Part shown: positions 1 through 64,000 of the stretch, piece after piece
Layout: the number at the start of each line of letters is the position of its first letter
Position numbering within the stretch: position 1 is the stretch's first letter
From: Marsupella aquatica
Lineage: Eukaryota > Plantae > Marchantiophyta
Direction of reading: 5' to 3'
DNA: 64,000 nucleotides
NCBI GenBank assembly: GCA_973895155.1
Contig: OZ316899.1
Coordinates: 1,759,573 to 1,823,572, forward strand
The notes under the pieces: generated by a model
Database searches by the model: none
What the model was told of the DNA's origin: nothing
What the model saw: the letters and a program-made list of their open reading frames with translations, nothing else
Position numbers and translations under genes: made by a program

Positions 1-544
1 ACCAATTCCATTAATACCAAATAGTGTGACTACTTGTACAAAACAAGATTCATGATTGGTTTCATGCAAAAAAATTGGTATCAATAGACACTCCATAGAT
101 GTTGTCGTTTGTAAGAATAACCGTCAGGCCAAAGTGAGGACGGCTTGGCCTTGCCCACAACTGCAAAATAATCATGGACTAATGCTGAACATGTCAATGG
201 CCATGCATGGGCCTCACTATATACACAATGTCTGAATGATATTTATGGGAGTTATAGGGTATCCACTTACTAACATATAGTAATACTTAGTTTTAGTTCA
301 ATTACTTTGTAACCATTCCCAAGGGTCCTTTTATAAGGAATATGTACCATTTTGGATCCATGCTATTTGCACCAACTTATTTGGAGATTGGAGGGCCTAT
401 ATGAGGGGTCCAAATCCCTCCTCCATAATGTATTTCCTAATCTAATTTAGGGGTGCCCTAACACATGCCTCAAGGACTCACTTAGAGGCACCACTTAATT
501 ACGCTCTCACTAACCCTAAACAAGGGAGTTCCATTACTTCCGGA

Positions 545-900
545 TTCCCTCTTGATGTTCTCACTTCTCACTTCTCACTCTCTCGCTTGCGCTCTCCCTC
601 TCGCTCTCTCGCTCACGCTCTCTCGCTCGCGCTCTCCCTCTCGCTCTCTCGCTTGCGCTCTCCCTCTCGCTTGATTATTTGCTTGCGCTCGATCACTTGC
701 TCGATCACTCGCTTGATCACTCGCTCCTCCTTTCATCAATTGATCGATCACTCGCTCCTCCTTTCATCAATCGATCAATCACTCACTCCTCCTCGCTCAT
801 TCCTCCCTCGATACCTCACTCGCTTGATCATTCGCTTGCTCATCTGGGCACTCGCTCAAGCTCATTGCTCACTCATTCCATTTGTGCTTTAGCTCTACTC
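545..900. repeat. CT/CTCG-rich low-complexity tract
   Basis: Reiterated ctct/ctcgct/cactcgcttgat units; source of the Ser/Leu-rich ORFs 587-892 and 679-984. Confidence 0.85.
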
Positions 901-1549
901 TCGCTCTGCTACTATTGCTTGTACTTCTGCTCGAACTGTGCTGTTGTTGCTCTCCTGCTGCTCCTCAGTCCTCTGGTTAGTTGAGCTGCTCATTCTGTGG
1001 TTGATTGTCTCCGACTACTTCAGCTCCTCAGCTCATCGACTGGTTTAGGGCATCAACAGTTTCAGGTGATCAACTCCTCCTGCTTGACAGCTCCTTCTCC
1101 TGAGATTGGTAATGTCAGATTTATCCTGTAACTTCAATTGTCCACTTTGTGTATGTTCTACTGTACATGTTTGAACACTTGAAGAGGTCTTTTCATGGCT
1201 TCTTGTTTTAGGGCTTGTAGTTTCCAGCTGCTTCAGTCTACTAGTGATAGTTTCCATTGTTCTTATGACAATTCAGTCTCAGTGGATGTTAATGGATGTT
1301 TTAAGTAACGCTAGGTTTCCTCATTCAGGTGCAGGCCTCTCTTTCATCAATCACTCACAAAGATCTCACCCAACTATATCATTTGCGGATTTAGGTGACA
1401 ATCCACTCTCTCTTTTAGGAACTAGTCCTTGATTTGATGCATTAAACAAATCCCGTGCTTTCTTGTACGAATATAATTTTGGGTTTAGATTATCTTTAGT
1501 AGAATCTCAGATCCTCTTCATAAGTCTTCTCCTTCTTGACGGGATCCAC

Positions 1550-2205
1550 TTATTCCACGGAACGGTGTCCCGCCTGCTCTTGAACGATGTCGCACACCCC
1601 ACAGCACAGTCTTCCGCCCGCTGTGAAACCACGTCACACACCGAATGGCATACTCTTGGTGTCTCGCTGATCGATGGGGTCAAAAAACCCCACGAAACGG
1701 TGTTCCGCCTGCTCTCAAACCTCTTTGAGAGAATATATAGGACGGATGTTGTTCCGCCCTGGATGAACCTTCATCCAACATCAGGCTGAACGTTGTTCCG
1801 CTTGCTCTGAAATTCAATCCAGCCAAGGAAAGAAAATGTTCACCCCACGCAGGTCCTCAGTTGAACACCTGGCGGGACGGTGTTCCGCCAACTCTGAAAT
1901 TCAGTTCCGCCCAGTAAAGAAAAATCTTCGGCTCAAGGTGAATCTAAGTGGTCCACCCACTCAAATGCACTTCCGCCTCCTCTGAAATTCAGTGCGGGCC
2001 AGGAATCAATAGGGTTCCTCCCAAGCTAAATCTATCTGGAATACCCCACGGAATGCTGTTCCGCCTGCTGGAACAAAATATCCAAAATAGAGTCCGCAAT
2101 AGCATAGCTCTCGAGGGAACAGTGTTCCGCCCGAACCAAGCCAATCACCAAGCTGAAGTTGTCTTCAGCTTGAGTGCAGGTACCCTGCAGAACAGTGTTC
2201 CGTCG
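1550..2205. repeat. Dispersed array of GGAAC-N3-GTTCCG-like palindromic motifs upstream of the F-box-like gene
   Basis: About 10 full or half copies (e.g. acggaacggtgtcccg ~1557, aacggtgttccg ~1695, gacggtgttccg ~1876, ggaacagtgttccg ~2117) separated by non-identical spacers. Confidence 0.75.
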
Positions 2206-2256
2206 GATAGAAAGTGTAAGATATTAGTATGTTGGACAAGGCGACAAAAACTCTGA

Positions 2257-3122
2257 CTCTCAAGGAAATCTCATGCAATTGCAGACACGGTGGAAAAAGG
2301 CGTTCAGTGTTTCAATAAGTTTTGCGCAACATTTGATAGACATATCACACTCCAGCGTTCTCGTACGCAAGAATACGATCTCTTGGGAAAAAGTCTACTC
2401 CCAGGGCTTCCCAACGAACTCGTGGAGTAGTTAATCTGGAATATATGTCTAGGATCATTTAACACCTTGGCAGATCAAAGTTCATTCTTGGATTCAGAAT
2501 TGAATTCATTTATTTTGATGAGGTCTGTCTCTTGCAGGTGGCGCCACTTGATAAATAATACGTACATCATGGGCGTCCTCAAGATGACTATTTTAGACTT
2601 TCAACCCAAGGAAGCCAAGTTTCCAATTGATTTCATTCTTGCACCTCTTCTCGAACAAACTACCTATAGCTTCTTTCGAAAGTATCCAAAAATTAAATTC
2701 TTGGGATTGATGCCCAAGAACCTTCGAGAAAAATTCACAAAGGCGTATGACTTACTGCATCCCATTGAAAAATGGGATTTTACTCTACTCTGTTACGAAA
2801 CCAGATATCTCAAGAATGGCTTCAAATCTAGATAGAATTTGCTCCTAATAAGTTCCGTTTGATCAATCCGACAGGATGGACGAAGTCTCTAGCAGAGCCT
2901 TGCAGGTCGAGAAGGTTTGCAATCTACTCAAAGATCTTGAGAAAGTGGCAAATTTTGAAAGACGAAGGCTCAATCCCGATTCCCTATACATGGAAGGTCT
3001 GCCAGACAATTTGGTCATTGACAAAATTTGGCCTCTTTTGATGGATCACAGTCTTCAATGCGGAGGACTTGATCAAGAATCATTTGTCTCGAGGACAACT
3101 GCCATGATCAGACTTGCGTCAT
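2257..3122 (+). pseudogene. Tandem two-F-box-like protein, 5' part (split by solo LTR A)
   Basis: SLLPGLPNELVE*LIW...LMRSVSCRWRHLI (TAG 2428-2430) and a second motif EGLPDNLVIDKIWPLL...IRLAS running into the LTR; frame break near 2835-2875. Confidence 0.55.
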
Positions 3123-3612
3123 TGTGACGCGGATGACATGGTCCTTATTCTATAATCTGAGTAAGTAGGTTGCTGTATGCAAGGAGTAGCTATTGATATT
3201 GCATAACAATTAGCAAGCTGGCAAGAATAAGGGCAATCATGGCATTAGAGTAGGGATAAAGGTATTTCAGCTTGAAGACTGCACAACCAAGGCAGACACA
3301 GTTGAGGTAGTCACTGTCAAGGCCACAAAGGAGAAACTGGGGAAGAGAGGATTCAGCTCTTCAAGCATACCATCTTCTTGACAAGCAAGATGGAGCATGG
3401 AGGCTCTTCAAGACGCCGGTACGGAGGTAGGCATGGTAATTCAAGGAAGCAAGTCTCCATAGCTGAATATGAAGTTGTGGGGTATGGTGACTGTGCTCAG
3501 GATGAAATCTAAATGTCTTGGGTGTGTAGCTTCATTTTGTTAGTTAGGTTAGTGGTTCATAGTCTAGTCTTAGAATGTTAGGGAAATAAAAGGCTATGTC
3601 GCGGGTGGTCGG

Positions 3613-5499
3613 TGTAGTTTGCTATGAAGAACCAAAAACACACTTAAAGGTCTTCAAACTCGGTATTCGTTCCCGTAAAGAACAAGATGGGGTTGGTTTG
3701 ATAGATTTAAACAATAATAAAGAACCAAAAATGTTTTCCACACATAGTAATCAAGTTTGATTACTTTAATAAGGTATTTTGAAGATCGCTCCACAGCGGT
3801 GAGTAGTTTTTAATGGTAACTCAGCATTGGGTAACCATAAATTAATGAAAAGGAAATGATTAACCAAACACAAGAGAAAATAATCTCAAAGTACGCTAAG
3901 GGAGTCTGGAATAGACCAAGGTTACTCCTTAGACATAAGTCAAAATGAAAAGACTTAAGGATTCAAATCCATATTGCTTTTCAGATCTAAACTGCTTACT
4001 AGAATACCTTTTAAAATGCCATCAACATGTCTTATCCTTTCTTTCTAAGTGGTACTCAGATAAGATCTAAAAGGTAGCTACTTCAACATTTAGATGGTAC
4101 TAAGTATCATGAAAGAAAATCCATCAAATTCATTAAGACATAAACTCAATGAGTTAACTTTAAGAACTTAGGAATTTGTAATGAGTCACCAAGGAGGAAT
4201 CTGTCATCACAAGATCCAAAGATTTCTTACAAATGCAATTTTACTTCATGTGTTTATGATAAGTGTGTAGAAACACAAGAAGGAGGTAAGTCTCTCCTGT
4301 TATTAAGCCTGATTTAGAACTCATAGGTTCAGAATCAATACTTAACAAGAGGGAGAGGCAAAAATGCACAACTTAACCATAATCTACACTAGTGGTAGAG
4401 TTATCTTATAGTCAAAATCTACCGAATGAGAGGTCACAGGGTCAAAGAGACATGCCTCTTCATACCCTTCAAAAAGTTAAAATGACGATTCAGTAAGTGA
4501 AAAGCCGGAAAAATGGGTTAGTATGAACTCGTAAACTAGTAAGCTAGTAAACTCGTAAGAAGTTTACTTAGCGAAACTCGTAATCGTAAACTAGTAACTC
4601 TTAAACTAGTAAACTTGTAATGCGGTATTCTTAAAGACTTGATGAATTCAACTATTTTTAACTTCCTAACTATAAGTAAAAAAACTCAAAGGTTTTGCCA
4701 GCAGGCTTTCCTAGGTATAGACTATATACTGAAGAAGTATGACAGCTTCCAAAGCTCTAGTATGCATTTATAAAAATCAGATAAGATGCACTACTCTTAA
4801 AACTAACTAAATCACTTAAGACTACTCCTCAAGCTTGTTGTCGGATGTCTTATGGTTCGAGTAGCTCCACTGCTGTGATAGTTCAATTATGTGTAACTTC
4901 CATTAGTTCAGCCTGGCGTGGGGATCTTCGAGAATAGGGTAGGCATCTCAGTTGCCTTTCAGGATACATCAGGGGCATTCTCTTCCTTAGATAACATATG
5001 TCTATTTGAAGAGCTTCTCTATACATCCCAATCACGTCATAATTATTGCAAGTAGCAGCATATACTTGGGGATAATGGTATAGGAATTCATCAGAGTTCA
5101 GCATCCTGGAATAGAAAGGGTGAAGTCTCCATCTGACATCTCTGAAGTACCGGTTGAAGCTGGCCAGAGTTTGAGAGGTAAGGTGGAAGAGAAGTCAGTA
5201 ATGAGCGCCTATGTCTTGCATTCCTTCCCTTTCAAGGTGAGCTCTTCATCCGTTGTGGAGTCCCGTTGAACTAGTCGTAAGATGTCACGATCACAGGGTC
5301 GCCAACTCTTAAGGCGTAACTCGTAAACTCATAAAGCAGTGAACTAGTAAACTCGTAAACTGAGTTTACTCGTAACTTAGGAACTTAGTAACTTTGAATG
5401 CTGTTTCAGTTACAGTTAGCAATAATTGCAGTCTAAACACCGTAAAAAATTTAAATTTTTTTAGTTTCTTCATGCTTTTGGAATTACCCACTACTTACA
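3613..5499. mobile_element. Nested TG...CA insertion, probable solo LTR of a different family
   Basis: TGTAG...TTACA ends; TSD GTCGG at 3608-3612 and 5500-5504; empty site with a single GTCGG in the sister LTR B near 14360-14380. Confidence 0.85.
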
Positions 5500-5664
5500 G
5501 TCGGCGACCATATCTCATTCAATACGTCACCAAATCCGGATCTGTAAAGAGCATTGGAAAGATCTGGTCAAGGTGAGTAAAATAGATATAAAACACTTGG
5601 GAAACAGAGGTGTATTAAGGAAGATATGGCCTGATTAGTGTGACGGGTTAACTTGTGGCCAGAA

Positions 5665-6045
5665 TTAGCGGGTTCGGCTTCGGTTTCGGGTTAACCTAAG
5701 CTCGGCCACGGCTTAGCTTATGTGAGCACGACTTCAGCTTAGCTCATGTAAGCACGGCTTCAGCTTAGCTCAGGTCAGCATGGCTTCAGCCTAGCTCAGG
5801 TCAGCACAGTTTCAGCTTAGGCTTAACCCGGGTTCGGATTAGGTTGATCCCGGGTTAGACTGAACTCGGGTTAGCCTAAACTCGGGCTTGGGTTAGCATA
5901 GGTAAGTTCGGGTTCGGGCTCAGCTTACCCTAGGTTAGTGGATAGCGGGTAGCGGCCTAACCCGAGACCACGGGTTAGCTCTACTCGGGTTAGATAGGAT
6001 AGCTAGGTTAGCCAAACTCGGGTTACCTATGTAACTCGGGTTAGC
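5665..6045. repeat. Minisatellite-like block in LTR A (cttcagcttagctca and ctcgggttag units)
   Basis: Direct inspection of reiterated units. Confidence 0.75.
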
Positions 6046-7791
6046 ATAGCAGTGAGTACCCCCTCTCGGTTACGGGGACATAACTTTCTGTGTATTTGAC
6101 CAAATCGGCTATAATTGACCTCGTTGAAAAGAGGAGCTCAAGCCGCTTCCAATGTATCCACGCAGCAAATGGTTGAATAGAGAAATTGGGAGAGGAGGCG
6201 CAAGCTCGCAAAAACCATGGAGGAGGGCCAAATCCGAAGAACATAGCCAATTCGAGATAGAAATAAAGTTGCGAATTAGGGTTCAGTAGTTAGAGATAGT
6301 GGCGACTCTGTTAGGGCTGGGATGGGGCTCCAACAACGTAGTATCCACCCATTTGGGCTCAGTATGAGAGTATATAGAGCAGCCCCCGGTAGAGGCAGGG
6401 GGGACTTCAGTTGTGTGATCTCACGTAGACTGAGCAGCAGGGAGGAGCTCTGTTCAAGGAAGGCTGGGCTTGGAAGCTGTGTGTTGGGGAGAGCTTGGTT
6501 GTGCTATTACTTAGGGAGTAATCAGCCACGCTTCACAGCAATAGTTGGCCAGGTTTGCAAGCTGGATTGTGGCTCTTTCTAGTAGGCAACACAACTGGGT
6601 TCTTTTCCCCCAATACATAGCCTTGGTGATAGGTGATGTGTTGGTGATTGTAAACTGTGGGGAGGATTTCAATGTGATTTGCGGTGAGCACATTAGGAAG
6701 GCTGAGACACTGATTGAGGGGCAGCAGGAGGAGCATTTACAGTTCAGTCTGGCAAGGCTACGTGATCCATGGGGAGTCCCGGCCTTTGTCTGGTAGAGAG
6801 CACTAAGGGATTTATGGCCAGAGTTGAGCTTGCAGGGCAAGCGTGAGGCCGGGCCTCATTGCAGTTTGGGATAGATTGTCGTTAGGCCTGGTACCAGCTT
6901 TGAAGTCAAGTCAACTGTGCATGCGTAACTTGACGTTCTGAATTGGAGGTGTGAGATCTGTACGTGCCCCCAAGAATGAAGTGCAGTGAAGGAGGTTGAG
7001 TTCAGGATTGAGTTTGCAAGGCAAGTACGGGATTGGTTTGAGTCCAATCTGCCGTTGCAATCTAGAGTGAGTCGGGCTCAGGTTCAGGATTGAGCTTGCA
7101 TGGCAAGCATGGGGCTTGCGGGGCAAGCACGTCGCAATCTGGAGGAGACAGCCTTTGGGCCTATTATTCGGATCAAGTGTTCTCAGTGAACTATTGTGCA
7201 CATCTTTGAATCTAATTGAGTTTTCCTCTCAGGCCTCATTTCTCTCATGGATGTGTGTGTGTGTGTGTGAGGCAATGTGAGTGTATGATGGAACTAGCAG
7301 TGCCACTGAGAGGTGTACCGGGTGCATTGAAGTGGGTTGGGTGAGGGCTGTCACAACTCTAATTGCTGAGAGTGGAATGGCAGAGTGGTGGGGCAATGGC
7401 TTAGAAGTCCCTAAGCCGGGAATCAGTCAGGAGTCACTGGTTTATGGGTACATTCTGGTGGCGGAATAGAAATATACCTGTGACAGTAAGCATACGTATA
7501 GACATATGCGCACCATAGCGCTAGGCCCTGTGTGTACGGGCCCGATATGAAGACCCCTTCTCACCAGAACTATCATGAGCACATGATCTGATTCCCAACC
7601 TTGGTTCTTAGGGATTGAGCTTGGGTGATGTGTGACGGAGTCTTGCTATGATAGTCTGGTGTTAAGGGCATAAACTGGTGTTTACCGGCCTTCACAACAT
7701 CCCTTCGTGATCCTCAGGTACAAGGAGATGGTTTTGGCACCCATAGTGACGTTTTTGGTGTTAAGACCCATGTCAATCGCGTGACAGTCAT

Positions 7792-8054
7792 GCAACAAGA
7801 AGTGGCAATTTTTAGTAAAACTTACAAAATTTTGGTTTGCTCTAATAGAAGCAAACGAGAAAATAGAGAAGATCAACGACAAAATTTCTACCATTCCAGA
7901 AGCCAACCTTTTAACACCGCGCCATCTGCTACACGTCTTTAGAGACAACCTCTACGACTTTCCGAATATTGAGATACTTGGATCACTTCTTCCGGTGGAC
8001 AGTTGCATATTTTGGATGTTGTGGGAAAATTTAATGTTGAGGAGAGGGAAGTAG
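7792..8054 (+). pseudogene. Tandem two-F-box-like protein, 3' part
   Basis: Removing LTR A plus one TSD gives an open join IRLAS|CNKKWQFLVKLTKFW...RRGK* completing the second F-box-like motif. Confidence 0.6.
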
Positions 8055-8243
8055 TCTAGAATAGATTCTAGGTCCGACCAAAATGAGTACTCAAGGACTT
8101 GATGTATTCCAAAACTTTCCAATAAAATGCTCGGACAACTTTTTGGGATATTGTTCTGTTAACTCCTTCAGTTCATTAGTAGCAGACGGAACGGTGTTTT
8201 GCCAGTTGACCAACATCACTCTCCTAATTGTTTTTTTGTGCAG

Positions 8244-11200
8244 ATGGATTCCACCATGACTTCGTCGTCAAAAAGAAAGGCTGAGTCCAAAACACCCCAA
8301 AGGAATAAAGTTTGGAAGGTGACTCATCGTGACGTTGACATTTCGCTGGGAAGATTCAAGGGGGCAAAAATTCCAAAGGTTTTTTGTGACGAGTCAAAAT
8401 CAGTCCATCCCTTGAAGATGGAAAAATGTCAAAGATGGGGGGTGGTTTGGTACGGAGGATGCCTTTGTCTTTGTGTCAAGACAGAGTCACTCTCCGTAAT
8501 AGCCGACCACAAGATAGTCGGTTTGTTCTTCAAACAAAACCTTGGTCTTGTCGAGTATCAAGAGTGTCTCTACCTATTGCTGGAAGATATCGAGGAGCAA
8601 ACCAAAATTGCTGTTTGCTTGAGACTCCCAGAGTACAACAAGTTTGACCAAGCGGGGATTGACGTGGAGTTGGAAAAGACAGAGAAGTACAAAGATTTCA
8701 CTTCCCACCGCCTACTCAATGAAGACATCCGTTTCCCAATAGCACCAGAAGTAGTTTCCGGAGATACTCTTACCTTCTACTTCACTAGTATTTTTGAGTG
8801 GAGTAAGGAAGATTTTGTTTGAGACTTCATCGTAGGGAGAAAAGGGGAGATCCGTCCGGGAAATCTTCCAGATGAAGTTAACGACAAGAATGCAAAGGGA
8901 ATGTTCAGTAATCTTTTGAATGAATACAAATCAGTGACTTTGTTTGAAGGAAAATCCTTTGAGCTGGCAACACTTCGATGTAAATTAGGACCTGATGACT
9001 ACAAATGCCAAGTCTTTGATCGGAAATATTGTGAAGTTCTAAAGGGGTCAATGATGGGTCATTCTTCCCTCGCACTCGAGAAGACTTGAGTCTACCTCGT
9101 TCCAGTCCAGTGGGATGCAGGCAAAGCTAAGAACGATCCATTCTACAATGGAACTCCCTTCAAGTCTTGACCGACACTTGAAGATGTGAAGAATTGCTAC
9201 TTCTGGATAATTGGAGGACAACATACAATTGAGGCTTACAAATTGCTGATTGCCGATCCAAAATTTGATTCGAAAAAAAAAGAGGAACTCCTCATGGTTA
9301 CAGCCACTCTCTTCTGGACACTGTTCAATCTCGTTGGGAATACAAAGATTATGGGCCTTTCAAAGCTTTGAACAACATGAACAAGGCAACAATGCCAGAA
9401 AGTCAGTTTCTTCTGATGGCAAAGCAAGTCAGGAAAATCTGGGTGTCGGCCGGGAGACCACCATCATTGAGCGGACAAAAAGCAAATTCAATGTGGAAGG
9501 TATGTTAAGTTTTCTTTGACTTGGGGTCATTTGATAAATAATTGCAAGAGCTCAACCCGCGGAACAGTGTTCCGTGGGATCCTGAGATCTTCATTATTCT
9601 TATCTTTCTCACTTTGCTTTCTATATTTGCAGCCATTTTGTGCAGCGGCCCATATTGCGTACCCAACAGCTGTCATGGTCAATGGAAACATGAGATTCAT
9701 TGAGATGGCACCGTTTTTGTTTGAGATGAAGGATGACACGTTTGAGCTCTAGATGGAAGTTCAAAGTCTCTCAGAAGATGGTCTGCTCATCCACTCAAAT
9801 AAAGTTCTCCAGCACATAGCAAAGCCATATCAGGATAGAACAACGTGGCATCTCCGGAGAAGGTTTTTCCGGCATATGCAAGGTCTTGAAGATCGAGATC
9901 TGAAAAAGCTGGCAAAGTATTTGATTTCAAGAGAGAAGGTGTCGCTCTTCCCGAATAGGATGAATGACAAGAATTACGACCCTGTTCAAATGGAAGGGTG
10001 GAGGTCACTTGAGGAGTTTTGCCTCGAGAAAATGAATAAGCGTATTTTTGAATGCATATTTTTGTTGGAGTTCACTGAGAGAAGAAAAATCAACGAATTC
10101 CGCATTTTGAGTAAAGATGAAAGGAAGGAGAAGGTTGCTGATGTTCGCAGCTTTTTCCATATTGATGGGCAGCGGATGCATATGCTAAGGGAGTTGCTAC
10201 CTGCTGGCCTATATCAATCTGGAAGGCTCCACAACATGAATTGGGCAGAACTGATCGATCTTATTCCGACTTCTTTCAAAGGTTTGGTCGACTCAATTTC
10301 AAGATCTGTCGACCGGAACGGAAATTTGCTTGTGGTGAAAAAAAATGATCTGTTTCATTTGCAATCGATTGAAGGGGTTGGAGGGAAGAACTATTTTGAT
10401 GGTTTGTCTCAAACCTATGAGAATACACCGGTGGACCTTTTCTATTTTGATTCGACGAGGACATCTGAGTATGGTCCATACGACCATCATTTCTATCGTC
10501 GGTTTTTCCAAGCAACTTCTACTATTGGAGGTGCGTGACATAAAGTTGTGCTGATAGTCAACCCTTTGGAGATTATTGACGTCATGCAAGGCATCACTCC
10601 AACAAAGAAATACATATGTCTCCCTACCCAACTCACTTTTCGGAGCTCCGAAAAAAACAAAAATGACATCTTGTTAGAAGCAGAATGCCGAAGAACACAG
10701 TATGTCTTGTATTCCTTTTTTGATGAAGCGTTTGTGGCTTTGACGCTTCCCGAAGAAAAGGAGTCATCTTTGAGAGACTCCTTGAGGGGGAAGCTTGCAA
10801 ATTATGACGAAGTCGACGTCGCAGAGAGTCTCAGCGACAAGAAAACTGCCACATATTTTTCTTATCTTGTGAAGCTATTTCTATCCTCTGGTGATTCCGT
10901 TGTTTGTTTTGGCAACAATCGTCGTCTCATCAAATGTTTAATGGTAAGTGTGATTTGTGAATTTATTTAAATTTACATGTTTCTCGCAAGTTTAAACTCA
11001 ATTCAATGACTAATGAACACAATTGATTCTCTGACATAGGGGAATTCTATATCTGTGACAAGTTTCTGCCCTGTCGAGAGCCACAACCTCTTGTCTGACT
11101 ACTTCAATGCGTTGTATCCGTCGTTCAAAGAGCCAAAATGTCCGAAGCGTGAGATATTTGAAAACCTCCTCCGGAGAAAGATTTTGAAGAAGAAGTCAAT

Positions 11201-11384
11201 TTTTGAAGTGAGGGACAATATCCTTGACATCCTCAACGAGAGCTATCAACTCACGGATTGTCAAATAGAGCATGTCATCAAGGAGTATGGGTTACAAGAG
11301 CGGCCTGATAACGATGATGATTGCCTTCTCTACTCCCTTCCTCAGATCCTTCCATCGGGACCTCTTGGCGATAAGTGTTTTTAA
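8244..11384 (+). pseudogene. ~970-aa three-exon protein: ParB/Sulfiredoxin-like domain plus degenerate beta-class N4/N6 DNA-methyltransferase-like domain
   Basis: Frame continues through TGA 8820, 9087, 9168, TAG 9750, TGA 10536 and one frameshift near 9365; phase-0 GT-AG introns 9500-9632 and 10944-11039; motifs YFWIIGGQHTIEAYKLL, PVDLFYFD, KKTATYFSYLVKLFLSSGDSVVCFG. Confidence 0.55.
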
Positions 11385-11439
11385 AGTTAAAGTTGATTTT
11401 GTGTTTCTGTGATCGTGCCATTGGAGTTGGAGATTTGCC

Positions 11440-11663
11440 GACAGAACTACGTTCCGCGGGACTACCCTAAATTTGCGGATGGAACGGTGTTCCGCCGGAT
11501 TCTTCTTAAGTCTTTGCTGACGAAACGGTGTTCCGCGCGCTTAGTCGGATTTGCCGACGGAACGCTGTTCCACGGGGTTCTTTGGATTTTTGAACAGAAA
11601 GGTGTTGCACGCGCTGAGTAGCATTGCAGACGGACCGGTCTGCCGCGTGCTTAGTGGGATTTC
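11440..11663. repeat. Degenerate ~37-bp tandem array with CGGAAC-N3-GTTCCG core, left part
   Basis: ggaacggtgttccg, gaaacggtgttccgcgcgcttagtcggattt, ggaacgctgttcca units; continues at 14531 after LTR B. Confidence 0.8.
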
Positions 11664-12935
11664 TGTCACGCGATTGACATGGGTCTTAACACCAAAAACG
11701 TCACTATGGGTGCCAAAACCATCTCCTTGTACCCGAGGATCACGAAGGGATGTTGTGAAGGCCGGTAAACACCAATTTATGCCCTTAACACCAGACTATC
11801 ATAGCAAGACTCTATCACACATCACCCAAGCTCAATCCCAAGGAACCAAGGTTGGGGATCAGATCTGCGCTCATGATAGTTCTGGTGAGAAGGGGTCTTC
11901 ATATCGGGCCCGTACACACAGGGCCTAGCGCTACGGTGCGCATAGGTCTATACATATGCTTACTATCATAGGTATGTTTCTATTCTGCCGCCGGACTATA
12001 CCCATAAACCAGTGACTCCTGACTGATTCCCGGCTTAGGGACTTCTAAGCCATTGCCCCACCACTCTGCCATTCCACTCTCAGCAATCACAGCTATGACA
12101 GTCCTCACCCAGCCCGCTTCAATGCACCCTATACACCTCTCAGTGGCGCTGCTAGTCCCATCATACACTCAGATTGCCTCACACACACACATCCATGAGA
12201 AAAATGAGGCCTGAGAGGAAAACTCAATTAGATTCAAAGATGTGCACAATAGTTCACTGAGAACACTTGATCCGAACACTAGGGCCGAAGGCTGTCTCCT
12301 CCAGATTGTGACGTGCTTGCCCCGCAAGCCCCATGCTTGCCATGCAAGCTCAATCCTAAACCTGAGCCCGGCTCACTCCAGATTGTGACGGCAGATTGGA
12401 CTCAAACCAATCCCGTACTTGCCTTGCAAACTCAATCCTAAACTCAACCTCCTTCATTGCACTTCATTCTTGGGGGCACATACAGATCTCACACCTCCAA
12501 TTCAGAACGTCAAGTTATGCATGCATAGTTGACTCGACTTCAAAGCTGGTACCAGGCCTAACGACGATCTACCCCAGACTGCAATGAGGCCCGGCCTCAT
12601 GCTTGCCTTGCAAGCTCAGCTCTGGCCATAAATCCCTTAGTGCTCTCTACCAGACAAAGGCCGGGACTCCCCATGGATCACGTAGCCTTGCCAGACCAAA
12701 CTGTAGATGCTCCTTCTGCTGCCCCTCAATCAGTATCTCAGCCTCCCTAATGTGCTCACCACAAATCAAATTGACATCCTCCCCACAGTTTACAATCACC
12801 AATACATCACCTATCACCAAGGCTCTGTATCGGGGGAAAAGAACCCAGTTGTGCTGCCCACTAGAAAGAGCCACAATCCAGCTCGCAAACCTAGCAACCC
12901 ATTGCAGCTGTGAAGCTTGGCTGATTACTCCCTGA

Positions 12936-13265
12936 ATCACCCTATTCATTATTTTGTTCACTTTTAGGCCTCGAAATGTACACTTTTTGGTCTCTAAATG
13001 TACACTTTTTAACCCCAAAAGGTATACTATAGTACAATACTCTACACCTAAATAGTCAATTGTAAACTTGAGGGAGAAAAAAATGATCTTTACTAGAAGG
13101 AGTCCATCCTAGTTCATTTATAAAAGATGAACATGGTGGTATGTCTGATGGCCATCACTTTTATTTTTTGCCCAAATGTACACTTTTTGAAAGCCAAATG
13201 TACACTTTCTATTGCCCAAATGTTCACAAATTGAATAATAATTCACTTTTAATGAATAGATTGAT
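12936..13265. mobile_element. 330-bp MITE inside LTR B
   Basis: 16-bp TIRs ATCA(CC/AT)CTATTCATTA (14/16 match); CTGA on both sides; absent at the homologous site of LTR A (~6515-6525); internal aaatgtacactttt repeats. Confidence 0.75.
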
Positions 13266-13839
13266 CTGAGTAATAGCACAACCAAGCTCTCCCCAACACG
13301 CAGCGTCCAAGTCCAGCCTTGCTTGCAAAGAGCTCCTCCCTGTTGCTCAGTCTAAGTGAGATCACACAACTGAAGTCCCCCCCCCCCCCTTGCCTCTACC
13401 GAGGGGCTGCTCTATATACTCTCATACTGAGCCCAAATGGGTGGATACTACGCTGCTGGAGCCCCATCCCAGCCCTAACAGAGCCGCCACTATCTCTAAC
13501 TACTGAACCCTAACTCGCAACTTTATTTCTATCTTGAATTGGCTATGTACTTCGGATTTGGCCCTCCTCCATGGTTTTTGCGAGCTTGCACCTCCTCTCC
13601 CAATTTCTCTATTCAACCATTTGCTGCGTGGATAGCAGCGTTGGAAGCGGCTTGAGCTCCTCTTTCCAACGAGGTCAATTATAGCCGATTTGGCCAAATA
13701 CACAGAAAGTTATGCCCCCACAACCGAGAGGGGGTACTCATTGCTACGCTAACCCGAGTTACATAGCTAACCCGAGTTTGGCTAGCCTAGCTATCCTATC
13801 TAACCTTAGAAGAGTTAACCCGTGGCCTCGGGCTAAGCC

Positions 13840-14205
13840 GCTATCCGTGTCCGCTATCCGTGTTCGTTGTCCGTGTCAGTTGTCCGTGTCCGTTGTCCGT
13901 GTTTGTTGTCCGTGTCCGTTATCTGTGTCCGCTATCTGTGCTTGTTGTCTACTATCTGTGTCCGTTGTCCATGTTCGTTGTCCGCTATCCATTGTCCGTT
14001 TCCGTTGTCCGTGTCCGTTGTCCGCTATCCGTTATCCGCTATCCGTTGTCCCGGGTTTAGTCTAACCCCAATCTAAATCCGCTAGCCACTATCCGTATCC
14101 GCTATCTGTATCCGCTAACCTCTATCCGTATCCGCTATCCGTGTCCGCTAACCTCTATCCGTATCCGCTATCCGTGTCCGCTAACCTCTATCCGTATCCG
14201 CTATC
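13840..14205. repeat. Minisatellite in LTR B (tatccgtgtccg / gttgtccgt units)
   Basis: Direct inspection; source of the Cys/Val-rich spurious ORFs. Confidence 0.85.
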
Positions 14206-14530
14206 CCGGGTTACACACTAACCCGTCACACTAATAAGATCATATCTTTCCTAATACACCCCCATTTTGAGAGTGTTTTATATCGATTTTACTCGCCTTG
14301 ACCAGATCTTTCCAATGCTCTTTACAGATCCGGATTTGGTCACATATTGAAAGAGATATGATCGCCGACCACCCGCGACATAGCTTTTATTTCCCTATTC
14401 TTAATGCCATGATTGCCCTTATTCTTGCCATCTTGCTAATTGTTATGCAATATCAATAGCTACTCCTTGCATACAGCAGCCTAGTTAATCAGATTAAAGA
14501 ATAAGGACCATGTCATCGGCGTCACAATTT

Positions 14531-14678
14531 CCCCACGGAACGGTGTTCCGTACGCTTAGTCGGATTTCCCCACAGAATGGTGTTATGCGCGCTTCATCGG
14601 ATTTCCCCACGGAACGGTGTTCTGCGCGCTTAGTCGGATTTCCCCACGGAACGGTGTTCCGCGCACTTAGTAGGACTT
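14531..14678. repeat. Four 37-bp tandem units ccccacggaacggtgttccgcgcgcttagtcggattt, right part of array
   Basis: Units start at 14531, 14568, 14605, 14642. Confidence 0.9.
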
Positions 14679-14702
14679 GCTGGTTTTGTTAATTAAAACG
14701 AT

Positions 14703-16881
14703 TTGGAACTTACCTACAAAATGATTTGGGTGATATTAGGTGTCGACCCTAAGACGCATTCAAGCAAGAGATTACCTAGTCCATTGAAGAGAATCGATTA
14801 CCACAATGAGGAATTGGAGTCGGGTGATGAGAAAGATGAGGATAAGGAGAATGAGAAATCCGAACGCAAGGAGGAGGCATATGATGATGATGGCGCTGAT
14901 GATGACAAGAACGACGATGACGACGATAATGACTCGCAAAGGGGCAAACAACGTTCCAAATCCAGATGTGATCGTGAAGGAAGCGATTTACATTCTGATG
15001 GGGATTTCGAGAGCGAATCAGCAAATGCAGATTTGGGGAATGAGGTTGGTCACCAGGTGGGGAGAGCGGAAAGTCAGTAGGAGATTCAGAGGATTCTGAA
15101 AGTCGGGAAAGAGAAGCCGAGGTGTTGAGGAAAAAGAAGGTGGAGTTAGAGAAAGAGCTTGAGCTCGCAACAAAAAAACTCAAATTTGACTTGAAGTCTG
15201 CCTCAGAATCAAAAAAGAATGTTGATGAGGGCAAAACTTCAGGGAAAAAAGAAAAAAAAAGTATACGTGTCAAAAAAGAAAAAAAAGGAAACTGAAGAGT
15301 TGGAGAGGAAGGAGCGACAGAAAAAGGAACGGCGGGAGAAAGAGGAGAAAGAAGAGCAAAAGGAGAGAGAGGAAAGGGAGAGGAAGGAAAGGGAGGAGAA
15401 AGAGAAGGAGGAGGAAGAAGAGAGAAAGGATCGAGAGGAGAAAGAGAGGGAAGAGGAAGAACGGAAGCAAAAGAAAGATGACGAAGAACAAGAGGAGGAA
15501 GAGAACAAGGGGGATGAAGACGACGAAGATGATGAGAAGGAAGAGGAAGAACGGAAGAAAAAGAAAGATGACGAAGATCAAGATGAAGGGAAACAAGAGG
15601 AGGAAGACGAGGGGAAGGAGGACGAGGGAAAGGAGGACGAGGTAAAGGAGCAACATGAAGGAGGGAGAGGAAAGAAGCCAAGAGAGAAAAGAGAGAGAAA
15701 GAGAAGAGAGGGAGAGGAAAAAAGCCCAAGAGAGAAAAGAGAGAGAAGAGAGAGAAAGAGAAGAGAGGGAGAGGAAAGAAGCCCAAGAGAGAGAAGAGAG
15801 AAGAGAGAGACAGAGAAGAGAGAGACAGAGAGGAAAGAAGCCCAAGAGAGAGAAGAGAGAGAAACAGAAGAGAGAGAAAGAGAAAAGAGGGAGAGGAAAG
15901 AAGCCCAAGAGAGAGAAGAGAGAGAAAGGGAAGAGAGGGAGAGGAAAGATTCAGAAGAGAGAAAAAGAGAAGAGAGGGAGAGGAAAGATGCAGAAGAGAG
16001 AAAAAGAGAAGAGAGGGAGAGGAAAGAAGCCGAAGAGAGACAAGAGAGAGAAAGAGAAGATAAGAAGAGGAAAGAAGCAGAAGAGCGGGAGAAGAATGAA
16101 GCCGAAGAGAAGGAGAGGAGAGCAGCTCAAGACAAACAAGAGGAGGAGAGGAAAGATGCAGAAGAAAGGGAAAGAGAAGAGATGGAGAAAGAAAAAAGGG
16201 TTGATAGTGAAGGGAAGAACATGATTGAAATTAGTGGAAAAGAAGATGGAGAGTGGTCGCCGGATGCGCTCAACAATGAAGCAGACGAGTTCATCCATTT
16301 ATCAGCTGACAATACGAGCTTGGACATGGCGACGGACATGCAATGCGCAAATACTTTAAGGGAGTTAAGACTCCCTTTTGGGGGACGATGCTTGAAGAAA
16401 CAAAAGTTATCCAATTTGGAATCTTCAAAGCAGAAGCTCAATTTTGAGGATTGTTTAATGAAAGACTTCGTTATGCCGCGGAACGCTGTTCCGCCGGACT
16501 CCTCTGCACTGGTGGACGTTGATTCAAGTTTTCATGGGACTGGAAAAGAGACACTGTCGGCATCAGATTTGAAAGCCATAAACTCAAGAACAAAGTCTGC
16601 TTCTTCACGAGTTCCAAAGGTACAATTTCTATAATTTTAGTGAAGCTTTAGGCGGTTTCAACTATTCTCGAACGAATAGGTTGCTAAATTAAACTTTGAT
16701 TTTGCAAATAATGCCTCTTACATTATCTGAAAGTAGCGAGAGGTTGATAGACAATTGCCTCAGTCTATCCTTGGATGATAGAGAGGTTTTGACCACTATC
16801 GATGACATCGACATCACTCGTAACGTTATGAAATCTCTCCGTCCACGATACTGGCTGGCTTTGGATATTATTAATGGATAC
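14703..16881 (+). pseudogene. Ulp1/C48 SUMO protease gene, 5' part: acidic/charged low-complexity N-terminus and start of catalytic domain
   Basis: ORFs 14703-15080 and 15219-16634 (frameshifts in A-runs); probable donor at 16620; then EVLTTIDDIDITRNVMKSLRPRYWLALDIINGY, resembling the ESD4/ULP1a DIT...LRP..WL.D.VIN.Y block. Confidence 0.75.
15255..16205 (+). repeat. Almost purine-only (A/G) tandem-expanded tract encoding E/K/R repeats
   Basis: Repeated gagagagaaagagaagagagggagaggaaagaag-type units. Confidence 0.85.
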
Positions 16882-17027
16882 TGTTAAACATCACAATAAC
16901 TCCAACAGTTTTACTCATTCAATCCCTTCATATACATAGTCGGTTGTCTAGGTGGTTGGTTGTATAACCGTCATGGGTTAGGGTTTTAGTCCTAACCTTA
17001 GGTAGACATGTTCTAGGGGTTGCAACA

Positions 17028-17037
17028 CTCCCCCTTG
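17028..17037 (-). promoter_or_regulatory. Polypurine tract of the copia element
   Basis: CAAGGGGGAG (minus strand) abutting the 3' LTR. Confidence 0.85.
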
Positions 17038-17641
17038 GATACATCTTTGTTATAGAGAAGATGTAGACATTTAAAGTCTACCTTGGCTATCTATTGGGGA
17101 ATTGAGTTGTCTTCTAGTTTATTGTATGGTAGGGGTATAGTATGATAAAAAGAAGGTGGGGTGTAACCTCATTAAAACCTCCCCTCCTTTCTTGTGGGAG
17201 GAAAGAGTGTTACCACCCGTCCCTTTGTTGAGTCAGGTTTGTCTAAGTAAAAGTGTAAATGTATAAAATTGTCTTAACCTAAATGTTATTGGAAATTGTT
17301 TGGTAGTGTAAGGTGGTAAGTAGTTTGTAGGGTTGTCGTTGCAGTCGATTAGGTTGGTGCTGTGTTGTAGTGGTTTTGGTTGTCACGGAGGTGCTGCATC
17401 GATCGTCTTCGTGCATGGTATTGCTGTCTGCTTCTGCGGAGTTGAAGTAATCACCATATCAGTGATTCATGAAGTCTGTGTTGGTCTTCTGGTGAGTTCA
17501 TCGGTGGTGCGGTGAGCTGGATTGTTGATTGGTGATGCTGGTCGATTTGAGTGTAGTGCCGCAGTTGGGTCTTCGGGGAGCAGTGTCGTCTGTCTGGGAG
17601 CTGGAGGTAAGTGCGCGCTCCCCCTGAGTCTTGGAAGGTCT

Positions 17642-20600
17642 TTATGTGGTTTGCTTCTCCTGTGACAGTTCCAAAAGGCTATACATTCCAAGTAATCGGA
17701 TTAGTGCCTTATGTAGTACTGGAGGTAGAGATTTTGTGAAGAGGTCTGCAGCGTTCTTCGAACTCGGGATCCATTGGACGTTAATTGTGTCGCCATGTTG
17801 TTCCTGTGTAAAGAAATTTTTTGGGGAAATGTGTTTTGTCTTGTCACCTTTGATGAATCCTGCAGAAATTTGTTCTATGCATGGTCTGTTATCTTCGTAG
17901 ATGACAGTAGGGGAGTTGAGTTTAGGTTTACCTGTGGTTTCTGTAATTGATTACATTCTGTAACCAGATGCACTCGCGGCTCGCCTCATAGAGTGCAATT
18001 ATTTCTGAGTGATTTGAAGAAGTGGTGGTAAGTGTTTGTTTTGTGCTTCGCCACGAGATAGCTGTAGGTCCGATTAGAAAGACGTATCCGGTCTGAGATT
18101 TGGCGTCCGTAGTGTCGGATAAGTACCCAGCGTCAGCATAGCCCGTTAGCGTGATGTCTGCTTCATTGTAGTAGAATAATCCAAGATCAATGGTGCCATT
18201 GAGGTAACGGAATATACGTTTAATCCCGTTCCAGTGTCGGATCGTGGGTTGTGAGCTATACCTGGCTAGCAGGTTGACTGCGAAAGCGATGTCAGGTCGG
18301 GTCTGTGAAGATAAGAATAGGAGTGCGCCAATAGCCGATAAGTATGGCTTCTCGGAGCCAAGCAGTGGCTCCTCTTCATTTCTTTTCCGGAAAATGTCTT
18401 TATCTCTGTCGAGAGAACGTATGTCCATTGGTGACTTGACTGCCTTTTTGTTATGCATATTGAATTTCTTTAGCATTCTACGTGTATATGTAGATTGGTG
18501 GAGTAGTACTCCGTGTGGTAGGTATTCGAATTGCAATCCGAGGCAGAATGTAGTTCTGCCTAAATCTCTGATCTCGAACACCTTGTTCAGTTGTTTGATT
18601 GTATCTTGCAGGACCTTGGTGTTCCAAATAAATTCAAGTCGTCCACGTATATTGCTACTATGATGATCTCTTGTCTTTCTTGTTTGATGAATAAGCATGG
18701 TGAAAGGTCTGAAGTTTTGAAACCCATTGCCATCATCTCTGTCTTAAAATGTCTGTACCAGGTACGCCCACTCTGTTTGAGTCCATACATGGATCTGAGG
18801 ACTTGGACAGCAAGTCGGTTCCGAGCAGTAAGTGTTTTCGGATCTGTTCCCTGTGTAGCAGGGGCCTTCCAAGAGATTGCTTTGGCGGTAGTGTGTAGCA
18901 CTTTCTTGTTTGTGTGGCCAAAAGGGCCTTCATTCTTGGTGGGAGCGTTTTGTAGTCTGTGCTCCCCCTGAATATGGTAATGAACTCTGGTTAGTAATTC
19001 AGGAGGGGCTTCCATGTAAATGATGGTATCAAGATGTCCATATAGATAAGCAGTGACTATGTCAAGTTGATGCATTGTCAATTTATGATGTATTGCGAAT
19101 GCTATCAAGTATCTATATGTGATCACGTCCATGACAGGTGAGTAGGTCAGGTCGTAATCTCTGCCGGGTATCTGGGTAAATCCTTTGGCCACTAGTCGTG
19201 CCTTGTATCTGACTATTTCACCTTCTGCATTCCTCTTTTTGACGAATGTCCATTTGTATCCGGTGAGGTGAGTATCAGGAGTTACTGGCGTTATGGGTCC
19301 GAATACTTGTCGGGAAATCAGGGAGTCCAGTTCTGAATTGACTGCCTTCTGCCATTCCTGCCAATCATGTTGTTTTCTCGCTTCTGCTATGGTTAAGGGA
19401 TCAGGCGAGTCCTCCATCATTGCTGTTGATATTTGGAATGCGAATGTGTTGTCTGGTATTGTGGTGGGTCTATTATGGATTTCGCCTGTGTAGTTGTAGT
19501 TAATGGCTATTTCTTCGTTCTCTGTCGGGGTGGTCTGTTGGGCCCTCCTCTGGCGAGGATGTTTATCCGCGGCTCCAGGAGGTCTTCCTCTTTTCTTGCG
19601 CGGTTCAATGCTTGTGGCTGGCTGGTGGTCCATATTGATTCTAAATGGTGCGTTGGTAGCTGGGTTATGGGATCTGGTCACTTTAGCAACATCTGCGAAT
19701 GCATCGGGTAATTCTTCCATAACTCGAGTAAGGTGTAGTATTCGTTGTACCTCTGTATCTGTTTGGGAAGTTCTGGGGTCGTTCCAGAATTGGGAGTTGA
19801 TTTGCCAGGCTAGTAGTTTGGTGGCAGGTTCTGATGTTTTTGGTGTGGTGTTTAAGGCTGGGAATACTGTCTCATAGAAGTGGCAATCGGCAAATCTAGC
19901 TTTATATACGTCAGCAGTTGTAGGTTCTAGGTATCTAATAATGGATGTGGAGTCGAAACCTATGTAGATCCCCTTCTGCCTCTGGGGTCCCAGTTTAGTC
20001 CTCTTGGGTCCCATTATGGGAACCAGGACCTGGCAACCGAATGTTCGGAGGTGTGCCAGGTTAGGTGAGATGCCAAATGCAAGGTGGTGTGGGGAGCTCG
20101 TGTTAAAAGCAGATGGCCTGTATCTAAGGAGTGAAGCAGCATGTAGGATGGCGTGGCCCCAGGCAGATGATGGGAGACTGGTTTGCATGAGGAGTGGCCG
20201 AGCTATTGTTTGTAGATGTTTAATGAGGGATTCTGCAATCCCATTTTGGAAATGAACGTAGGCTACAGGGTATTCAACCTCAATCCCAGATGCAATGCAG
20301 AAGTCATCGAATGTCTGTGATGTGAATTCTCCCGCGTTGTCTACTCTTAATGTTTTGATGGGGTAGTCGGGAAATTGTGCTTTTAGGCGCAGGATATGGG
20401 CTAAGAGTCGGGAGAAGACTAAGTTGCGTGTTGAGAGGAGGGAGACCTGGGACCATTTTGATGAGGCATCAATGGTAGCTAAGAAGAACCTGAAGGGTCC
20501 GCTTGGGGGATCGACGGGGCCGCATACATCCGCATGTATTCGCTCGAGGAATTTGGGGATATTCTTGTCTGTTTTGGATGGGGAAGGTCTCATTGTGAGT

Positions 20601-22189
20601 TTTCCCTGTGAGCATGCTAGGCAACCTGGGGATCGGATGGATGTTGGGTGTACTGAGGTGGGTATTCCCTGCGTGTCTTTGAGGATCTTATGGAACATCT
20701 GTGTGCCTGGGTGTCCCAGGCGGCGATGCCATGTTTCGGTTATAGTCTGTGGAGGGGTCTCATTGAAAAAGGTGTGGATTCTAATGGCGTAGAATCCCAA
20801 TGGAAAAGCTATCAGGGTCTCTTTTATTTCTATGCCATTCTTGGTCTTGGCCACGATGTGTAATACTTCTTGGGATTCGTGGATGCTGGTGTGGATGTGC
20901 AGGCCGTTCTCTCGGATGTCCTTGAAACTCAAGAGGTTACGTGTGGCCTTCGGGGCGTATATTGCAGATTTAATGTGTATAACCGTGCCCTTGGGCAGGA
21001 CCAGGTTGGCTGGGCCATTGCCCTCTTCTAGCTGATGGTTGCCCATAATTGTGGTAACTCTCCGTTGGGAGGGTACGATCTGGGTAAAGTAAACTTTGGT
21101 TCTTAATATTGAGTGTGAGGTCCCGCTGTCTAGTATGCAGTAATGAGGGTCATCCAGGGCTTTAGACATTTCGGATTGGAAGGCGAGGTGAAGTTCGGGT
21201 AAGATTTCTGGAGTTTCTAGGAATGCTCCATGTGTCTCGTATTCATCATTATGTAAGTTCTTTTGGTATAGCGCGACGAGGTGTGTTGGGGCCCGGCAAG
21301 TTTTCCTGATGTGGCCTTTAGTTCCGCACCTATGGCAAATTGGGGGGTTGTCTGACTTATCTGTGTGGGCGTTCTGCCGTTGTTGATTGCCGTTGTTTCT
21401 TGGCCAGTTGTTGCGAAAGGTTCCTGATTGCGCTCTGCCCCGACCCCTTCCTCCGCGGTAATTGCTCCTTCCGCCCCGTTGGAAATTGTTGCCTCGTCCA
21501 TGGAAGTTATTCCTTCCACGATAGCTACCTCTGCCGCGATATGAGGTGCCAGAGCCTCGTCTCCATGTATTGAAGTGTGTTTCAGGATTGGTCTGTGGAG
21601 GTAGGGTCCCGGGAGGTCGCCGCTTGGTGTTCTGTAATAGCAGAATTTGATACTTCTCTGCTAGCAACATGTGGGCGATCAGTTCGAAGTATGTTGTGAA
21701 TCTCATGTTGCGGTATTGTGTGGATAGTACTAAATTGGTTGAGTGAAATGTTGACAGGGTCTTTTCGATTTGTTCCTCTTCATCGACCGGGTGGCCACAA
21801 ATCGCCAATTGTGATACAATTCGGAAAAGTTCGTTGTTGTACTCAGCGATCGTCTTGTGGTCCTGTACCCGGAGATTAATCCAGTCGTGCCTCGCTGCTG
21901 GGAGGAAGATCGTGCGCGTATGGTCGAATCTTGCATGGAGCTCGTCCCATAGAACTCGGGGGTTGTAGGCATTCATATATTGGCGTTTTAGAGAATCGGC
22001 AAGGTGGTGTCGAATCAGGATCAGGGCCTTCGCCTTCTCCTGTAGGGTGGGGCCATTGTCTGTTAGGATTGTATCTTCTAGGTTCTTTGATGTGAGATGC
22101 GCCTCGACATCCAGTGTCCATGATAAGAAATTTGATCCGTCTATACATAACGCTTGGAAATACAGCTTCTCAATCGCATTTGTTGTCAT
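17642..22189 (-). pseudogene. Copia gag-pol polyprotein with two frameshifts
   Basis: ORF 18587-22189: CHRCGTKGHIRKTC knuckle, ILDSGTSH protease, WHRRLGHP/DNAGEF integrase, YGLKQSG and YVDD RT; frameshifts near 18620 and 17940; RH ends at 17642. Confidence 0.92.
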
Positions 22190-22481
22190 TGTATTCAGTG
22201 ATGAGCGTAGATTCGGAGGGTGATTGTGCAGATCCGTCTCTGCTCAGCGATATGTTGTGATGTGTAACGTTCACCGGGTGAATCTGCCTCGAATTGTAAT
22301 TTATGGGATTGTTGTCAAGAGTGTATGTTGTTCATCTGCAATCATCTTCCTTTCGTCAAATCGTGGGTGGGTCGGGACGGAATCGGGAAAAAAAACTTTT
22401 GGTCTTCAAATTGAAAAAAAATGGAATTGGGATCGGTCTGCACTCGTACTGTAGGTCGGAAAAAAAATCTCAGGAGTACAC

Positions 22482-22495
22482 TCGTGCTGATAACG
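22482..22495 (-). promoter_or_regulatory. PBS complementary to the anticodon arm of tRNA-Ile (half-tRNA priming)
   Basis: CGTTATCAGCACGA directly after the 5' LTR; complement TCGTGCT-G-ATAACG matches the plant tRNA-Ile arm UCGUGCU-A(I)-AUAACG as recalled. Confidence 0.65.
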
Positions 22496-22646
22496 TGTTA
22501 AACATCACAATAACTCCAACAGTTTTACTCATTCAATCCCTTCATATACATAGTCGGTTGTCTAGGTGGTTGGTTGTATAACCGTCATGGGTTAGGGGTT
22601 TAGTCCTAACCTTAGGTAGACATGTTCTAGGGGTTGCAACAGATAC

Positions 22647-23159
22647 TTCATTTTACTAAAGAAAAAAGAGATATCTTCAAGATGTCATTTTTTCAACACA
22701 TGGTTTTATGGTAAACTCACCAAGAACATATATTGTTATAGTCCGTGCATATCAAGATGGTCCTCAAGACTAGGATATAGCTTGTTCGACTGTGAGAAAG
22801 CTTTTGTACCAATTCTCCACAACTCTCATTGGAGTCTTGCTGTCATTGACTTCAAGAAAAAGAGTTTAAAATATTTAGACTCCTTTCATAATGCAGATTC
22901 TAAAGTCCTAGACAATTTGTGGCGGTATATTTTAGACAAAGCAAAAGATAAAGGATTAGCTTCTTTTGATATTAATGGTTGGAGCCGATCCTTTCCAAAA
23001 GATATTCCAAAATAGGAGGATTCCTATAATTGCGGAATGTTTGTAATTATGTTTGGATATTGTGAAAGTTTAAGAAAACCATATTTGTTTCATTGGAGTA
23101 GTCGAAGTGAAAGTAGACGTGAAGTAGTTCTCCAATTAATGCGTAAAAATATTAGTTAG
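22647..23159 (+). pseudogene. Ulp1/C48 SUMO protease gene, 3' catalytic part
   Basis: In frame across the copia TSD: NGY|FILLKKKEISSRCHFFNTWFYGKL...VPILHNSHWSLAVID...IPK*EDSYNCGMFV; His/Asp/Cys present, TAG 23013-23015 where Gln is expected. Confidence 0.88.
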
Positions 23160-23288
23160 GCTATTATGGTCAGACTTCATTTTATAATACATTCCCAAGT
23201 GAAATGTTTAATGAAATTGACATCGTAAATACGGGTTGTTACATAATTATGTGAGTAATATTTTGATGGTTTGTTTTATTTGGTACAG

Positions 23289-23972
23289 GTGGTGAAATAT
23301 TTTAAAGGTACAAGATTGCTTGTACTTGATATGGATGCATTTCTTTATTATCCTTGTGAGGTATCATCGAAGAGCAACAAGTCGAGATTCATCACGGTGG
23401 ACAATGTTACAATATGTACAAGACCAATTTTCCACCAGTTTATGAAATTTTGTTTTGAGAATTTTAGTGTAGGAATATGGTCACGGATGTCAATAAAAAT
23501 ATTGACAAAATACCTGGCAGTATTACTAAGCGACAGTGAAAGGAGTACCCTCAGGTTTTCCTTTGGGAAAGAAAAATTATCGAGAATCGGTCTCAATGCG
23601 AACCAAGACTTTGTTTATTTGAAACTACTTGAAACTGTGTACCTTAAGATGCCACATGTAATTAGAGAAAATGTGACACTTTTAGATTTGCCAGATAATA
23701 CATTCTGCAACCCTTTTTGGTCATCTTTATATCCTTCTCCATATCATGGAGATGAAGATGATACATTTTTGAGAACTCAACTTATTCCTTATCTTTCTCG
23801 ATTTTACGAGTTTGACAATTTGTTTCATTATATTGAAGACTATTATCCAGATTGGTCCCTACAGTCTTTACATCTAGCTTGGGAGACAAATAAGAAGAAA
23901 TGGAAATCTTGTCCGGTATTTCAAAGGAAGGGAAACGTAGATCATGTCACAAAATTTAGAGCCCATACTTAG
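23289..23972 (+). CDS. FCP1/SCP-like (NIF) HAD-family phosphatase exon
   Basis: LLVLDMDAFL (DxD motif I), TRPIFHQFMKFCFENFSVGIWS, NP...YPSPY...DDTFL...L.PYL; candidate acceptor tacag at 23284-23288; frame open. Confidence 0.72.
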   Translation: MVKYFKGTRLLVLDMDAFLYYPCEVSSKSNKSRFITVDNVTICTRPIFHQFMKFCFENFSVGIWSRMSIKILTKYLAVLLSDSERSTLRFSFGKEKLSRIGLNANQDFVYLKLLETVYLKMPHVIRENVTLLDLPDNTFCNPFWSSLYPSPYHGDEDDTFLRTQLIPYLSRFYEFDNLFHYIEDYYPDWSLQSLHLAWETNKKKWKSCPVFQRKGNVDHVTKFRAHT

Positions 23973-24205
23973 TTACAAGTAGAAAGTAGCTTACTTTATA
24001 GAGGAGTGGATTTTAGTTCCCTCTTAGATGCACAATGTACTATTTGATTAAAATAAAGTAATATTTTGACTATTTTTGTAATTATCTCAAATCTATGTTC
24101 GTTTCAATTCTGTCTTGTTCAGTATCTGTGGTAGTAAATTGGTTATTACATTTGTTGCACCAAATTGAATGTGTGTGCACAAAGAAAGTAACATTTAAAC
24201 ATGAG

Positions 24206-24265
24206 TGTGATAAAAGAGGTTGCATTGATCATTTAAGCGACAAGTTTACTAATTGTCGGGCACAT
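24206..24265 (+). other. Isolated C-x4-C-x10-C-x2-H zinc-finger-like motif
   Basis: CDKRGCIDHLSDKFTNCRAH within ORF 24095-24286. Confidence 0.3.
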
Positions 24266-24787
24266 AAACACAAAACAACCAATTGAGGTATATTCCCTAA
24301 TTATCCCTTGGACTTCCCCGGATCCTTCCCGCACTCCCGAAGAGCTCCTGAACGGCTCCTGACCCTCCCCCGATCTTGGCCCAGACTGCTCCCAAACCCA
24401 TGCCGGCGAGGAAAACTCCCGAATAAGGTTGCCTGCTTGACGTTTCTGAGGATGTTTTTTGCACAATTTCATGCCTGGGCAAGGTCCAACCAGGATTCAA
24501 TATCTTTAATTAGCACGAATCTGACTAAATCTTATGCCCAGAAATGATATTTTGAAGCTTTTCGGGACTGCTACCAAAAGACTGAAATGAAAGTTAAGTA
24601 AATTGTTGTTTATAATTATATTAAATCAAATTAAATATAAATATAATATATAAATGCATTTGAGAATTTCTGGAAATAAAACATTACACTATTGTTTAAA
24701 TTAGTGTTACATGGACTTTGCATCCGAAATGGCTTTCTCCATCTGGTTGAACGCTCCTATGATCTTCTTGGAAAACTGTCAAACACT

Positions 24788-27700
24788 TGTCAAGGAGCTT
24801 AAGGGACTTTTCTCCTAAAAAACTACCTACTACCTGCTCCATGTCATACCAGGGTCATAAAGGATTGACAAAACTTTTAAAATATGCTTGCAATATCTAC
24901 TCACTCCATACATAAGTAGTTTCAACTTTCCACTTCTAGAGAAGTAGTCCCTTTGACTACTTTTGCACTCACACCCTTCCCCTCTCCTCTACTCCAAGGA
25001 TCAGCAAGGGGGATCTCCACTCCAAGTTGTCACTTTAGAGTAGATTCTCACACAAACACCCAAGACCCTCAAAGTAGTTTTACCCCTCAACCTTGCCCCC
25101 TGGCCTTGGTTTGGGTCCACACATCCCCTTTGAGCTCTAGAGAAGGCTCCTCTATCTAAGGACTCTTCCTCTTGTTTCTTACTTCTTGTTAACACCACAT
25201 ACCAAGCAAAATACTTTCCTCCCTCAAGCTATAATCCTCTCTAAGTCTCAAAGTAGTGCTCTACCTTAACCTTGCCTCCTTGGCCTTGGTTTTGTACTAG
25301 CACATCCTCTTCAAGCTTAGACCAAGATTACACCCTAGCATGGACTCTTCTCTTTCTCTCCTACACTTCAAATGCACTCACACTTAATGGTCACAATGAA
25401 TATTGGCAAGTCTCCTTCTATTGCATCATCTTTACAACAAAAATTTACTACATATTCTCCACACTAAGCATGGACCACCTCTCCCTTCTCAAGCTTAGCC
25501 CTACCTTGGCAAGGTAGAGATTCCACTTAAGAGATGAGACTCCCGGTCCCTAACAAAGGAAAACTCCTCCTTTTATACTATTCTCCTTCCACACTACACC
25601 TCCTGGGGTCCAACTATACCTCCCCCAAGTCCTCCTAACACACAAAGTCCAACTCTATAATTCATAGTCCACCCTACTACTTGCTATTTTGCCTCCTTCC
25701 AAGCCCTGGAATATGCCACACATGAGATGCATCCTTTGACCTCAAAATCTGCTCCCACTTATGGTCCTCCTCACCAGCTTTCCAGCCCACTTGAAAGCTT
25801 GCAAAAAGAGTGAGTGAGTCTCAAGTTTTACCTAGTCAAAGTTGGCCTTATTTTACTTGTAACCCTTTTACTACCCTAAGTAAACTACCCCCTATACTTA
25901 CTTCTCTTAACTTGATCGCCTTACACCTTTGACCAAAGGTAAGTTCCCTTCCCTAGAGCCTAACTAAAGTGGTATGGGTGCGAGAAAAGTCAGTCCATAA
26001 ATCTGGTGTTCATTCCGCTATGTCGGCTCCGGTTTGCAAGCTATCGGGACCCCCTTGTGGTCTTGGCTAAAAATATATTTGGGTGGTTCTTTTTCGGGGT
26101 TTCCAACTTCACCAAGGGGTGCCTTACCTTCTCCTAACTCAGCACAAAAACAATTGGACCCCAACGGATACCCCTAGCCAAAGTTATGCCCATTCTTCCA
26201 AGGCTTGTTTTTGGTGTAAAGCGAGTGTAAGTGGCGACCCGATTACACTTACTCTTTACACGCCCCTTATGGAGATTCCAGGTGTCACCAGGGGAGAGTA
26301 CTCTCATTACACTCACATTTCTTATGAAGAATTTGATAAGGACATCAATTTTCACAGCCATTTTCCTCTCTCTTGAATGCAATCTGAAACGACAGCATTC
26401 TCTATTGGATTCAAATGGCAGCAGGTCAATCGACAGCTCAACCAGGTTTGCAGCAGCCTTCTCAGTCCACCTCCATAGCTATCCAGCCTTGCAAGTGATT
26501 CAAAATTGCAGCTGAATTTTGCAGCAGCCATAGCCCACCAATTTGCAGCTAGCCCTCTTAATTTCCTTGCAGCTGGTCCTTTTGCTACTACATTCAATCA
26601 ATTTGCTAGTAGCCTAGCTCTATTCTCCAGCAGCCAGCCATAGCTAACCCTTCTCAACTTTGTAGCTAGCAGAGCAACAACACTATTGAGCTTGCAGCAT
26701 ACTTACTAATCAGCCAACACTCAACATCTCGTGCTTGAAGCTAACCCTTCTAATTTTGGTGCAGCAATCAGTCTGATCAGCTACCAGCCTTTCAATTTCG
26801 TAGCCCACCATAGCTCACAGTCAGCCAGCCATCTCTTGATCAGTAGCAGCCTATTTCTCCATAGCAAGCAACTCTAATCCAATCAGCAGCAGCCTATTTC
26901 TCCATAGCGAGCAACTCTATTCCAATCAGCAGCATCGAGGCAGCCAGCCAATTCTGATCAGCATCCCATGCCTGAAGCTATAGCAGCTCAATTCAATTTT
27001 GTAGCTGCCTCTTGATCCCAATTCGAAGCAAACATCTCATGTATTGACCCTTATGGTGTTCCTGACCTTGTGCTTGAGTCTCCCCGGCCTCGTGCTTAAG
27101 TCGTGGTCGCCGCCGACGCGGTTGACTCTTAGAAAAAAAATTGGATTTTTTTGTTGGAAAAACAGTATTTACATGCTGTTTTGGACCGCCCCCAAAAATC
27201 ACACATGAGTCCAAAATTATTTTTGAGTAGATCTACAGATTCTATAGACATAGGACTATGTCCTGGTTTACTAATATCTACACAAAACCTTATAAACGAT
27301 TTTCTAAAATTAGGTAAATATGGTTAATTCTTATGTTTTTCAAAATTCTTCTAAACTTTGAGATGCTCCTTGAAAGTAACCAAAGGTAATCAAGTTCTCC
27401 CACAAGTTTCCAGGGATAGAGTGGACCATATTTAACCTACTTTCCAACTTGGAACCCCTATCTTTTCCCATCAACTATTTTTCCCAAGACCCGCTATTTT
27501 ATTAATTTAAGTCTCACCGAAACACAAGGAAACCCTAGGTTGAGACCCCACTTGACGTCATACTTCTCAGGAGTGCTCTAAGGACCTCCTAGCACCTATA
27601 AGAAAAATCTTTAACCAAAACTAAGACTTCAAGTGTCGGGTCATTTCTCCAGCTCGGAATAGTCGCCTATTCTAACTAAGGACAAAACATTGTATGCCCC

Positions 27701-27901
27701 ACCATATAGACCTTTCTTATCCCTTGTCACTTGCTTACAACTTATTAACCTTCCATTCCACTATCTTTCCTATTCTACCTACTTAAGTTCCTAAAACCTA
27801 GTTACTCCGATAGCACTTAAAACAACTTTCTTACTATTCCTTGTTCAAAAAGTTAAAGAATGGCAAGTTTCTTACATAAACCTATATCGAGCCATTCCAC
27901 A
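24788..27901 (-). mobile_element. Putative 3' LTR of the degenerate minus-strand Gypsy (left boundary uncertain)
   Basis: Right boundary fixed by PPT ttaagtagggggcta followed by TGTGG on minus (27901); left end guessed at tgtcaagg 24788, TSD not testable. Confidence 0.45.
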
Positions 27902-27964
27902 TAGCCCCCTACTTAAGTGTGCAACGTCCCCGCAAACACACTCATTCCTGATTATAATATCGCT

Positions 27965-30900
27965 TCAATCGATCATGGTGGACTCTAGTAGGGAACATCC
28001 TTCAAGAGTAGCAAGCTGAATTGACCCATTAGCATAAACTTGGTGAACGACATAAGGACCCAACCATCGAGTATGCAACTTGCCTGGAAAATGAGCATAC
28101 CTACTATCATAGAGTAATACCAACTGTCCAGCAAGTAAAGAAGTCGACTTCTTCAACTTCTTGTCATGATGTTGCTTCACTTGAGCTTGCTTCTTCTTCA
28201 CTTGCTTACTTGCTTCCTCCCTGATTTCTTCCAACTCCTCCAGCTGGTAAGCTCTCTCCATCAAACTCTGGTCAGCCTCCATTCTCTCCTCCACACTCAC
28301 CCTCAAAGTAGGCACTTCAAACTCAACAGGTACAAGTGAGTGTTGTCCAAATACTAGGTAGAAAGGACTATGGCCAGTTGTGGTCTTGAAAGCAAGGTTG
28401 TAGGAGTACACAGCTGAGTATAATTTGTCATCCCAATCAGTCTTGTGTGCCGTCACAATTTTGTTCAAGATCTTGCCAATGATGCCATTAGCTCTCTCCA
28501 TTAATCCATTTGCCTTGGGGTGATAGGGAGTGGTCTTCCTATGCTTAATCAAGTACTATGAGCTCCTCCACAACCTCATTCAAGAAGTGAGTCCCCCTAT
28601 CACTAACCAATTCGAGAGGTGGCCCAAATCTGGTAAAATTCTGCTAATACATGAACCTTGATACTGTCAGAGCATTGTCCAGCCTTGCTTGTTGGTCTTG
28701 CCTCTACCCACTTAGTAGCATAATCAGTTGCAAGAAGGATGTATCGATTCCTTCTAGACCTGGTCACAGGAGTGATGGGACCTATGAAATCTATACCCCA
28801 TTTCTCAAAAGGTGCAAGAGGTAAAATGGTGGTAAGAGGGTGATGCCTGGAGTGAGCTGGTTTACCTGTCCTTTGGCAAGGGTCACATCCCCTCACAAAA
28901 AGAATTACATCTTTATGAAGTGTTGGCCACCAATACCTTGCATCAAGGATCTTCCTTGCTGTTGTTGCACTTGCATAATGGCCACCAGCCTCCTCCTCAT
29001 ACATAGCTCTCATCACAATGGAGATTTCCTTCTTCTCCAAACACCTCCTTAGTCTCCCATCAACTCCTTCCTTGTGAAGGACACCCTTCACCAATAAGTA
29101 GGGTCTGACTTTTTGCAGGAAAACAGCAGCCTCCTCTTGGTTCAAATCTCTTGGTAGCCGGGTTGTGAGAAGAAATTGGATGATATCCAAGTACCATGTA
29201 TCCCCTCCACTTCCCACATGAATGAGGTCTTCATCTGGAAACTGATCATCCACCTCCTTCAACTCCTCTTCTCCTTCAATCCTTGAGAAGAAGTCTGCAT
29301 TCCCATGCTTCTTACCAGGCCTGACCCTCACCTCATAATCAAACTCTTGGAGCAACAAGGTTCACCTTGCCACTCTACCAGTTACATCAGGTTTATTCAC
29401 CACATACTTGAGAGCATTGTGATCAGTATGGAAGACCACCTTATAGCCCAACAAGTAGTGCCTAAACTTCTTACAAGAGTAGATGATGCCTAGAGCTTCT
29501 CTATCGGTTGGTGAGTAATTCTTTTCAGCTGGTGCTAAAAGTCTACTTGCAAAGTAGATAGGGTGATCCTTATTCTGGTCATCAAGTTGACTGAGCACCA
29601 CACCAATACAAAAACCAGACACATCCATATACACATGGAATTCTCTACTAACTCCAATCAGGTGCTATCAAGATAGGAGCTTCAACCAACCTGTTCTTCA
29701 ACTCCTGGAAACTTGCTAGCCTCTCAACTGAGGGTTCGACCTCAGCCCCCTTCTTAAGCATGCTGGTTAGGGGTAAAGCTACTTTAGCAAAGTCCTTAAT
29801 GAAGCTTCTATAGTAGTTTAAACATCCCAAGAATCCCCTCAACTCTGTTCCTGAAGTTGGAAATTGGACAGCCACCCAAACAGCCACCTTTTCTTGATCC
29901 ACCTTGATGCCTTTCTTGGATACCTTGTGACCAAGTAGTATCCCTTCTTCCACGCCAAAGAAGCACTTCCCTGGGTGAAGCTTCAAACCAACTTCCCTAC
30001 ATCTTTGGAAGGTCATCCTGAAATGTCAACATGGTCCTTCCTCCTTCCAAAAACAACAAAGTCATCTATGAATACTTCCAAGAACTTTCTCAAGTAGTCA
30101 TGAAAGATATTCATCATCAACCTTTGGAACATACCAGGGACATTACAAAGACCAAAAGGCATCCTCCAAAAGGCATAAATCCCCCACTCAGTGGTAAAGG
30201 CTGTCTTCAACTGGTCCTCCTTCCTTATCCAAATCTGGTTGTAAGCTGAGTACCCATCTAGGAAGCTATACACTTCCCAACCAGCTATTAAGTCAAGTTC
30301 CATATCAGTAAATGGAATGGGATAGTGGTCCTTCTTAGTGGCCTCATTGAGTTTCCTAAAGTCTTGGCAAACTTGGATCTTAGGCTTACATCCAAGCCTG
30401 GTTTCTTTGGTACAATGACAATTGGGGAAACCCACTCACTATTTAACACAGGATAGATGAAACCTGCTTCCAACAATTTGTCTATCTCTTCTTTCACCAT
30501 CAAGTAGTACTTGGGATTCATCCTATATTGCCTTTGTCTCACGGGTGAAGCTCCTAGCATCAAGTCAATTCTATGCTCACCAAGTTCAGGGTTTACACCA
30601 GTAAGATCCAAGTGACTCCAAGCAAACACATCCACATATTCACCTAGCAAATCTTGGATAGTTTTCTCTTCACCTGATCCCAAGGCATTTCCCAAGTTGA
30701 AGGTCTTGTCTTGCTGCACAAAGATGGTTCTGTACTGCTCAGCTCGAATCACCTCTATCTTGTTCCTCATTGTGGAGTCAAAAGTGCCTTCAAGTTGTGC
30801 CAATCTCATGCCTCCATAGACTGGTGCATTTTCAGCACTTAACTCCTCTTTCTCCTTGCTTGAATGCTGGTCTTCCTGAGTCTCATCCTCCTCTAAGTTT

Positions 30901-31115
30901 GCAGCCCCCAATTGGTCCTCCAGCTCCTTTATCTTGAGCTTCAACAAGGCCAAGTGTTTAGCCTTCACCCTCTGGTCATGAACCCCCTTCTTAATCTCAA
31001 CTTGGGGAGCACCCTTGCTGGTCTGATCAGCCTCCTGAGCCACTGTGATAGTGTCTTCTTTGTTGTTCTCCTTGGATGAGGTGGCAGCCTGCTTCACCTC
31101 CTCTAGACTGGTCAC
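27965..31115 (-). pseudogene. Degenerate Gypsy pol (RT-RH-IN), sister family of the plus-strand element
   Basis: Fragments: PVYGGMRL, MNPKYYLMVKEEIDKLL, KDHYPIPF, FIDDF, DVSG...EALG...TDH, WGIDFIGP, TPYHPKANG, GPY; many frameshifts; cut at 31129 by an LTR. Confidence 0.9.
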
Positions 31116-31129
31116 TTCACTGATACTAG

Positions 31130-33141
31130 TGTGATGCCTAGCCAGGACTCACTAGGCCAGTTTAAATGATAAAATAAGGAGTAAACCCTGGAAACACATT
31201 AGTATAGTAGCAAAAAGATGGAAAATATAAACAATTAAGGGTGGCAATGGAACCCGAGCCGAGGCTGGAAGTAAAAACGTCGGGGGAGGGAACATGATTA
31301 GGGTTAGGGCGCGCTAAGTGCCGGCGGCTATAGGTAACTAACGGGAAGAAAGACCAGTCAGGGAGGGGTAAGGATTGATCGCAAGGAATGGTGGCTCATT
31401 TGCAAGCACGAACTAAGCAGATGACTACGGGAGGCCAACTACTGTCCGCTGCTCAGGCAAGCACTCGGGGTGGAAGCAGATAGTGACAATCAACTCAAGA
31501 AGGGTATGAGCAACGTCAATCAAGCTGCTCATTTTTGGGGATGCCTGTTAGAACGGGCAACTGAGTACATTGGGACCTACAAGGACGAAGAATTGGAGAG
31601 AGCCGCTTGAGAATGGCAGGAGCTCGCTCGACTGTGGGAGCTGCAGAAGTTTGCCTTCTTAGGAGGAGAACTCATCACGGCTGAATTCCTGTGGACGCCT
31701 ACTGCCGACAAACTCGACGATCTTCTGTTTTGTGAAGACAGAATAGTCGGCATCTGGGAAGCCATCAACCGCTGCAATGACATACACTGGGAGTTGAAGG
31801 GTAGCACGGAGGGGTGGACGAAGGCAACCGTGCTAGGAGAAACATCCACGGCAGCCGCTATGAAGAGGAAAGGGAACATCAATGAAGAGACCACCCCTGC
31901 AAAGAGAACAAGGTTGGCGGCACCAAGGAAGCCAGCCAAGCAAGGGAGCAGGAGGCAGGAAGAAGCCAAAGAAGAGGAGGTCGACCCCATCAATGCCGTT
32001 CCGACAAGAGATGACACCTGGAAAGGCTGGGCGGCAACCCTCCCCGAGGAAGTGCAATTACACTTTGCACGTGAAGAGGATGCATGCTTTACGGCTATGC
32101 AGACTCGGAAGTACCAAGGCTTCATGGCCGGATCCGGCCTGGAAGCCTTTGTGAAGTTACCATGGCTGAAGCCGGAGGTGCCGGATTCAGACTTATTAGA
32201 ATTTGTGGGATCCTGGGAGCCCGAGTCCAATTCCACAAGGGTGTATGGGAAGGATTTCTATCTCACTCCTCGAGTAATTGCCGAAGTGTTTGGCTTGCCG
32301 ATGGGCAATAAGACCAAAGTTGATACCAGGAAGACCTTGCCTGACAAGGAGTTCTGGTCATTCCCAGGGCCATCAACAAAGAATGGCTTCTTCCAGAACA
32401 CCTACACTAACCCGCACATTGGGGAGATGATCAATTTCTTGCGGGTAACCATGCATTGCAACTTGCTGAGGCCAAAGATCAGCAAGGCACAGGTTTACCT
32501 GGCGGAGAGGCCAGACCCCAGTCGGGACTACAACGGATACCTCCTCACCCAATTGAAGAAAATCTTGAAGGAGGAACAGCAGACGATCGGCAAGGGAAGC
32601 GTGTCCCGGCTTGGCTATCATATGCCGCTGTTGTGCCGGTATGCCCGAAGTCAGATATTTTCCCCGGTACTTCCCCTGCAGGCAAGAGCACCAGAGGAGG
32701 TTCCGGAATAGAGGTCGGCAACAGAGAAACCGACCCAGCCCGACAGTCCTACAATCAAGTAGGTGTTTAGGCTGAGGAAGGAAGACTTGCCGATGCAGCA
32801 ACAGGCATGCAGAACCTGCTGAAATTGCTGGAGAAGGAAAGGAGAACGACAACGGCAACGGGACCGGTACAGAATATTGCTCCCAAAGTTGGCCTAAGCC
32901 GACTTACCAGGGAAAACCCTTTTACAGGGGCCAAGGAGAGAGGGAGGCCGGAACACGAGCCGGGAGTCCAAATGTATGTAGGAGCCTCAAGTCCCGAAGC
33001 CAAGGAGAAGCAGCCCATAGCTCCTGGTTGCGACAGAGAGAAGAAGAGATCAACCTGGAAGCCGGAGGAGGAACCACGACCTGTGATCTGTGAGGCCGTG
33101 TTCACGGAAAAACCAAGAGAGCAGCGGAGGGAGCGCGTAGT
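31130..33141 (+). mobile_element. Older giant-LTR Gypsy: 5' LTR, left part (carries decayed PMD-like ORF)
   Basis: Starts TGTGATGCCTAGCC; diverged homologue of 33142 onward; ORF 31794-32711 with SWEPESNSTRVYGKDFYLTPRVIAEVFGLP; preceded by ACTAG. Confidence 0.88.
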
Positions 33142-33517
33142 TGTGATGCCTAGCCAGGAATCACTCGGCCAGTTAAGTGGGTAAAGCAGGAGTGCACCCT
33201 AGAAACACCTTAGTATAGGGACAAAACAAGGAAAATATAAACAATTAGGGGCGACTATGGAACCCGGGCCAAGGCCGGAGGTAAGGATGCTGGGGGTGAA
33301 AACAAGATTAGGGTTAGGGCGCGCTAAGCGTCGGCGGCTAGGAAGGATCAACGGGAGGAAGGACCGGAAGAGGAGAGGGGTAAGGAGCGCTTGCAGGGAA
33401 TGGTGGCTCATTTGCGAGCACAAACTAGGCAGATGACTACGGAAGGCCAACTACTGTCAGCTGCTTAGGCAAGCACTCGGGGAGAGAGTAGATACCGACG
33501 ATTGACCTAAGGAGGGT

Positions 33518-36500
33518 ATGAGCAACGTCAATCAAGCGGCACATTTCTGGGGATGCCTGTTCGAACGGGCAACTGAGTACATCAAGACTTACGAGGACGA
33601 AGAATCAGAAAGGGCAGCTCGAGAACGGCAGGAGCTTGCTCGATTGTGGGAGCTGCAGAAGACGGCTTTCTTAGGAGGCGAACTCATCAAGGCCGAGTTC
33701 TTGTGGACTCCTACTTCCAATCAGCTCGACGATGTTCTATTTTGTGAAGATAGAGTCGTCGGCATCCGAGAAGCCATCAAACGCTGCAACAACATACACT
33801 GGGAGTTGAAGGGTAGCACGGAGGGGTGGACAAAGGCAACCGTGCTAGGAGAGACATCCACGGGAGCCGGAATGAAGAGGAAGGGAGCCGTCAATGATGA
33901 AGCCACCCCGGCAAAAAGAATGAGGTCGGCGGCACCAAAGAAGCCAGCCGAGCAGCAGAGCAGGAGGCAAGGAGAAGCCAAAGAGGAGGACGATCCCATC
34001 AATGCCATTCCAACCAGGGATGACACCTGGAAAGGCTGGGCGGCAACCCTACCAGAGGAGGTGCAACTACATTTTGCACGGGAGGAGGATGCATGCTTTA
34101 CGGCCATGCAGACCAAGAAGTACCAAGGCTTCATGGCCAAATCCGGCTTAGAGGCCTTTGTAAGATTACCATGGCTGAAGCCGGAGGTGCCGGATTCAGA
34201 CCTATTAGAATTCGTGGGGTCATGGGAACCTGAGACCAATTCCACGAGGATATATGGGAAATGATTTCTATCTTACTCCCAAGGTGATTGCCGAAGTGTT
34301 TGGCTTGCCGATAGGCAATAAGACCAAAGTTGATACCAGGAAGACCTTGCCTGACAAGGAGTTCCGGTCGTTCCCCGGGCCATCAACGAAGAATGGCTTC
34401 TTCCGGAACACCTGCAACAACCCGCACATAGGAGAGATGATCGACTTCTTGCGGGTGGCCATGCATTGTAACTTGCCGAGGGCAGAGATCGGCAAGGCAC
34501 AGGTCTATCTGGCAGAGAGGCCAGACCCAAGCCGGGACTACAACGGGTACCTCCTCAACCAATTGAAGAAGATCTTAAAGGAGGAGCAGCAGGTAATCGG
34601 CCTGGGGAGCGTGTCGCGGCTTGGCTATCACATGCCACTGTTGTGCCGGTATGCCAGAGGTCAGACCTTTGCCCCAGTACTTCCCCTGCAAGTAAGGGCA
34701 CCTGAGGAAGCTCCAGCATCGAGGCTGGTAGCAGAGAAGCCTCAACCACCTGTTAGCCCTACGATTGAGCAGGTGTTTAGGCCAAGGAAGGAAGACTTGC
34801 CGATGCAGCAACCAAGCATGCAGAATTTGCTGAAAATGCTGGAGAAGGAAAAGACGGCACTGGCACCAGCTTCGGCAGCGGCACCAATACAGGACACTGC
34901 CCCAGAGGTCAACCTAAGCAGACTTAGAAGGGAAAACCCCTTTACCAGAAATAAGGAGAGAATCAGGCCAGAATCCAAGCCGGGTGTTCGAATGTATGTG
35001 GGAGTCTCAAGCTCTGAATCTGAGGCAGAATTGCCTGAAGCTCCTACCGGCAAAGAGGAGAGGGAGAAGCCGGAAGTCCAAGAGGTGGAGGAGGCAGTGG
35101 AGGACTGCAGCCATGATAACTCCGGCTATGGGTCGGACCATCACGTTCCAGGAGTAAGGACCTGTGGCCGGTTTATCCCCACACTTCCAAGGGTAGTTCG
35201 AGGGGACCCCAACCAGCAGAGTAGCCCCGAGTCTCCCCCACCAGATGTTGCTCCCCCGAGCTTTGACGGCATAAAGCAGACGGCACAGGAATTCCAGGAG
35301 CGACTTAGGGAAGCAGAAAAGGCAGCCCTGGCTAGGGAAAAGGATTTGCCAGGAGGAGATTGGCCGGAGGACATCAGGCGGCTAGCCAAAAAAGGAAGCA
35401 AACCTCTAGCCACGATTGAAGAGATCCGCAAGACGGCTTGGGAGCAGAGGCCGTGATGGGCGATGCCGATCACTTCTACTTACTCCTCCTACGCTAAAAA
35501 TAGAGCCATGGAGTATGGTGAGATATGTGGGGAACTTGCGCTTGGCATCTTTGGGGAGGAGTTGGAGGTAGGACCCTTTTTCCATAGGGAGCAGTTGGAG
35601 AAGCACCAATCAGAAGAAGCGGTGGCTTTAGAGAGAAGCAAGAAGGACGAGGTCATCCGACGGCTTAGGAGGATGGAAGCCGAGATTGAAGATCTAAGGG
35701 CGGCCAAGAAAGCCCAAGATGAACTGCGGATTAAGCGGCATGAGCTGAACATCATGCAGGGGAAGTTGGACACCGCGCAGGCTGATAATCAGATTATCAA
35801 GGATAAACTGACTCAGACCCAGGGAGAATTGGCCGACGCAATCAAGGACAGGGAGAAATGGAAGAAGGAGCTGAGAGACGCAGAGGAGGCCCATATAGCA
35901 GTCAACAACCGGGTCACGGCGGAGACTCAGAGAAGGGAGAGGGCGCTGAAGGAAGAGGTCGAGGTCATCCGCAGAGCCCTTGAGCAGAAGGAGGCCGAGT
36001 TAGGGAAATCCTATCAAGGGATTATTGCGCTACAGCAGGAGCTTGCGTCCCTGATGGCCAGCTTCAAGGCCGACCTGCGGGAGAAGGACGCTCAGCTCGA
36101 CCAGACCTATGCCAAGATGAATAACATGGAGTCTGAGGTCGTAGCGGAGCTCGACAAGGAGCTAAGAGCAACCCAGGAGGAGAGGGCTACCACCAAGAAG
36201 GAATTGGAGGAAGCCCACAGGGAATTGGAGGAAGCCAAAAACAAGCTGGAGGAGGCACGTAAGGACCTGGATGAGACCCAGGAGGAGTTGGAGGAAATCA
36301 CAAGGAAGATGGAGAACCTACAACGGCGGACCGACAACCAAACAGAGCGGCTGAAGAAACAAGCCGCAGTATTTAAATGCTTAGCTGCATCAAGTCCATC
36401 TCCCGTTGGGGCAAACCAGTTACCCGGGGTGGTAATTGCCGAAGGACCAGCCGTGACACACGGCCCGGTGCCAGACGTTGGCGGCAAGGGGAAGGAACCG

Positions 36501-36902
36501 GCTATGGAGATAGTGAAGAAGAAGAAGCGAAAACCTTTGGGGTCCGGAGGTTATTCGACCCCTCAAGCCGTACTCAAACCGGTACCAACCTCCGGCATGA
36601 ACACGGCAATAGATCCCGCTATCACCAAAGGTGGGGATGGCGCGGCCCAAGCCGAACTACTCAGTAATGAGGCCGGTATCCCAGATCCACCTCTTGAGCA
36701 GCCCGGGGAGGCCGTGGCCGAAGCTGAGGCCGTAGTCGAGGCTGATGTTGAAGCCGATGCCGTTGCCGGGGGTGGACCCAGTCAGGCCGATGGAGAGTTG
36801 ACTCAGTCAAGGGCAGGTAATCTGTCAGAGAACGAACCTACGGCAGTGGCTGAGGTGGAAGCGTTGGGGGCGTCCACTGAGGAACAACCACCGCTGCCAT
36901 GA
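33518..36902 (+). pseudogene. LTR-encoded PMD-like/coiled-coil ORF, 5' LTR copy
   Basis: ORFs 33518-34264, 34254-35456, 35463-36902 joined by a +1 frameshift near 34260 and TGA 35454 (CGA in the 3' LTR). Confidence 0.85.
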
Positions 36903-37812
36903 CGGTGGTGGAGGGCCGCTCCTTTCAAGGAGGGCGGACGTGGAGGGAGGAGGCGTGAGTGGGCAGGGCGGGCTCAGATCTCTAAGTTTAGGATTAGGAT
37001 CAGGACCAGGAGGCGGCCCTGACACTTAGCTTAGTGGGATTACAGTTTCACTGGTAAGAGCAACACTTGTACTCCTGCCTCGTTGTACATAGGTAGATCC
37101 AGTTAGGTAGATTAGGCTTACGCTGCAAAGAATTAGGCGGATCCACTACCAGGATAAGTACGTGGGCAGCGGGGAGCTCAGGGCCTCTTCTTTAGCAAGT
37201 TTTTAGTTTGCACCAGCCGGGCTGGGATCAAGTAGTAAGAGAAGCTCTCGGTTAGTCATACAGTGACCCTTGTGTATATTCATGTTTCCTCATGCCTAAG
37301 AGCTGAATAGAGTTGGCCTCACGGCTTAGTTCGCAGACCTTGTGTATGAGATGTACTGTTTGTATGGCAAGTGCATGGTATGACTCAGTCAGAAGGAGTC
37401 ATTTTGCTATTTGTATGTCGCATTAACTTGTGTGAAGAGTGCCCACATCAACTAATAGAGGAAGGAAAGTAAGCAGGGGAGTGAGAGTTGGATGTGTCGA
37501 GCTGAGAGAGGTCTTAGCGGCTTAACCAAGCCTATTGGGGATCATTCCGGCGGCGGAATCCAAACATACCTAACAAGACGGAGGGGAAGACAAGGGAAGG
37601 CCTAGATTAGGCCGGCTACGTATCTCATGACCCGATGAAGGATCTGTCCAGTATATGTGTGTAAAATGTTAATAGTAGTAGTAGAAGGAGGTTAGCAGCA
37701 TCCCATGCCGCTAAGCCATGGAAACGGCCTCGCCAAGCGCGAAACCTGCGGGAATCGGCTTGCGCTGGGGGGGTTTCTTGGGTTTAGGGAGCCATGGGAC
37801 GCACCACATTTT

Positions 37813-37829
37813 TGGCGCTAGATGGAGGG
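37813..37829 (+). promoter_or_regulatory. PBS, probably tRNA-Asn
   Basis: TGGCGCTAGATGGAGGG 4 nt after the LTR; one mismatch to the complement of plant tRNA-Asn 3' end as recalled. Confidence 0.7.
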
Positions 37830-37877
37830 GGCATTTCTTAAGCCGTGAGATATGAAGTTAGAAAGGAAGCATAGGTA

Positions 37878-39862
37878 ATGACTGACCTTACGCCGAGGGA
37901 AGAAAGAGTGATTCAACGAGAGAGAGCTTGACTGCAGCAGCTCGCCGAGTGGCATGATACACAGCGACTGAGAGGAGCAGAAAGAGCTGGTAGCTCTGAA
38001 GCTGGAATGGCGTCGAAGAAGACATACCAGAAGAAGAGTCGGTAGGAAGAAACGAGTACCCAACCGACATGGGGGAACCAGAGGCACGGCTAGACGAGAG
38101 GCCAAGGACCAGACTGAGCCAACGGTCGCGCATTCATTACAAGGCATTTCATGGGAGAGGAGATGAGGATCCGGACGAATGGTTGGATGATTTCGAGGGA
38201 ACCGCTGCAGCAAATGGAGAATCGGCCATCAAGATGCAGATTCTTCCCGGCCTGTTCAAGGGTGAGGCTAGGCCTTGGTACAGAGCATTGGATGTGGAAG
38301 ATCAAGCTATCTGGGATATCTTCAAAACACTATTTGTTAAGGAGTTTCGACCCATTGGAACTTCAGAACTAGCAGTGCTGAAATTGGGACGACTTCGGTT
38401 CAAGGAGAACAAATCCTTCAGGAAGTTCTTGCAACGCTTTCAGAAACTGGTAAGACGTACAAAGACCAATGCATCTGAAGGTATGCAACTTCAATGGTTG
38501 GTGAATGCTTTGCCACAGAAGATGAGTTTTGCAATTAGGAAGGAGAACCCGGAGACCTTGGCCGAGGCAATTAAGGATATTCAATTATACATTAATGCAG
38601 ATATCACAAGCCGGAAGAAACAGCTTAAGTCTGAGAGTTCCTCATCAAAGGAGGGATCACCCCATAAGAAAAAAGATAAGAAGAACAAACATTCTAAGAA
38701 GTCAAGAAGTGATAACTCAAGCTCGGATAGTGGAAGTAGCAAGAGTGAGTCATCTTCTAGTTCTGAAGAAGAAAAAACTAGGAAAAAAAAGGCCAGAAGG
38801 AGAGGGAAGACGAAAGTCAAGCTGGAGGCTAAGCCACCAGATAACATCGTGGCCCTTACCGAGCAACTTAAGGCTATAATTGCAGAGGTAAAGCCGAAGA
38901 AGAAGGTAGTACAGGATGATAGCTCTGTATGGTGTGCCTTATGTTATAAAACCGGACACCATAAAGATGCGTGTCCTAAACTTAATACTAATCATGTTCG
39001 GCATGTGGCCGAGATCAGACCATGTCAGGGAGAAGTAGAGTACTTTCTAGGAGATGCCGTTGATAGTGTTTTCGGCATCAGTGAGACTGGAGCACGAGAC
39101 CTATCCAACAGACCTGCATCTCTGTGGTCAGGATTAAGGAACAACCCGGGAGAGATGTATCCTCGGATTATTCAGAACCCGTCAGTACCTCCTAGGCTGA
39201 ATGTGCAAAGATTTGCGGCATGCTATAACTGTGGTAAACCTGGCCATTTTGCTAGAGAGTGCCCGAATGCACGCAAACAGGGTGATGGACAACCAGCTCA
39301 GCTATGTATGGGATGCCGAAAAGAGGGTCACATGCTAGGACAATGTCCTACTTGGTTGGCAGGCCTGGCCGCAAATCATAAGCTCTTGCCGGTCAAGGTC
39401 TTGCCGCCAGGTACTACCCCAGGAGGAGTTCAAATCAACCACATCGAACTAGGATGGCAAGCAGATGCCGAGGCAGAGTTTGTACCATCTGATGATGAGG
39501 CCGAAGCCCTATCAACCTTCTCAGAAGAGGATTTAGATCATGATTGCTACCGGGTCTCTACTCGATCTACCAGAAGGAAGGAAAGGTGGGATGGACTGGC
39601 CAAAAATAAAGGGAAGGTTAAGGAGGAAAAGATCGACTCTTCGTCAACATCAACGGAAGGAGAAGGGAGGGCTCCGGCAATACAGGTAAGCCATGAGCCC
39701 ACCAGTGAACCCAATCCTTCACAAGATAGCGACTTCAATCGAGATCATCCTAAGTTGTTCTACCCCTCTGTTACGGCTAGTGTTAAGGAACAACTGCGAG
39801 AATTAGAAACCCTGGAGAATACTGAAGCCATAGCCAAGGATATGAAACGAGTAAAAGCATAG
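37878..39862 (+). pseudogene. Gypsy gag with three CCHC knuckles
   Basis: ATG 37878 (1-bp frameshift versus the older copy at 51476) into ORF 38069-39862; FHGRGDEDPDEWLDDF; CALCYKTGHHKDAC, CYNCGKPGHFAREC, CMGCRKEGHMLGQC. Confidence 0.9.
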
Positions 39863-42800
39863 TTTGCTTCGGAAGATCCAACGGCTGTGGGGACTAGCGT
39901 GAAAAAACAGGCCGAATCCAAGATAGAGACACCACTGGAGAAACCGATAGTTCCCTATGACCTGGCTAAAGATGTACTAGAATCTAGAGTCTCGGCAACA
40001 GTAGGTCAACTACTGAAAAATAGCCCGTACTTCCGGAAGCAATTAAGGAAGGCTATTCTCGGCAAGCCAAGATTACCCAAGGTAGCAACCAAATCCGACG
40101 TGCTGATGATAGAAGAAGATCAAGGAGCCCCGGCTTTACCATTAATGATTCAAGGAGAATTATTACTACGGGTACCCATCGATGGAGGATCAGGGGTATG
40201 TATTATGATTGATTCAACAGCAAAGGGGTGGGGTCTAACACCGGAAATGACTGGAAGAGTGTTGAACATGGCCAATGGGTATCAGGTCATTCCCACGGGA
40301 GTGTTAACCGGCATCAAGACAGAGATAGGAGGTATCTTCTTTAGCATTAACTATGTAGTAATGAAGCCGGTAAACCCTACGTCATTTCGGCTATTAATTG
40401 GCAGGCCATGGCTGTACCTAGCCGAGGTAATAGAAGATTGGGGTAAAAAGCAGTTCACTTTCGGGACCCCCTCTATCACGGTATCCTGGGACACTAAGGA
40501 TGACCGTAGGAAAAGCATAAGGGAAGTAGATGGGTACGACAGTGGACTGGAGTCAGCCGATGAAGTACGTTGGCTAGGATGCCTCAATGACCTAACCGAA
40601 GAAAGTGTCTTTGGACCAGAGGTACCCCCCAGTGGATTATGGCAAGAACCATTGGAAGGTGACTTGGAAGAAGAGGACAAAGAGGTCGAGGACTGCTTTA
40701 CAATAGAATCCACCTTTTTAGCTGCAATTCCGGAGGAAGTAAAGGATGTAGACCAATTGGATGAAACGGCTAAGTGGGGAGCAGTAGCAGGGACAGTGGA
40801 TTTTCTGCAGGCGTTGTGGCAGAGCCGACGGGGTCCACAACGCCATCGATCATCGGCAAGGAATTTAATACCAGGGGATCGGCATACAAGCCAATTACGA
40901 GGGCGGAACAAATTGAGGCCCTATTAGAAGCCAGGAGAGCACAGCAGCCTGACCCTCAGGAGGAAGAGGTGGATGAGATGCACAGACAGAATCTAGAGCC
41001 GAGTCAGGATGGGAAGCCAACAAATAATTCAAAACCGAGTAGAACGGCAAGGGGACAATTTGTGGACAACAAGGAAGAAACCGACTCGGCTAGTACAACT
41101 GAGATTCCAGTTTATGGAGGTATGAGACTAGAGAGGCTGGAAGCCGAGCTGGACCCGAATTTGAAGAAGCAGATTAATATGATCCAAGCGCGGCAATATC
41201 GGAAGCTCGACTTAGGAGAGGGAAGGGAACTGAACTTAGGGAGAAACCTAGCACCTGAGCTCGAGAAAGAGATCAGTGACTTATTGATTGAATTTCAGGA
41301 TGTGTTTGCATGGAGTCACCAAGATCTAAAGGGAGTAGATCCAACATTAGGGGAACATCGAATTGATCTCATGTTAGGAGCCAAATCATTTTGACAACCA
41401 ATTCGAAGGATGAACCCGAAGTATTCCCTGCTGGTCAAAACGGAAATCGACAAACTAGTGGAAGCTGGATTCATCACTCCAGTCCTGCATTCAGACTGGG
41501 TGTCTCCAATTGTGATAGTTCCCAAGAAAGCTGGACCCGATGGTAAACCCAAGATCCGGGTTTGTCAGGATTACAGGAAGCTGAATGAAGCGACGTTAAA
41601 AGACCATTTTCCCTTACCCTTTACTGATATGGTACTAGACATGGTAGCCAGTCATGAACTATATTCATTCATGGATGGGTACTCTGGTTATAACCAAATC
41701 AGGATTCGGCAGGAAGACCAAATCAAGACGGCCTTCATCACGGAATGGGGGATCTATGACTTCAATCGTATGCCGTTTGGACTCTGCAACGCACCAGCTA
41801 TGTTCCAACGATTGATGGTGAACATTTTTCATGATTACTTGATAAAGTTCATGGAAATCTTCATTGATGACTTTGCAGTATTCGGGAAGGCATCGAAACA
41901 TGCTAAATACCTCAGGAAAACCTTCATGAGATGCAGAGAGGTAGGTCTCAAGTTACACCCAGATAAATGTTTCTTTGCAGTAACCGAGGGGGTGCTACTA
42001 GGTCACAAGGTATCAAGGAAGGGCATTGAGATTGACAAAGGTAAGCTAGCAGTATGGCTAGATATCATGCAACCTAAGAACATAAAGGATGTAAGATCCT
42101 TCTTAGGATGCATTGGTTACTATCGCCGGTTCATCAAGGATTTTGCCAAGCTAGCTTTACCATTAACCAACATGCTCAAGGCAGGAGCAGACTTTGAACC
42201 CACACCCGAACGAGTAACAGCGGTGGTAGAATTGAAGCAGATGTTAGTAGAGGCCCCCGTCATGATAGCACCGGACTGGAACAAAGATTTTCATGTTTTT
42301 GTAGATGTCTCGGGCTTCTATATCGGCTCAGTACTAAGTCAGTTGGATGAGAAAGGAAGGGACCATGCCATATACTTCGCAAGCCGTCAAATTGCCGATG
42401 CCGAACGGAACTACTCCACCACAGAGAGAGAAGCATTAGGAGTCATTTATTCCTGTAAAAAGTTTAGGCATTATTTACTAGGGTACAAGGTAATCTTTCA
42501 TACCGATCATGAAAGTTTGAAGTACCTAGTCAATAAGCCGGACCTTACAGGCAGAGTAGCAAGATGGATTTTGCTATTACAGGAGTTTGACTATGAGCTG
42601 AGGATCAAGCCGGGAAAGTTACACGCCAATGCCGACTTCTTTTCAAGAATCACAGGTGAACCTGCCACGGATTGCATCGACGATCGATTCCCCGACGAGG
42701 AGCTATTCGTTGTGGAAATAGCTGATACATGGTACCCTGAGATTTTACATTTTCTCAGCACTTCCAGATTACAGCCAGGGCTAACCCGAAAACAAGCCGC

Positions 42801-44040
42801 AGTCTTTCTGTGGAAGGTCAAACAGTATCAGTACATTAAGGGTGTACTACACAGGTATGGAATCAGCGGCACTATTCAAAGGTGTTTAGAAAAGGGAGAG
42901 GTAAAATGAGTCTTACGGGCTATGCATGGAGAAGAAGCCGGCGGACATTTTGCTCCAGTAACCACGTCTAAAAAGATATTAAATGCCGGTTACTGGTGGC
43001 CCACCTTGCACAAGGATGTCTATCAGTTCATCAAACAATGTGATCCTTGTCAGCGAGCAGGAGGACCAAGGGCGTCTACAAGACATCCATTGCACCCTAT
43101 TCTACCCCTGGCACCATTTGAGAAGTGGGGTATTGATTACATTGGACCGCTGAAACCATTAACCCATCCTCGGAGAAACAAGTATATAATCCTGGCCACG
43201 GATTATGCAACTAAGTGGGTGGAGGCCAGACCGACAACGAAGGATGATGCAATTACTACGGCTAGATTCATGTATGAGCAGATCTTCACCAGGTATGGAG
43301 CACCCCTAGAATTAGTTAGTGATAGAGGAACCCATTTTCTGAATGATATAATTAGTCATTTAAATGAGCAGTATTTAGTTAGACATAGGCCTACTACTCC
43401 CTACCATCCAAAGGCAAATGGGTTGACAAAACGAGCAAACGGAATTATAGGAAAGATATTGAACAAGACAGTAGCTCAGAACAAACTCGATTGGGATGAT
43501 AAATTATTTGCTGCTGTTTTTGCTTATAATTTAGCCTATAAAACCACTACCGGTCATACACCCTTCTTCTTAACCTTTGGACAAGAAGCCCTGGTACCCA
43601 TGCAACTTGAGATACCGACAATTCAAGTTACAATTGAGGAAAGAGCCTCAGCGGAGGAGAGCCTAAAGGAGCGAGAATATAGATTAGAAGCTTTAGAGGA
43701 GGCAAGAATGATTTCAGCTGAGAGAATAGAATATAGACAAAAAACCATGAAGCAGCAGTATGATAAAAAGTTGAAACCAGTTAGTATTCACACCGGTGAT
43801 CTTGTATTACTTTATGATAGTAGGTATAGTAAGTTTCCAGGTAAGCTTTACACTCGCTGGTTAGGACCCTTTAGAGTAACCATGAAGTTCTCCAATGGCT
43901 CCGTACAATTGGCCAACATTACGGGAGAAGTGTATCCAGTTCGCATCCATTATGACCGCCTCAAGAAATACTATATGGACGAAGATGAAGTTGTTCGCGA
44001 GGACGCTTCACAATTAAGTGGGGAGCTATGTGATGCCTAG
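39863..44040 (+). pseudogene. Gypsy pol (PR-RT-RH-IN), disrupted
   Basis: PIDGGSG protease; KDHFPLPF/FIDDF RT; DVSG/EALG/TDH RH; H2C2, WGIDYIG, GPF integrase; frameshifts near 40900 and 41390; TGA 42907. Confidence 0.93.
44014..44028 (+). promoter_or_regulatory. Polypurine tract of the young Gypsy
   Basis: ttaagtggggagcta immediately before TGTG of the 3' LTR. Confidence 0.8.
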
Positions 44041-44143
44041 CCAGGAATCACTCGGCCAGTTAAGTGGGTAAAGTAGGAGTGCACCCTAGAAACACCTTAG
44101 TATAGGGACAAAACAAGGAAAATATAAACAATTAGGGACGACT

Positions 44144-47100
44144 ATGGAACCCGGGCCGAGGCCAGAGGTAAGGACGCTGGGGGTGAAAACAAGATTAGGG
44201 TTAGGGCGCGCTAAGCGTCGGCGGGTAGGAAGGATCAACGGGAGGAAGGACCGGAAGAGGAGAGGGGTAAGGAGCGCTTGCAGGGAATGGTGGCTCATTT
44301 GCGAGCACGAACTAGGCAGACAACTACGGGAGGCCAACTATTGTCAGCTGCTTAGGCAAGCACTCGGGGAGAGAGTAGATACCGACGATCGACCTAAGGA
44401 GGGTATGAGCAACGTCAATCAAGCGGCACATTTCTGGGGATGCCTGTTCGAACGGGCAACTGAGTACATCAAGACTTACGAGGACGAAGAATCAGAAAGG
44501 GCAGCTCGAGAACGGCAGGAGCTCGCTCGATTGTGGGAGTTGCAGAAGACGGCTTTCTTAGGAGGCGAACTCATCAAGGCCGAGTTCTTGTGGACTCCTA
44601 CTTCCAATCAGCTCGACGATGTTCTGTTTTGCGAAGATAGAGTCGTCGGCATCCGAGAAGCCATCAAACGCTGCAACAACATACACTGGGAGTTGAAGGG
44701 TAGCACGGAGGGGTGGACAAAGGCAACCGTGCTAGGAGAGACATCCACGGGAGCCGAAATGAAGAGGAAGGGAGCCGTCAACGATGAAGCCACCCCGGCA
44801 AAAAGAACGAGGTCGGCGGCACCAAAGAAGCCAGCCGAGCAGCAGAGCAAGAGGCAAGGAGAAGCCGAAGAGGAGGACGATCCCATCAATGCCATTCCAA
44901 CCAGGGATGACACCTGGAAAGGCTGGGCGGCAACCCTACCAGAGGAGGTGCAACTACATTTTGCACGGGAGGAGGATGCATGCTTTACGGCCATGCAGAC
45001 CAAGAAGTACCAAGGCTTCATGGCCGGATCCGGCTTAGAGGCCTTTGTAAGATTACCATGGCTGAAGCCGGAGGTGCCGGATTCAGACCTATTAGAATTC
45101 GTGGGGTCATGGGAACCCGAGACCAATTCCACGAGGATATATGGGAAGGATTTCTATCTTACTCCCAAGGTGATTGCCAAAGTGTTTGGCTTGCCGATAG
45201 GCAATAAGACCAAAGTTGATACCAGGAAGACCTTGCCTGACAAGGAGTTCCGGTCGTTCCCCGGGCCATCAACGAAGAATGGCTTCTTCCGGAACACCTG
45301 CACCAACCCGCACATAGGAGAGATGATCGACTTCTTGCGGGTGACCATGCATTGTAACTTGCCGAGGGCAGAGATCGGCAAGGCACAGGTCTATCTGGCA
45401 GAGAGGCCAGACCCAAGCCGGGACTACAACGGGTACCTCCTCAACCAATTGAAGAAGATCTTAAAGGAGGAGCAGCAGGTAATCGGCCTGGGGAGCGTGT
45501 CGCAGCTTGGCTATCACATGCCGCTGTTGTGCCGGTATGCCAGAGGTCAGACCTTTGCCCCAGTACTTCCCCTGTAGGTAAGGGCACCCGAGGAAGCTCC
45601 AGCACCGAGGCCGGTAGCAGAGAAGCCTCAACCACCTGTTAGCCCTACGATTGAGCAGGTGTTTAGGCCAAGGAAGGAAGACTTGCCGATGCAGCAACCA
45701 AGCATGCAGAATCTGCTGAAAATGCTGGAGAAGGAAAAGACGGCACTGGCACCAGCTTTGGCAGCGGCACCAATACAGGACACTGCCCCAGAGGTCAACC
45801 TAAGCAGACTTAGAAGGGAAAACCCCTTTACCGGAAATAAGGAGAGAATCAGGCCGGAATCCAAGCCAGGTGTTCGAATGTATGTGGGAATCTCAAGCTC
45901 CGAATTTGAGGCAGAATTGCCTGAAGCTCCTACCGACGAAGAGGAGAGGGAGAAGCCGGACGTCCAAGAAGTAGAGGAGGCAGTGGAGGACTGCAGCCAT
46001 GATAATTCCGGCTATGGGTCGGACCATCACGTTCCAGGAGTAAGGACCTGTGGCCGGTTTGTCCCCACACTTCCAAGGGTAGTGCGAGGGGACCCCAACC
46101 AGCAGAGTAGCCCTGAGTCTCCCCCACCAGATGTTGCTCCCCCGAGCTTTGACGGCATAAAACAGACGGCACAGGAATTCCAGGAGCGACTTAGGGAAGC
46201 AGAAAAGGCAGCCCTGGCTAGGGAAAAGGATTTGCCAGGAGGAGATTGGCCGGAGGACATCAGGCGGCTAGCCAAAAAAGGAAGAAAACCTCTAGCCACG
46301 ATTGAAGAGATCCGCAAGACGGCTTGGGAGCAGAGGCCGCGATGGGCGATGCCGATCACTTCTACTTACTCCACCTACACTAAAAATAGAGCCATGGAGT
46401 ATGGTGAGATATGTGGGGAACTTGCGCTTGGCATCTTTGGGGAGGAGTTGGAGGTAGGACACTTTTTCCATAGGGAGCAGTTGGAGAAGCACCAATTAGA
46501 AGAAGCGGTGGCTTTAGAGAGAAGCAAGAAGGACGAGGTCATCCGACGGCTTAGGAGGATGGAAGCCGAGATTGAAGATCTAAGGGCGGCCAAGAAAGCC
46601 CAAGATGAACTGCGGATTAAGCGGCATGAGCTGAACATCATGCAGGGGAAGTTGGACACCGCGCAGGCTGATAATCAGATTATCAAGGATAAACTGACTC
46701 AGACCCAGAGAGAATTGGCCGACGCAATCAAGGACAGGGAGAAATGGAAGAAGGAGCTGAGAGACGCAGAGGAGGCCCATATAGCAGTCAACAACCGGGT
46801 CACGGCGGAGACTCAGAGAAGGGAGAGGGCGCTGAAGGAAGAGGTCGAGGTCATCCGCAGAGCCCTTGAGCAGAAGGAGGCCGAGTTAGGGAAATCCTAT
46901 CAAGGGATTATTGCGCTACAGCAGGAGCTTGCGTCCCTGATGGCCAGCTTCAAGGCCGACCTGCGGGAGAAGGACGCCCAGCTCGACCAGACCTATGCCA
47001 AGATGAATAACATGGAGTCTGAGGTCGTAGCGGAGCTCGACAAGGAGCTAAGAGCAACCCAGGAGGAGAGGGCTACCACCAAGAAGGAATTGGAGGAAGC

Positions 47101-47788
47101 CCACAGGGAATTGGAGGAAGCCAAAAACAAGCTGGAGGAGGCACGTAAGGACCTGGATGAGACCCAGGAGGAGTTGGAGGAAATCACAAGGAAGATGGAG
47201 AACCTACAACGGCGGACCGACAACCAAACAGAGCGGCTGAAGAAACAAGCCGTAGTATTTAAATGCTTAGCTGCATCAGGTCCATCTCCCGTTGGGGCAA
47301 ACCAGTTACCCGGGGTGGTAATTGCCGAAGGACCAGCCGTGACACACGGCCCGGTGCCGGACGTTGGCGGCAAGGGGAAGGAACCGGCTATGGAGATAGT
47401 GAAGAAGAAGAAGCGAAAACCTTTGGGGTCCGGAGGTTATTCGACCCCTCAAGCCGTACTCAAACCGGTACCAACCTCCGGCATGAACACGGCAATAGAT
47501 CCCGCTATCACCAAAGGTGGGGATGGCGCGGCCCAAGCCGAACTACTCAGTAATGAGGCCGGTATCCCAGATCCACCTCTTGAGCAGGCCGGGGAGGCCG
47601 TGGCCGAAGCTGAGGCCGTAGCCGAGGCTGATGTTGAAGCCGATGCCGTTGCCGGGGGTGGACCCAGTCAGGCCGATGGAGAGTTGACTCAGTCAAGGGC
47701 AGGTAATCTGTTAGAGAACGAACCTACGGCAGTGGCTGAGGTGGAAGCGTTGGGGGCGTCCACTGAGGAACAACCACCACTGCCATGA
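44144..47788 (+). pseudogene. LTR-encoded PMD-like/coiled-coil ORF, 3' LTR copy
   Basis: ORFs 44144-45577 and 45659-47788 share a frame, separated only by TAG 45575; LLEFVGSWEPETNSTRIYGKDFYLTPKVIAKVFGLP; long heptad-rich C-terminal half. Confidence 0.85.
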
Positions 47789-48699
47789 CGGTGGTGGAGG
47801 GCCGCTCCTTTCAAGGAGGGCGGACGTGGAGGGAGGAGGCGTGAGTGGGCAGGGCGGGCTCAGATCTCTAAGTTTAGGATTAGGATCAGGACCAGGAGGC
47901 GGCCCTGACACTTAGCTTAGTGGGATTGCAGTTCCACTGGTAAGAGCAACACTTGTACTCCTGCCTCGTTGTACATAGGTAGATCCAGTTAGGTAGATTA
48001 GGCTTACGCTGCAAAGAATTAGGCGGATCCACTACCAGGATAAGTACGTGGGCAGCGGGGAGCTCAGGGCCTCTTCTTTAGCAAGTTTTTAGTTTGCACC
48101 AGCCGGGCTGGGATCAAGTAGTAAGAGAAGCTCTCGGTTAGTCATACAGTGACCCTTGTGTATATTCATGTTTCCTCATGCCTAAGAGCTGAATAGAGTT
48201 GGCCTCATGGCTTAGTTCGCAGACCTTGTGTATGAGATGTACTGTTTGTATGGCAAGTGCATGGTATGACTCAGTCAGAAGGAGTCATTTTGCTATTTGT
48301 GTGTCGCATTAACTTGTGTGAAGAGTGCCCACATCAACTAATAGAGGAAGGAAAGTAAGCAGGGGAGTGAGAGTTGGATGTGTCGAGCTGAGAGAGGTCT
48401 TAGCGGCTTAACCAAGCCTATTGGGGATCATTCCGGCGGCGGAATCCAAACATACCTAACAAGATGGAGGGGAAGACAAGGGAAGGCCTAGATTAGGCCG
48501 GCTACGTATCTCATGATCCGATGAAGGATCTGTCCAGTATATGTGTGTAAAATGTTAATAGTAGTAGTAGAAGGAGGTTAGCAGCGTCCCATGCCGCTAA
48601 GCCGTGGAAACGGCCTCGCCAAGCGCGAAACCTGCGGGAATCGGCTTGCGCTGGGGGGGTTTCTTGGGTTTAGGGAGCCATGGGACGCACCACAGTAGT

Positions 48700-51407
48700 C
48701 CAAGCCGTGGAGGAGGTGGTAGAAGGCTACGACAATGATGACTCCGGCTACGGGTTGGACCATCATGTTCTAGGAGTAAGGACCTATGGCAGGTTCATCC
48801 CCACTCTTCCAAGAGTAGTTTGAGGGGACCCCACCCAACAGAGCAGCCCCGAGTCTCCCCCACCAGATGTCGCACCCCCGAGCTTTGACGGCATAAAATA
48901 GATGGCACAAGAGTTTGAGGAGTGACTCAGGGAGGAAGAGAGGGCAGCCCTGGCTAGGGAGAAAGATTTATCAGGGGGAGAATGGCAAGAGCACATCAGG
49001 CGGCTTGCAGAAAAACAAAGCAGCCCTCCAGCCACGATAGAAGAAATCCGCAAGTTGGGAACAAAGGCCGGGATGGTTGATGCCGATGACTTCTACTCAC
49101 TCCACCTATGCTAAAGAAAGAGGCATGGAGTACGGGGAGATGTGTGGGGAACTTGCACTCATCATCTTTGGGGAGGAGTTGGACCAGGGACCCTTTTCCA
49201 GAGGGAGATGTTGGAGAAGCGCCGATTAGAAGAAGCGGTGGCTTTGGAGAGAAGCAAGAAGGACGAGGTCATCCGTCGGCTTAGGGCAAGGGAAGCCGAG
49301 GTAGAAGACCTGAAGGCGGCCAAGAAAGCCCAAGATGAGCTGCGGATTAAGCGGCATGAGCTAAACATCATGCAGGGGCAATTGGATACCGTGCAGTCTG
49401 ATAATCAGATTATCAAGGATAAACTGACTCGGACCCAAGGAGAGTTGGCCGATGCGATCAAGGAGAAGGAGAAGTGGAAGCGAGAGCTCAGAGATGCAGA
49501 GGAGGCCCACATAGCAGCCAACAACCAGGCCATGGTGGAGACGTAGAGAAGGGAGAGGGCATTGAAGGGGGAGCTCGAGGATATCCGCGGAGCCCTTGAG
49601 CAGAAGGAGGCCGAGTTAGGGAAATCCTATCAGGCGATTGTGCTACGACAGGAGCTTGCATCCCTGACGGCCAGCTTCAAGGCCGACCTCCGTGAGAAAG
49701 ACGACCAGCTTGACCAGACTTATGCCAAGATGAATAAAATGGAGTTTGAGGTCGTAACGGAGCTTGACAAGGAGCTAAGAGCAACCCAAGAAGAGAGGGC
49801 TACCTTAAAAAAGGAGCTAGAGGAAGCCCAGAGAGAGTTGGAGGAAGCCCAGAAGGAGCTGGAGGAGGCGTGCAAGGACCTGGACAAATTGCAAGAGGAG
49901 TTGGAGGAAAGCACGCGGAAGATGGAGAACTTACAGTGGCGAGCCGACAACCAAACGGAGCGGCTGAAGAAACAAGCTGCAGTATTTAAGTGCTTGGCTT
50001 CCTCAAGTCCAACTCCAATAGGGGCAACCAAGTTGCCAGGAGTAGTACTGGCCAAAGGACAAGCCGAGACACTCGCACCGGTGCCGGAGGTAAGTGGCAA
50101 GGGGAAGGGACCAGCTGCCGAAACAGGGAAGAAGAAAAAGCAAAAACCTTTTGGGTCAGGGAGTAACACGGCTTCTCAAGCCGTCGTGACCAAGGAGTTA
50201 AACCCGGCACCAACCTTAGGCAAGGTCACGGCAAAGGATCCAACTGTCCTACAAGGCGGGGATGGCAAGGGCGAAGCCGGAATGCTCAGTGATGAGGCGG
50301 TATACCAAATCCACCACTAGAGCAGGCCCGGGAAGCCATAGCCATATCGGAGGCCGTGGCCGATGTTGAGGCTGAAGCCGAGGGGGGACCCAATCAGGCC
50401 GATGGAGAGTTGACTCGGTCCGGAGCAGGTAATCTGTCAGAGGATGCGCCTATGGTAGTGGCTGCGGAAGAAGTGTTGGGGGCGTCCATTGAGGATCAGC
50501 CACCACTACCATGACGGTGGTGGAGGGCCGCTCCTTTTAAGGAGGGCGGACGTGGAGGGAGAGGCATGAGTGGGCAGGGCGGGCTCAGATCTCCAAGTTT
50601 AGAATTAGGATCAGGACCGGGAGGCGGCCCTGACACTTAGCTTAGTGGGATTGCAGATCCACTGGTAAGAGCAACACTTGTGCTCCTGCCTCGCTGTACA
50701 TAGGTAGATTACGAACATGTTAGATTAGGCTTACGCTGCAAGGAATTGGGTGGATCCACTGCCAGGATAAGTACCTGGGCAGCGGGGGGTTCAGGGCCTT
50801 CTTCCTTAGCAAGTTTTTAGTGCACCAGCAGGGCTGGGATCAAGTAGTTAAAGAAGCTCTCGGTTAGTTATGATGTGACCCTTGTGTATATTCATGTTTC
50901 CTCATACCTAAGAGATGAATAGAGTTGGCCTCACGGCTTAGTTCGCAGATCTTGTGTATGAGAAGTACTGCTTGTATGGCAAGTGCATGGTATAACTCAG
51001 TCAGAAGGAGTCATTTTGCTATTTGTGTGTCGCATTAACTTGTTTGAAGATTTCCCACATCAACCAAGAAGGGAGTAAGCAAGGTAGTAAGAGTTGGATG
51101 TGTCGAGCTGAGAGAGGTCTTAGCGGCTTACCCAAGCCAGTTGGGGATCATTCCGGTGGCGGAATCCAAACATACCTAAAGGAAGACCAGGAGAGGAGGA
51201 CAAGGGAAGACATAGAAGAGGCCGGCTATGTATCTCATGACCCGATGAAGGATCTGTCCAGTATATGTGTGTAAAATGTTAGTAGAAGGAAGTTAGCAGC
51301 GTCCCATGCCGCTAAGCCGCAAAACCGGCCTCGCCAAGAGAAAAACCTGCAGGAATCGGCTTGTGCAGGGGGGTTCTTGGGTTCAGGGAGCCAGTGGACG
51401 CACCACA
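48700..51407 (+). mobile_element. Older giant-LTR Gypsy: 5' LTR, right part
   Basis: Resumes after TSD GTAGT; decayed coiled-coil ORFs 49142-50320; ends GCACCACA. Confidence 0.88.
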
Positions 51408-51411
51408 TTTT

Positions 51412-51428
51412 TGGCGCTAGATGGAGGG
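51412..51428 (+). promoter_or_regulatory. PBS of the older Gypsy
   Basis: TGGCGCTAGATGGAGGG, identical to 37813-37829. Confidence 0.75.
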
Positions 51429-51475
51429 GGCATTTCTTAAGTCGTGAGATATGAAGTTAGGAAGCAGCGTAGGTA

Positions 51476-52633
51476 ATGACTGAACCTACGCCGAGGGAGG
51501 AAAGAGCGATTCAACGGGAGAGAGTTCGTCTGCAACAGCTCACTGGGTGGCATGACACACAGCGACTGAGAGGGGCAGAAAGAGCTAGTAGCTCCAAAAT
51601 TGAAAGTGGCATCGAAGAAGAAATACTAGAAGAGGAGTCCGTAAGGAGAAGTGAGTCCATTACCGACATGGGGGAACCGGAGGCACGGCCAGAAGAGAGG
51701 CTAGGAACCAGACTGAGCCAAAGGTCGCGCATTCATTACAAGGCATTTCATGGGAGAGGAGATGAGGATCCAGACGAATGGTTGGATGACTTTGAGGGAA
51801 CCGCTGTAGCAAATGGAGAATCAGCCATCAAGATGCAGATTCTTCTTGGCCTGTTCAAGGGTGAGGCAAGGCCTTGGTACAGAGCACTGGATGTGGAAGA
51901 TCAAGCCATCTGGCATACCTTCAAATCACTATTTGTCAAGGAGTTTTGACCCATTGGAATCTCAGAGCTAGCAGTGTTGAAGTTGGGACGACTTTGGTTC
52001 AAGGAGAACAAATCCTTTAGGAAGTTCTTGCAATGCTTTCAAAAGCTGGTAAGACGTACAAAGACCAATGCATCTGAAGGTATGCAACTTCAATGGTTGG
52101 TGAATGCTTTACCACAGAAGATGAGTTTTGCAATTAGGAAGGAAAACCCAGAGACTTTAGCCGAGGCAATTAGGGATATTCAATTGTACATTAATGCAGA
52201 TATCACAAGCCAGAAGAAATAGCTCAAGTCTGAGAGTTCCTCATCGGAGGAAGGATCACCACATAAGAAAAAAGATAAGAAAAAGAAACATTCTAAGAAG
52301 TCAAGAAGTGATAACTCAAGCTGGGATAGTGGAAGTAGCAAGAGTGAGTCATCTTCTAGTTTTGAAGAAGAAAAATCTAGGAAAAAGAAGGGCAAAAGGA
52401 GGGGGACGTTGAAAGTCAAGCTAGAGGCTAAAACGCCAGATAACATTGTAGCTCTTACCGAGCAGCTTAAGGGTATAATAGCAAAGCTAAAGCCAAAGAA
52501 GAAAGTAGTACTTGAAGATAGCTCTGTATGGTGTGCCTTATGTTATAAAACCGGACACCATAAAGATGCATGTCCTAAACTCACTACTACTCATGTTTGG
52601 CATATAGCTGAGGTCAGACCGTGTCAAGGAGAA
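51476..52633 (+). pseudogene. Older Gypsy gag, 5' part
   Basis: Colinear with 37878 onward; stops at 51947 and 52220; first CCHC knuckle. Confidence 0.9.
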
Positions 52634-54589
52634 AGTGGTGGACCTCGCCACCCAGCGCCCTCACCAATCCCAACACTCACGCCTAAGTGCCCTTGGTGTC
52701 CGAACGCCTCCATGGAATACCTTGAGCAAGCACCAAAGTGCCTCTTCCACCACCAGCGGCCCCTCCAATACTAAGCCGCACTTGCTCACCTACATGACCG
52801 CTACTCAACAATCCCCATTGTCTGCACAAGCAACCAAGCACCTCGGTAAGTAACCCCTCAGGATCTAGAACTTCCCAAGTCTAGCATCCTAACTCAAACT
52901 CAATAGACGTTGGTAAATAGGTCAGCGATAGGTCCTCCCGACGCCATAAGCCGGAACTAGAACCCACGCACACTGTCCATCTAGAACAGTTCCTTCCTTG
53001 GACGCGGGCCGGGTTCCCCCTCGTACCTATCCATCACCAACTGATCGCCCTGACCCCAGGACATGCTCATGGCCCAAATAGCGTAGCTTGTCCCAAAACG
53101 TCCGGACCAGAATGACCCCGACTCTAGCAACCGCTCCTGGTTTTCCCCACTGGTGGTCTAGGGGCCGATCACCCTTGGAACTCAGCCTCCACACCTACTT
53201 GGCCTTGCCTCCCCAACGCAAGCTCCCTTGGGAGACTGAACACCGCTTGGCTGTTGTTTGGCAGGATTCGGCAAGCGGGCGAGCTAACACCTGCAAACCA
53301 CAAGAACCCACGGCACCCCTAGACCCACCTGATCTCAAGAGGACATAGCCCTCCTCAAGAGCTTTCCAACGCACCCAAGAAGTCCTCCAACGGACTTCCC
53401 GTTGGGAAGATATCGCCATTTCCGTTTGGCGGTTTCCCTTAGTGTCGTGACCGCCGCGGCTCACGACTTCGGCTCGGCCTTAGCCCCCAGGGAGACACCA
53501 ATCCCCTCATATATGCTTCTGGAGACCTACCACCCCCGGACCAGCTTTGGTCCCTAAACATTTGGCCCCCAACCCGGATCCCATCGCGCATAATGGGCGC
53601 GCCACCAACTGGCAATGCCCCATAACTTTCTTGACAGGCATCCGCAAGCTAAGTGCCTTAGCCCGTTGTGACCGGGCCGACCCAGTGGTCATGCCTAGGC
53701 CCTCAGGTCTGATCGCCGCTCGGGGCCCCCGACCAGCCCAACCTGGATCGGGCCACAACTTGCGCCTCAAGCGTCCGTTGCCAATGGCGTCAACTCCATT
53801 GGCCTTGGGCCCAAGAGGAGCTCACTCCCAAGCCCTCATAACTCAAAGTCCATCCAAAGGTCCGGACGGCCATCCTTGAGCCCGGCCCATTTCCCCTTGA
53901 CCCGACCAGCCATACGCTAGTCCAAGTCCTTAGGGTGTGTCCCCACCCTAAACCCCTTGCCTCGCCAATGCCACGTCTCATTGCCCACAAGTCTCCCCAT
54001 GCTAAGTCCTCCCCGGATGGCCTATCCGGGCCTGGACCATAAGGGAGCTCGGCGTCGGAGTCAGTGACGCCGGAGCTAATTGTTAAGGTATTCGAGTTCC
54101 GCAACTTGCACCCCCCCTTAAAAATGGTCACATCCATGTGACCTCAGTAAACGCTCCAACACGCCTAGACCACTTTGGGCCTTAAAAATTTTATGCGGTA
54201 ACAAATGGTTTGCCCATAAGGCTGATGCAAACCAGGTTGGTATGCGCATTCCAAACTTAGGAAATTCCAACCTATCCCACTTATCCAAGTAGGATGCCAG
54301 TCCAAACGACTAAGCTAACTCCAAACTCGTCGAACCCATTGTCCTCCCCTTGGGGCGCTCCCCTTTGGTTTGAACTAGCCCGCCCACAGATGTAGGGCGG
54401 GCACCATCAACTTCCACTCGCAAAAAGCAAATTGGCCGCCCAACAACCTCTAGGACCAACGCAATCCGACTTTATCCTTAAGAGGCCGAGAGGAGTGAAA
54501 CTAGGATACAACTCACAAAGGTAGCTACAGCTGCCTGTACTAGTTCACAACGGCGATAGGCCGCTTCGCTTACGATAGCTTTGAAGGAT

Positions 54590-57500
54590 CTATGAGGCAT
54601 TACTCAAATTTTCTTCCGATTCCCAAGTGTTCTCGACCTGATCATAGCCAGCCCACTTCACCAAATACTCTAAGATTTGCCTTCCCAACTTGCGTTTGTA
54701 ACGTTGGTCCAGAATTGCCTCCACCTCAAACTCCTCAGCGTCCTCCACCAGCATGGCGTCCGGACGCAAGACCTGATCCCGGCTGGGATCATCGTCTTTG
54801 ACAAACTTCTTGAGCCGGCTAACATGGTAGCTTTTGCCCACACCCATTTCCTTGGGTGTCTCCAACACCACCAAAACCAAATTATCCTTGTGTGCCCATC
54901 GTATAATGCGATAGGGCCCCGCATATCTGGGAGCCAGCTTCCTACTTATGTTCCCATGGTATTGCTCAGGTCTCAACTGCAACCAGACGCTCTCCCCAAT
55001 TTCAAACCTTACCTAGCATCGATGTTTATCCCCTTGCTCCTTGTACCGACTTTGGGCAAGGGTCATACCCTTGGTAGCCGCTTCCACAACTAGGCGCCGC
55101 TCTCAAATAAAATTGTCCGCAGAAGGAACCTTGCTTTCTGTCCGCCAAGCTTCCGGATTTATAAACCAGGAGGGCGCCCTTGGCGTCCTCCCTGTGGCCA
55201 ACACAAACGGCGCAAACCCCGTCGCCGAATGCTTGGTCGAGTTATATCTAAACTCGGCCATTGTTAAATGCTTCGCCCAATCCTTTTGATTGGCCGTCAC
55301 AAAGTGACGCGGGTAGTCCTCCACAATACCATTAACCCGTTCCGTTTGGCCATCTGTCTCGTGATGATACGCTGATCCCCTAGTCAGGTCTGTTCTGGAT
55401 AACCGGAACAACGCCTTCCAGAAATGGCCCGTGAACTTGGTATCGCGGTCGAACACGATATGCAACGGCAATCCCCATTGTCGGAAGACATTGTCAAATA
55501 CTAGACCGGCAATCTCTCGAGCCGAAACCATCTTCATAGTAGGCAAGAAATACGCCATCTTGGAAAAATGATCCATGATTGTTAAGATGGAGTTACTGCT
55601 GTGGGACTCAGGTAACCCAATAATGAAGTCCATGGAGATAGACTCCCATGGAGCCGCAGCTACTGGGTAAGGGTTGTAGTAGTCCTCCGTTTGCCCTATA
55701 GACCATTTGGTTCTTTTGGCATGAGTAACAACTTTGCACGTGTTGAAGGACCGATTGCTTCATGTCCTGCCAATACACATCTCGTGACATGCTGCAATAC
55801 GTAGTGGCTTGTCCTCCATGCCCTCCCCAGAGCGAGTCGTGATACTTTTGCAGAACCTCTAACCTTAGAGACTCGGGTATGTACACACGCCTCTGCTTGT
55901 ATCGCCATAACTGGACATTATGCGTCTTATCCAACCCCAACGATACGTGCTTTACCTTGCCTTGGCTACCCCCATTACTTTGCCATTCCTTAGCTAACCT
56001 GTCATCCCATACGCTACGGCCAGAACCTTTGGCCACTCGGATTCAAGCATCGTGATCCCATTGACACGATGTTGGTCCTTACGCGATAACGCGTCCGCTA
56101 CCATATTTGTCTTCCCTGGAACGTGGCGGACTTCAAAATTGAAATCCGCCAAGAACATCTGCCAGCGCATTTCCTTGGGGTTTAGCCTTGGCCTAGAACT
56201 GAAGTACCCGGCCGGCGAGCTATCTGTGCGGATTACCACTTTGGGACCATTCTTAAGGTAAATCTCCCACTTCTTCAACGCATAGATCACAGCATACATT
56301 TCCCTTTCTGGCGTGATCCAGTGATTTTCCAACTTACATGACTCAAAGGCCACAGGACGCCCATCTTGGTGAAGACAGACGCCAATGGCATAATCACTTG
56401 CGTCTGTCCAAATCTCGAACGGCTTCCCCATCTCAGGTAACTTTAGAACCGGCGGCGTTATCATTAACCTCTTAAGTTCTAGGAATGCTAACTCGCAATC
56501 CTGTGTCCACACAAACACTTTGTTTTTCAACGTTAGCGCGTTTAGGGGCCTCATGATCCTTGCATAGTCTTTCATGTATCTCCAATAGAACCCCATAAAT
56601 CCTAAGAAGGCTCTAACTTGCCTTACATTGGATGGGCGCTCCCATTCTTTGATCTCCTTAAGCTTGTCTTGACTAGGCGTAATCCCTTCCGGGGTAAAGG
56701 TATGGCCGAGGAACTGAATCTTGTTCATCACAAACTTGCACTTGCTAGGTTTAGCAAAGAGACAAGCCTTACAAAGGCGAGAGAACACTTCTCTGAGCAA
56801 TTGCTCATGTTCCTCCAACGTTTTTGAGTAGATTAGGATGTTGTCAATAAAGACGACCACTCCTTGGTCCAACAAGTCATGAAAGATGGTATTCATCATC
56901 TTCATGAACGTTGCGGTTGCATTACACAACCCGAACAGCATAACCAAAAACTCATAGGATCCAAACCTTGTGAAAATTGCGGTCTTATACTTGTCTCCCT
57001 TAGCCATGTGGATTTGGTAATACCCAGACCGCAAGTCCACCTTTGAAAACTTCTTAGCCCCAGAGAGGCAATCAAAGAGGCGAGCAAAGAGGTCATCCAT
57101 ATGAGGTAACGGGTACTTGTTCTTTATTGTCTGCTTATTGAGGGCCCGGTAATCTGCACACAATCTCAAAGTACCATCCTTTTTGGACACAAACAGCGCG
57201 GGTGCCCCGTAAGGACTCTTACTAGGGTGAATGAACCCTTGGTTGATCAACTTTCCAAGGCATTCTTCAACATCATTTGCTCGTTCAGGTTCAGACGATA
57301 AGGAGCTTTAGCCTGAGGAGCCAATCCCGGCTCCAACTCAACTTGGTGATCCACTTCTCTCCGCGGGGGTAAACCTTTAGGTAGCTTCTCGAGAGCACGT
57401 CGTTGAATTCCTCTAAAATTTCAGGAATTTGACCTTAGCTGACTTGACCTTTGGCTGCGACGCAGCCTCCTTAGTTGGGTGGAGATGAAAGAAGAAACAT

Positions 57501-59662
57501 TCATGTCCACCCTTGAAGTCTTTCCACCATTGCTTCGCCGATACACACGGAGACATCCACGACACTTTACTTACTTTAAGAAATCTTTCTTTATTTTTGG
57601 TAATTTTGTGTACAACGATGGGCTCACCGCCCTTATTGGGAAAATGGAGCACTTCACCCCCCGGTTTCAAGGTAACATTGTGCTTTCTGAGATAACCTAC
57701 CGACAAAATGAAGTCTACGGCTAGACCGTCTAGAACGTAGAACATCCCCTGACTAACAAAATTTTGTTGTTCGCCTATGACCTCTACCCGAAGTCTATGC
57801 ACTACTCTCGACACTATCCCCTTTGCGTCGTTGGCGAACTTGCACACTAACGGTTGTAGCAACTCTTGCACGTCCACCCCAAGACAAGTTGCCGCCTGCC
57901 CACTTATGAAGCAGGCGGTCGCGCCTGTATCCACCAAAGCAACACCCAGATTACCGTTAGAAGTGACATTCACAAAAATCAATTTTTCAGGATCCATTGT
58001 CTTAACTTTAGGTATCTTCTCTTGCAACAACACCCTCTCTCCGTCAGGGACATCCCCTACAGGGACCTTGTCAGCTACTAAGGGTTCGGTTAGAGCAATA
58101 CTTACCTTAATGCTCTTCTGCCCTCCACCATCTCCGTTTGGCTTGCCACCTTTCGTGGAACAAACCTTACTTTGATGGCCCATGTCGCCACATGTGAAGC
58201 ACGAACCTTCAGCCCGCCTCTGCTCCATGGTTGCCTGCTTCTTTGCTTTCTGTGCCGATGAGGCTCCTTTCTTAAAGTTGCCGGCCTTCCGATTTTGCTT
58301 AGCTTCTCCATTCTGGGGCTGGGGATCCGAACCACCGGCCCCCGCCCCCTCAGGTTGCTTACGCTTATTCTTGGGACCTTTCGCTTTCCCAGCTTCCCCC
58401 TCGGATCCCTTGCCACCCACCTTCGCCAAGTCCGGTCGGTTATTCACCAACGTAGTGGCCTCGTCGAAGGCGTCAGAAAGCATTTTGAACTCATGACGCT
58501 TTTCCTACAACTTTTCCCTGAGCAATGGCGGGAGCTTCACGATAAAGTTGTGAAGCTGTGTATGTAGGGTCTCTTGTCCCGCCGGGATACACGCCAACTG
58601 ATTCTGGTAATAAGTGATGAACTTTTGGATATTACCCCTGAAGCTCATCTCCGTTACACATTTTTGGGCGTGCCGCTCCAGGTACTTAGTGGTGACATGA
58701 GCACGGAGACCCTCAACCAGGTTTTCCCAAGTTAACAGCAAGGAGGAGTCATCTTGCGACTTCTTCCATGACTTATACCAAGTCAAGGCATAGTTCTTCA
58801 GGTAAGGAGCGGCTGCGGTAGCCCAAGTGGAATGCTCAACGCACGCTTGGAGATGAATCTCCATCGTGGAGAGCCAACTCAGGAACTTTTGTCCACTTTG
58901 TTTGTAGGCCCCGTCGTAAGTTGGAGGAGTCGGTAGCTAGTTCACTTGGAACATACTTTGTCCAACTACCATTCCCCCCTCGGGACGCGACACACTCTGA
59001 CTACCCAGACTAAGTAAGTACTTAATCTGGGCCCCCTTGTTGTGTTCCAACTGTTCATAGATGAGTCGTTGGTCTTGAGTCAACAGACCCAAACCGTTGT
59101 CAGCGGCCGGGCCCTTGCGGGTTGTATGAGGACGGTCCTCCAACCGTCTTTCCTTTGCGGGCTGCCTGTCCTTAGGTTCTTTTGTGGATTTTGGTGATAC
59201 CCCCCGCGTCTTGCGAGCACCATGACCTCTCGGGACTGAGGTATCACCCGCGTCATCCTAGTTCTGCTTGGCCAAATTATCCACGATGACGTCCGGCTCG
59301 ACATCATCCTCTGGTTCTGCATTCAACCCTCTCAAGACTGGGATCAGTTCCTCCTCTGGGTCCTGACCCTCTTCCTCTGTTTTGGCTTCAGTCTCATCCT
59401 CGCTTCCTTCTGCGTCAGAGTCATCGTCATCCGACCCATCCTCTGAAGGATCAGCCACCTCCTTCCCTTTAAGTCGACGGCGCTCTGCACTTGACATGTT
59501 TGCCGCAGCGGTCAATGGTTTGGCTGTTGCATCTTCTTTGTCCTGCTTATAATGTTCGTCTAGGGAAGTTGACCCGTCCTCCTTCTGTTCATCTTGGACT
59601 TGGGCTCTCCCCTTGGTGGGGGGAGCCTGTTTGCCACTCTTTGATCAAGTGTTTTTAGCCAT
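54590..59662 (-). pseudogene. Chromovirus gag-pol with C-terminal chromodomain, fragmented
   Basis: CFTCGDMGHQSKVC; LVDTGAT; KYPLP/FIDN RT; TDAS/EMYA RH; MDFIIGLP, DGQTERVN integrase; FEVEAILD...YLVKWAGYDQVENTWE chromodomain. Confidence 0.92.
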
Positions 59663-59760
59663 GTTCCTAGCGACCAAATCTGCCCACTGTCGACCGGGCA
59701 TAGACACCGGGCGGGATTCCGATTTAGCACAACCCCGGCCCGGTGTCTATGCCAGCAATC

Positions 59761-59772
59761 GCTCTGATACCA
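59761..59772 (-). promoter_or_regulatory. PBS, tRNA-iMet
   Basis: TGGTATCAGAGC 2 nt from the 5' LTR end. Confidence 0.9.
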
Positions 59773-61278
59773 CAAGTGGTGGACCTCGCCACCCAGCAGC
59801 GCCCTCACCAATCCCAGCACTCGCGCCTAAGTGCCCTTGGTGTCCGAACGCCTCCACGGAATACCTCGAGCAAGCACCCAAGTGCCTCTTGCACCACCAG
59901 CGGCCCCTCCCATACAAAGCCCCACTTTCTCACCTACACGACCGCTACTCAACGATCCCCACTGTCTGCACAAGCAACCAAGCACCTCGGTAAGTAACCC
60001 CTGAGGATCTAGAACTCCCCAAGTCTAGCATCCTAACTCAAAGTAACTCAACAGACGTTGGTAAATGGGTCAGCGATAGGTCCTCCCGACGCCATAAGCC
60101 GGAACCAGAACCCACGCCCACTGTTTGTCCAGAACAGTTCCTTCCTTGGGCACGGCCCGGATTCCCCCTCGTACCTATCCATCACCAACTGACCGCCCTG
60201 ACCCCAGGACATGCTCATGGCCCAAATAGCATAGCTTGTCCCAAAGCTTGTCCTAAGCTTGTCCCAACACGTCGGGACCAGAACGGCCCCGACTCTAGGA
60301 ACCGCTCCTGGTTTTCCCCACTGGTGGTCTAGGGGCCGAGCACCCTTGGAACTCAGCCTCCACACCTACTTGGCCTTGCCTCCCCAACGCAAGCTCCCTT
60401 GGGAGACTGAACACCGCTTGGCTGCTGTTCGGCAGGATTCGGCAAGCGGGCGAGCTAACACCCGCAAACCACAAGAACCCATGGCACCCCTAGACCCACC
60501 TGATCTCAAGAGGACGTAGCCCTCCTCAAGAGCTTTCCAACGCACCCAAGAAGTCCTCCAACGGACTTCTCGTTGGGAAGATATCGCCATTTCCGTTTGG
60601 CGGTTTCTCTTAGTGTCGCGACCATCACGGCTCACGACTTCGGCTCGGCCTTAGTCCCCAGGGAGACACCACTCCCTCATATATGCTTCTGGAGACCTGC
60701 CACCCCGGGACCAGCTTTGGTCCCTAAACATTTGGCCCCAACCCGGATCCCATCGCACATAATGGGCGAGCCACCAACTGGCAGCGCCCATAACTTTCTT
60801 GATAGGCATCCGCAAGCTGAGTGCCTTAGCCCGTTGTGACCGGGCCGACCGAGTGGTCAGGCCTAGGCCCTCAGGTCTGATCGCCGCTCGGGGCCCCAGA
60901 CCGGCCCAACCCAGATCGGGCCACAACTTGTGCCCCAAGCGTCCGTTGCCAATGGCGTCAACTCCATTGGCCTTGGGCCCAAGAGGAGCTCACTCCCAAG
61001 CCCTCATAACTCAAAGTCCATCCAAAGGTCCGGACGGCCATCCTTGAGCCCGGCCCATTTCCCCTTGACCCGACCAGCCATAGGCTAGTCCAAGTCCTTA
61101 GTGTGTGTCCCCAGCTTGGCCCCTTGCCTCGCCAGTGCCACGTCTCATTGCCCACAAGTCTCCCCATGCTAAGTCCTCCCCTAATGGCCTATCCGGGCCT
61201 GGACCATAAGGGAGCTCGGCGTCAGAGTCAGCGATGCCGGAGCTAAGTGTTAAGGTAGTCGAGTTCCGCGACTGAGAA

Positions 61279-61860
61279 GTAGAGTACTTTCTAGGGGATG
61301 CCGCTGATAGTGTTTTTGGCATCAGTGAGACTGGAGCACGAGACCTATCCAACCGACCTGCATCTCTCTTGTCAGGATTAAGGAACAATCCAGGAGAGAT
61401 GTATCCTTGGATTATTTAGAATCCATCAGTACCTCCTAGGTCAAATGTGCAATGATTTGCGGCATGCTATAATTGTGGTCAACCTGGCCATTTTGCTAGA
61501 GAATGCCCAAATGCACGCAAACAAGGTGATGGACAACCAGCTGAGCTATGTATGGGATGCCGCCAGGAGGGTCACATGCTAGGACAATGTCCTACTTGGT
61601 TGGCAGGACTGGCCGCAAATCATAAGCTCTTGCCAGTCAAGGTCTTGCCATCAGGTACTACCCCAGGAGGAGTTCAAATCAACCACATCAAACTCGGATG
61701 GCAAACGGATGCCGAGGCTGAGTTTGGACCATCTGATGATGAGGCCAAGGCCCCATCAACATTTTGAGAAGAGGATTTGGATCATGATTTCTACCGGGTT
61801 TCTACTCAATCCACCAGAAGGAAGGAAAGGTGGGATGGGCTGGCCAAAAATAAAGGGAAG
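61279..61860 (+). pseudogene. Older Gypsy gag, 3' part
   Basis: Resumes gtagagtactttc exactly as at ~39035 in the young copy; second and third knuckles; stops at LINE junction. Confidence 0.88.
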
Positions 61861-62910
61861 ATGACCCTGACTGAGAATGCAGTGATGGACTCTTTGGAGG
61901 GGCGAGGCAAAGCAGACTTTGGGGATTTCTTCCACGATGACATTGGAGAAAGAGATGGGGAGGACATGGTAATTGACCATTTGGCTGTCAAGGACACTCT
62001 GCGCATGCTTGCTTCAACTACCCTTGCTGGTGGACCCTCCACGGCAGGACCCTCTGAACATTCACAATTTGTCGCTCAGGTACGAGCTGAAGAAGCTGAA
62101 GCCTGCATTCCAATCCTGAGGAGGATTGCTGACCTCTTGGTGCAGGATTGGCCTTCCAAACTCCATACTACTATCTCTTGGTCCTTAGAAGAGGCTGCCG
62201 ATACCGTGAAAGAGCTCTTCAACTGTTCTATGATGTGCTACTTTACAGACAGGACTCCGATGCTACCCACCTTTAAATTCTGGGTCACTAATACCTTTGA
62301 GAAGGAATTGCAGTGGCCTGTTACCCAAGTGAAATTTGTGGGGAAAATTTCTATATGGTTGTCTTTCAGCATCCAGAACATCATGACCTGGCGCTGGCTG
62401 CCAGCGCCCCCTGGTTCCTGGACCATAAATTACTGGATAGTTCCAAATAACTTAGTAATCCTTGTTTTCTCTTTTCCTTGGGATCCATCTTTCAATGTGC
62501 GAAACGAATCTTATACGGTGCTCCCTGTGTGGATCGAAATACCATTTAGAGCCCTGGTGCTTGAACCTTGTCGAAGAAAGCTGGCTTCTTCCCTCGGTGA
62601 CATTCTTCACTACATTCAGGGTGACATGCTGAGCTCCTACCCACATGATTGGGCGTGTATACTCTGGGATACCCAAAGAGAGGTGCCTTGGAGTGTTGAG
62701 GTGCAGATCAAGGCAGGTCTTTCAATTTGGCAGCCGGTTGTTTTCAAGAACATTCCTTTTCACTGTTTCCGGTGCCATAAGAAGGGGCACCTTGCACGGG
62801 ATTGCCGTCTACAAAAGACTCCTGCTGCTGATGCCGTGGAGGAGGCAGTGCTGGTCCCGTCCAATCCTAATGATACTGATCCTGCCTCTCAACATGAATT
62901 GGTTTTCTGA
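61861..62910 (+). pseudogene. LINE ORF1 (plant L1-type, RRM-like region plus zinc knuckle)
   Basis: PVWIEIP...LASSLG, CFRCHKKGHLARDC; further fragments to ~63680. Confidence 0.75.
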
Positions 62911-63741
62911 GAAGATCTCCAAGGACAAGGGATTGGAAGCAGATACCTCTCATCTCCAGATCCTAATGACGCCTCTACCTCTGATCCACTTCCGGGCCCC
63001 AGTGATCCACCTGACAATGAGATAGTGCTTTTTGGGACTGCTCCTCTGCAAGCTGGACCTGCCCACCCAGTGGTGGTCACCCGCGCAATTGATGAATTAT
63101 CTGTCGCACTTAGGCTGGATGTGACTGCTACCCAATTTCTGTCAGATCCAGATGAAATACCTAGAGTCTACAACAGTGAATTACAACAACTTAGCAATGC
63201 TCCCTTGCGCTTCTGGAGGCTCTAGATGGGACTGATGTCAAACCTTTGGCGTTGGCCCTGGTGATACTACCAGAGACTCGCTTTGAACCTGATAAGGGAG
63301 TCTCAGATGACATGGAAGAAGGTGACGAGGAGCTCTCAGCTTCTGATATACCCTCTGACATGGAGTTATTAGAATACGAGGGATTCATTTCATGCACTGC
63401 GATAAAGAAGGACCGGGCCAGGAAGCTGGCTTGGCGCTCACCACCTCATGAAAAAAAGAAAGAGAATGGTAAGAAGAAAGCAAAAAATCAACGTTCCTTA
63501 CAGTTCTCATCCGGATGGGTGACGCCTGGGCGCAGGCTCTCCAGGGAGATGAAAAAGAAATCAATGGGGTCTCCTTTGGGTTTAGTGGATCCTCAACCGT
63601 CTACGGCGCTGCCCTACTCCCCCCATATTGTGCACATCCCTGTCGGTCCTTCGCAAGACTCTGTGGGTGGAGGACTCTAACAGCCTATGGTGATTTCTCC
63701 CCCTTGTTAGTGATCTCCTGTGGGGGAGGGAGGATAGGTTG

Positions 63742-64000
63742 ATGAAGGTTTTTTGTTTTGCCTCGTGGAATGTATGTGGTTTATGTGACCCCAATCGCAA
63801 ACTTGTGGTGGTCAAATGGATTTCTTCCCTGCGCACTCCTCTTGATGCCCTTGCGCTGCAAGAAGTTAAAGCTGATGGTTTTCGTCTGGATACTGCTCTC
63901 AGAACTATTTTGCCTTCCTATCATCACCTCTACTCTGCTCCTGAGGATGGTCGGGGAGGGGTGGCCCTCCTCCTTCATCCTTCTTTTACTATTACTTCTA
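63742..64000 (+). CDS. LINE ORF2 start, APE endonuclease (partial, open at window end)
   Basis: MKVFCFASWNVCGL...LALQEVK...GRGGVALLLHP. Confidence 0.85.
   Translation, partial: MKVFCFASWNVCGLCDPNRKLVVVKWISSLRTPLDALALQEVKADGFRLDTALRTILPSYHHLYSAPEDGRGGVALLLHPSFTITS

Follow-up and report, generated by a model that had tools for sequence, protein, structure and literature searches.

The DNA analysed here, a 64-kb stretch of the genome of the liverwort Marsupella aquatica (the window), contains between 1.55 and 24.3 kb a series of genes on the plus strand that is interrupted by three main insertions, all of which have TG..CA ends and 5-bp target site duplications (TSDs) and are of the retroelement type. 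Insertion A (3123-7786, minus strand), probably a solo LTR, is a very high-copy element with the termini TGTGACG...CGTGACA and the TSD GTCAT (3118-3122 and 7787-7791), and its word depth amounts to 5,000-190,000, compared with about 17-70 in unique sequence. It harbors in turn a nested TG..CA element (3613-5494, TSD GTCGG) and a further insert of ~325 bp (3257-3581). Insertion B (11664-14526, plus strand, TSD ATTTC at 11659-11663 and 14527-14531) belongs to the same family, with 91-94% identity to insertion A in the opposed orientation. The third (16882-22641, minus strand, TSD GATAC) is a young Ty1/copia retrotransposon with 146-bp LTRs that are 99% identical and a gag-pol frame open over 1200 aa.

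Once the three insertions are excised, the genes, all on the same strand, take up about 9.5 kb. The ORF reaching from 2852 to 8051 is open over the 3122|7792 join (177 aa), whereby the F-box motif LPxxL...CxKxW is regained, and likewise the ORF from 16693 to 23012 is open over the 16881|22647 join (185 aa) and regains the N-terminal Ulp1 motif. In addition, in an assembly contig of run X2 the sequence GATCAGACTTGC (window 3106-3117) abuts position 7787, which corresponds to the empty site expected for insertion A. A preliminary description of the locus had claimed that stripping the TSD-bounded insertions restores open joins, and the two joins together with the empty-site contig from public assemblies bear this out.

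All genes of the restored interval are located on the plus strand. The first F-box-like gene (2257-2835), whose C-terminal part is 40% identical to positions 5-193 of L005, another liverwort contig (Logan), contains a TAG at 2428 within the motif LPxELVE. The second (2852-3122, continued past insertion A at 7792-8051) has an intact relative, L005:275-781, that scores 23.2 bits with the Pfam F-box family PF00646 (cutoff 20.5). They are followed by a fusion pseudogene, the ParB-like (DUF3723-like) part of which (8244-9505) contains TGA codons at 8820, 9087 and about 9168 as well as a 1-bp deletion near 9362, after which paralogous contigs have an additional C. Its second part (9690-11381), which resembles beta-class amino-methyltransferases (MTases), is interrupted by a TAG at 9750, where paralogous contigs have a G at 9751, and by a TGA at 10536. 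The two parts are presumably separated by an intron, as judged from the annotation of P0006 in Calypogeia fissa. The window copy of this gene hence carries at least five nonsense mutations and one frameshift; private nonsense and frameshift lesions occur in it, and the differences between copies are for the most part transitions. Further downstream, acidic, E/K/R-rich low-complexity ORFs (14697-16631), similar in composition to the linkers of the relatives, precede the Ulp1 gene, which is split by the copia element into an upstream part (16693-16881) and the catalytic domain (Peptidase_C48; 22647-23156; Pfam 6e-17). His, Asp and Cys of the protease are all retained, and a TAG at 23013 replaces a conserved Gln position. 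The last ORF (23259-23972; Pfam 1.2e-10) specifies a NIF/FCP1-like phosphatase fold, is free of stops from 23259 to 23969 and carries the motif DMDAF.

The preliminary description had counted four same-strand genes with nonsense lesions in the first three. The co-orientation stands and the lesions are more numerous than claimed, and the number has to be revised to at least five coding units, or to fewer, larger spliced genes. As to its domain names, Ulp1 and NIF/FCP1 are supported by Pfam and F-box by the intact relative, and the name ParB found no HMM support in Pfam or PDB searches. The interval from 1.55 to 24.3 kb is probably one copy of a liverwort unit that exists in multiple copies, here broken up by insertions and no longer functional.

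Palindrome arrays and gene order in the window and its relatives

The genes are interleaved with one palindromic motif, as proposed earlier. The palindrome CGGAAC-N3-GTTCCG is present in the 64-kb window at 17 sites with at most two mismatches, compared with 1.4 expected, and all of them are confined to 1558-16493. Seven sites form an upstream array with a period of about 88 bp (1558-2202), one is located just 5' of the ParB-like start codon (8187-8201) and a perfect site lies in the presumed intron of the fusion gene (9560-9574). A second array is split by insertion B into a left part with a 37-bp period (11442-11663) and a right part (14532-14661), and a further site is found in the acidic linker (16479-16493).

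The order ParB-like, methylase-like, acidic, NIF was likewise found at three C. fissa loci on separate contigs (L001, L003 and L004), and the order of two F-box genes, ParB-like, methylase-like and acidic on L005. Neither F-box nor Ulp1 was found at the C. fissa loci, and these genes may therefore be lineage-specific additions or neighbours. Moreover, each of four runs yielded 262-713 assembly contigs with 80-100% likeness to 7888-11631, among them a ~84% paralogue devoid of insertion A; rather than being single-copy, the family is multi-copy in M. aquatica and in C. fissa. Sequence comparison thereby supports the view that the co-oriented genes make up a genuine, conserved unit and did not come together by chance.

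The relatives possess palindromes of their own (CGAACC-N2-GGTTCG and GCGAGCC-N2-GGCTCGC) in arrays at positions matching those of the window. Common to the loci are arrays 5' of the ParB-like gene and directly 3' of the methylase-like part, and single sites ahead of the downstream genes; in L005 a corresponding site lies at the equivalent position upstream of the ParB-like gene. At a threshold of one mismatch, the window motif is present 16 times in the window, once in L005 and not at all in the C. fissa loci, the L001 motif 27 times in L001 and 8 times in L004, and the L003 motif 31 times in L003, with counts of 0-1 for the motif of one lineage in the loci of another. The palindromes are lineage-specific. 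A conserved gene order combined with a different palindrome in each lineage suggests a selfish element that recognizes its own DNA.

The ParB-like and methylase-like protein

The methylase-like part has 16 matches among 1.8 billion protein representatives, and none of the six clusters looked up contained a match from Marchantia or another named plant. Structural comparison was based on an AlphaFold model (pLDDT 78) of P0001, an intact relative with 50% identity to the window ORF. The model matched CcrM (Z 14.2), MboIIA (13.3), RsrI (12.8), rotifer N4CMT (12.2) and M.PvuII (11.9) over about 170-190 residues. This modelled fold is that of a beta-class (PF01555-type) amino-methyltransferase, with predicted catalytic degeneration.

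One alternative holds that the protein is an active enzyme marking its own palindromes with 6mA or 4mC and not a passive reader or scaffold. The clear beta-class fold would agree with such an activity, as would the PF01555-type N4-cytosine methylase used by liverwort sperm (bioRxiv 10.1101/2021.02.12.428880) and the proposal that red-algal PAG2 is an N6-adenine methylase (bioRxiv 10.1101/2025.02.11.637652). However, at beta4 every family member carries D-[SGCAT]-[ST]-x in place of the (D/S)PP(Y/F) of motif IV and has neither the two prolines nor the aromatic residue, motif I is shrunk to F-G-E-G, and Pfam PF01555 scores on no member, which renders an active enzyme quite unlikely.

The ParB-like half is a putative assignment drawn from language-model features only (ESM-Atlas: DUF3723 0.95 with 182-186 shared features, ParB_N 0.91), and its AlphaFold model has a pLDDT of 32. 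It contains the motif W-I-x-G-G-Q-H-T, which we take to resemble the DGQHR motif of DndB/DUF262. The dN/dS of 0.64 between the ParB-like ORFs of L001 and L004 indicates merely weak constraint.

Mobility, proposed role and comparison with known systems

The preliminary description had interpreted the genes as cargo of a mobile element, with neither transposase nor termini visible. A conserved, multi-copy, co-oriented unit was indeed found, and its location inside a transposon was not borne out: no transposase, terminal inverted repeat (TIR) or element-level TSD was seen in the 64-kb window, as had been stated, and none could be identified for certain in the C. fissa loci of 21 kb. L001 contains exactly two copies of the 17-mer AATTTAAAnCnGACAAA, at 7719 and 17688, which are inverted relative to each other and enclose the whole unit; L004 retains the left copy. 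These 17-mers, about 10 kb apart, are candidate inverted termini that are short, AT-rich and devoid of a clean TSD, and that emerged from a post hoc search.

This paucity of transposase and termini would also fit a non-mobile, fast-evolving host gene family spread via segmental duplication, with the arrays serving as autoregulatory operators for the DNA-binding protein of the adjacent gene and the window holding a pseudogenised member in a TE-rich region. An ordinary amidohydrolase gene about 3 kb downstream in L001 and the annotation of members as genes in C. fissa point in the same direction. However, the copies lie on separate contigs with homology that stops just beyond the arrays and genes, L001 bears the candidate termini, the family has an extremely scattered distribution (16 of 1.8 billion protein representatives), many copies are decayed, and the set of Ulp1, dead methylase and ParB-like domains, together with the motif arrays, corresponds to accessory modules known from transposons. 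We therefore regard a host family as unlikely.

That the unit descends from an integrated giant virus (NCLDV-like) or another large viral element is highly improbable. Giant viruses often encode ParB-like nucleases, N4/N6 DNA methylases, Ulp1-like proteases, CTD-phosphatase-like and F-box proteins, giant-virus-like insertions occur in bryophyte genomes, and in the literature searched ParB, methyltransferase, Ulp1 and transposon appeared together only in a Mimiviridae paper. Against this stand the lack of a capsid, polymerase, packaging ATPase or other viral hallmark among the ORFs in the window and at the loci, the recurrence of the unit at a size of just about 9.5-10 kb, at least one annotated intron, and lineage-specific arrays in cis.

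By analogy, the unit is likely to serve DNA transposons as an accessory ('self-recognition') cassette with a VANC-like function, a land-plant counterpart of the red-algal ParB-like/PF01555-methylase cassette. It would comprise a palindrome array, two F-box-like genes, the spliced fusion of a ParB/DUF3723-like part and a dead methylase, a second array, the acidic linker, the Ulp1 SUMO protease and the NIF/FCP1-like phosphatase-fold protein. A dimeric DNA-binding part of the fusion protein may bind the 14-16-bp palindromes of the element's non-coding arrays and thereby gather on copies of its own lineage, where the F-box (ubiquitin), Ulp1 (deSUMOylation) and NIF-like (phospho-CTD binding or dephosphorylation) proteins could locally influence chromatin or the transcription apparatus, so that the element would stay expressed or shielded from silencing. 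Protein and sites would co-diverge into lineage-specific pairs.

The Ulp1 domain is also carried by VANDAL and Kaonashi MULEs. The earlier analogy to VANDAL/VANC foresaw motif arrays of the element's own, and lineage-specific palindrome arrays are present. Like VANC of the Mutator-like Arabidopsis VANDAL elements, which is paired with short motifs tandemly amplified in the non-coding parts of the element, proteins and motifs vary among related lineages (PMC5735166, PMC10398659). In contrast, neither a VANA transposase nor a VANC-type domain was found in the liverwort unit, its motifs are 14-16-bp palindromes and the candidate binder is a ParB-like/methylase fold.

With beta-class methyltransferases (PF01555: CcrM, M.RsrI, M.MboIIA, M.PvuII, rotifer N4CMT; Marchantia DN4MT1) the liverwort protein shares the motif order IV ... 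X, I and the modelled fold (Z 12-14 across about 180 residues), whereas it lacks the catalytic (D/S)PPY and a Pfam score and carries a ~230-residue helical N-terminal extension fused to the ParB-like domain. DUF3723 (PF12520), the top language-model feature match of the ParB-like half (0.95), is a conserved accessory gene of unknown function on the cargo-carrying fungal Starship giant transposons (PMC9156397). However, the ParB-like half has no Pfam HMM match, and the unit lacks the DUF3435 tyrosine recombinase of Starships and resides in a plant, not a fungus.

The closest description is that of the PAG2/PAG3 accessory cassette, which is carried by red-algal Plavaka, Mutator, Zisupton and Fanzor-encoding transposons, moves across transposon superfamilies and is proposed by its authors to act by self-binding (bioRxiv 10.1101/2025.02.11.637652). 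Likened by description and not by sequence, both combine a ParB-like DNA-binding domain with a PF01555-type methylase and adjoin tandem inverted-repeat arrays to the ParB-like gene. In the liverwort unit, by contrast, the two parts are fused in one gene with degenerate methylase motifs and accompanied by F-box, Ulp1 and NIF-like genes, neither a SET nor a 2OG-oxygenase domain turned up, and the host is a liverwort. The combination had been thought absent from described elements; a comparable core of ParB-like gene, PF01555 methylase and inverted-repeat arrays is already published, and a ParB-like/methylase cassette with F-box, Ulp1 and NIF partners, or in land plants, was not found in the literature searched. 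New here are the gene order shared with C. fissa and L005, the palindromes specific to each lineage, the apparently dead methylase fold, the paralogues and the empty-site contig.

Nested insertions and the genes beneath them

Three insertions, each with TG..CA ends and a 5-bp target-site duplication (TSD), break the interval of the cassette, where the preliminary description had inferred cargo genes of a mobile element. Insertion A (3123-7786, TSD GTCAT) contains a nested TG..CA element (3613-5494, TSD GTCGG) and a second insert of ~325 bp. Insertion B (11664-14526, TSD ATTTC), which harbors a minisatellite with a 13-bp period at 13831-14196, landed inside a palindrome array. The Ty1/copia element (16882-22641, minus strand, TSD GATAC) is part of the retroelement nest of the window, in which copia (16.9-22.6 kb) is followed by gypsy-type integrase, reverse transcriptase (RT) and LTRs from ~24.3 kb to the end. 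Its 146-bp LTRs are 99% identical (~1/146 positions differ), the gag-pol ORF of 1200 aa is open and followed by a 256-aa ORF, and the element is apparently a young insertion. Directly left of the cassette lies a CT-rich low-complexity tract with 12-14-bp periodicity (556-981).

Insertions A and B belong to one family, being 91-94% identical, and lie 3.9 kb apart in opposite orientation; hence the large inverted repeat in the window. The family consists of a ~2.9-kb TG..CA element of very high copy number with 19-bp imperfect terminal inverted repeats (TIRs), whose word depth in the species' public assemblies is 5,000-190,000, compared with ~17-70 for exact single-copy contigs. It is probably the solo LTR of an abundant retrotransposon. 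Alternatively, the ~2.9-kb inverted repeat (3121-7796 / 11654-14528) could represent the long TIRs of a single big element enclosing 7797-11653. This reading was rejected, since each arm ends in TG..CA and is flanked by a separate 5-bp TSD, and since the family of the arms outnumbers the cassette by a factor in the hundreds.

When the joins were rebuilt by deleting each insertion together with one TSD copy, two of them were open, as the preliminary description had claimed. One is spanned by a 177-aa ORF (2852..8051), in which the motif LPDNLVIDKIWPLL...LASCNKKW is made whole again, and the other by a 185-aa ORF (16693..23012) that reads ...RPRYWLALDIINGYFILL..., the usual start of the Ulp1 domain. 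Moreover, an assembly contig from one public run joins the letters of 3106-3117 directly to 7787, and this empty site for insertion A is an independent confirmation of the restored join.

The alternative that the cassette is single-copy did not hold. Each of four public runs yielded 262-713 short contigs that lay on 7888-11631 with 80-100% likeness, and one paralogue (~84%) runs on upstream of 7788 without insertion A; no further cassette copies were found elsewhere within the 64-kb window. The paralogues read G at 9751, where the TAG of the window would be TGG (Trp), as in the intact methylase-like relative P0001, and carry an extra C after 9362; the lesions of the window are therefore specific to this copy. 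Stops at 8820, 9087, ~9168, 9750 and 10536 and a frameshift interrupt the ParB/methylase gene, and TAG codons are located in F-box 1 (2428) and in the Ulp1 gene (23013). The NIF ORF alone is open among the cassette genes. The nonsense lesions noted before were thus found again, and the window copy of the cassette is dead.

Identity of the encoded proteins

The methylase-like part matched nothing in Pfam or PDB sequence searches, including PF01555, and a word-indexed homologue search with the 261-aa ORF of the window likewise returned no match. An exhaustive HMMER search yielded a tiny family with 16 representatives among 1.8 billion, including P0001 (431 aa, intact, 50% identical) and one protein from the leafy liverwort Calypogeia fissa, the sole named relative. 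The low-complexity matches P0010/P0018 and P0012 were discarded as family members. The alignment indicates that 9753-10535 and 10539-10967 form one exon interrupted by TGA. Further PDB sequence searches with the window ORFs and two family profiles gave nothing useful, and the ESM Atlas was uninformative for the methylase-like ORF (best score only 0.42).

The AlphaFold model of P0001 (pLDDT 78) matched CcrM in Foldseek (4.9e-5), and its top 50 matches were amino-methyltransferases only. In line with this, VIA gave Z scores of 14.2 for CcrM, 13.3 for MboIIA, 12.8 for RsrI, 12.2 for the rotifer N4CMT and 11.9 for M.PvuII, with fold matches that cover residues ~211-422 of the model. The strand order of the model, with motif IV first and motif I last, is that of the beta class. 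As judged from this predicted structure, the methylase-like part has the fold and the motif order of a beta-class amino-DNA-methyltransferase. At the motif IV position, all members read D-[SGCAT]-[ST]-x, in contrast to the catalytic (D/N/S)PP(Y/F/W), and the motif I loop of the family is F-G-E-G. We infer that the protein has the fold but is inactive as an enzyme, in principle similar to METTL14 or MTA9. The AlphaFold DB clusters matching the P0001 model are mostly uncharacterised or named 'DNA methylase N-4/N-6', and one bears a copia RT annotation. Many long proteins of the A0A388 series and A9TKF0, which we take from the accession series to be from Chara braunii and Physcomitrium, match the model over its full length, the helical N-terminal half included. 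These matches hint at a wider, TE-linked family of methylase-like proteins in streptophytes.

The ParB-like part matched no Pfam profile, PF02195 of the ParB/Srx superfamily included, and no PDB profile, and an AlphaFold prediction for the ORF from an alignment of seven rows was unusable (pLDDT 32). For residues 215-406 of the C. fissa ORF, ESM-Atlas feature similarity pointed to DUF3723 (0.95), ParB_N (0.91) and DUF6551 (0.89), with DndB, GmrSD_N and ParB_N as structural neighbours of these matches. In addition, a W-I-x-G-G-Q-H-T motif is conserved after a hydrophobic strand. The ESM-Atlas features make a ParB/DUF3723 identity of this part a weak lead. Fungal Starship transposons carry DUF3723 as a conserved, functionally uncharacterised accessory gene (PMC9156397).

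The domain assignments of the Ulp1 and NIF genes in the window are solid. Peptidase_C48 (PF02902) matches 22647-23012 with 6.1e-17 and 62.6 bits (Pfam cutoff 20.7). The catalytic residues His (HW), Asp and Cys (NCGMF) are kept and the Gln codon is TAG at 23013, leaving the His/Asp/Gln/Cys set incomplete. Because of this TAG at the Gln position, and because the copia element splits the gene, the Ulp1 of the window is inactive. The Pfam match to NIF (PF03031) reaches 1.2e-10 and 41.7 bits (cutoff 21.8), and the C. fissa copies match PF03031 with 2.4e-10 to 2.9e-8. The canonical catalytic motif of NIF/FCP1 is DxDx(T/V). The window gene reads DMDAF, with both Asp residues present and F as the fifth residue. 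In C. fissa, where the NIF-like genes are tandem duplicates (L001:16018-16662; L003:17986-18615 and 18938-19648), the motifs are DVKGV, DLNKV and DVEGI. The loss of the second Asp suggests that these proteins may be pseudo-phosphatases.

The broken F-box pieces of the window itself received no Pfam score. An intact 168-aa relative on the liverwort Logan contig L005 (275-781) scored 23.2 bits for PF00646 (cutoff 20.5), with a match confined to the latter half of the motif.

Palindrome arrays and conservation among liverworts

The palindrome CGGAAC-N3-GTTCCG occurs at 17 sites in the window with up to two mismatches, compared with 1.4 expected, and all sites fall within 1558-16493. They form an array with a ~88-bp period upstream of the F-box genes and an array with a 37-bp period after the methylase-like part, the latter split by insertion B; lone sites are located before the start of the ParB-like gene, in its presumed intron and before Ulp1. 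The interleaving of one palindromic motif with the genes, as described previously, is thus corroborated. Assembly contigs contain joints of 33, 96 and 102 nt that go back within the 37-bp-period array (11474-11625); therefore, the number of array repeats differs among copies or individuals.

A chance neighbourhood of unrelated pseudogenes is ruled out by the conserved gene order in other genomes. The C. fissa loci L001, L003 and L004, located on three contigs, encode the ParB-like part, the methylase-like part and the acidic linker in the same order and on the same strand, followed in L001 and L003 by two NIF genes. L005 (4,993 nt) contains F-box 1, an intact F-box 2, the ParB-like and methylase-like parts and the acidic ORF. 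Homologues of the F-box and Ulp1 genes were not found in the three C. fissa loci.

The arrays occupy equivalent places across the lineages and differ in sequence. L001 and L004 contain 27 and 8 sites of CGAACC-N2-GGTTCG, respectively, and L003 contains 33 sites of GCGAGCC-N2-GGCTCGC, which extends to the 28-bp perfect palindrome ATAACTGCGAGCC-CG-GGCTCGCAGTTAT. The L003 arrays (2102-3169 and 8782-9755, 65-67-bp period) are separated by 5.6 kb in which no gene is recognisable. Cross-counts of the palindromes between lineages were 0-1, and L005, the closest relative, has one palindrome of the window type, which precedes its ParB-like gene at the matching position. On the basis of the sequences compared, this co-variation of protein and site is the strongest indication that some product of the unit may read the palindromes.

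Neither a transposase domain among the window ORFs (Pfam) nor an inverted repeat between 1-1600 and 23950-64000 that could mark termini was detected, in agreement with the preliminary description. The inverted-repeat search of L003 returned the palindrome arrays only. In L001, a candidate 17-bp TIR occurs exactly twice, in inverted orientation (7719-7735 and 17672-17688), and brackets the arrays and genes in a ~10-kb unit without transposase; L004 keeps the left copy (7337-7353), where the homology between L001 and L004 starts. As element termini, these 17-mers, which are short, AT-rich, without a clean TSD and a post hoc find, are suggestive but weak. Taken together, the cassette is real, conserved and multi-copy with its own palindrome, and probably of transposon origin. 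The proposal of mobile-element cargo is supported in part; the carrier of the cassette is not visible in the window.

A possible self-recognition system and its known counterparts

A ParB-like/dead-methylase reader might bind the element-specific palindrome arrays and recruit ubiquitin (F-box), SUMO (Ulp1) and CTD-phosphatase-like effectors to the element's own copies, and the protein-site pairs would co-evolve into 'specificity groups'. The recruited modules would then serve to resist silencing. Such recruitment by sequence-specific self-recognition is, at most, what we infer. That liverwort DNA transposons carry the complete system of dead-methylase reader, palindrome arrays, recruited effectors and co-evolving groups is a tentative proposal, which we consider rather unlikely as a whole. 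To our knowledge, VANC of the Arabidopsis VANDAL elements is the sole transposon system shown by experiment to recognise its own copies and relieve them of silencing. A second one, structurally unrelated to VANC, in which a ParB-like domain is paired with a disabled DNA-methylase fold and the palindromes change in step with the protein, would show that transposons of plants and algae have a recurrent and ancient capacity for sequence-specific self-recognition. Lineage-specific pairs of protein and palindrome would be natural, orthogonal DNA-targeting modules. The window locus, though dead, provides a clear anatomical example and a prompt for cross-species comparison.

VANC and its motif arrays in VANDAL elements are a functional analogue (PMC5735166, PMC10398659). 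The window locus differs from VANDAL and Kaonashi elements in that it does not show their MURA-type transposase, long TIRs and 9-bp TSD.

The nearest published case, compared by description, is the accessory cassette of red-algal Plavaka transposons. There, the PF01555 methylase of PAG2 is accompanied by SET and the ParB-like domain of PAG3 by a 2OG oxygenase; tandem inverted-repeat arrays adjoin PAG3, and the authors proposed self-binding. Mutator, Zisupton and Fanzor-encoding elements carry this cassette as well (bioRxiv 10.1101/2025.02.11.637652). The liverwort unit resembles it in the adjacent palindrome arrays and the methylase fold, the ParB-like part being a lead only. In contrast to the red-algal case, no DDE transposon with TIRs and TSD is visible around the window unit, the TIR pair of L001 being a candidate only, and the liverwort ORFs scanned with Pfam are without SET or 2OG domains. 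If the proposed system is true, it would parallel VANC independently and by a different mechanism, be related to the PAG cassette, and imply an ancient, widespread counter-silencing toolkit of transposons across Archaeplastida, in which Chara and Physcomitrium appear to have distant relatives of the fold. The earlier view that the combination lacks a described counterpart thus needs to be narrowed: a cassette of ParB-like domain, PF01555 methylase and arrays is known from red algae, whereas the liverwort unit is distinguished by its F-box, Ulp1 and NIF-like partners, the fusion of the ParB-like and dead-methylase parts and its host.

Follow-up and report, generated by a model that had tools for sequence, protein, structure and literature searches.

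ParB proteins classically bind palindromes located near their own gene, and fusions of a ParB domain to a DNA methylase are abundant in phages. Among eukaryotes, DNA transposons of algae have been reported to carry ParB-like and methylase accessory genes (PMC12477816; 10.1101/2025.02.11.637652). To date, such genes in eukaryotic transposons have been noted briefly and in algae only, under the assumption that they methylate the element that carries them. Here we analyze a gene of similar architecture in a land plant, at positions 8244-11384 of a 64,000-nucleotide stretch of the genome of the liverwort Marsupella aquatica (contig OZ316899.1; hereafter, the window), where an initial annotation had proposed a spliced fusion of ParB/sulfiredoxin (Srx)-like and beta-class DNA methylase-like domains. 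We assign a probability of roughly 0.7 to the reading that the gene in the window is an inactivated copy belonging to a repeated family of liverwort-type transposon accessory genes, the intact members of which would encode a non-catalytic DNA-recognition protein that binds palindromes.

The three-exon layout of the gene (419 + 437 + 114 = 970 codons) was confirmed on the forward strand. Alignment to intact L001, P0018 and L002, combined with structural models and fold searches, places exon 1 at 8244-9499, with a predicted PH-like N-domain (about 8355-8815) followed by a ParB/Srx-like domain (about 8937-9392). Intron 1 (9500-9632) and intron 2 (10944-11039) are both phase 0 and bounded by GT..AG; in relatives, the called genes continue across the donor of the latter. 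Exon 2 (9633-10943) encodes a helical domain in the middle of the protein (about 9705-10335) and then the start of the methylase-like domain (about 10335-10943), while exon 3 (11040-11384) encodes the remainder of that domain and a C-terminal tail, ending in a TAA stop (11382-11384) at a position similar to that seen in L001, L002 and L010. Every motif quoted in the initial annotation is present: FDRKYCEVLKGSM (9015-9053), VYLVPV (9090-9107) and YFWIIGGQHTIEAYKLL (9198-9248) in exon 1, and PVDLFYFDST (10428-10457), HKVVLIV (10539-10559) and GDSVVCFGNN (10890-10919) in exon 2.

The exons and introns of the previously described frame of about 970 amino acids therefore stand, but the frame itself is not open. 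It contains five in-frame stops, three in exon 1 (TGA at 8820, 9087 and 9168) and two in exon 2 (TAG at 9750 and TGA at 10536), and, relative to intact L001, a one-base frameshift near 9363-9368 in exon 1. Because of these five stops and the frameshift, the window copy is a pseudogene unable to make protein, and the locus is a fossil with nothing expressible and no function of its own; the DNA-binding protein inferred in the initial annotation could not come from this copy. An alternative genetic code in which TGA is read as sense was considered and is ruled out by the TAG stop, by the frameshift and by the intact relative, which has sense codons (Arg, Ile, Met, Trp and Gly) at all five positions. 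Exons and stop-free pieces were searched and modelled one by one.

A search with the 261-amino acid piece encoded at 9753-10535 (HMMER) returned 16 matches among 1.84 billion proteins, the best of them far beyond chance (E = 5.6e-76), and all named relatives in this protein search belong to the liverwort Calypogeia fissa. The intact relative L001, for which identities of 50-55% and, against the window pieces, 55-72% were obtained, has the same exon structure. The position of intron 1 is shared with L001, L002, L008 and L009, and both intron positions are retained at about 30% identity among relatives. Between the window copy and L001, pN ranges from 0.15 to 0.41 and pS from 0.76 to 0.89; synonymous sites are saturated, and together with these pN values this indicates that the family has been kept under long-term purifying selection, most likely as a non-catalytic protein. 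Decayed copies of the gene are numerous in Calypogeia, where at least five loci were retrieved and stops occur in all three of those closely inspected (L007, L008 and L010). The gene in the window is a degenerate representative of a transposon-type cassette that exists in multiple copies, and not a single host gene.

The ParB/Srx assignment made in the initial annotation agrees with the fold predicted for the intact relative. The AlphaFold models were built exon by exon from L001 and rest on shallow alignments (17-19 rows); the exon 1 model has a pLDDT of 74, dropping to low confidence (35-45) at its C-terminal end. In a structural search independent of Foldseek, the top seven of 48,161 PDB chains were all ParB/Srx proteins (PadC, KorB, SerK, Atu1540, Arabidopsis Srx, pNOB8 ParB and SbnI), with middling Z scores of 6.1-8.1 over model residues of about 194-346, and the top eight Foldseek matches were ParB/Noc proteins (probability 0.80-0.99). 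The models thus indicate that exon 1 of the family encodes a PH-like N-domain followed by a domain with the ParB/sulfiredoxin fold. Sequence profiles yielded a single, weak ParB signal (PHROG 1033, 'ParB-like', E = 0.094); no significant ParB match was obtained with Pfam or NCBIfam for the window pieces or the intact relative at E values up to 1-10, and sequence and profile searches of the exon 1 alignment against the PDB were blank. The phosphate-binding arginine motif is GERR in ParB and GGCHR in sulfiredoxin. The core motif of the window copy (9198-9248) consists of a strand, GGQHT and a helix, as judged from the exon 1 alignment and the model, and we take this GGQHT to be the counterpart of those motifs, the match having been made by eye and by secondary-structure position. 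All members of the family carry GGQHT (DGQHT in L009), with the histidine retained and the arginine replaced.

The second half of the proposed fusion is borne out by the exon 2 model of L001 (pLDDT 79), which reaches high confidence around the strands bearing motifs IV and I. The top 11 of 48,161 chains were all PF01555-type enzymes, with Z scores of 11-13.7; these matches, which cover model residues 211-421, include CcrM, MboIIA, BceJIV, EcoP15I Mod, RsrI, HpyAVI and PvuII. They are followed by MT-A70 proteins (Z 8.3-10.8) and by generic Rossmann methylases (Z 7.5 or less). The permuted order recognized in the initial annotation, with motif IV ahead of motif I, is present in the model as strands 242-248 and 398-401, respectively, and the family would accordingly be predicted to carry a permuted beta-class DNA amino-methyltransferase fold after its helical domain. 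That helical domain (about 210 amino acids) lies outside the reach of the fold-search alignments, and it had no usable match in an ESM Atlas search. A helix-turn-helix DNA-binding domain, which follows the N-domain in chromosomal ParB proteins, would lie, if present, in this domain or in the low-confidence end of exon 1.

The catalytic motifs present a different picture. In the window copy, the motif IV strand (10428-10457) is followed by FDST instead of DPPY. DPPY is absent from all ten sequences covering the site, nine of which have D-[SGCAT]-[ST] and one (P0006) YAS; the variants seen in relatives are FDGT, FDST, LDCS, LDST, FDSS, LDAT, LDTS and FYAS, none of them Pro-Pro-aromatic. The loss of DPPY noted previously thus extends to the whole family, in which no sampled member retains the motif. 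The reported loss of FxGxG holds for the window copy, where the motif I strand (10890-10919) is followed by CFGNN, but not for most relatives, which have CFGEG and so retain G-x-G; IFGEG and CFGKG also occur, and CFSEG in P0005 and CFGAC in L002 are exceptions. Motif I has been lost from the window copy, and the family as a whole retains it in part. No match to PF01555 was found in the window pieces, in P0001-P0016 or in exon 2 of L001, even at E = 10, and searches of the exon 2 alignment against the PDB by sequence and profile recovered no methylase. Likewise, Pfam, NCBIfam and PHROGs returned nothing significant on all nine stop-free window pieces, and Pfam returned nothing for ParB or methylase on ten relatives and the intact exons of L001. 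A prokaryotic origin, also put forward in the initial annotation, draws on the fold class and on the known abundance of phage ParB-methylase fusions; the protein and profile searches gave no link at the sequence level to any prokaryotic protein. Because DPPY is missing in every member and GGQHT stands in place of the arginine motif, the family, as modelled, most likely represents a non-catalytic DNA-recognition protein rather than an enzyme.

A candidate target for such recognition is provided by palindromes that surround the gene, of which the window contains 16 against 2.1 expected. A palindrome search located an upstream array of seven copies of GGAAC-N3-GTTCC (0-1 mismatch) at 1559-2201, and one copy of CGGAAC-N3-GTTCCG lies within intron 1 (9560-9574), at the same place as in L005. 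Just 3' of the gene, four copies spaced about 37-41 bp apart form an array (11443-11571; repeat family D2), which continues beyond an inserted element as three copies in 37-bp units (14537-14660), and a single further copy is found at 16479-16493. L001 and L005 have the same palindrome at the same three places as the window. The Calypogeia paralogues of the L002/L010 lineage have a different palindrome, CGAACC-N2-GGTTCG, in 27 and 8 copies where none is expected. Inverted-repeat arrays therefore adjoin the ParB-type gene in two lineages, each with a palindrome of its own. The surroundings of L007, L008 and L009 yielded no recurrent palindrome, and the link is thus not universal. We infer that the protein of this family may bind lineage-specific, CpG-ended palindromes that flank its own gene and occur in intron 1. 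The bound protein could then mark its own element or recruit partners to it, much as ParB loads at parS.

The surroundings of the gene reveal a conserved, co-oriented cassette, broken up by later insertions, in which F-box-like genes are followed by the ParB/methylase gene, by a stretch rich in E and K that includes Ulp1, and by a NIF-like phosphatase. Upstream of the ParB gene lie an F-box-like stretch (2362-2595) and a further F-box-like gene on the forward strand, the two parts of which (2996-3122 and 7787-7988) are split exactly by an insertion at 3123; an F-box-like gene is also found upstream in L001 and L005. The insertion (3123-7786) is an element with terminal inverted repeats (TIR), with ends TGTGACGCG... 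and ...CGCGTGACA, which is bordered by a GTCAT duplication (3118-3122 and 7787-7791) and itself contains an additional insert of 2.2 kb (about 3257-5499). A second insertion of the TIR element, in opposite orientation (11664-14526), is bordered by an ATTTC duplication (11659-11663 and 14527-14531), so that the ParB gene sits between two inverted 2.9-4.7-kb copies. These flanking elements, like the stops and the frameshift, are absent from the initial description of the locus. We considered whether the 2.3-kb inverted repeats could be the ends of the ParB gene's own element and rejected this candidate: the separate 5-bp target duplications and the splitting of the upstream F-box-like gene by one of the insertions identify two independent TIR insertions.

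Downstream, a Copia insertion (16882-22641) separates the ParB gene from the remnant of an Ulp1/SUMO-protease (C48) gene at 22782-23015 (forward strand); Ulp1 also follows the gene in L009. The forward-strand NIF/CTD-phosphatase-like gene at 23271-23972, which has DMDAF where the family motif DxDxT is expected, has a counterpart downstream of the Calypogeia paralogue L002. On the basis of copy number, decay, synteny, the DUF7869 ORF that adjoins paralogue L010 and the analogy with known elements, the cassette shows the behavior expected of cargo in a large DNA transposon. Searches of the window revealed neither a transposase nor terminal repeats or a target duplication for such a host element, and a comparison of positions 1-2400 with 14500-34000 for its terminal inverted repeats returned only the palindromes. 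The window also lacks relatives of the ORFs that flank the paralogues, DUF7869 included, as well as tRNA genes and Rfam matches.

The palindromes admit two more specific interpretations. In one, which we put forward tentatively and hold to be well short of an even chance, the ParB-fold/pseudo-methylase protein would serve as the reader component of a eukaryotic system for self-recognition that resembles parS/ParB: it would recognize a private, fast-evolving CpG-ended palindrome spread around its own gene and draw partners of the F-box-like, SUMO-protease and CTD-phosphatase-like types to the transposon that carries it, for escape from silencing or licensing of transposition, with protein and palindrome co-evolving between lineages. 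In the other, which is possible if rather doubtful, the palindromes are subterminal binding sites of a transposase, in the style of CACTA or Mutator elements, and the ParB/pseudo-methylase protein acts otherwise and does not recognize them, for instance by targeting host chromatin or silencing proteins jointly with its F-box-like, Ulp1 and NIF-like companions (anti-silencing). Short subterminal repeat arrays are usual in large plant DNA transposons; the largest array in the window lies upstream of the F-box genes, away from the ParB gene; and the missing palindrome at L007, L008 and L009 and the degenerate arginine motif would both fit this interpretation. It accounts less readily for arrays that flank the gene on both sides in two lineages, in one of them also inside an intron, for an adjacency to ParB-type accessory genes that has likewise been published for algae, and for the classical binding of ParB proteins to palindromes near their own gene.

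Two further explanations bear on the nature of the gene and of its product. A reading of the family as ordinary host genes present in multiple copies and possibly domesticated, with the window copy stranded as a pseudogene in a transposon-rich region, would be consistent with the lack of a transposase and of element ends in the window and with long-term purifying selection. It is nonetheless unlikely, given the many decayed copies in Calypogeia, the private palindrome arrays on both flanks of the gene, the DUF7869 ORF beside L010, the conserved cassette and its Ulp1 domain, of a kind that plant transposons frequently carry, and an architecture like that of published algal transposon accessory genes. 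We regard as highly improbable the idea that the family is an active N6-adenine or N4-cytosine DNA methyltransferase with a non-canonical catalytic loop, in which only the window copy is dead. In every amino-methyltransferase known, the flipped base is held by the Pro-Pro-aromatic part of motif IV, which is absent here from every sequence covering the site; the PF01555 signal is missing, and exon 3 has no conserved acidic residue where one would be expected to follow strand 2. On the other side of the balance stand the intact fold, modelled with high confidence at the motif IV and I strands, and the presence in most relatives of G-x-G at motif I and of the first-position Asp at motif IV. Bacterial-type N4 methylation has also been reported in a liverwort (10.1101/2021.02.12.428880). 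The reading we favor remains that of a decayed transposon gene whose intact relatives would recognize DNA without modifying it.

Several described systems resemble this family in part. The MT-A70 proteins METTL14 and MTA9 likewise combine a permuted amino-methylase fold with degenerate motifs and are kept for substrate binding; their fold scores are lower (Z 8.3-10.8), and they form heterodimers with an active subunit, whereas no such partner is known for the liverwort family. The PF02195 + PF01555 fusions of phages, plasmids and prophages, together with CcrM, M.RsrI and M.MboIIA, share both the fold and the permuted order. Beta-class bacterial enzymes are the best structural matches of the liverwort domain (Z 12-13.7), which also has long alignments to phage methylases of ParB-fusion size. 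These prokaryotic proteins, however, are active, with DPPY, FxGSG and clear Pfam matches, while the liverwort family is interrupted by introns, lacks both DPPY and any detectable similarity to them in sequence, and carries an additional helical domain of about 210 amino acids.

The algal elements provide the nearest parallels. In the Plavaka elements of the red alga Bostrychia, the ParB domain of PAG3 (ParB-like + 2OG oxygenase) is also seen only by remote homology, its best HHpred match (7BNR) is also the top Foldseek match of the liverwort model, and tandem inverted-repeat arrays adjoin the ParB-type gene, as they do here (10.1101/2025.02.11.637652). In Bostrychia the ParB-like and methylase domains reside on separate proteins, the latter in PAG2 (PF01555 + SET), whereas in the liverwort family a single protein carries both and the methylase is a predicted pseudo-enzyme. 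The Sola1-1_Ec32 protein of Ectocarpus (1104 amino acids; PMC12477816) is of similar size and likewise has a ParB-like domain followed by an N4/N6 methylase, in a large eukaryotic DNA-transposon setting and with a proposed role in binding its own element; this likeness refers to domain architecture as described. The liverwort form differs in its land plant host, its PH-like N-domain, its F-box-like, Ulp1 and NIF-like companions and the lack of a transposase in the window. The Ectocarpus protein is, in addition, a predicted active N4mC or N6mA enzyme, whereas the liverwort family is without the catalytic loop throughout. In the liverwort-type family, the shape of a methylase has long been kept under purifying selection without that loop, next to palindromes that differ between lineages, and an intact protein and its own palindrome form a simple, testable pair. 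In contrast to the methylation of the element assumed for algae, the retention of shape and the lineage-specific palindromes point to DNA recognition, and not modification, as the conserved task of this family.

The gene at window 8244-11384 has the layout described in the initial annotation: three exons (8244-9499, 9633-10943 and 11040-11384) totaling 970 codons, two phase-0 GT..AG introns (9500-9632 and 10944-11039), and every motif cited there at its expected position. The initial observation is confirmed in part, however, as the frame is not open. It is interrupted by five in-frame stops (TGA at 8820, 9087, 9168 and 10536; TAG at 9750) and by a one-base frameshift near 9363-9368, which can be detected because an intact relative on contig L001 stays in one frame where the window needs two. 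An alternative genetic code was ruled out, since at each of the five stops L001 has a sense codon instead (Arg, Ile, Met, Trp and Gly), which argues for decay; the window copy is a pseudogene. Stop-free pieces or single exons of the gene were the units used for searching.

No piece of the window gene obtained a significant match in family libraries, where the sole signal was a faint PHROG 'ParB-like' match on the GGQHT segment (E = 0.094), and a word search with the longest piece returned no match. Searching 1.84 billion representatives with HMMER yielded 16 matches to window 9753-10535 (best E 5.6e-76, 50% identity), and all those carrying a name belong to the leafy liverwort Calypogeia fissa, where they are annotated 'unnamed protein product'; the remainder derive from sequencing-run assemblies. 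The best match lies on L001, a 4.9-kb contig bearing an intact copy with identical three-exon layout and intron positions. Calypogeia harbors at least five loci (L002, L007, L008, L010 and the gene of protein P0016), and stops are present in the three inspected closely (L007, L008 and L010). A comparison of the window with L001 shows saturation at synonymous sites (pS 0.76-0.89) and a pN of 0.15-0.41; the family has therefore been under long-term constraint as a protein, even though the window copy is dead.

The intact relative was modelled one exon at a time, using alignments of 17-19 family rows. The exon 1 model (381 aa, pLDDT 74) opens with a beta-rich domain (residues 5-158) whose matches are all PH/PTB domains, with a weak Z of about 5. 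This N-terminal region of some 150 aa (L001 971-1450; window ~8355-8815), which models as a PH/PTB-like beta sandwich, is kept in every lineage and unmatched in Pfam. For residues 194-346, the best 7 of 48,161 chains in a Foldseek-independent search (Z 6.1-8.1) are PadC, KorB, free serine kinase, Atu1540, Arabidopsis sulfiredoxin, pNOB8 ParB and SbnI, and the best eight Foldseek matches are ParB and Noc. Despite middling Z values, the uniformity of this list leads us to accept the predicted domain as a ParB/Srx fold, so that the identity first proposed from motif patterns is borne out at the fold level. Its signature segment runs from a strand through GGQHT to a helix, aligning with the canonical GERR of ParB and GGCHR of sulfiredoxin with the arginines missing.

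The exon 2 model (431 aa, pLDDT 79) begins with a helical domain of about 210 aa (window 9705-10335; residues 1-210 of the relative protein P0001; pLDDT 85-93), located between the ParB-like and methylase-like domains. No fold was assigned to these residues, which could contain a DNA-binding helix-turn-helix. Residues 211-421 match beta-class DNA amino-methyltransferases at Z 11-13.7 (CcrM, M.MboIIA, M.BceJIV, EcoP15I Mod, M.RsrI, M1.HpyAVI, M.PvuII and rotifer N4CMT), followed by MT-A70 proteins (Z 8.3-10.8) and generic Rossmann methylases (Z <=7.5). The motif IV strand comes first (residues 242-248) and the motif I strand last (398-401), as expected from the permuted beta-class order noted initially.

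The initial annotation had also proposed a probably catalytically dead DNA-binding protein in which DPPY and FxGxG are lost, a reading that is supported in part. Loss of DPPY extends to the whole family: a Pro-Pro-aromatic is found at motif IV in 0 of the 10 sequences covering the site, nine of which read D-[SGCAT]-[ST] and the tenth (the relative protein P0006) YAS. Motif I reads CFGNN in the window, whereas most relatives have CFGEG and hence retain G-x-G; judged from these sequences, its loss is specific to the window copy. Exon 3 sequences show no conservation of the acidic residue expected past strand 2. With the catalytic loop lost across the aligned family, the latter is best read as a pseudo-methylase retained for shape.

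Once insertions are subtracted, the gene is seen to belong to a cassette of co-oriented genes comprising, in order, a palindrome array (1559-2201), F-box-like genes, the gene itself, a second palindrome array, an E/K-rich ORF, Ulp1 (22782-23015; Pfam 9e-11) and a NIF/CTD-phosphatase-like gene (23271-23972; 1e-10). This synteny is partly preserved elsewhere. F-box-like sequence directly precedes the ParB-type gene on three related contigs (window 2362-2595, 2996-3118 and 7791-7988; L001 222-728, Pfam F-box 6e-5; L005, from a close relative, 161-1317), Ulp1 lies downstream in the further relative contig L009, and a NIF-like gene downstream in L002. Two distant lineages have a NIF-like gene 3' of the cassette (window 23271-23972; L002 15176-16710); the window copy has DMDAF in place of the expected DxDxT and may therefore be another pseudo-enzyme. 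The long E/K/R-rich ORF (14703-16634), between the palindrome array and a Copia insertion, contains internal 9-15-nt periodic repeats, and comparable low-complexity stretches occur before Ulp1 in L009 and after the gene in L001 and L002.

The apparent 2.3-kb inverted repeats flanking the gene proved to be two independent insertions of a TIR element with ends TGTGACGCG..., each with its own target duplication: copy 1 at 3123-7786 (GTCAT) and copy 2, in opposite orientation, at 11664-14526 (ATTTC). The two copies, one on either side of the gene, are non-coding, 92-94% alike and bounded by 5-bp duplications; the left copy carries an extra ~2.2-kb insert at ~3257-5499 and the right one a 13-nt tandem array (TGTCCGTTGTCCG type, at least 18 units, 13835-14200). 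The F-box-like gene upstream is split precisely by copy 1: its coding sequence runs through residue 73 to 3118 and continues with residue 75 from 7791. On the 3' side of the ParB-type gene, copy 2 breaks an array of palindrome units of 37 bp. Positions 16882-22641 are taken up by a Copia element whose LTR ends are 99% identical, and the remainder of the window consists of retrotransposons, with Gypsy-type pol and gag remnants over much of it (including 27965-31115 and 55103-58483). Neither a transposase nor host-element ends were found within the window. Adjoining the L010 paralogue are a DUF7869 ORF (15943-17070, minus strand; Pfam 5.8e-38) and an ORF of 551 aa that matches no family; the two may represent the element's transposase region, and relatives of both are absent from the window.

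The palindrome GGAAC-N3-GTTCC (fuller form ACGGAAC-N3-GTTCCG) occurs 16 times in the window with at most one mismatch, versus 2.1 expected, and every copy lies within the cassette. Among close relatives it recurs at three matching kinds of site: immediately 5' of the gene (L001 813, L005 1394), inside intron 1 (window 9560, L005 2811) and directly past the stop codon (window 11443-11571, L001 4012 and 4127). The Calypogeia loci L002 and L010 are devoid of this palindrome and carry CGAACC-N2-GGTTCG on both sides of the gene (27 and 8 copies, respectively, 0 expected). No recurrent palindrome was found around L007, L008 or L009. The association is hence strong and lineage-private in two lineages, and not universal. 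Either palindrome has CpG at both ends (CGGAAC...GTTCCG in the window; CGAACC..GGTTCG in L002), so its recognition could depend on cytosine methylation.

We propose that the ParB/pseudo-methylase protein would be a non-catalytic DNA-recognition factor that binds the palindromes of its lineage, much as ParB does at parS near its own gene, and would thereby serve its carrier element, perhaps with the F-box-like, Ulp1 and NIF-like products as partners. The main rival explanation takes the same palindromes to be transposase sites and assigns the protein some other role.

Our literature search turned up no report of this gene type from any land plant, liverworts included. Iyer and colleagues described ParB-HTH-fused Dam-type methylases in chlorophytes (PMC4738411), and in the Bostrychia genome accessory genes of Plavaka elements are reported to encode a PF01555 methylase (PAG2) and a ParB-like domain (PAG3), the latter adjoined by inverted-repeat arrays (10.1101/2025.02.11.637652). 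We conclude that the window locus is the relic of a gene family representing a variant, from a land plant and catalytically dead, of this known kind of transposon accessory gene; the family is of moderate interest, the locus itself of little. A survey of Ectocarpus transposons reported a Sola1 element with a 1104-aa protein combining ParB-like and N4/N6 methylase parts, and considered such proteins a possible new accessory class that binds and modifies its own transposon (PMC12477816); unlike that protein, predicted to be an active enzyme, the liverwort family lacks the catalytic loop.

Follow-up and report, generated by a model that had tools for sequence, protein, structure and literature searches.

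A protein-coding accessory gene inside the long terminal repeats of an Athila-like Ty3 retrotransposon

It is well established that plant Ty3 retrotransposons can carry extra open reading frames (ORFs) encoding PMD, Transposase_28, Athila ORF-1 or SMC-like domains. In the available descriptions these ORFs are internal, and most of them lie between pol and the 3' long terminal repeat (LTR) (PMC7264820, PMC11963269, PMC11728184, PMC6317226). LTRs of up to ~5 kb are known in Ogre/Retand-type lineages, whose extra ORFs are described as almost all antisense and internal, with 431 of the 434 PMD hits assigned to Ogre 3'-reverse ORFs (PMC6317226). On the side of DNA transposons, VANC is carried by VANDAL MULEs, is reported as dicot-specific and recognizes tandem target motifs, and its product binds element DNA and counters silencing (PMC5735166). 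How the PMD domains of retrotransposons and those of host genes are related by descent is described as a fully open question (PMC5418596). LTRs themselves are treated as non-coding, and the formation of solo LTRs is seen as the host's disarming of the element; LTRs and the transcripts contained in them are still termed non-coding in a preprint on maize from 2026 (PMC13192763). In the literature searched, we found no description of a protein gene located in the LTR of a plant element; the per-element REXdb table, which lay outside this search, could list such ORFs as 5' or 3' extra ORFs.

In the 64-kb window (the whole stretch of DNA analysed), a young Ty3/Gypsy element carries a long accessory ORF in each LTR and is nested within an older member of its family, as follows.

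31130..33141, plus strand: older same-family 5' LTR, left part, holding the start of the homologous ORF and its core domain
33137..33141, plus strand: target-site duplication (TSD), 5' copy, GTAGT, 5 bp
33142..48694, plus strand: young Ty3/Gypsy element, 15.55 kb
33142..37808, plus strand: 5' LTR, 4667 nt, TG..CA
37813..37831, plus strand: PBS, after a 4-nt spacer behind the 5' LTR, putatively of the tRNA-Asn type
37878..44040, plus strand: gag-pol (gag, zinc knuckle, protease motif recognized by eye, RT, RNase H, integrase)
44016..44025, plus strand: polypurine tract (PPT), 3 nt before the 3' LTR
44029..48694, plus strand: 3' LTR, 4666 nt, TG..CA
48695..48699, plus strand: TSD, 3' copy, GTAGT
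48700..51407, plus strand: older LTR, right part, holding the rest of the homologous ORF, followed by a PBS and degenerate gag

The element has the TG..CA LTRs, TSD, PBS, PPT and the order of gag followed by RT, RNase H and integrase that define Ty3/Gypsy, and the boundaries that an earlier note had drawn from the TSD, PBS and PPT are borne out. The two LTRs are 98.35% identical over 4667 nt (self-BLAST), differing by 76 substitutions and one indel (K2P 0.0165). Other copies show the same boundary: contigs from four of four public runs carry a junction between the LTR end and the PBS side (48694 to 37809). Between the LTRs, gag-pol takes up the 6.2-kb internal region, and Pfam detects RT, RNase H and integrase in Ty3 order. 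The integrase reading frame crosses the PPT and terminates 12 nt inside the 3' LTR, meaning that an internal 3' region is absent. Since gag-pol carries several stops and frameshifts, this copy of the element is dead. The differences between the LTRs are uneven, with the first 2471 nt accounting for 59 and the last 2195 nt for 17 (a cut chosen post hoc), and they split equally between both LTRs when polarised with the old LTR; this pattern possibly reflects partial gene conversion or uneven methylation.

The young element was inserted into the 5' LTR of the older member, whose two parts total 4720 nt and have their own PBS and gag behind them, confirming the diverged third LTR with homologous frames proposed in the earlier note. 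The surrounding DNA contains further elements. An inverted related Ty3 element (27965-31148, minus strand), 66% identical in pol and with a similar PPT, is interrupted by the older element, and no HMM match to the accessory domain was found in its flank. A second Ty3 element (52633-61273, minus strand), with 1.5-kb LTRs that are 92.5% identical and a chromovirus-like pol, is nested in the older element's gag, and a Copia element (16882-22641, minus strand) has 146-bp LTRs that are 99.3% identical and an open frame of 1218 codons. The window also holds a long inverted duplication at 3121-14528 (3121-7787 vs 11663-14528, 88-94% identity), a purine-rich repetitive open frame of 479 codons lacking a Pfam match (15195-16634), a NIF phosphatase-like frame (23259-23972) and a LINE ORF1-like frame with DUF4283 and a zinc knuckle (61768-62910).

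The best RT relatives of the young element are unnamed proteins with up to 73% identity, and among the named relatives Riccia reaches 53% over the query. In a quick RT tree of 92 rows (the focal sequence, the 90 of 120 hits that were long enough and one outgroup, with no labelled REXdb references among them), the focal sequence fell into a group (SH-aLRT 98) formed with unnamed proteins and Riccia, and the angiosperm rows lay outside it. The host is likely a liverwort or some other non-seed plant. The chromodomain that defines chromoviruses was absent after the integrase (42910-44037, Pfam E<=0.1), as was, by Pfam, the additional RNase H that defines Tat (TatI-III, Ogre, Retand). Phygy and Selgy share with the element an internal region filled by pol; their 4-bp TSD, short length and lack of an extra ORF differ from the 5-bp TSD and 15.55-kb length found here. 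The 5-bp TSD and the absence of an additional RNase H agree with Athila as defined in REXdb, whereas the extra ORF expected between pol and the 3' LTR lies here downstream of the PPT. Athila is further characterized by tRNA-Asp or tRNA-Asn priming, with tRNA-Asn accounting for 12% of its PBSs (PMC6317226). Because of the TSD, the missing additional RNase H and a downstream ORF in sense orientation, the element is Athila-like and fits Athila better than Phygy, Selgy or Tat, as these are described in that source (PMC6317226).

The accessory gene and the remaining parts of the LTR are arranged as follows.

33518..36902, plus strand: accessory ORF, 5' LTR copy, with a 1-nt indel near 34259 and a stop at 35454-35456
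44119..44128, plus strand: candidate promoter of the accessory gene, with the only TATAA in the LTR
44405..47788, plus strand: accessory ORF, 3' LTR copy, 1127 codons, one in-frame stop at 45575-45577
44405..44734, plus strand: conserved N-terminal helical region, aa 1-110
44885..45574, plus strand: core globular domain, aa 161-390, probably PMD/DUF1985(VANC)/Transposase_32/Athila-ORF1-like
46478..47257, plus strand: coiled-coil region, aa 692-951, 260 residues
47402..47419, plus strand: basic cluster KKKKRK, putatively NLS-like
47789..48694, plus strand: non-coding LTR tail, 906 nt, 8.4% diverged from the old LTR

In both LTRs the ORF lies between the LTR start defined by the PPT and the LTR end defined by the PBS, covering 72.5% of the LTR, and the claim that it sits wholly inside both repeats in sense orientation thus stands. 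Positions 44405-47785 encode 1127 residues, with the stop read as X. The lesions differ between the copies as had been claimed (the indel and TGA at 35454 in the 5' LTR, TAG at 45575 in the 3' LTR), and all three copies in the window are broken. Two starts had been offered, of which 44405 was retained; the longer start at 44144 was rejected because 44144-44404 has a dN/dS of 0.82, three stops among the compared codons and a 2-nt indel relative to the old LTR.

The accessory ORF is a real gene under purifying selection, with constraint like that of gag. Comparison of the young with the old LTR over 1091 codons gave a dN/dS of 0.247, well away from the value near 1 against which the earlier note had asked the LTRs to be checked, with 0.145 at aa 1-110, 0.116 in the core domain (aa 166-390), 0.187 in the coiled-coil region and 0.59 in the C-terminal tail of the protein. 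The gag controls yielded 0.176 and 0.150, the shifted forward frames 0.92 and 1.11, the non-coding LTR tail 0.73-1.03, and the reverse frame sharing third positions 0.32. Third codon positions hold 280 of the 551 differences between the young and old ORFs. In public contigs, 11 of the 12 indels listed inside the ORF (of 16 found) are in-frame or compensated nearby, and 10 of the 12 listed over the internal region and LTR (of 38 found) sit in the tail. With about three quarters of the LTR being a gene under gag-level constraint, solo LTRs would retain that gene.

The PMD resemblance claimed for the core domain probably holds at the superfamily level and fails at the level of Pfam families: PF10536, PF20167, PF03078 and PF09331 had no Pfam match in the domain or in its 23 phmmer matches, including the two models (PF10536 and PF20167) singled out for checking beforehand. 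The ESM neighbours of the domain include DUF1985 and PMD and point to the PMD/DUF1985/Athila-ORF1 group, and the top structural match, weak and spanning the whole domain, is VANC21 (PDB 9LNK); on these models, the domain likely belongs to the PMD/DUF1985(VANC)/Athila-ORF1 group at the superfamily level. The N-terminal region (aa 1-110) shows weak similarity to the N-terminal end of Calypogeia protein P0134, and the coiled coil claimed earlier is present. No transmembrane helix of the env-like kind was found in the protein (maximum 19-residue hydropathy 0.87).

The LTR has a single TATAA, at 44123, which lies 282 nt upstream of the ATG and is identical in the old LTR. Conservation along the LTR is highest in the tail (8-10% divergence vs 11-29% elsewhere), which is T/G-rich in the middle; from these properties, the poly(A) region, R and U5 are likely to be located there. 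The 8.4% divergence of the tail is far below that of synonymous sites (dS 0.48 in the ORF and 0.24-0.28 in gag), and the tail may represent the short LTR of an ancestor or a segment swapped between subfamilies. Clusters of telobox-like TTAGGG motifs lie directly downstream of the TATA (44132-44206) and near the LTR end (48669-48675), and the 1283 non-coding nt contain 20 copies of TTAG vs 8 expected (a post hoc count), making it a candidate promoter or binding motif. As for the placement of the transcript, a separate matter from function, it is unlikely that the TATA at +95 is the only promoter and that the ORF, instead of being a U3 gene, is the first ORF of the genomic RNA and belongs to a very long R or to U5. 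Such a placement would account for 44123 being the only TATAA and conserved in the old copy, but it would need ~4.5 kb of strong-stop DNA and, within the 5' LTR, transcription through the putative T/G-rich poly(A) region, and it is the tail, not the ORF part, that is most conserved. U3 is usually less conserved than R and U5 (PMC3601003), which likewise argues against it.

For the function of the gene, our analysis gives an even chance to the simplest model, a self-contained U3 gene whose product binds element DNA and counters silencing as VANC does. The product would be a DNA-binding, self-oligomerising factor of PMD/VANC fold that keeps the family transcribed against host silencing. An Athila-type sense 3' extra ORF would have come to lie downstream of a working PPT and so have become part of U3, and it would then be transcribed from the TATA at LTR +95, ending in the conserved tail, independently of gag-pol. 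The core domain may bind motifs in the element's own non-coding DNA while the coiled coil multimerises the protein, and solo LTRs, keeping the whole cassette, could supply the product in trans. Against this reading, VANC-type tandem target motifs were not found in the element's non-coding DNA (neither a tandem array nor an over-represented 5-8-mer was detected in the non-coding LTR parts), and the PMD fold also occurs in host proteins described as promoting silencing (PMC5418596). More tentatively, it is conceivable, though on balance doubtful, that the product is a VANC-like sequence-specific anti-silencing factor built into the LTR, with each solo LTR a trans-acting cassette and the PMD/VANC fold a Ty3 accessory in non-seed plants before the angiosperm PMD/VANC families.

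An accessory factor of the replication cycle, serving nuclear export of genomic RNA, as a particle scaffold or as a tether of the integration complex to chromatin, is the best of the alternatives and still rather unlikely. Purifying selection fits any cis-useful function, the coiled coil of 260 residues suits a scaffold, retrovirus-like accessory roles have been proposed for extra ORFs in reviews (PMC7264820) and the Athila ORF-1 family is listed without a known function (PMC6317226); however, the structural lead, weak as it is, is a DNA-bound anti-silencing protein (VANC21), and two of the named neighbours, DUF1985 and PMD, act on chromatin. It is improbable that the protein binds element DNA and represses or tunes it as a self-limiting or host-serving regulator. 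The host PMD proteins MAIN/MAIL1 are reported to be required for TE silencing (PMC5418596), and a repressor retained in solo LTRs would give copy-number feedback, but MAIL1/MAIN/MAIL2 have also been reported to oppose Polycomb silencing at the promoters they target (bioRxiv 2024.09.27.615353), and the family is very abundant in runs of two organisms (19,038 contigs of run X2 align to the accessory ORF). The broken copies and the nest of elements in the region could suggest a captured ORF without function, or an artefact produced by nesting or tandem arrangement of elements; this reading is refuted by the dN/dS (0.25) and third-position pattern (280/551) of the ORF and further opposed by the agreement of TSD, PBS, PPT and TG..CA and by the dominance of frame-keeping indels in other copies, leaving it with scarcely any probability.

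Among known systems, Athila resembles the element in its non-chromovirus pol lacking the additional RNase H, its 5-bp TSD, its sense ORF downstream of pol, the domain group suggested by ESM (Athila ORF-1 PF03078, Transposase_32 PF20167) and a coiled-coil extension. However, descriptions of Athila put its extra ORF between pol and the 3' LTR (PMC6317226), whereas here pol crosses the PPT and each element has two copies of the ORF, one within each LTR, with an accessory domain lacking a Pfam match and an RT apart from the angiosperm cluster. Ogre (PMD-A) and Retand (TRP28/SMC-like) are also non-chromovirus Ty3 elements with large accessory ORFs bearing PMD-type or coiled-coil domains, as described in PMC6317226, PMC11963269, PMC7264820 and PMC5418596. 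Unlike these angiosperm Tat elements with their additional RNase H, the element described here lacks that domain and carries its ORF in sense orientation in the LTR. Retrosat2/RIRE3 are likewise plant Ty3 elements with LTRs >3 kb and an extra ORF (ORF0), set apart by the description of ORF0 as upstream of gag-pol, grass-specific and not LTR-embedded (PMC3485330). VANC21, the weak top structural match, shares a globular domain with predicted coiled-coil multimerisation and the status of a transposon-encoded accessory factor, but VANC proteins have DUF1985/DUF287 by sequence and tandem target motifs, neither of which was found here. Retroviral genes in the LTR are known from MMTV (sag) and, by overlap, from HIV (nef), and Cassandra LTRs carry a 5S RNA gene; these too are duplicated and left in solo LTRs, but they are unrelated and far smaller, belonging to animal retroviruses or encoding an RNA, compared with a plant protein of 1127 residues. 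A PMD/VANC-fold gene in a liverwort-related Ty3 lineage would extend that family beyond angiosperms and would provide a concrete case for testing whether LTR retrotransposons encode sequence-specific anti-silencing factors of their own. Collectively, the architecture is real and unusual within the known theme of plant Ty3 accessory ORFs, and a link to VANC-type anti-silencing is plausible.
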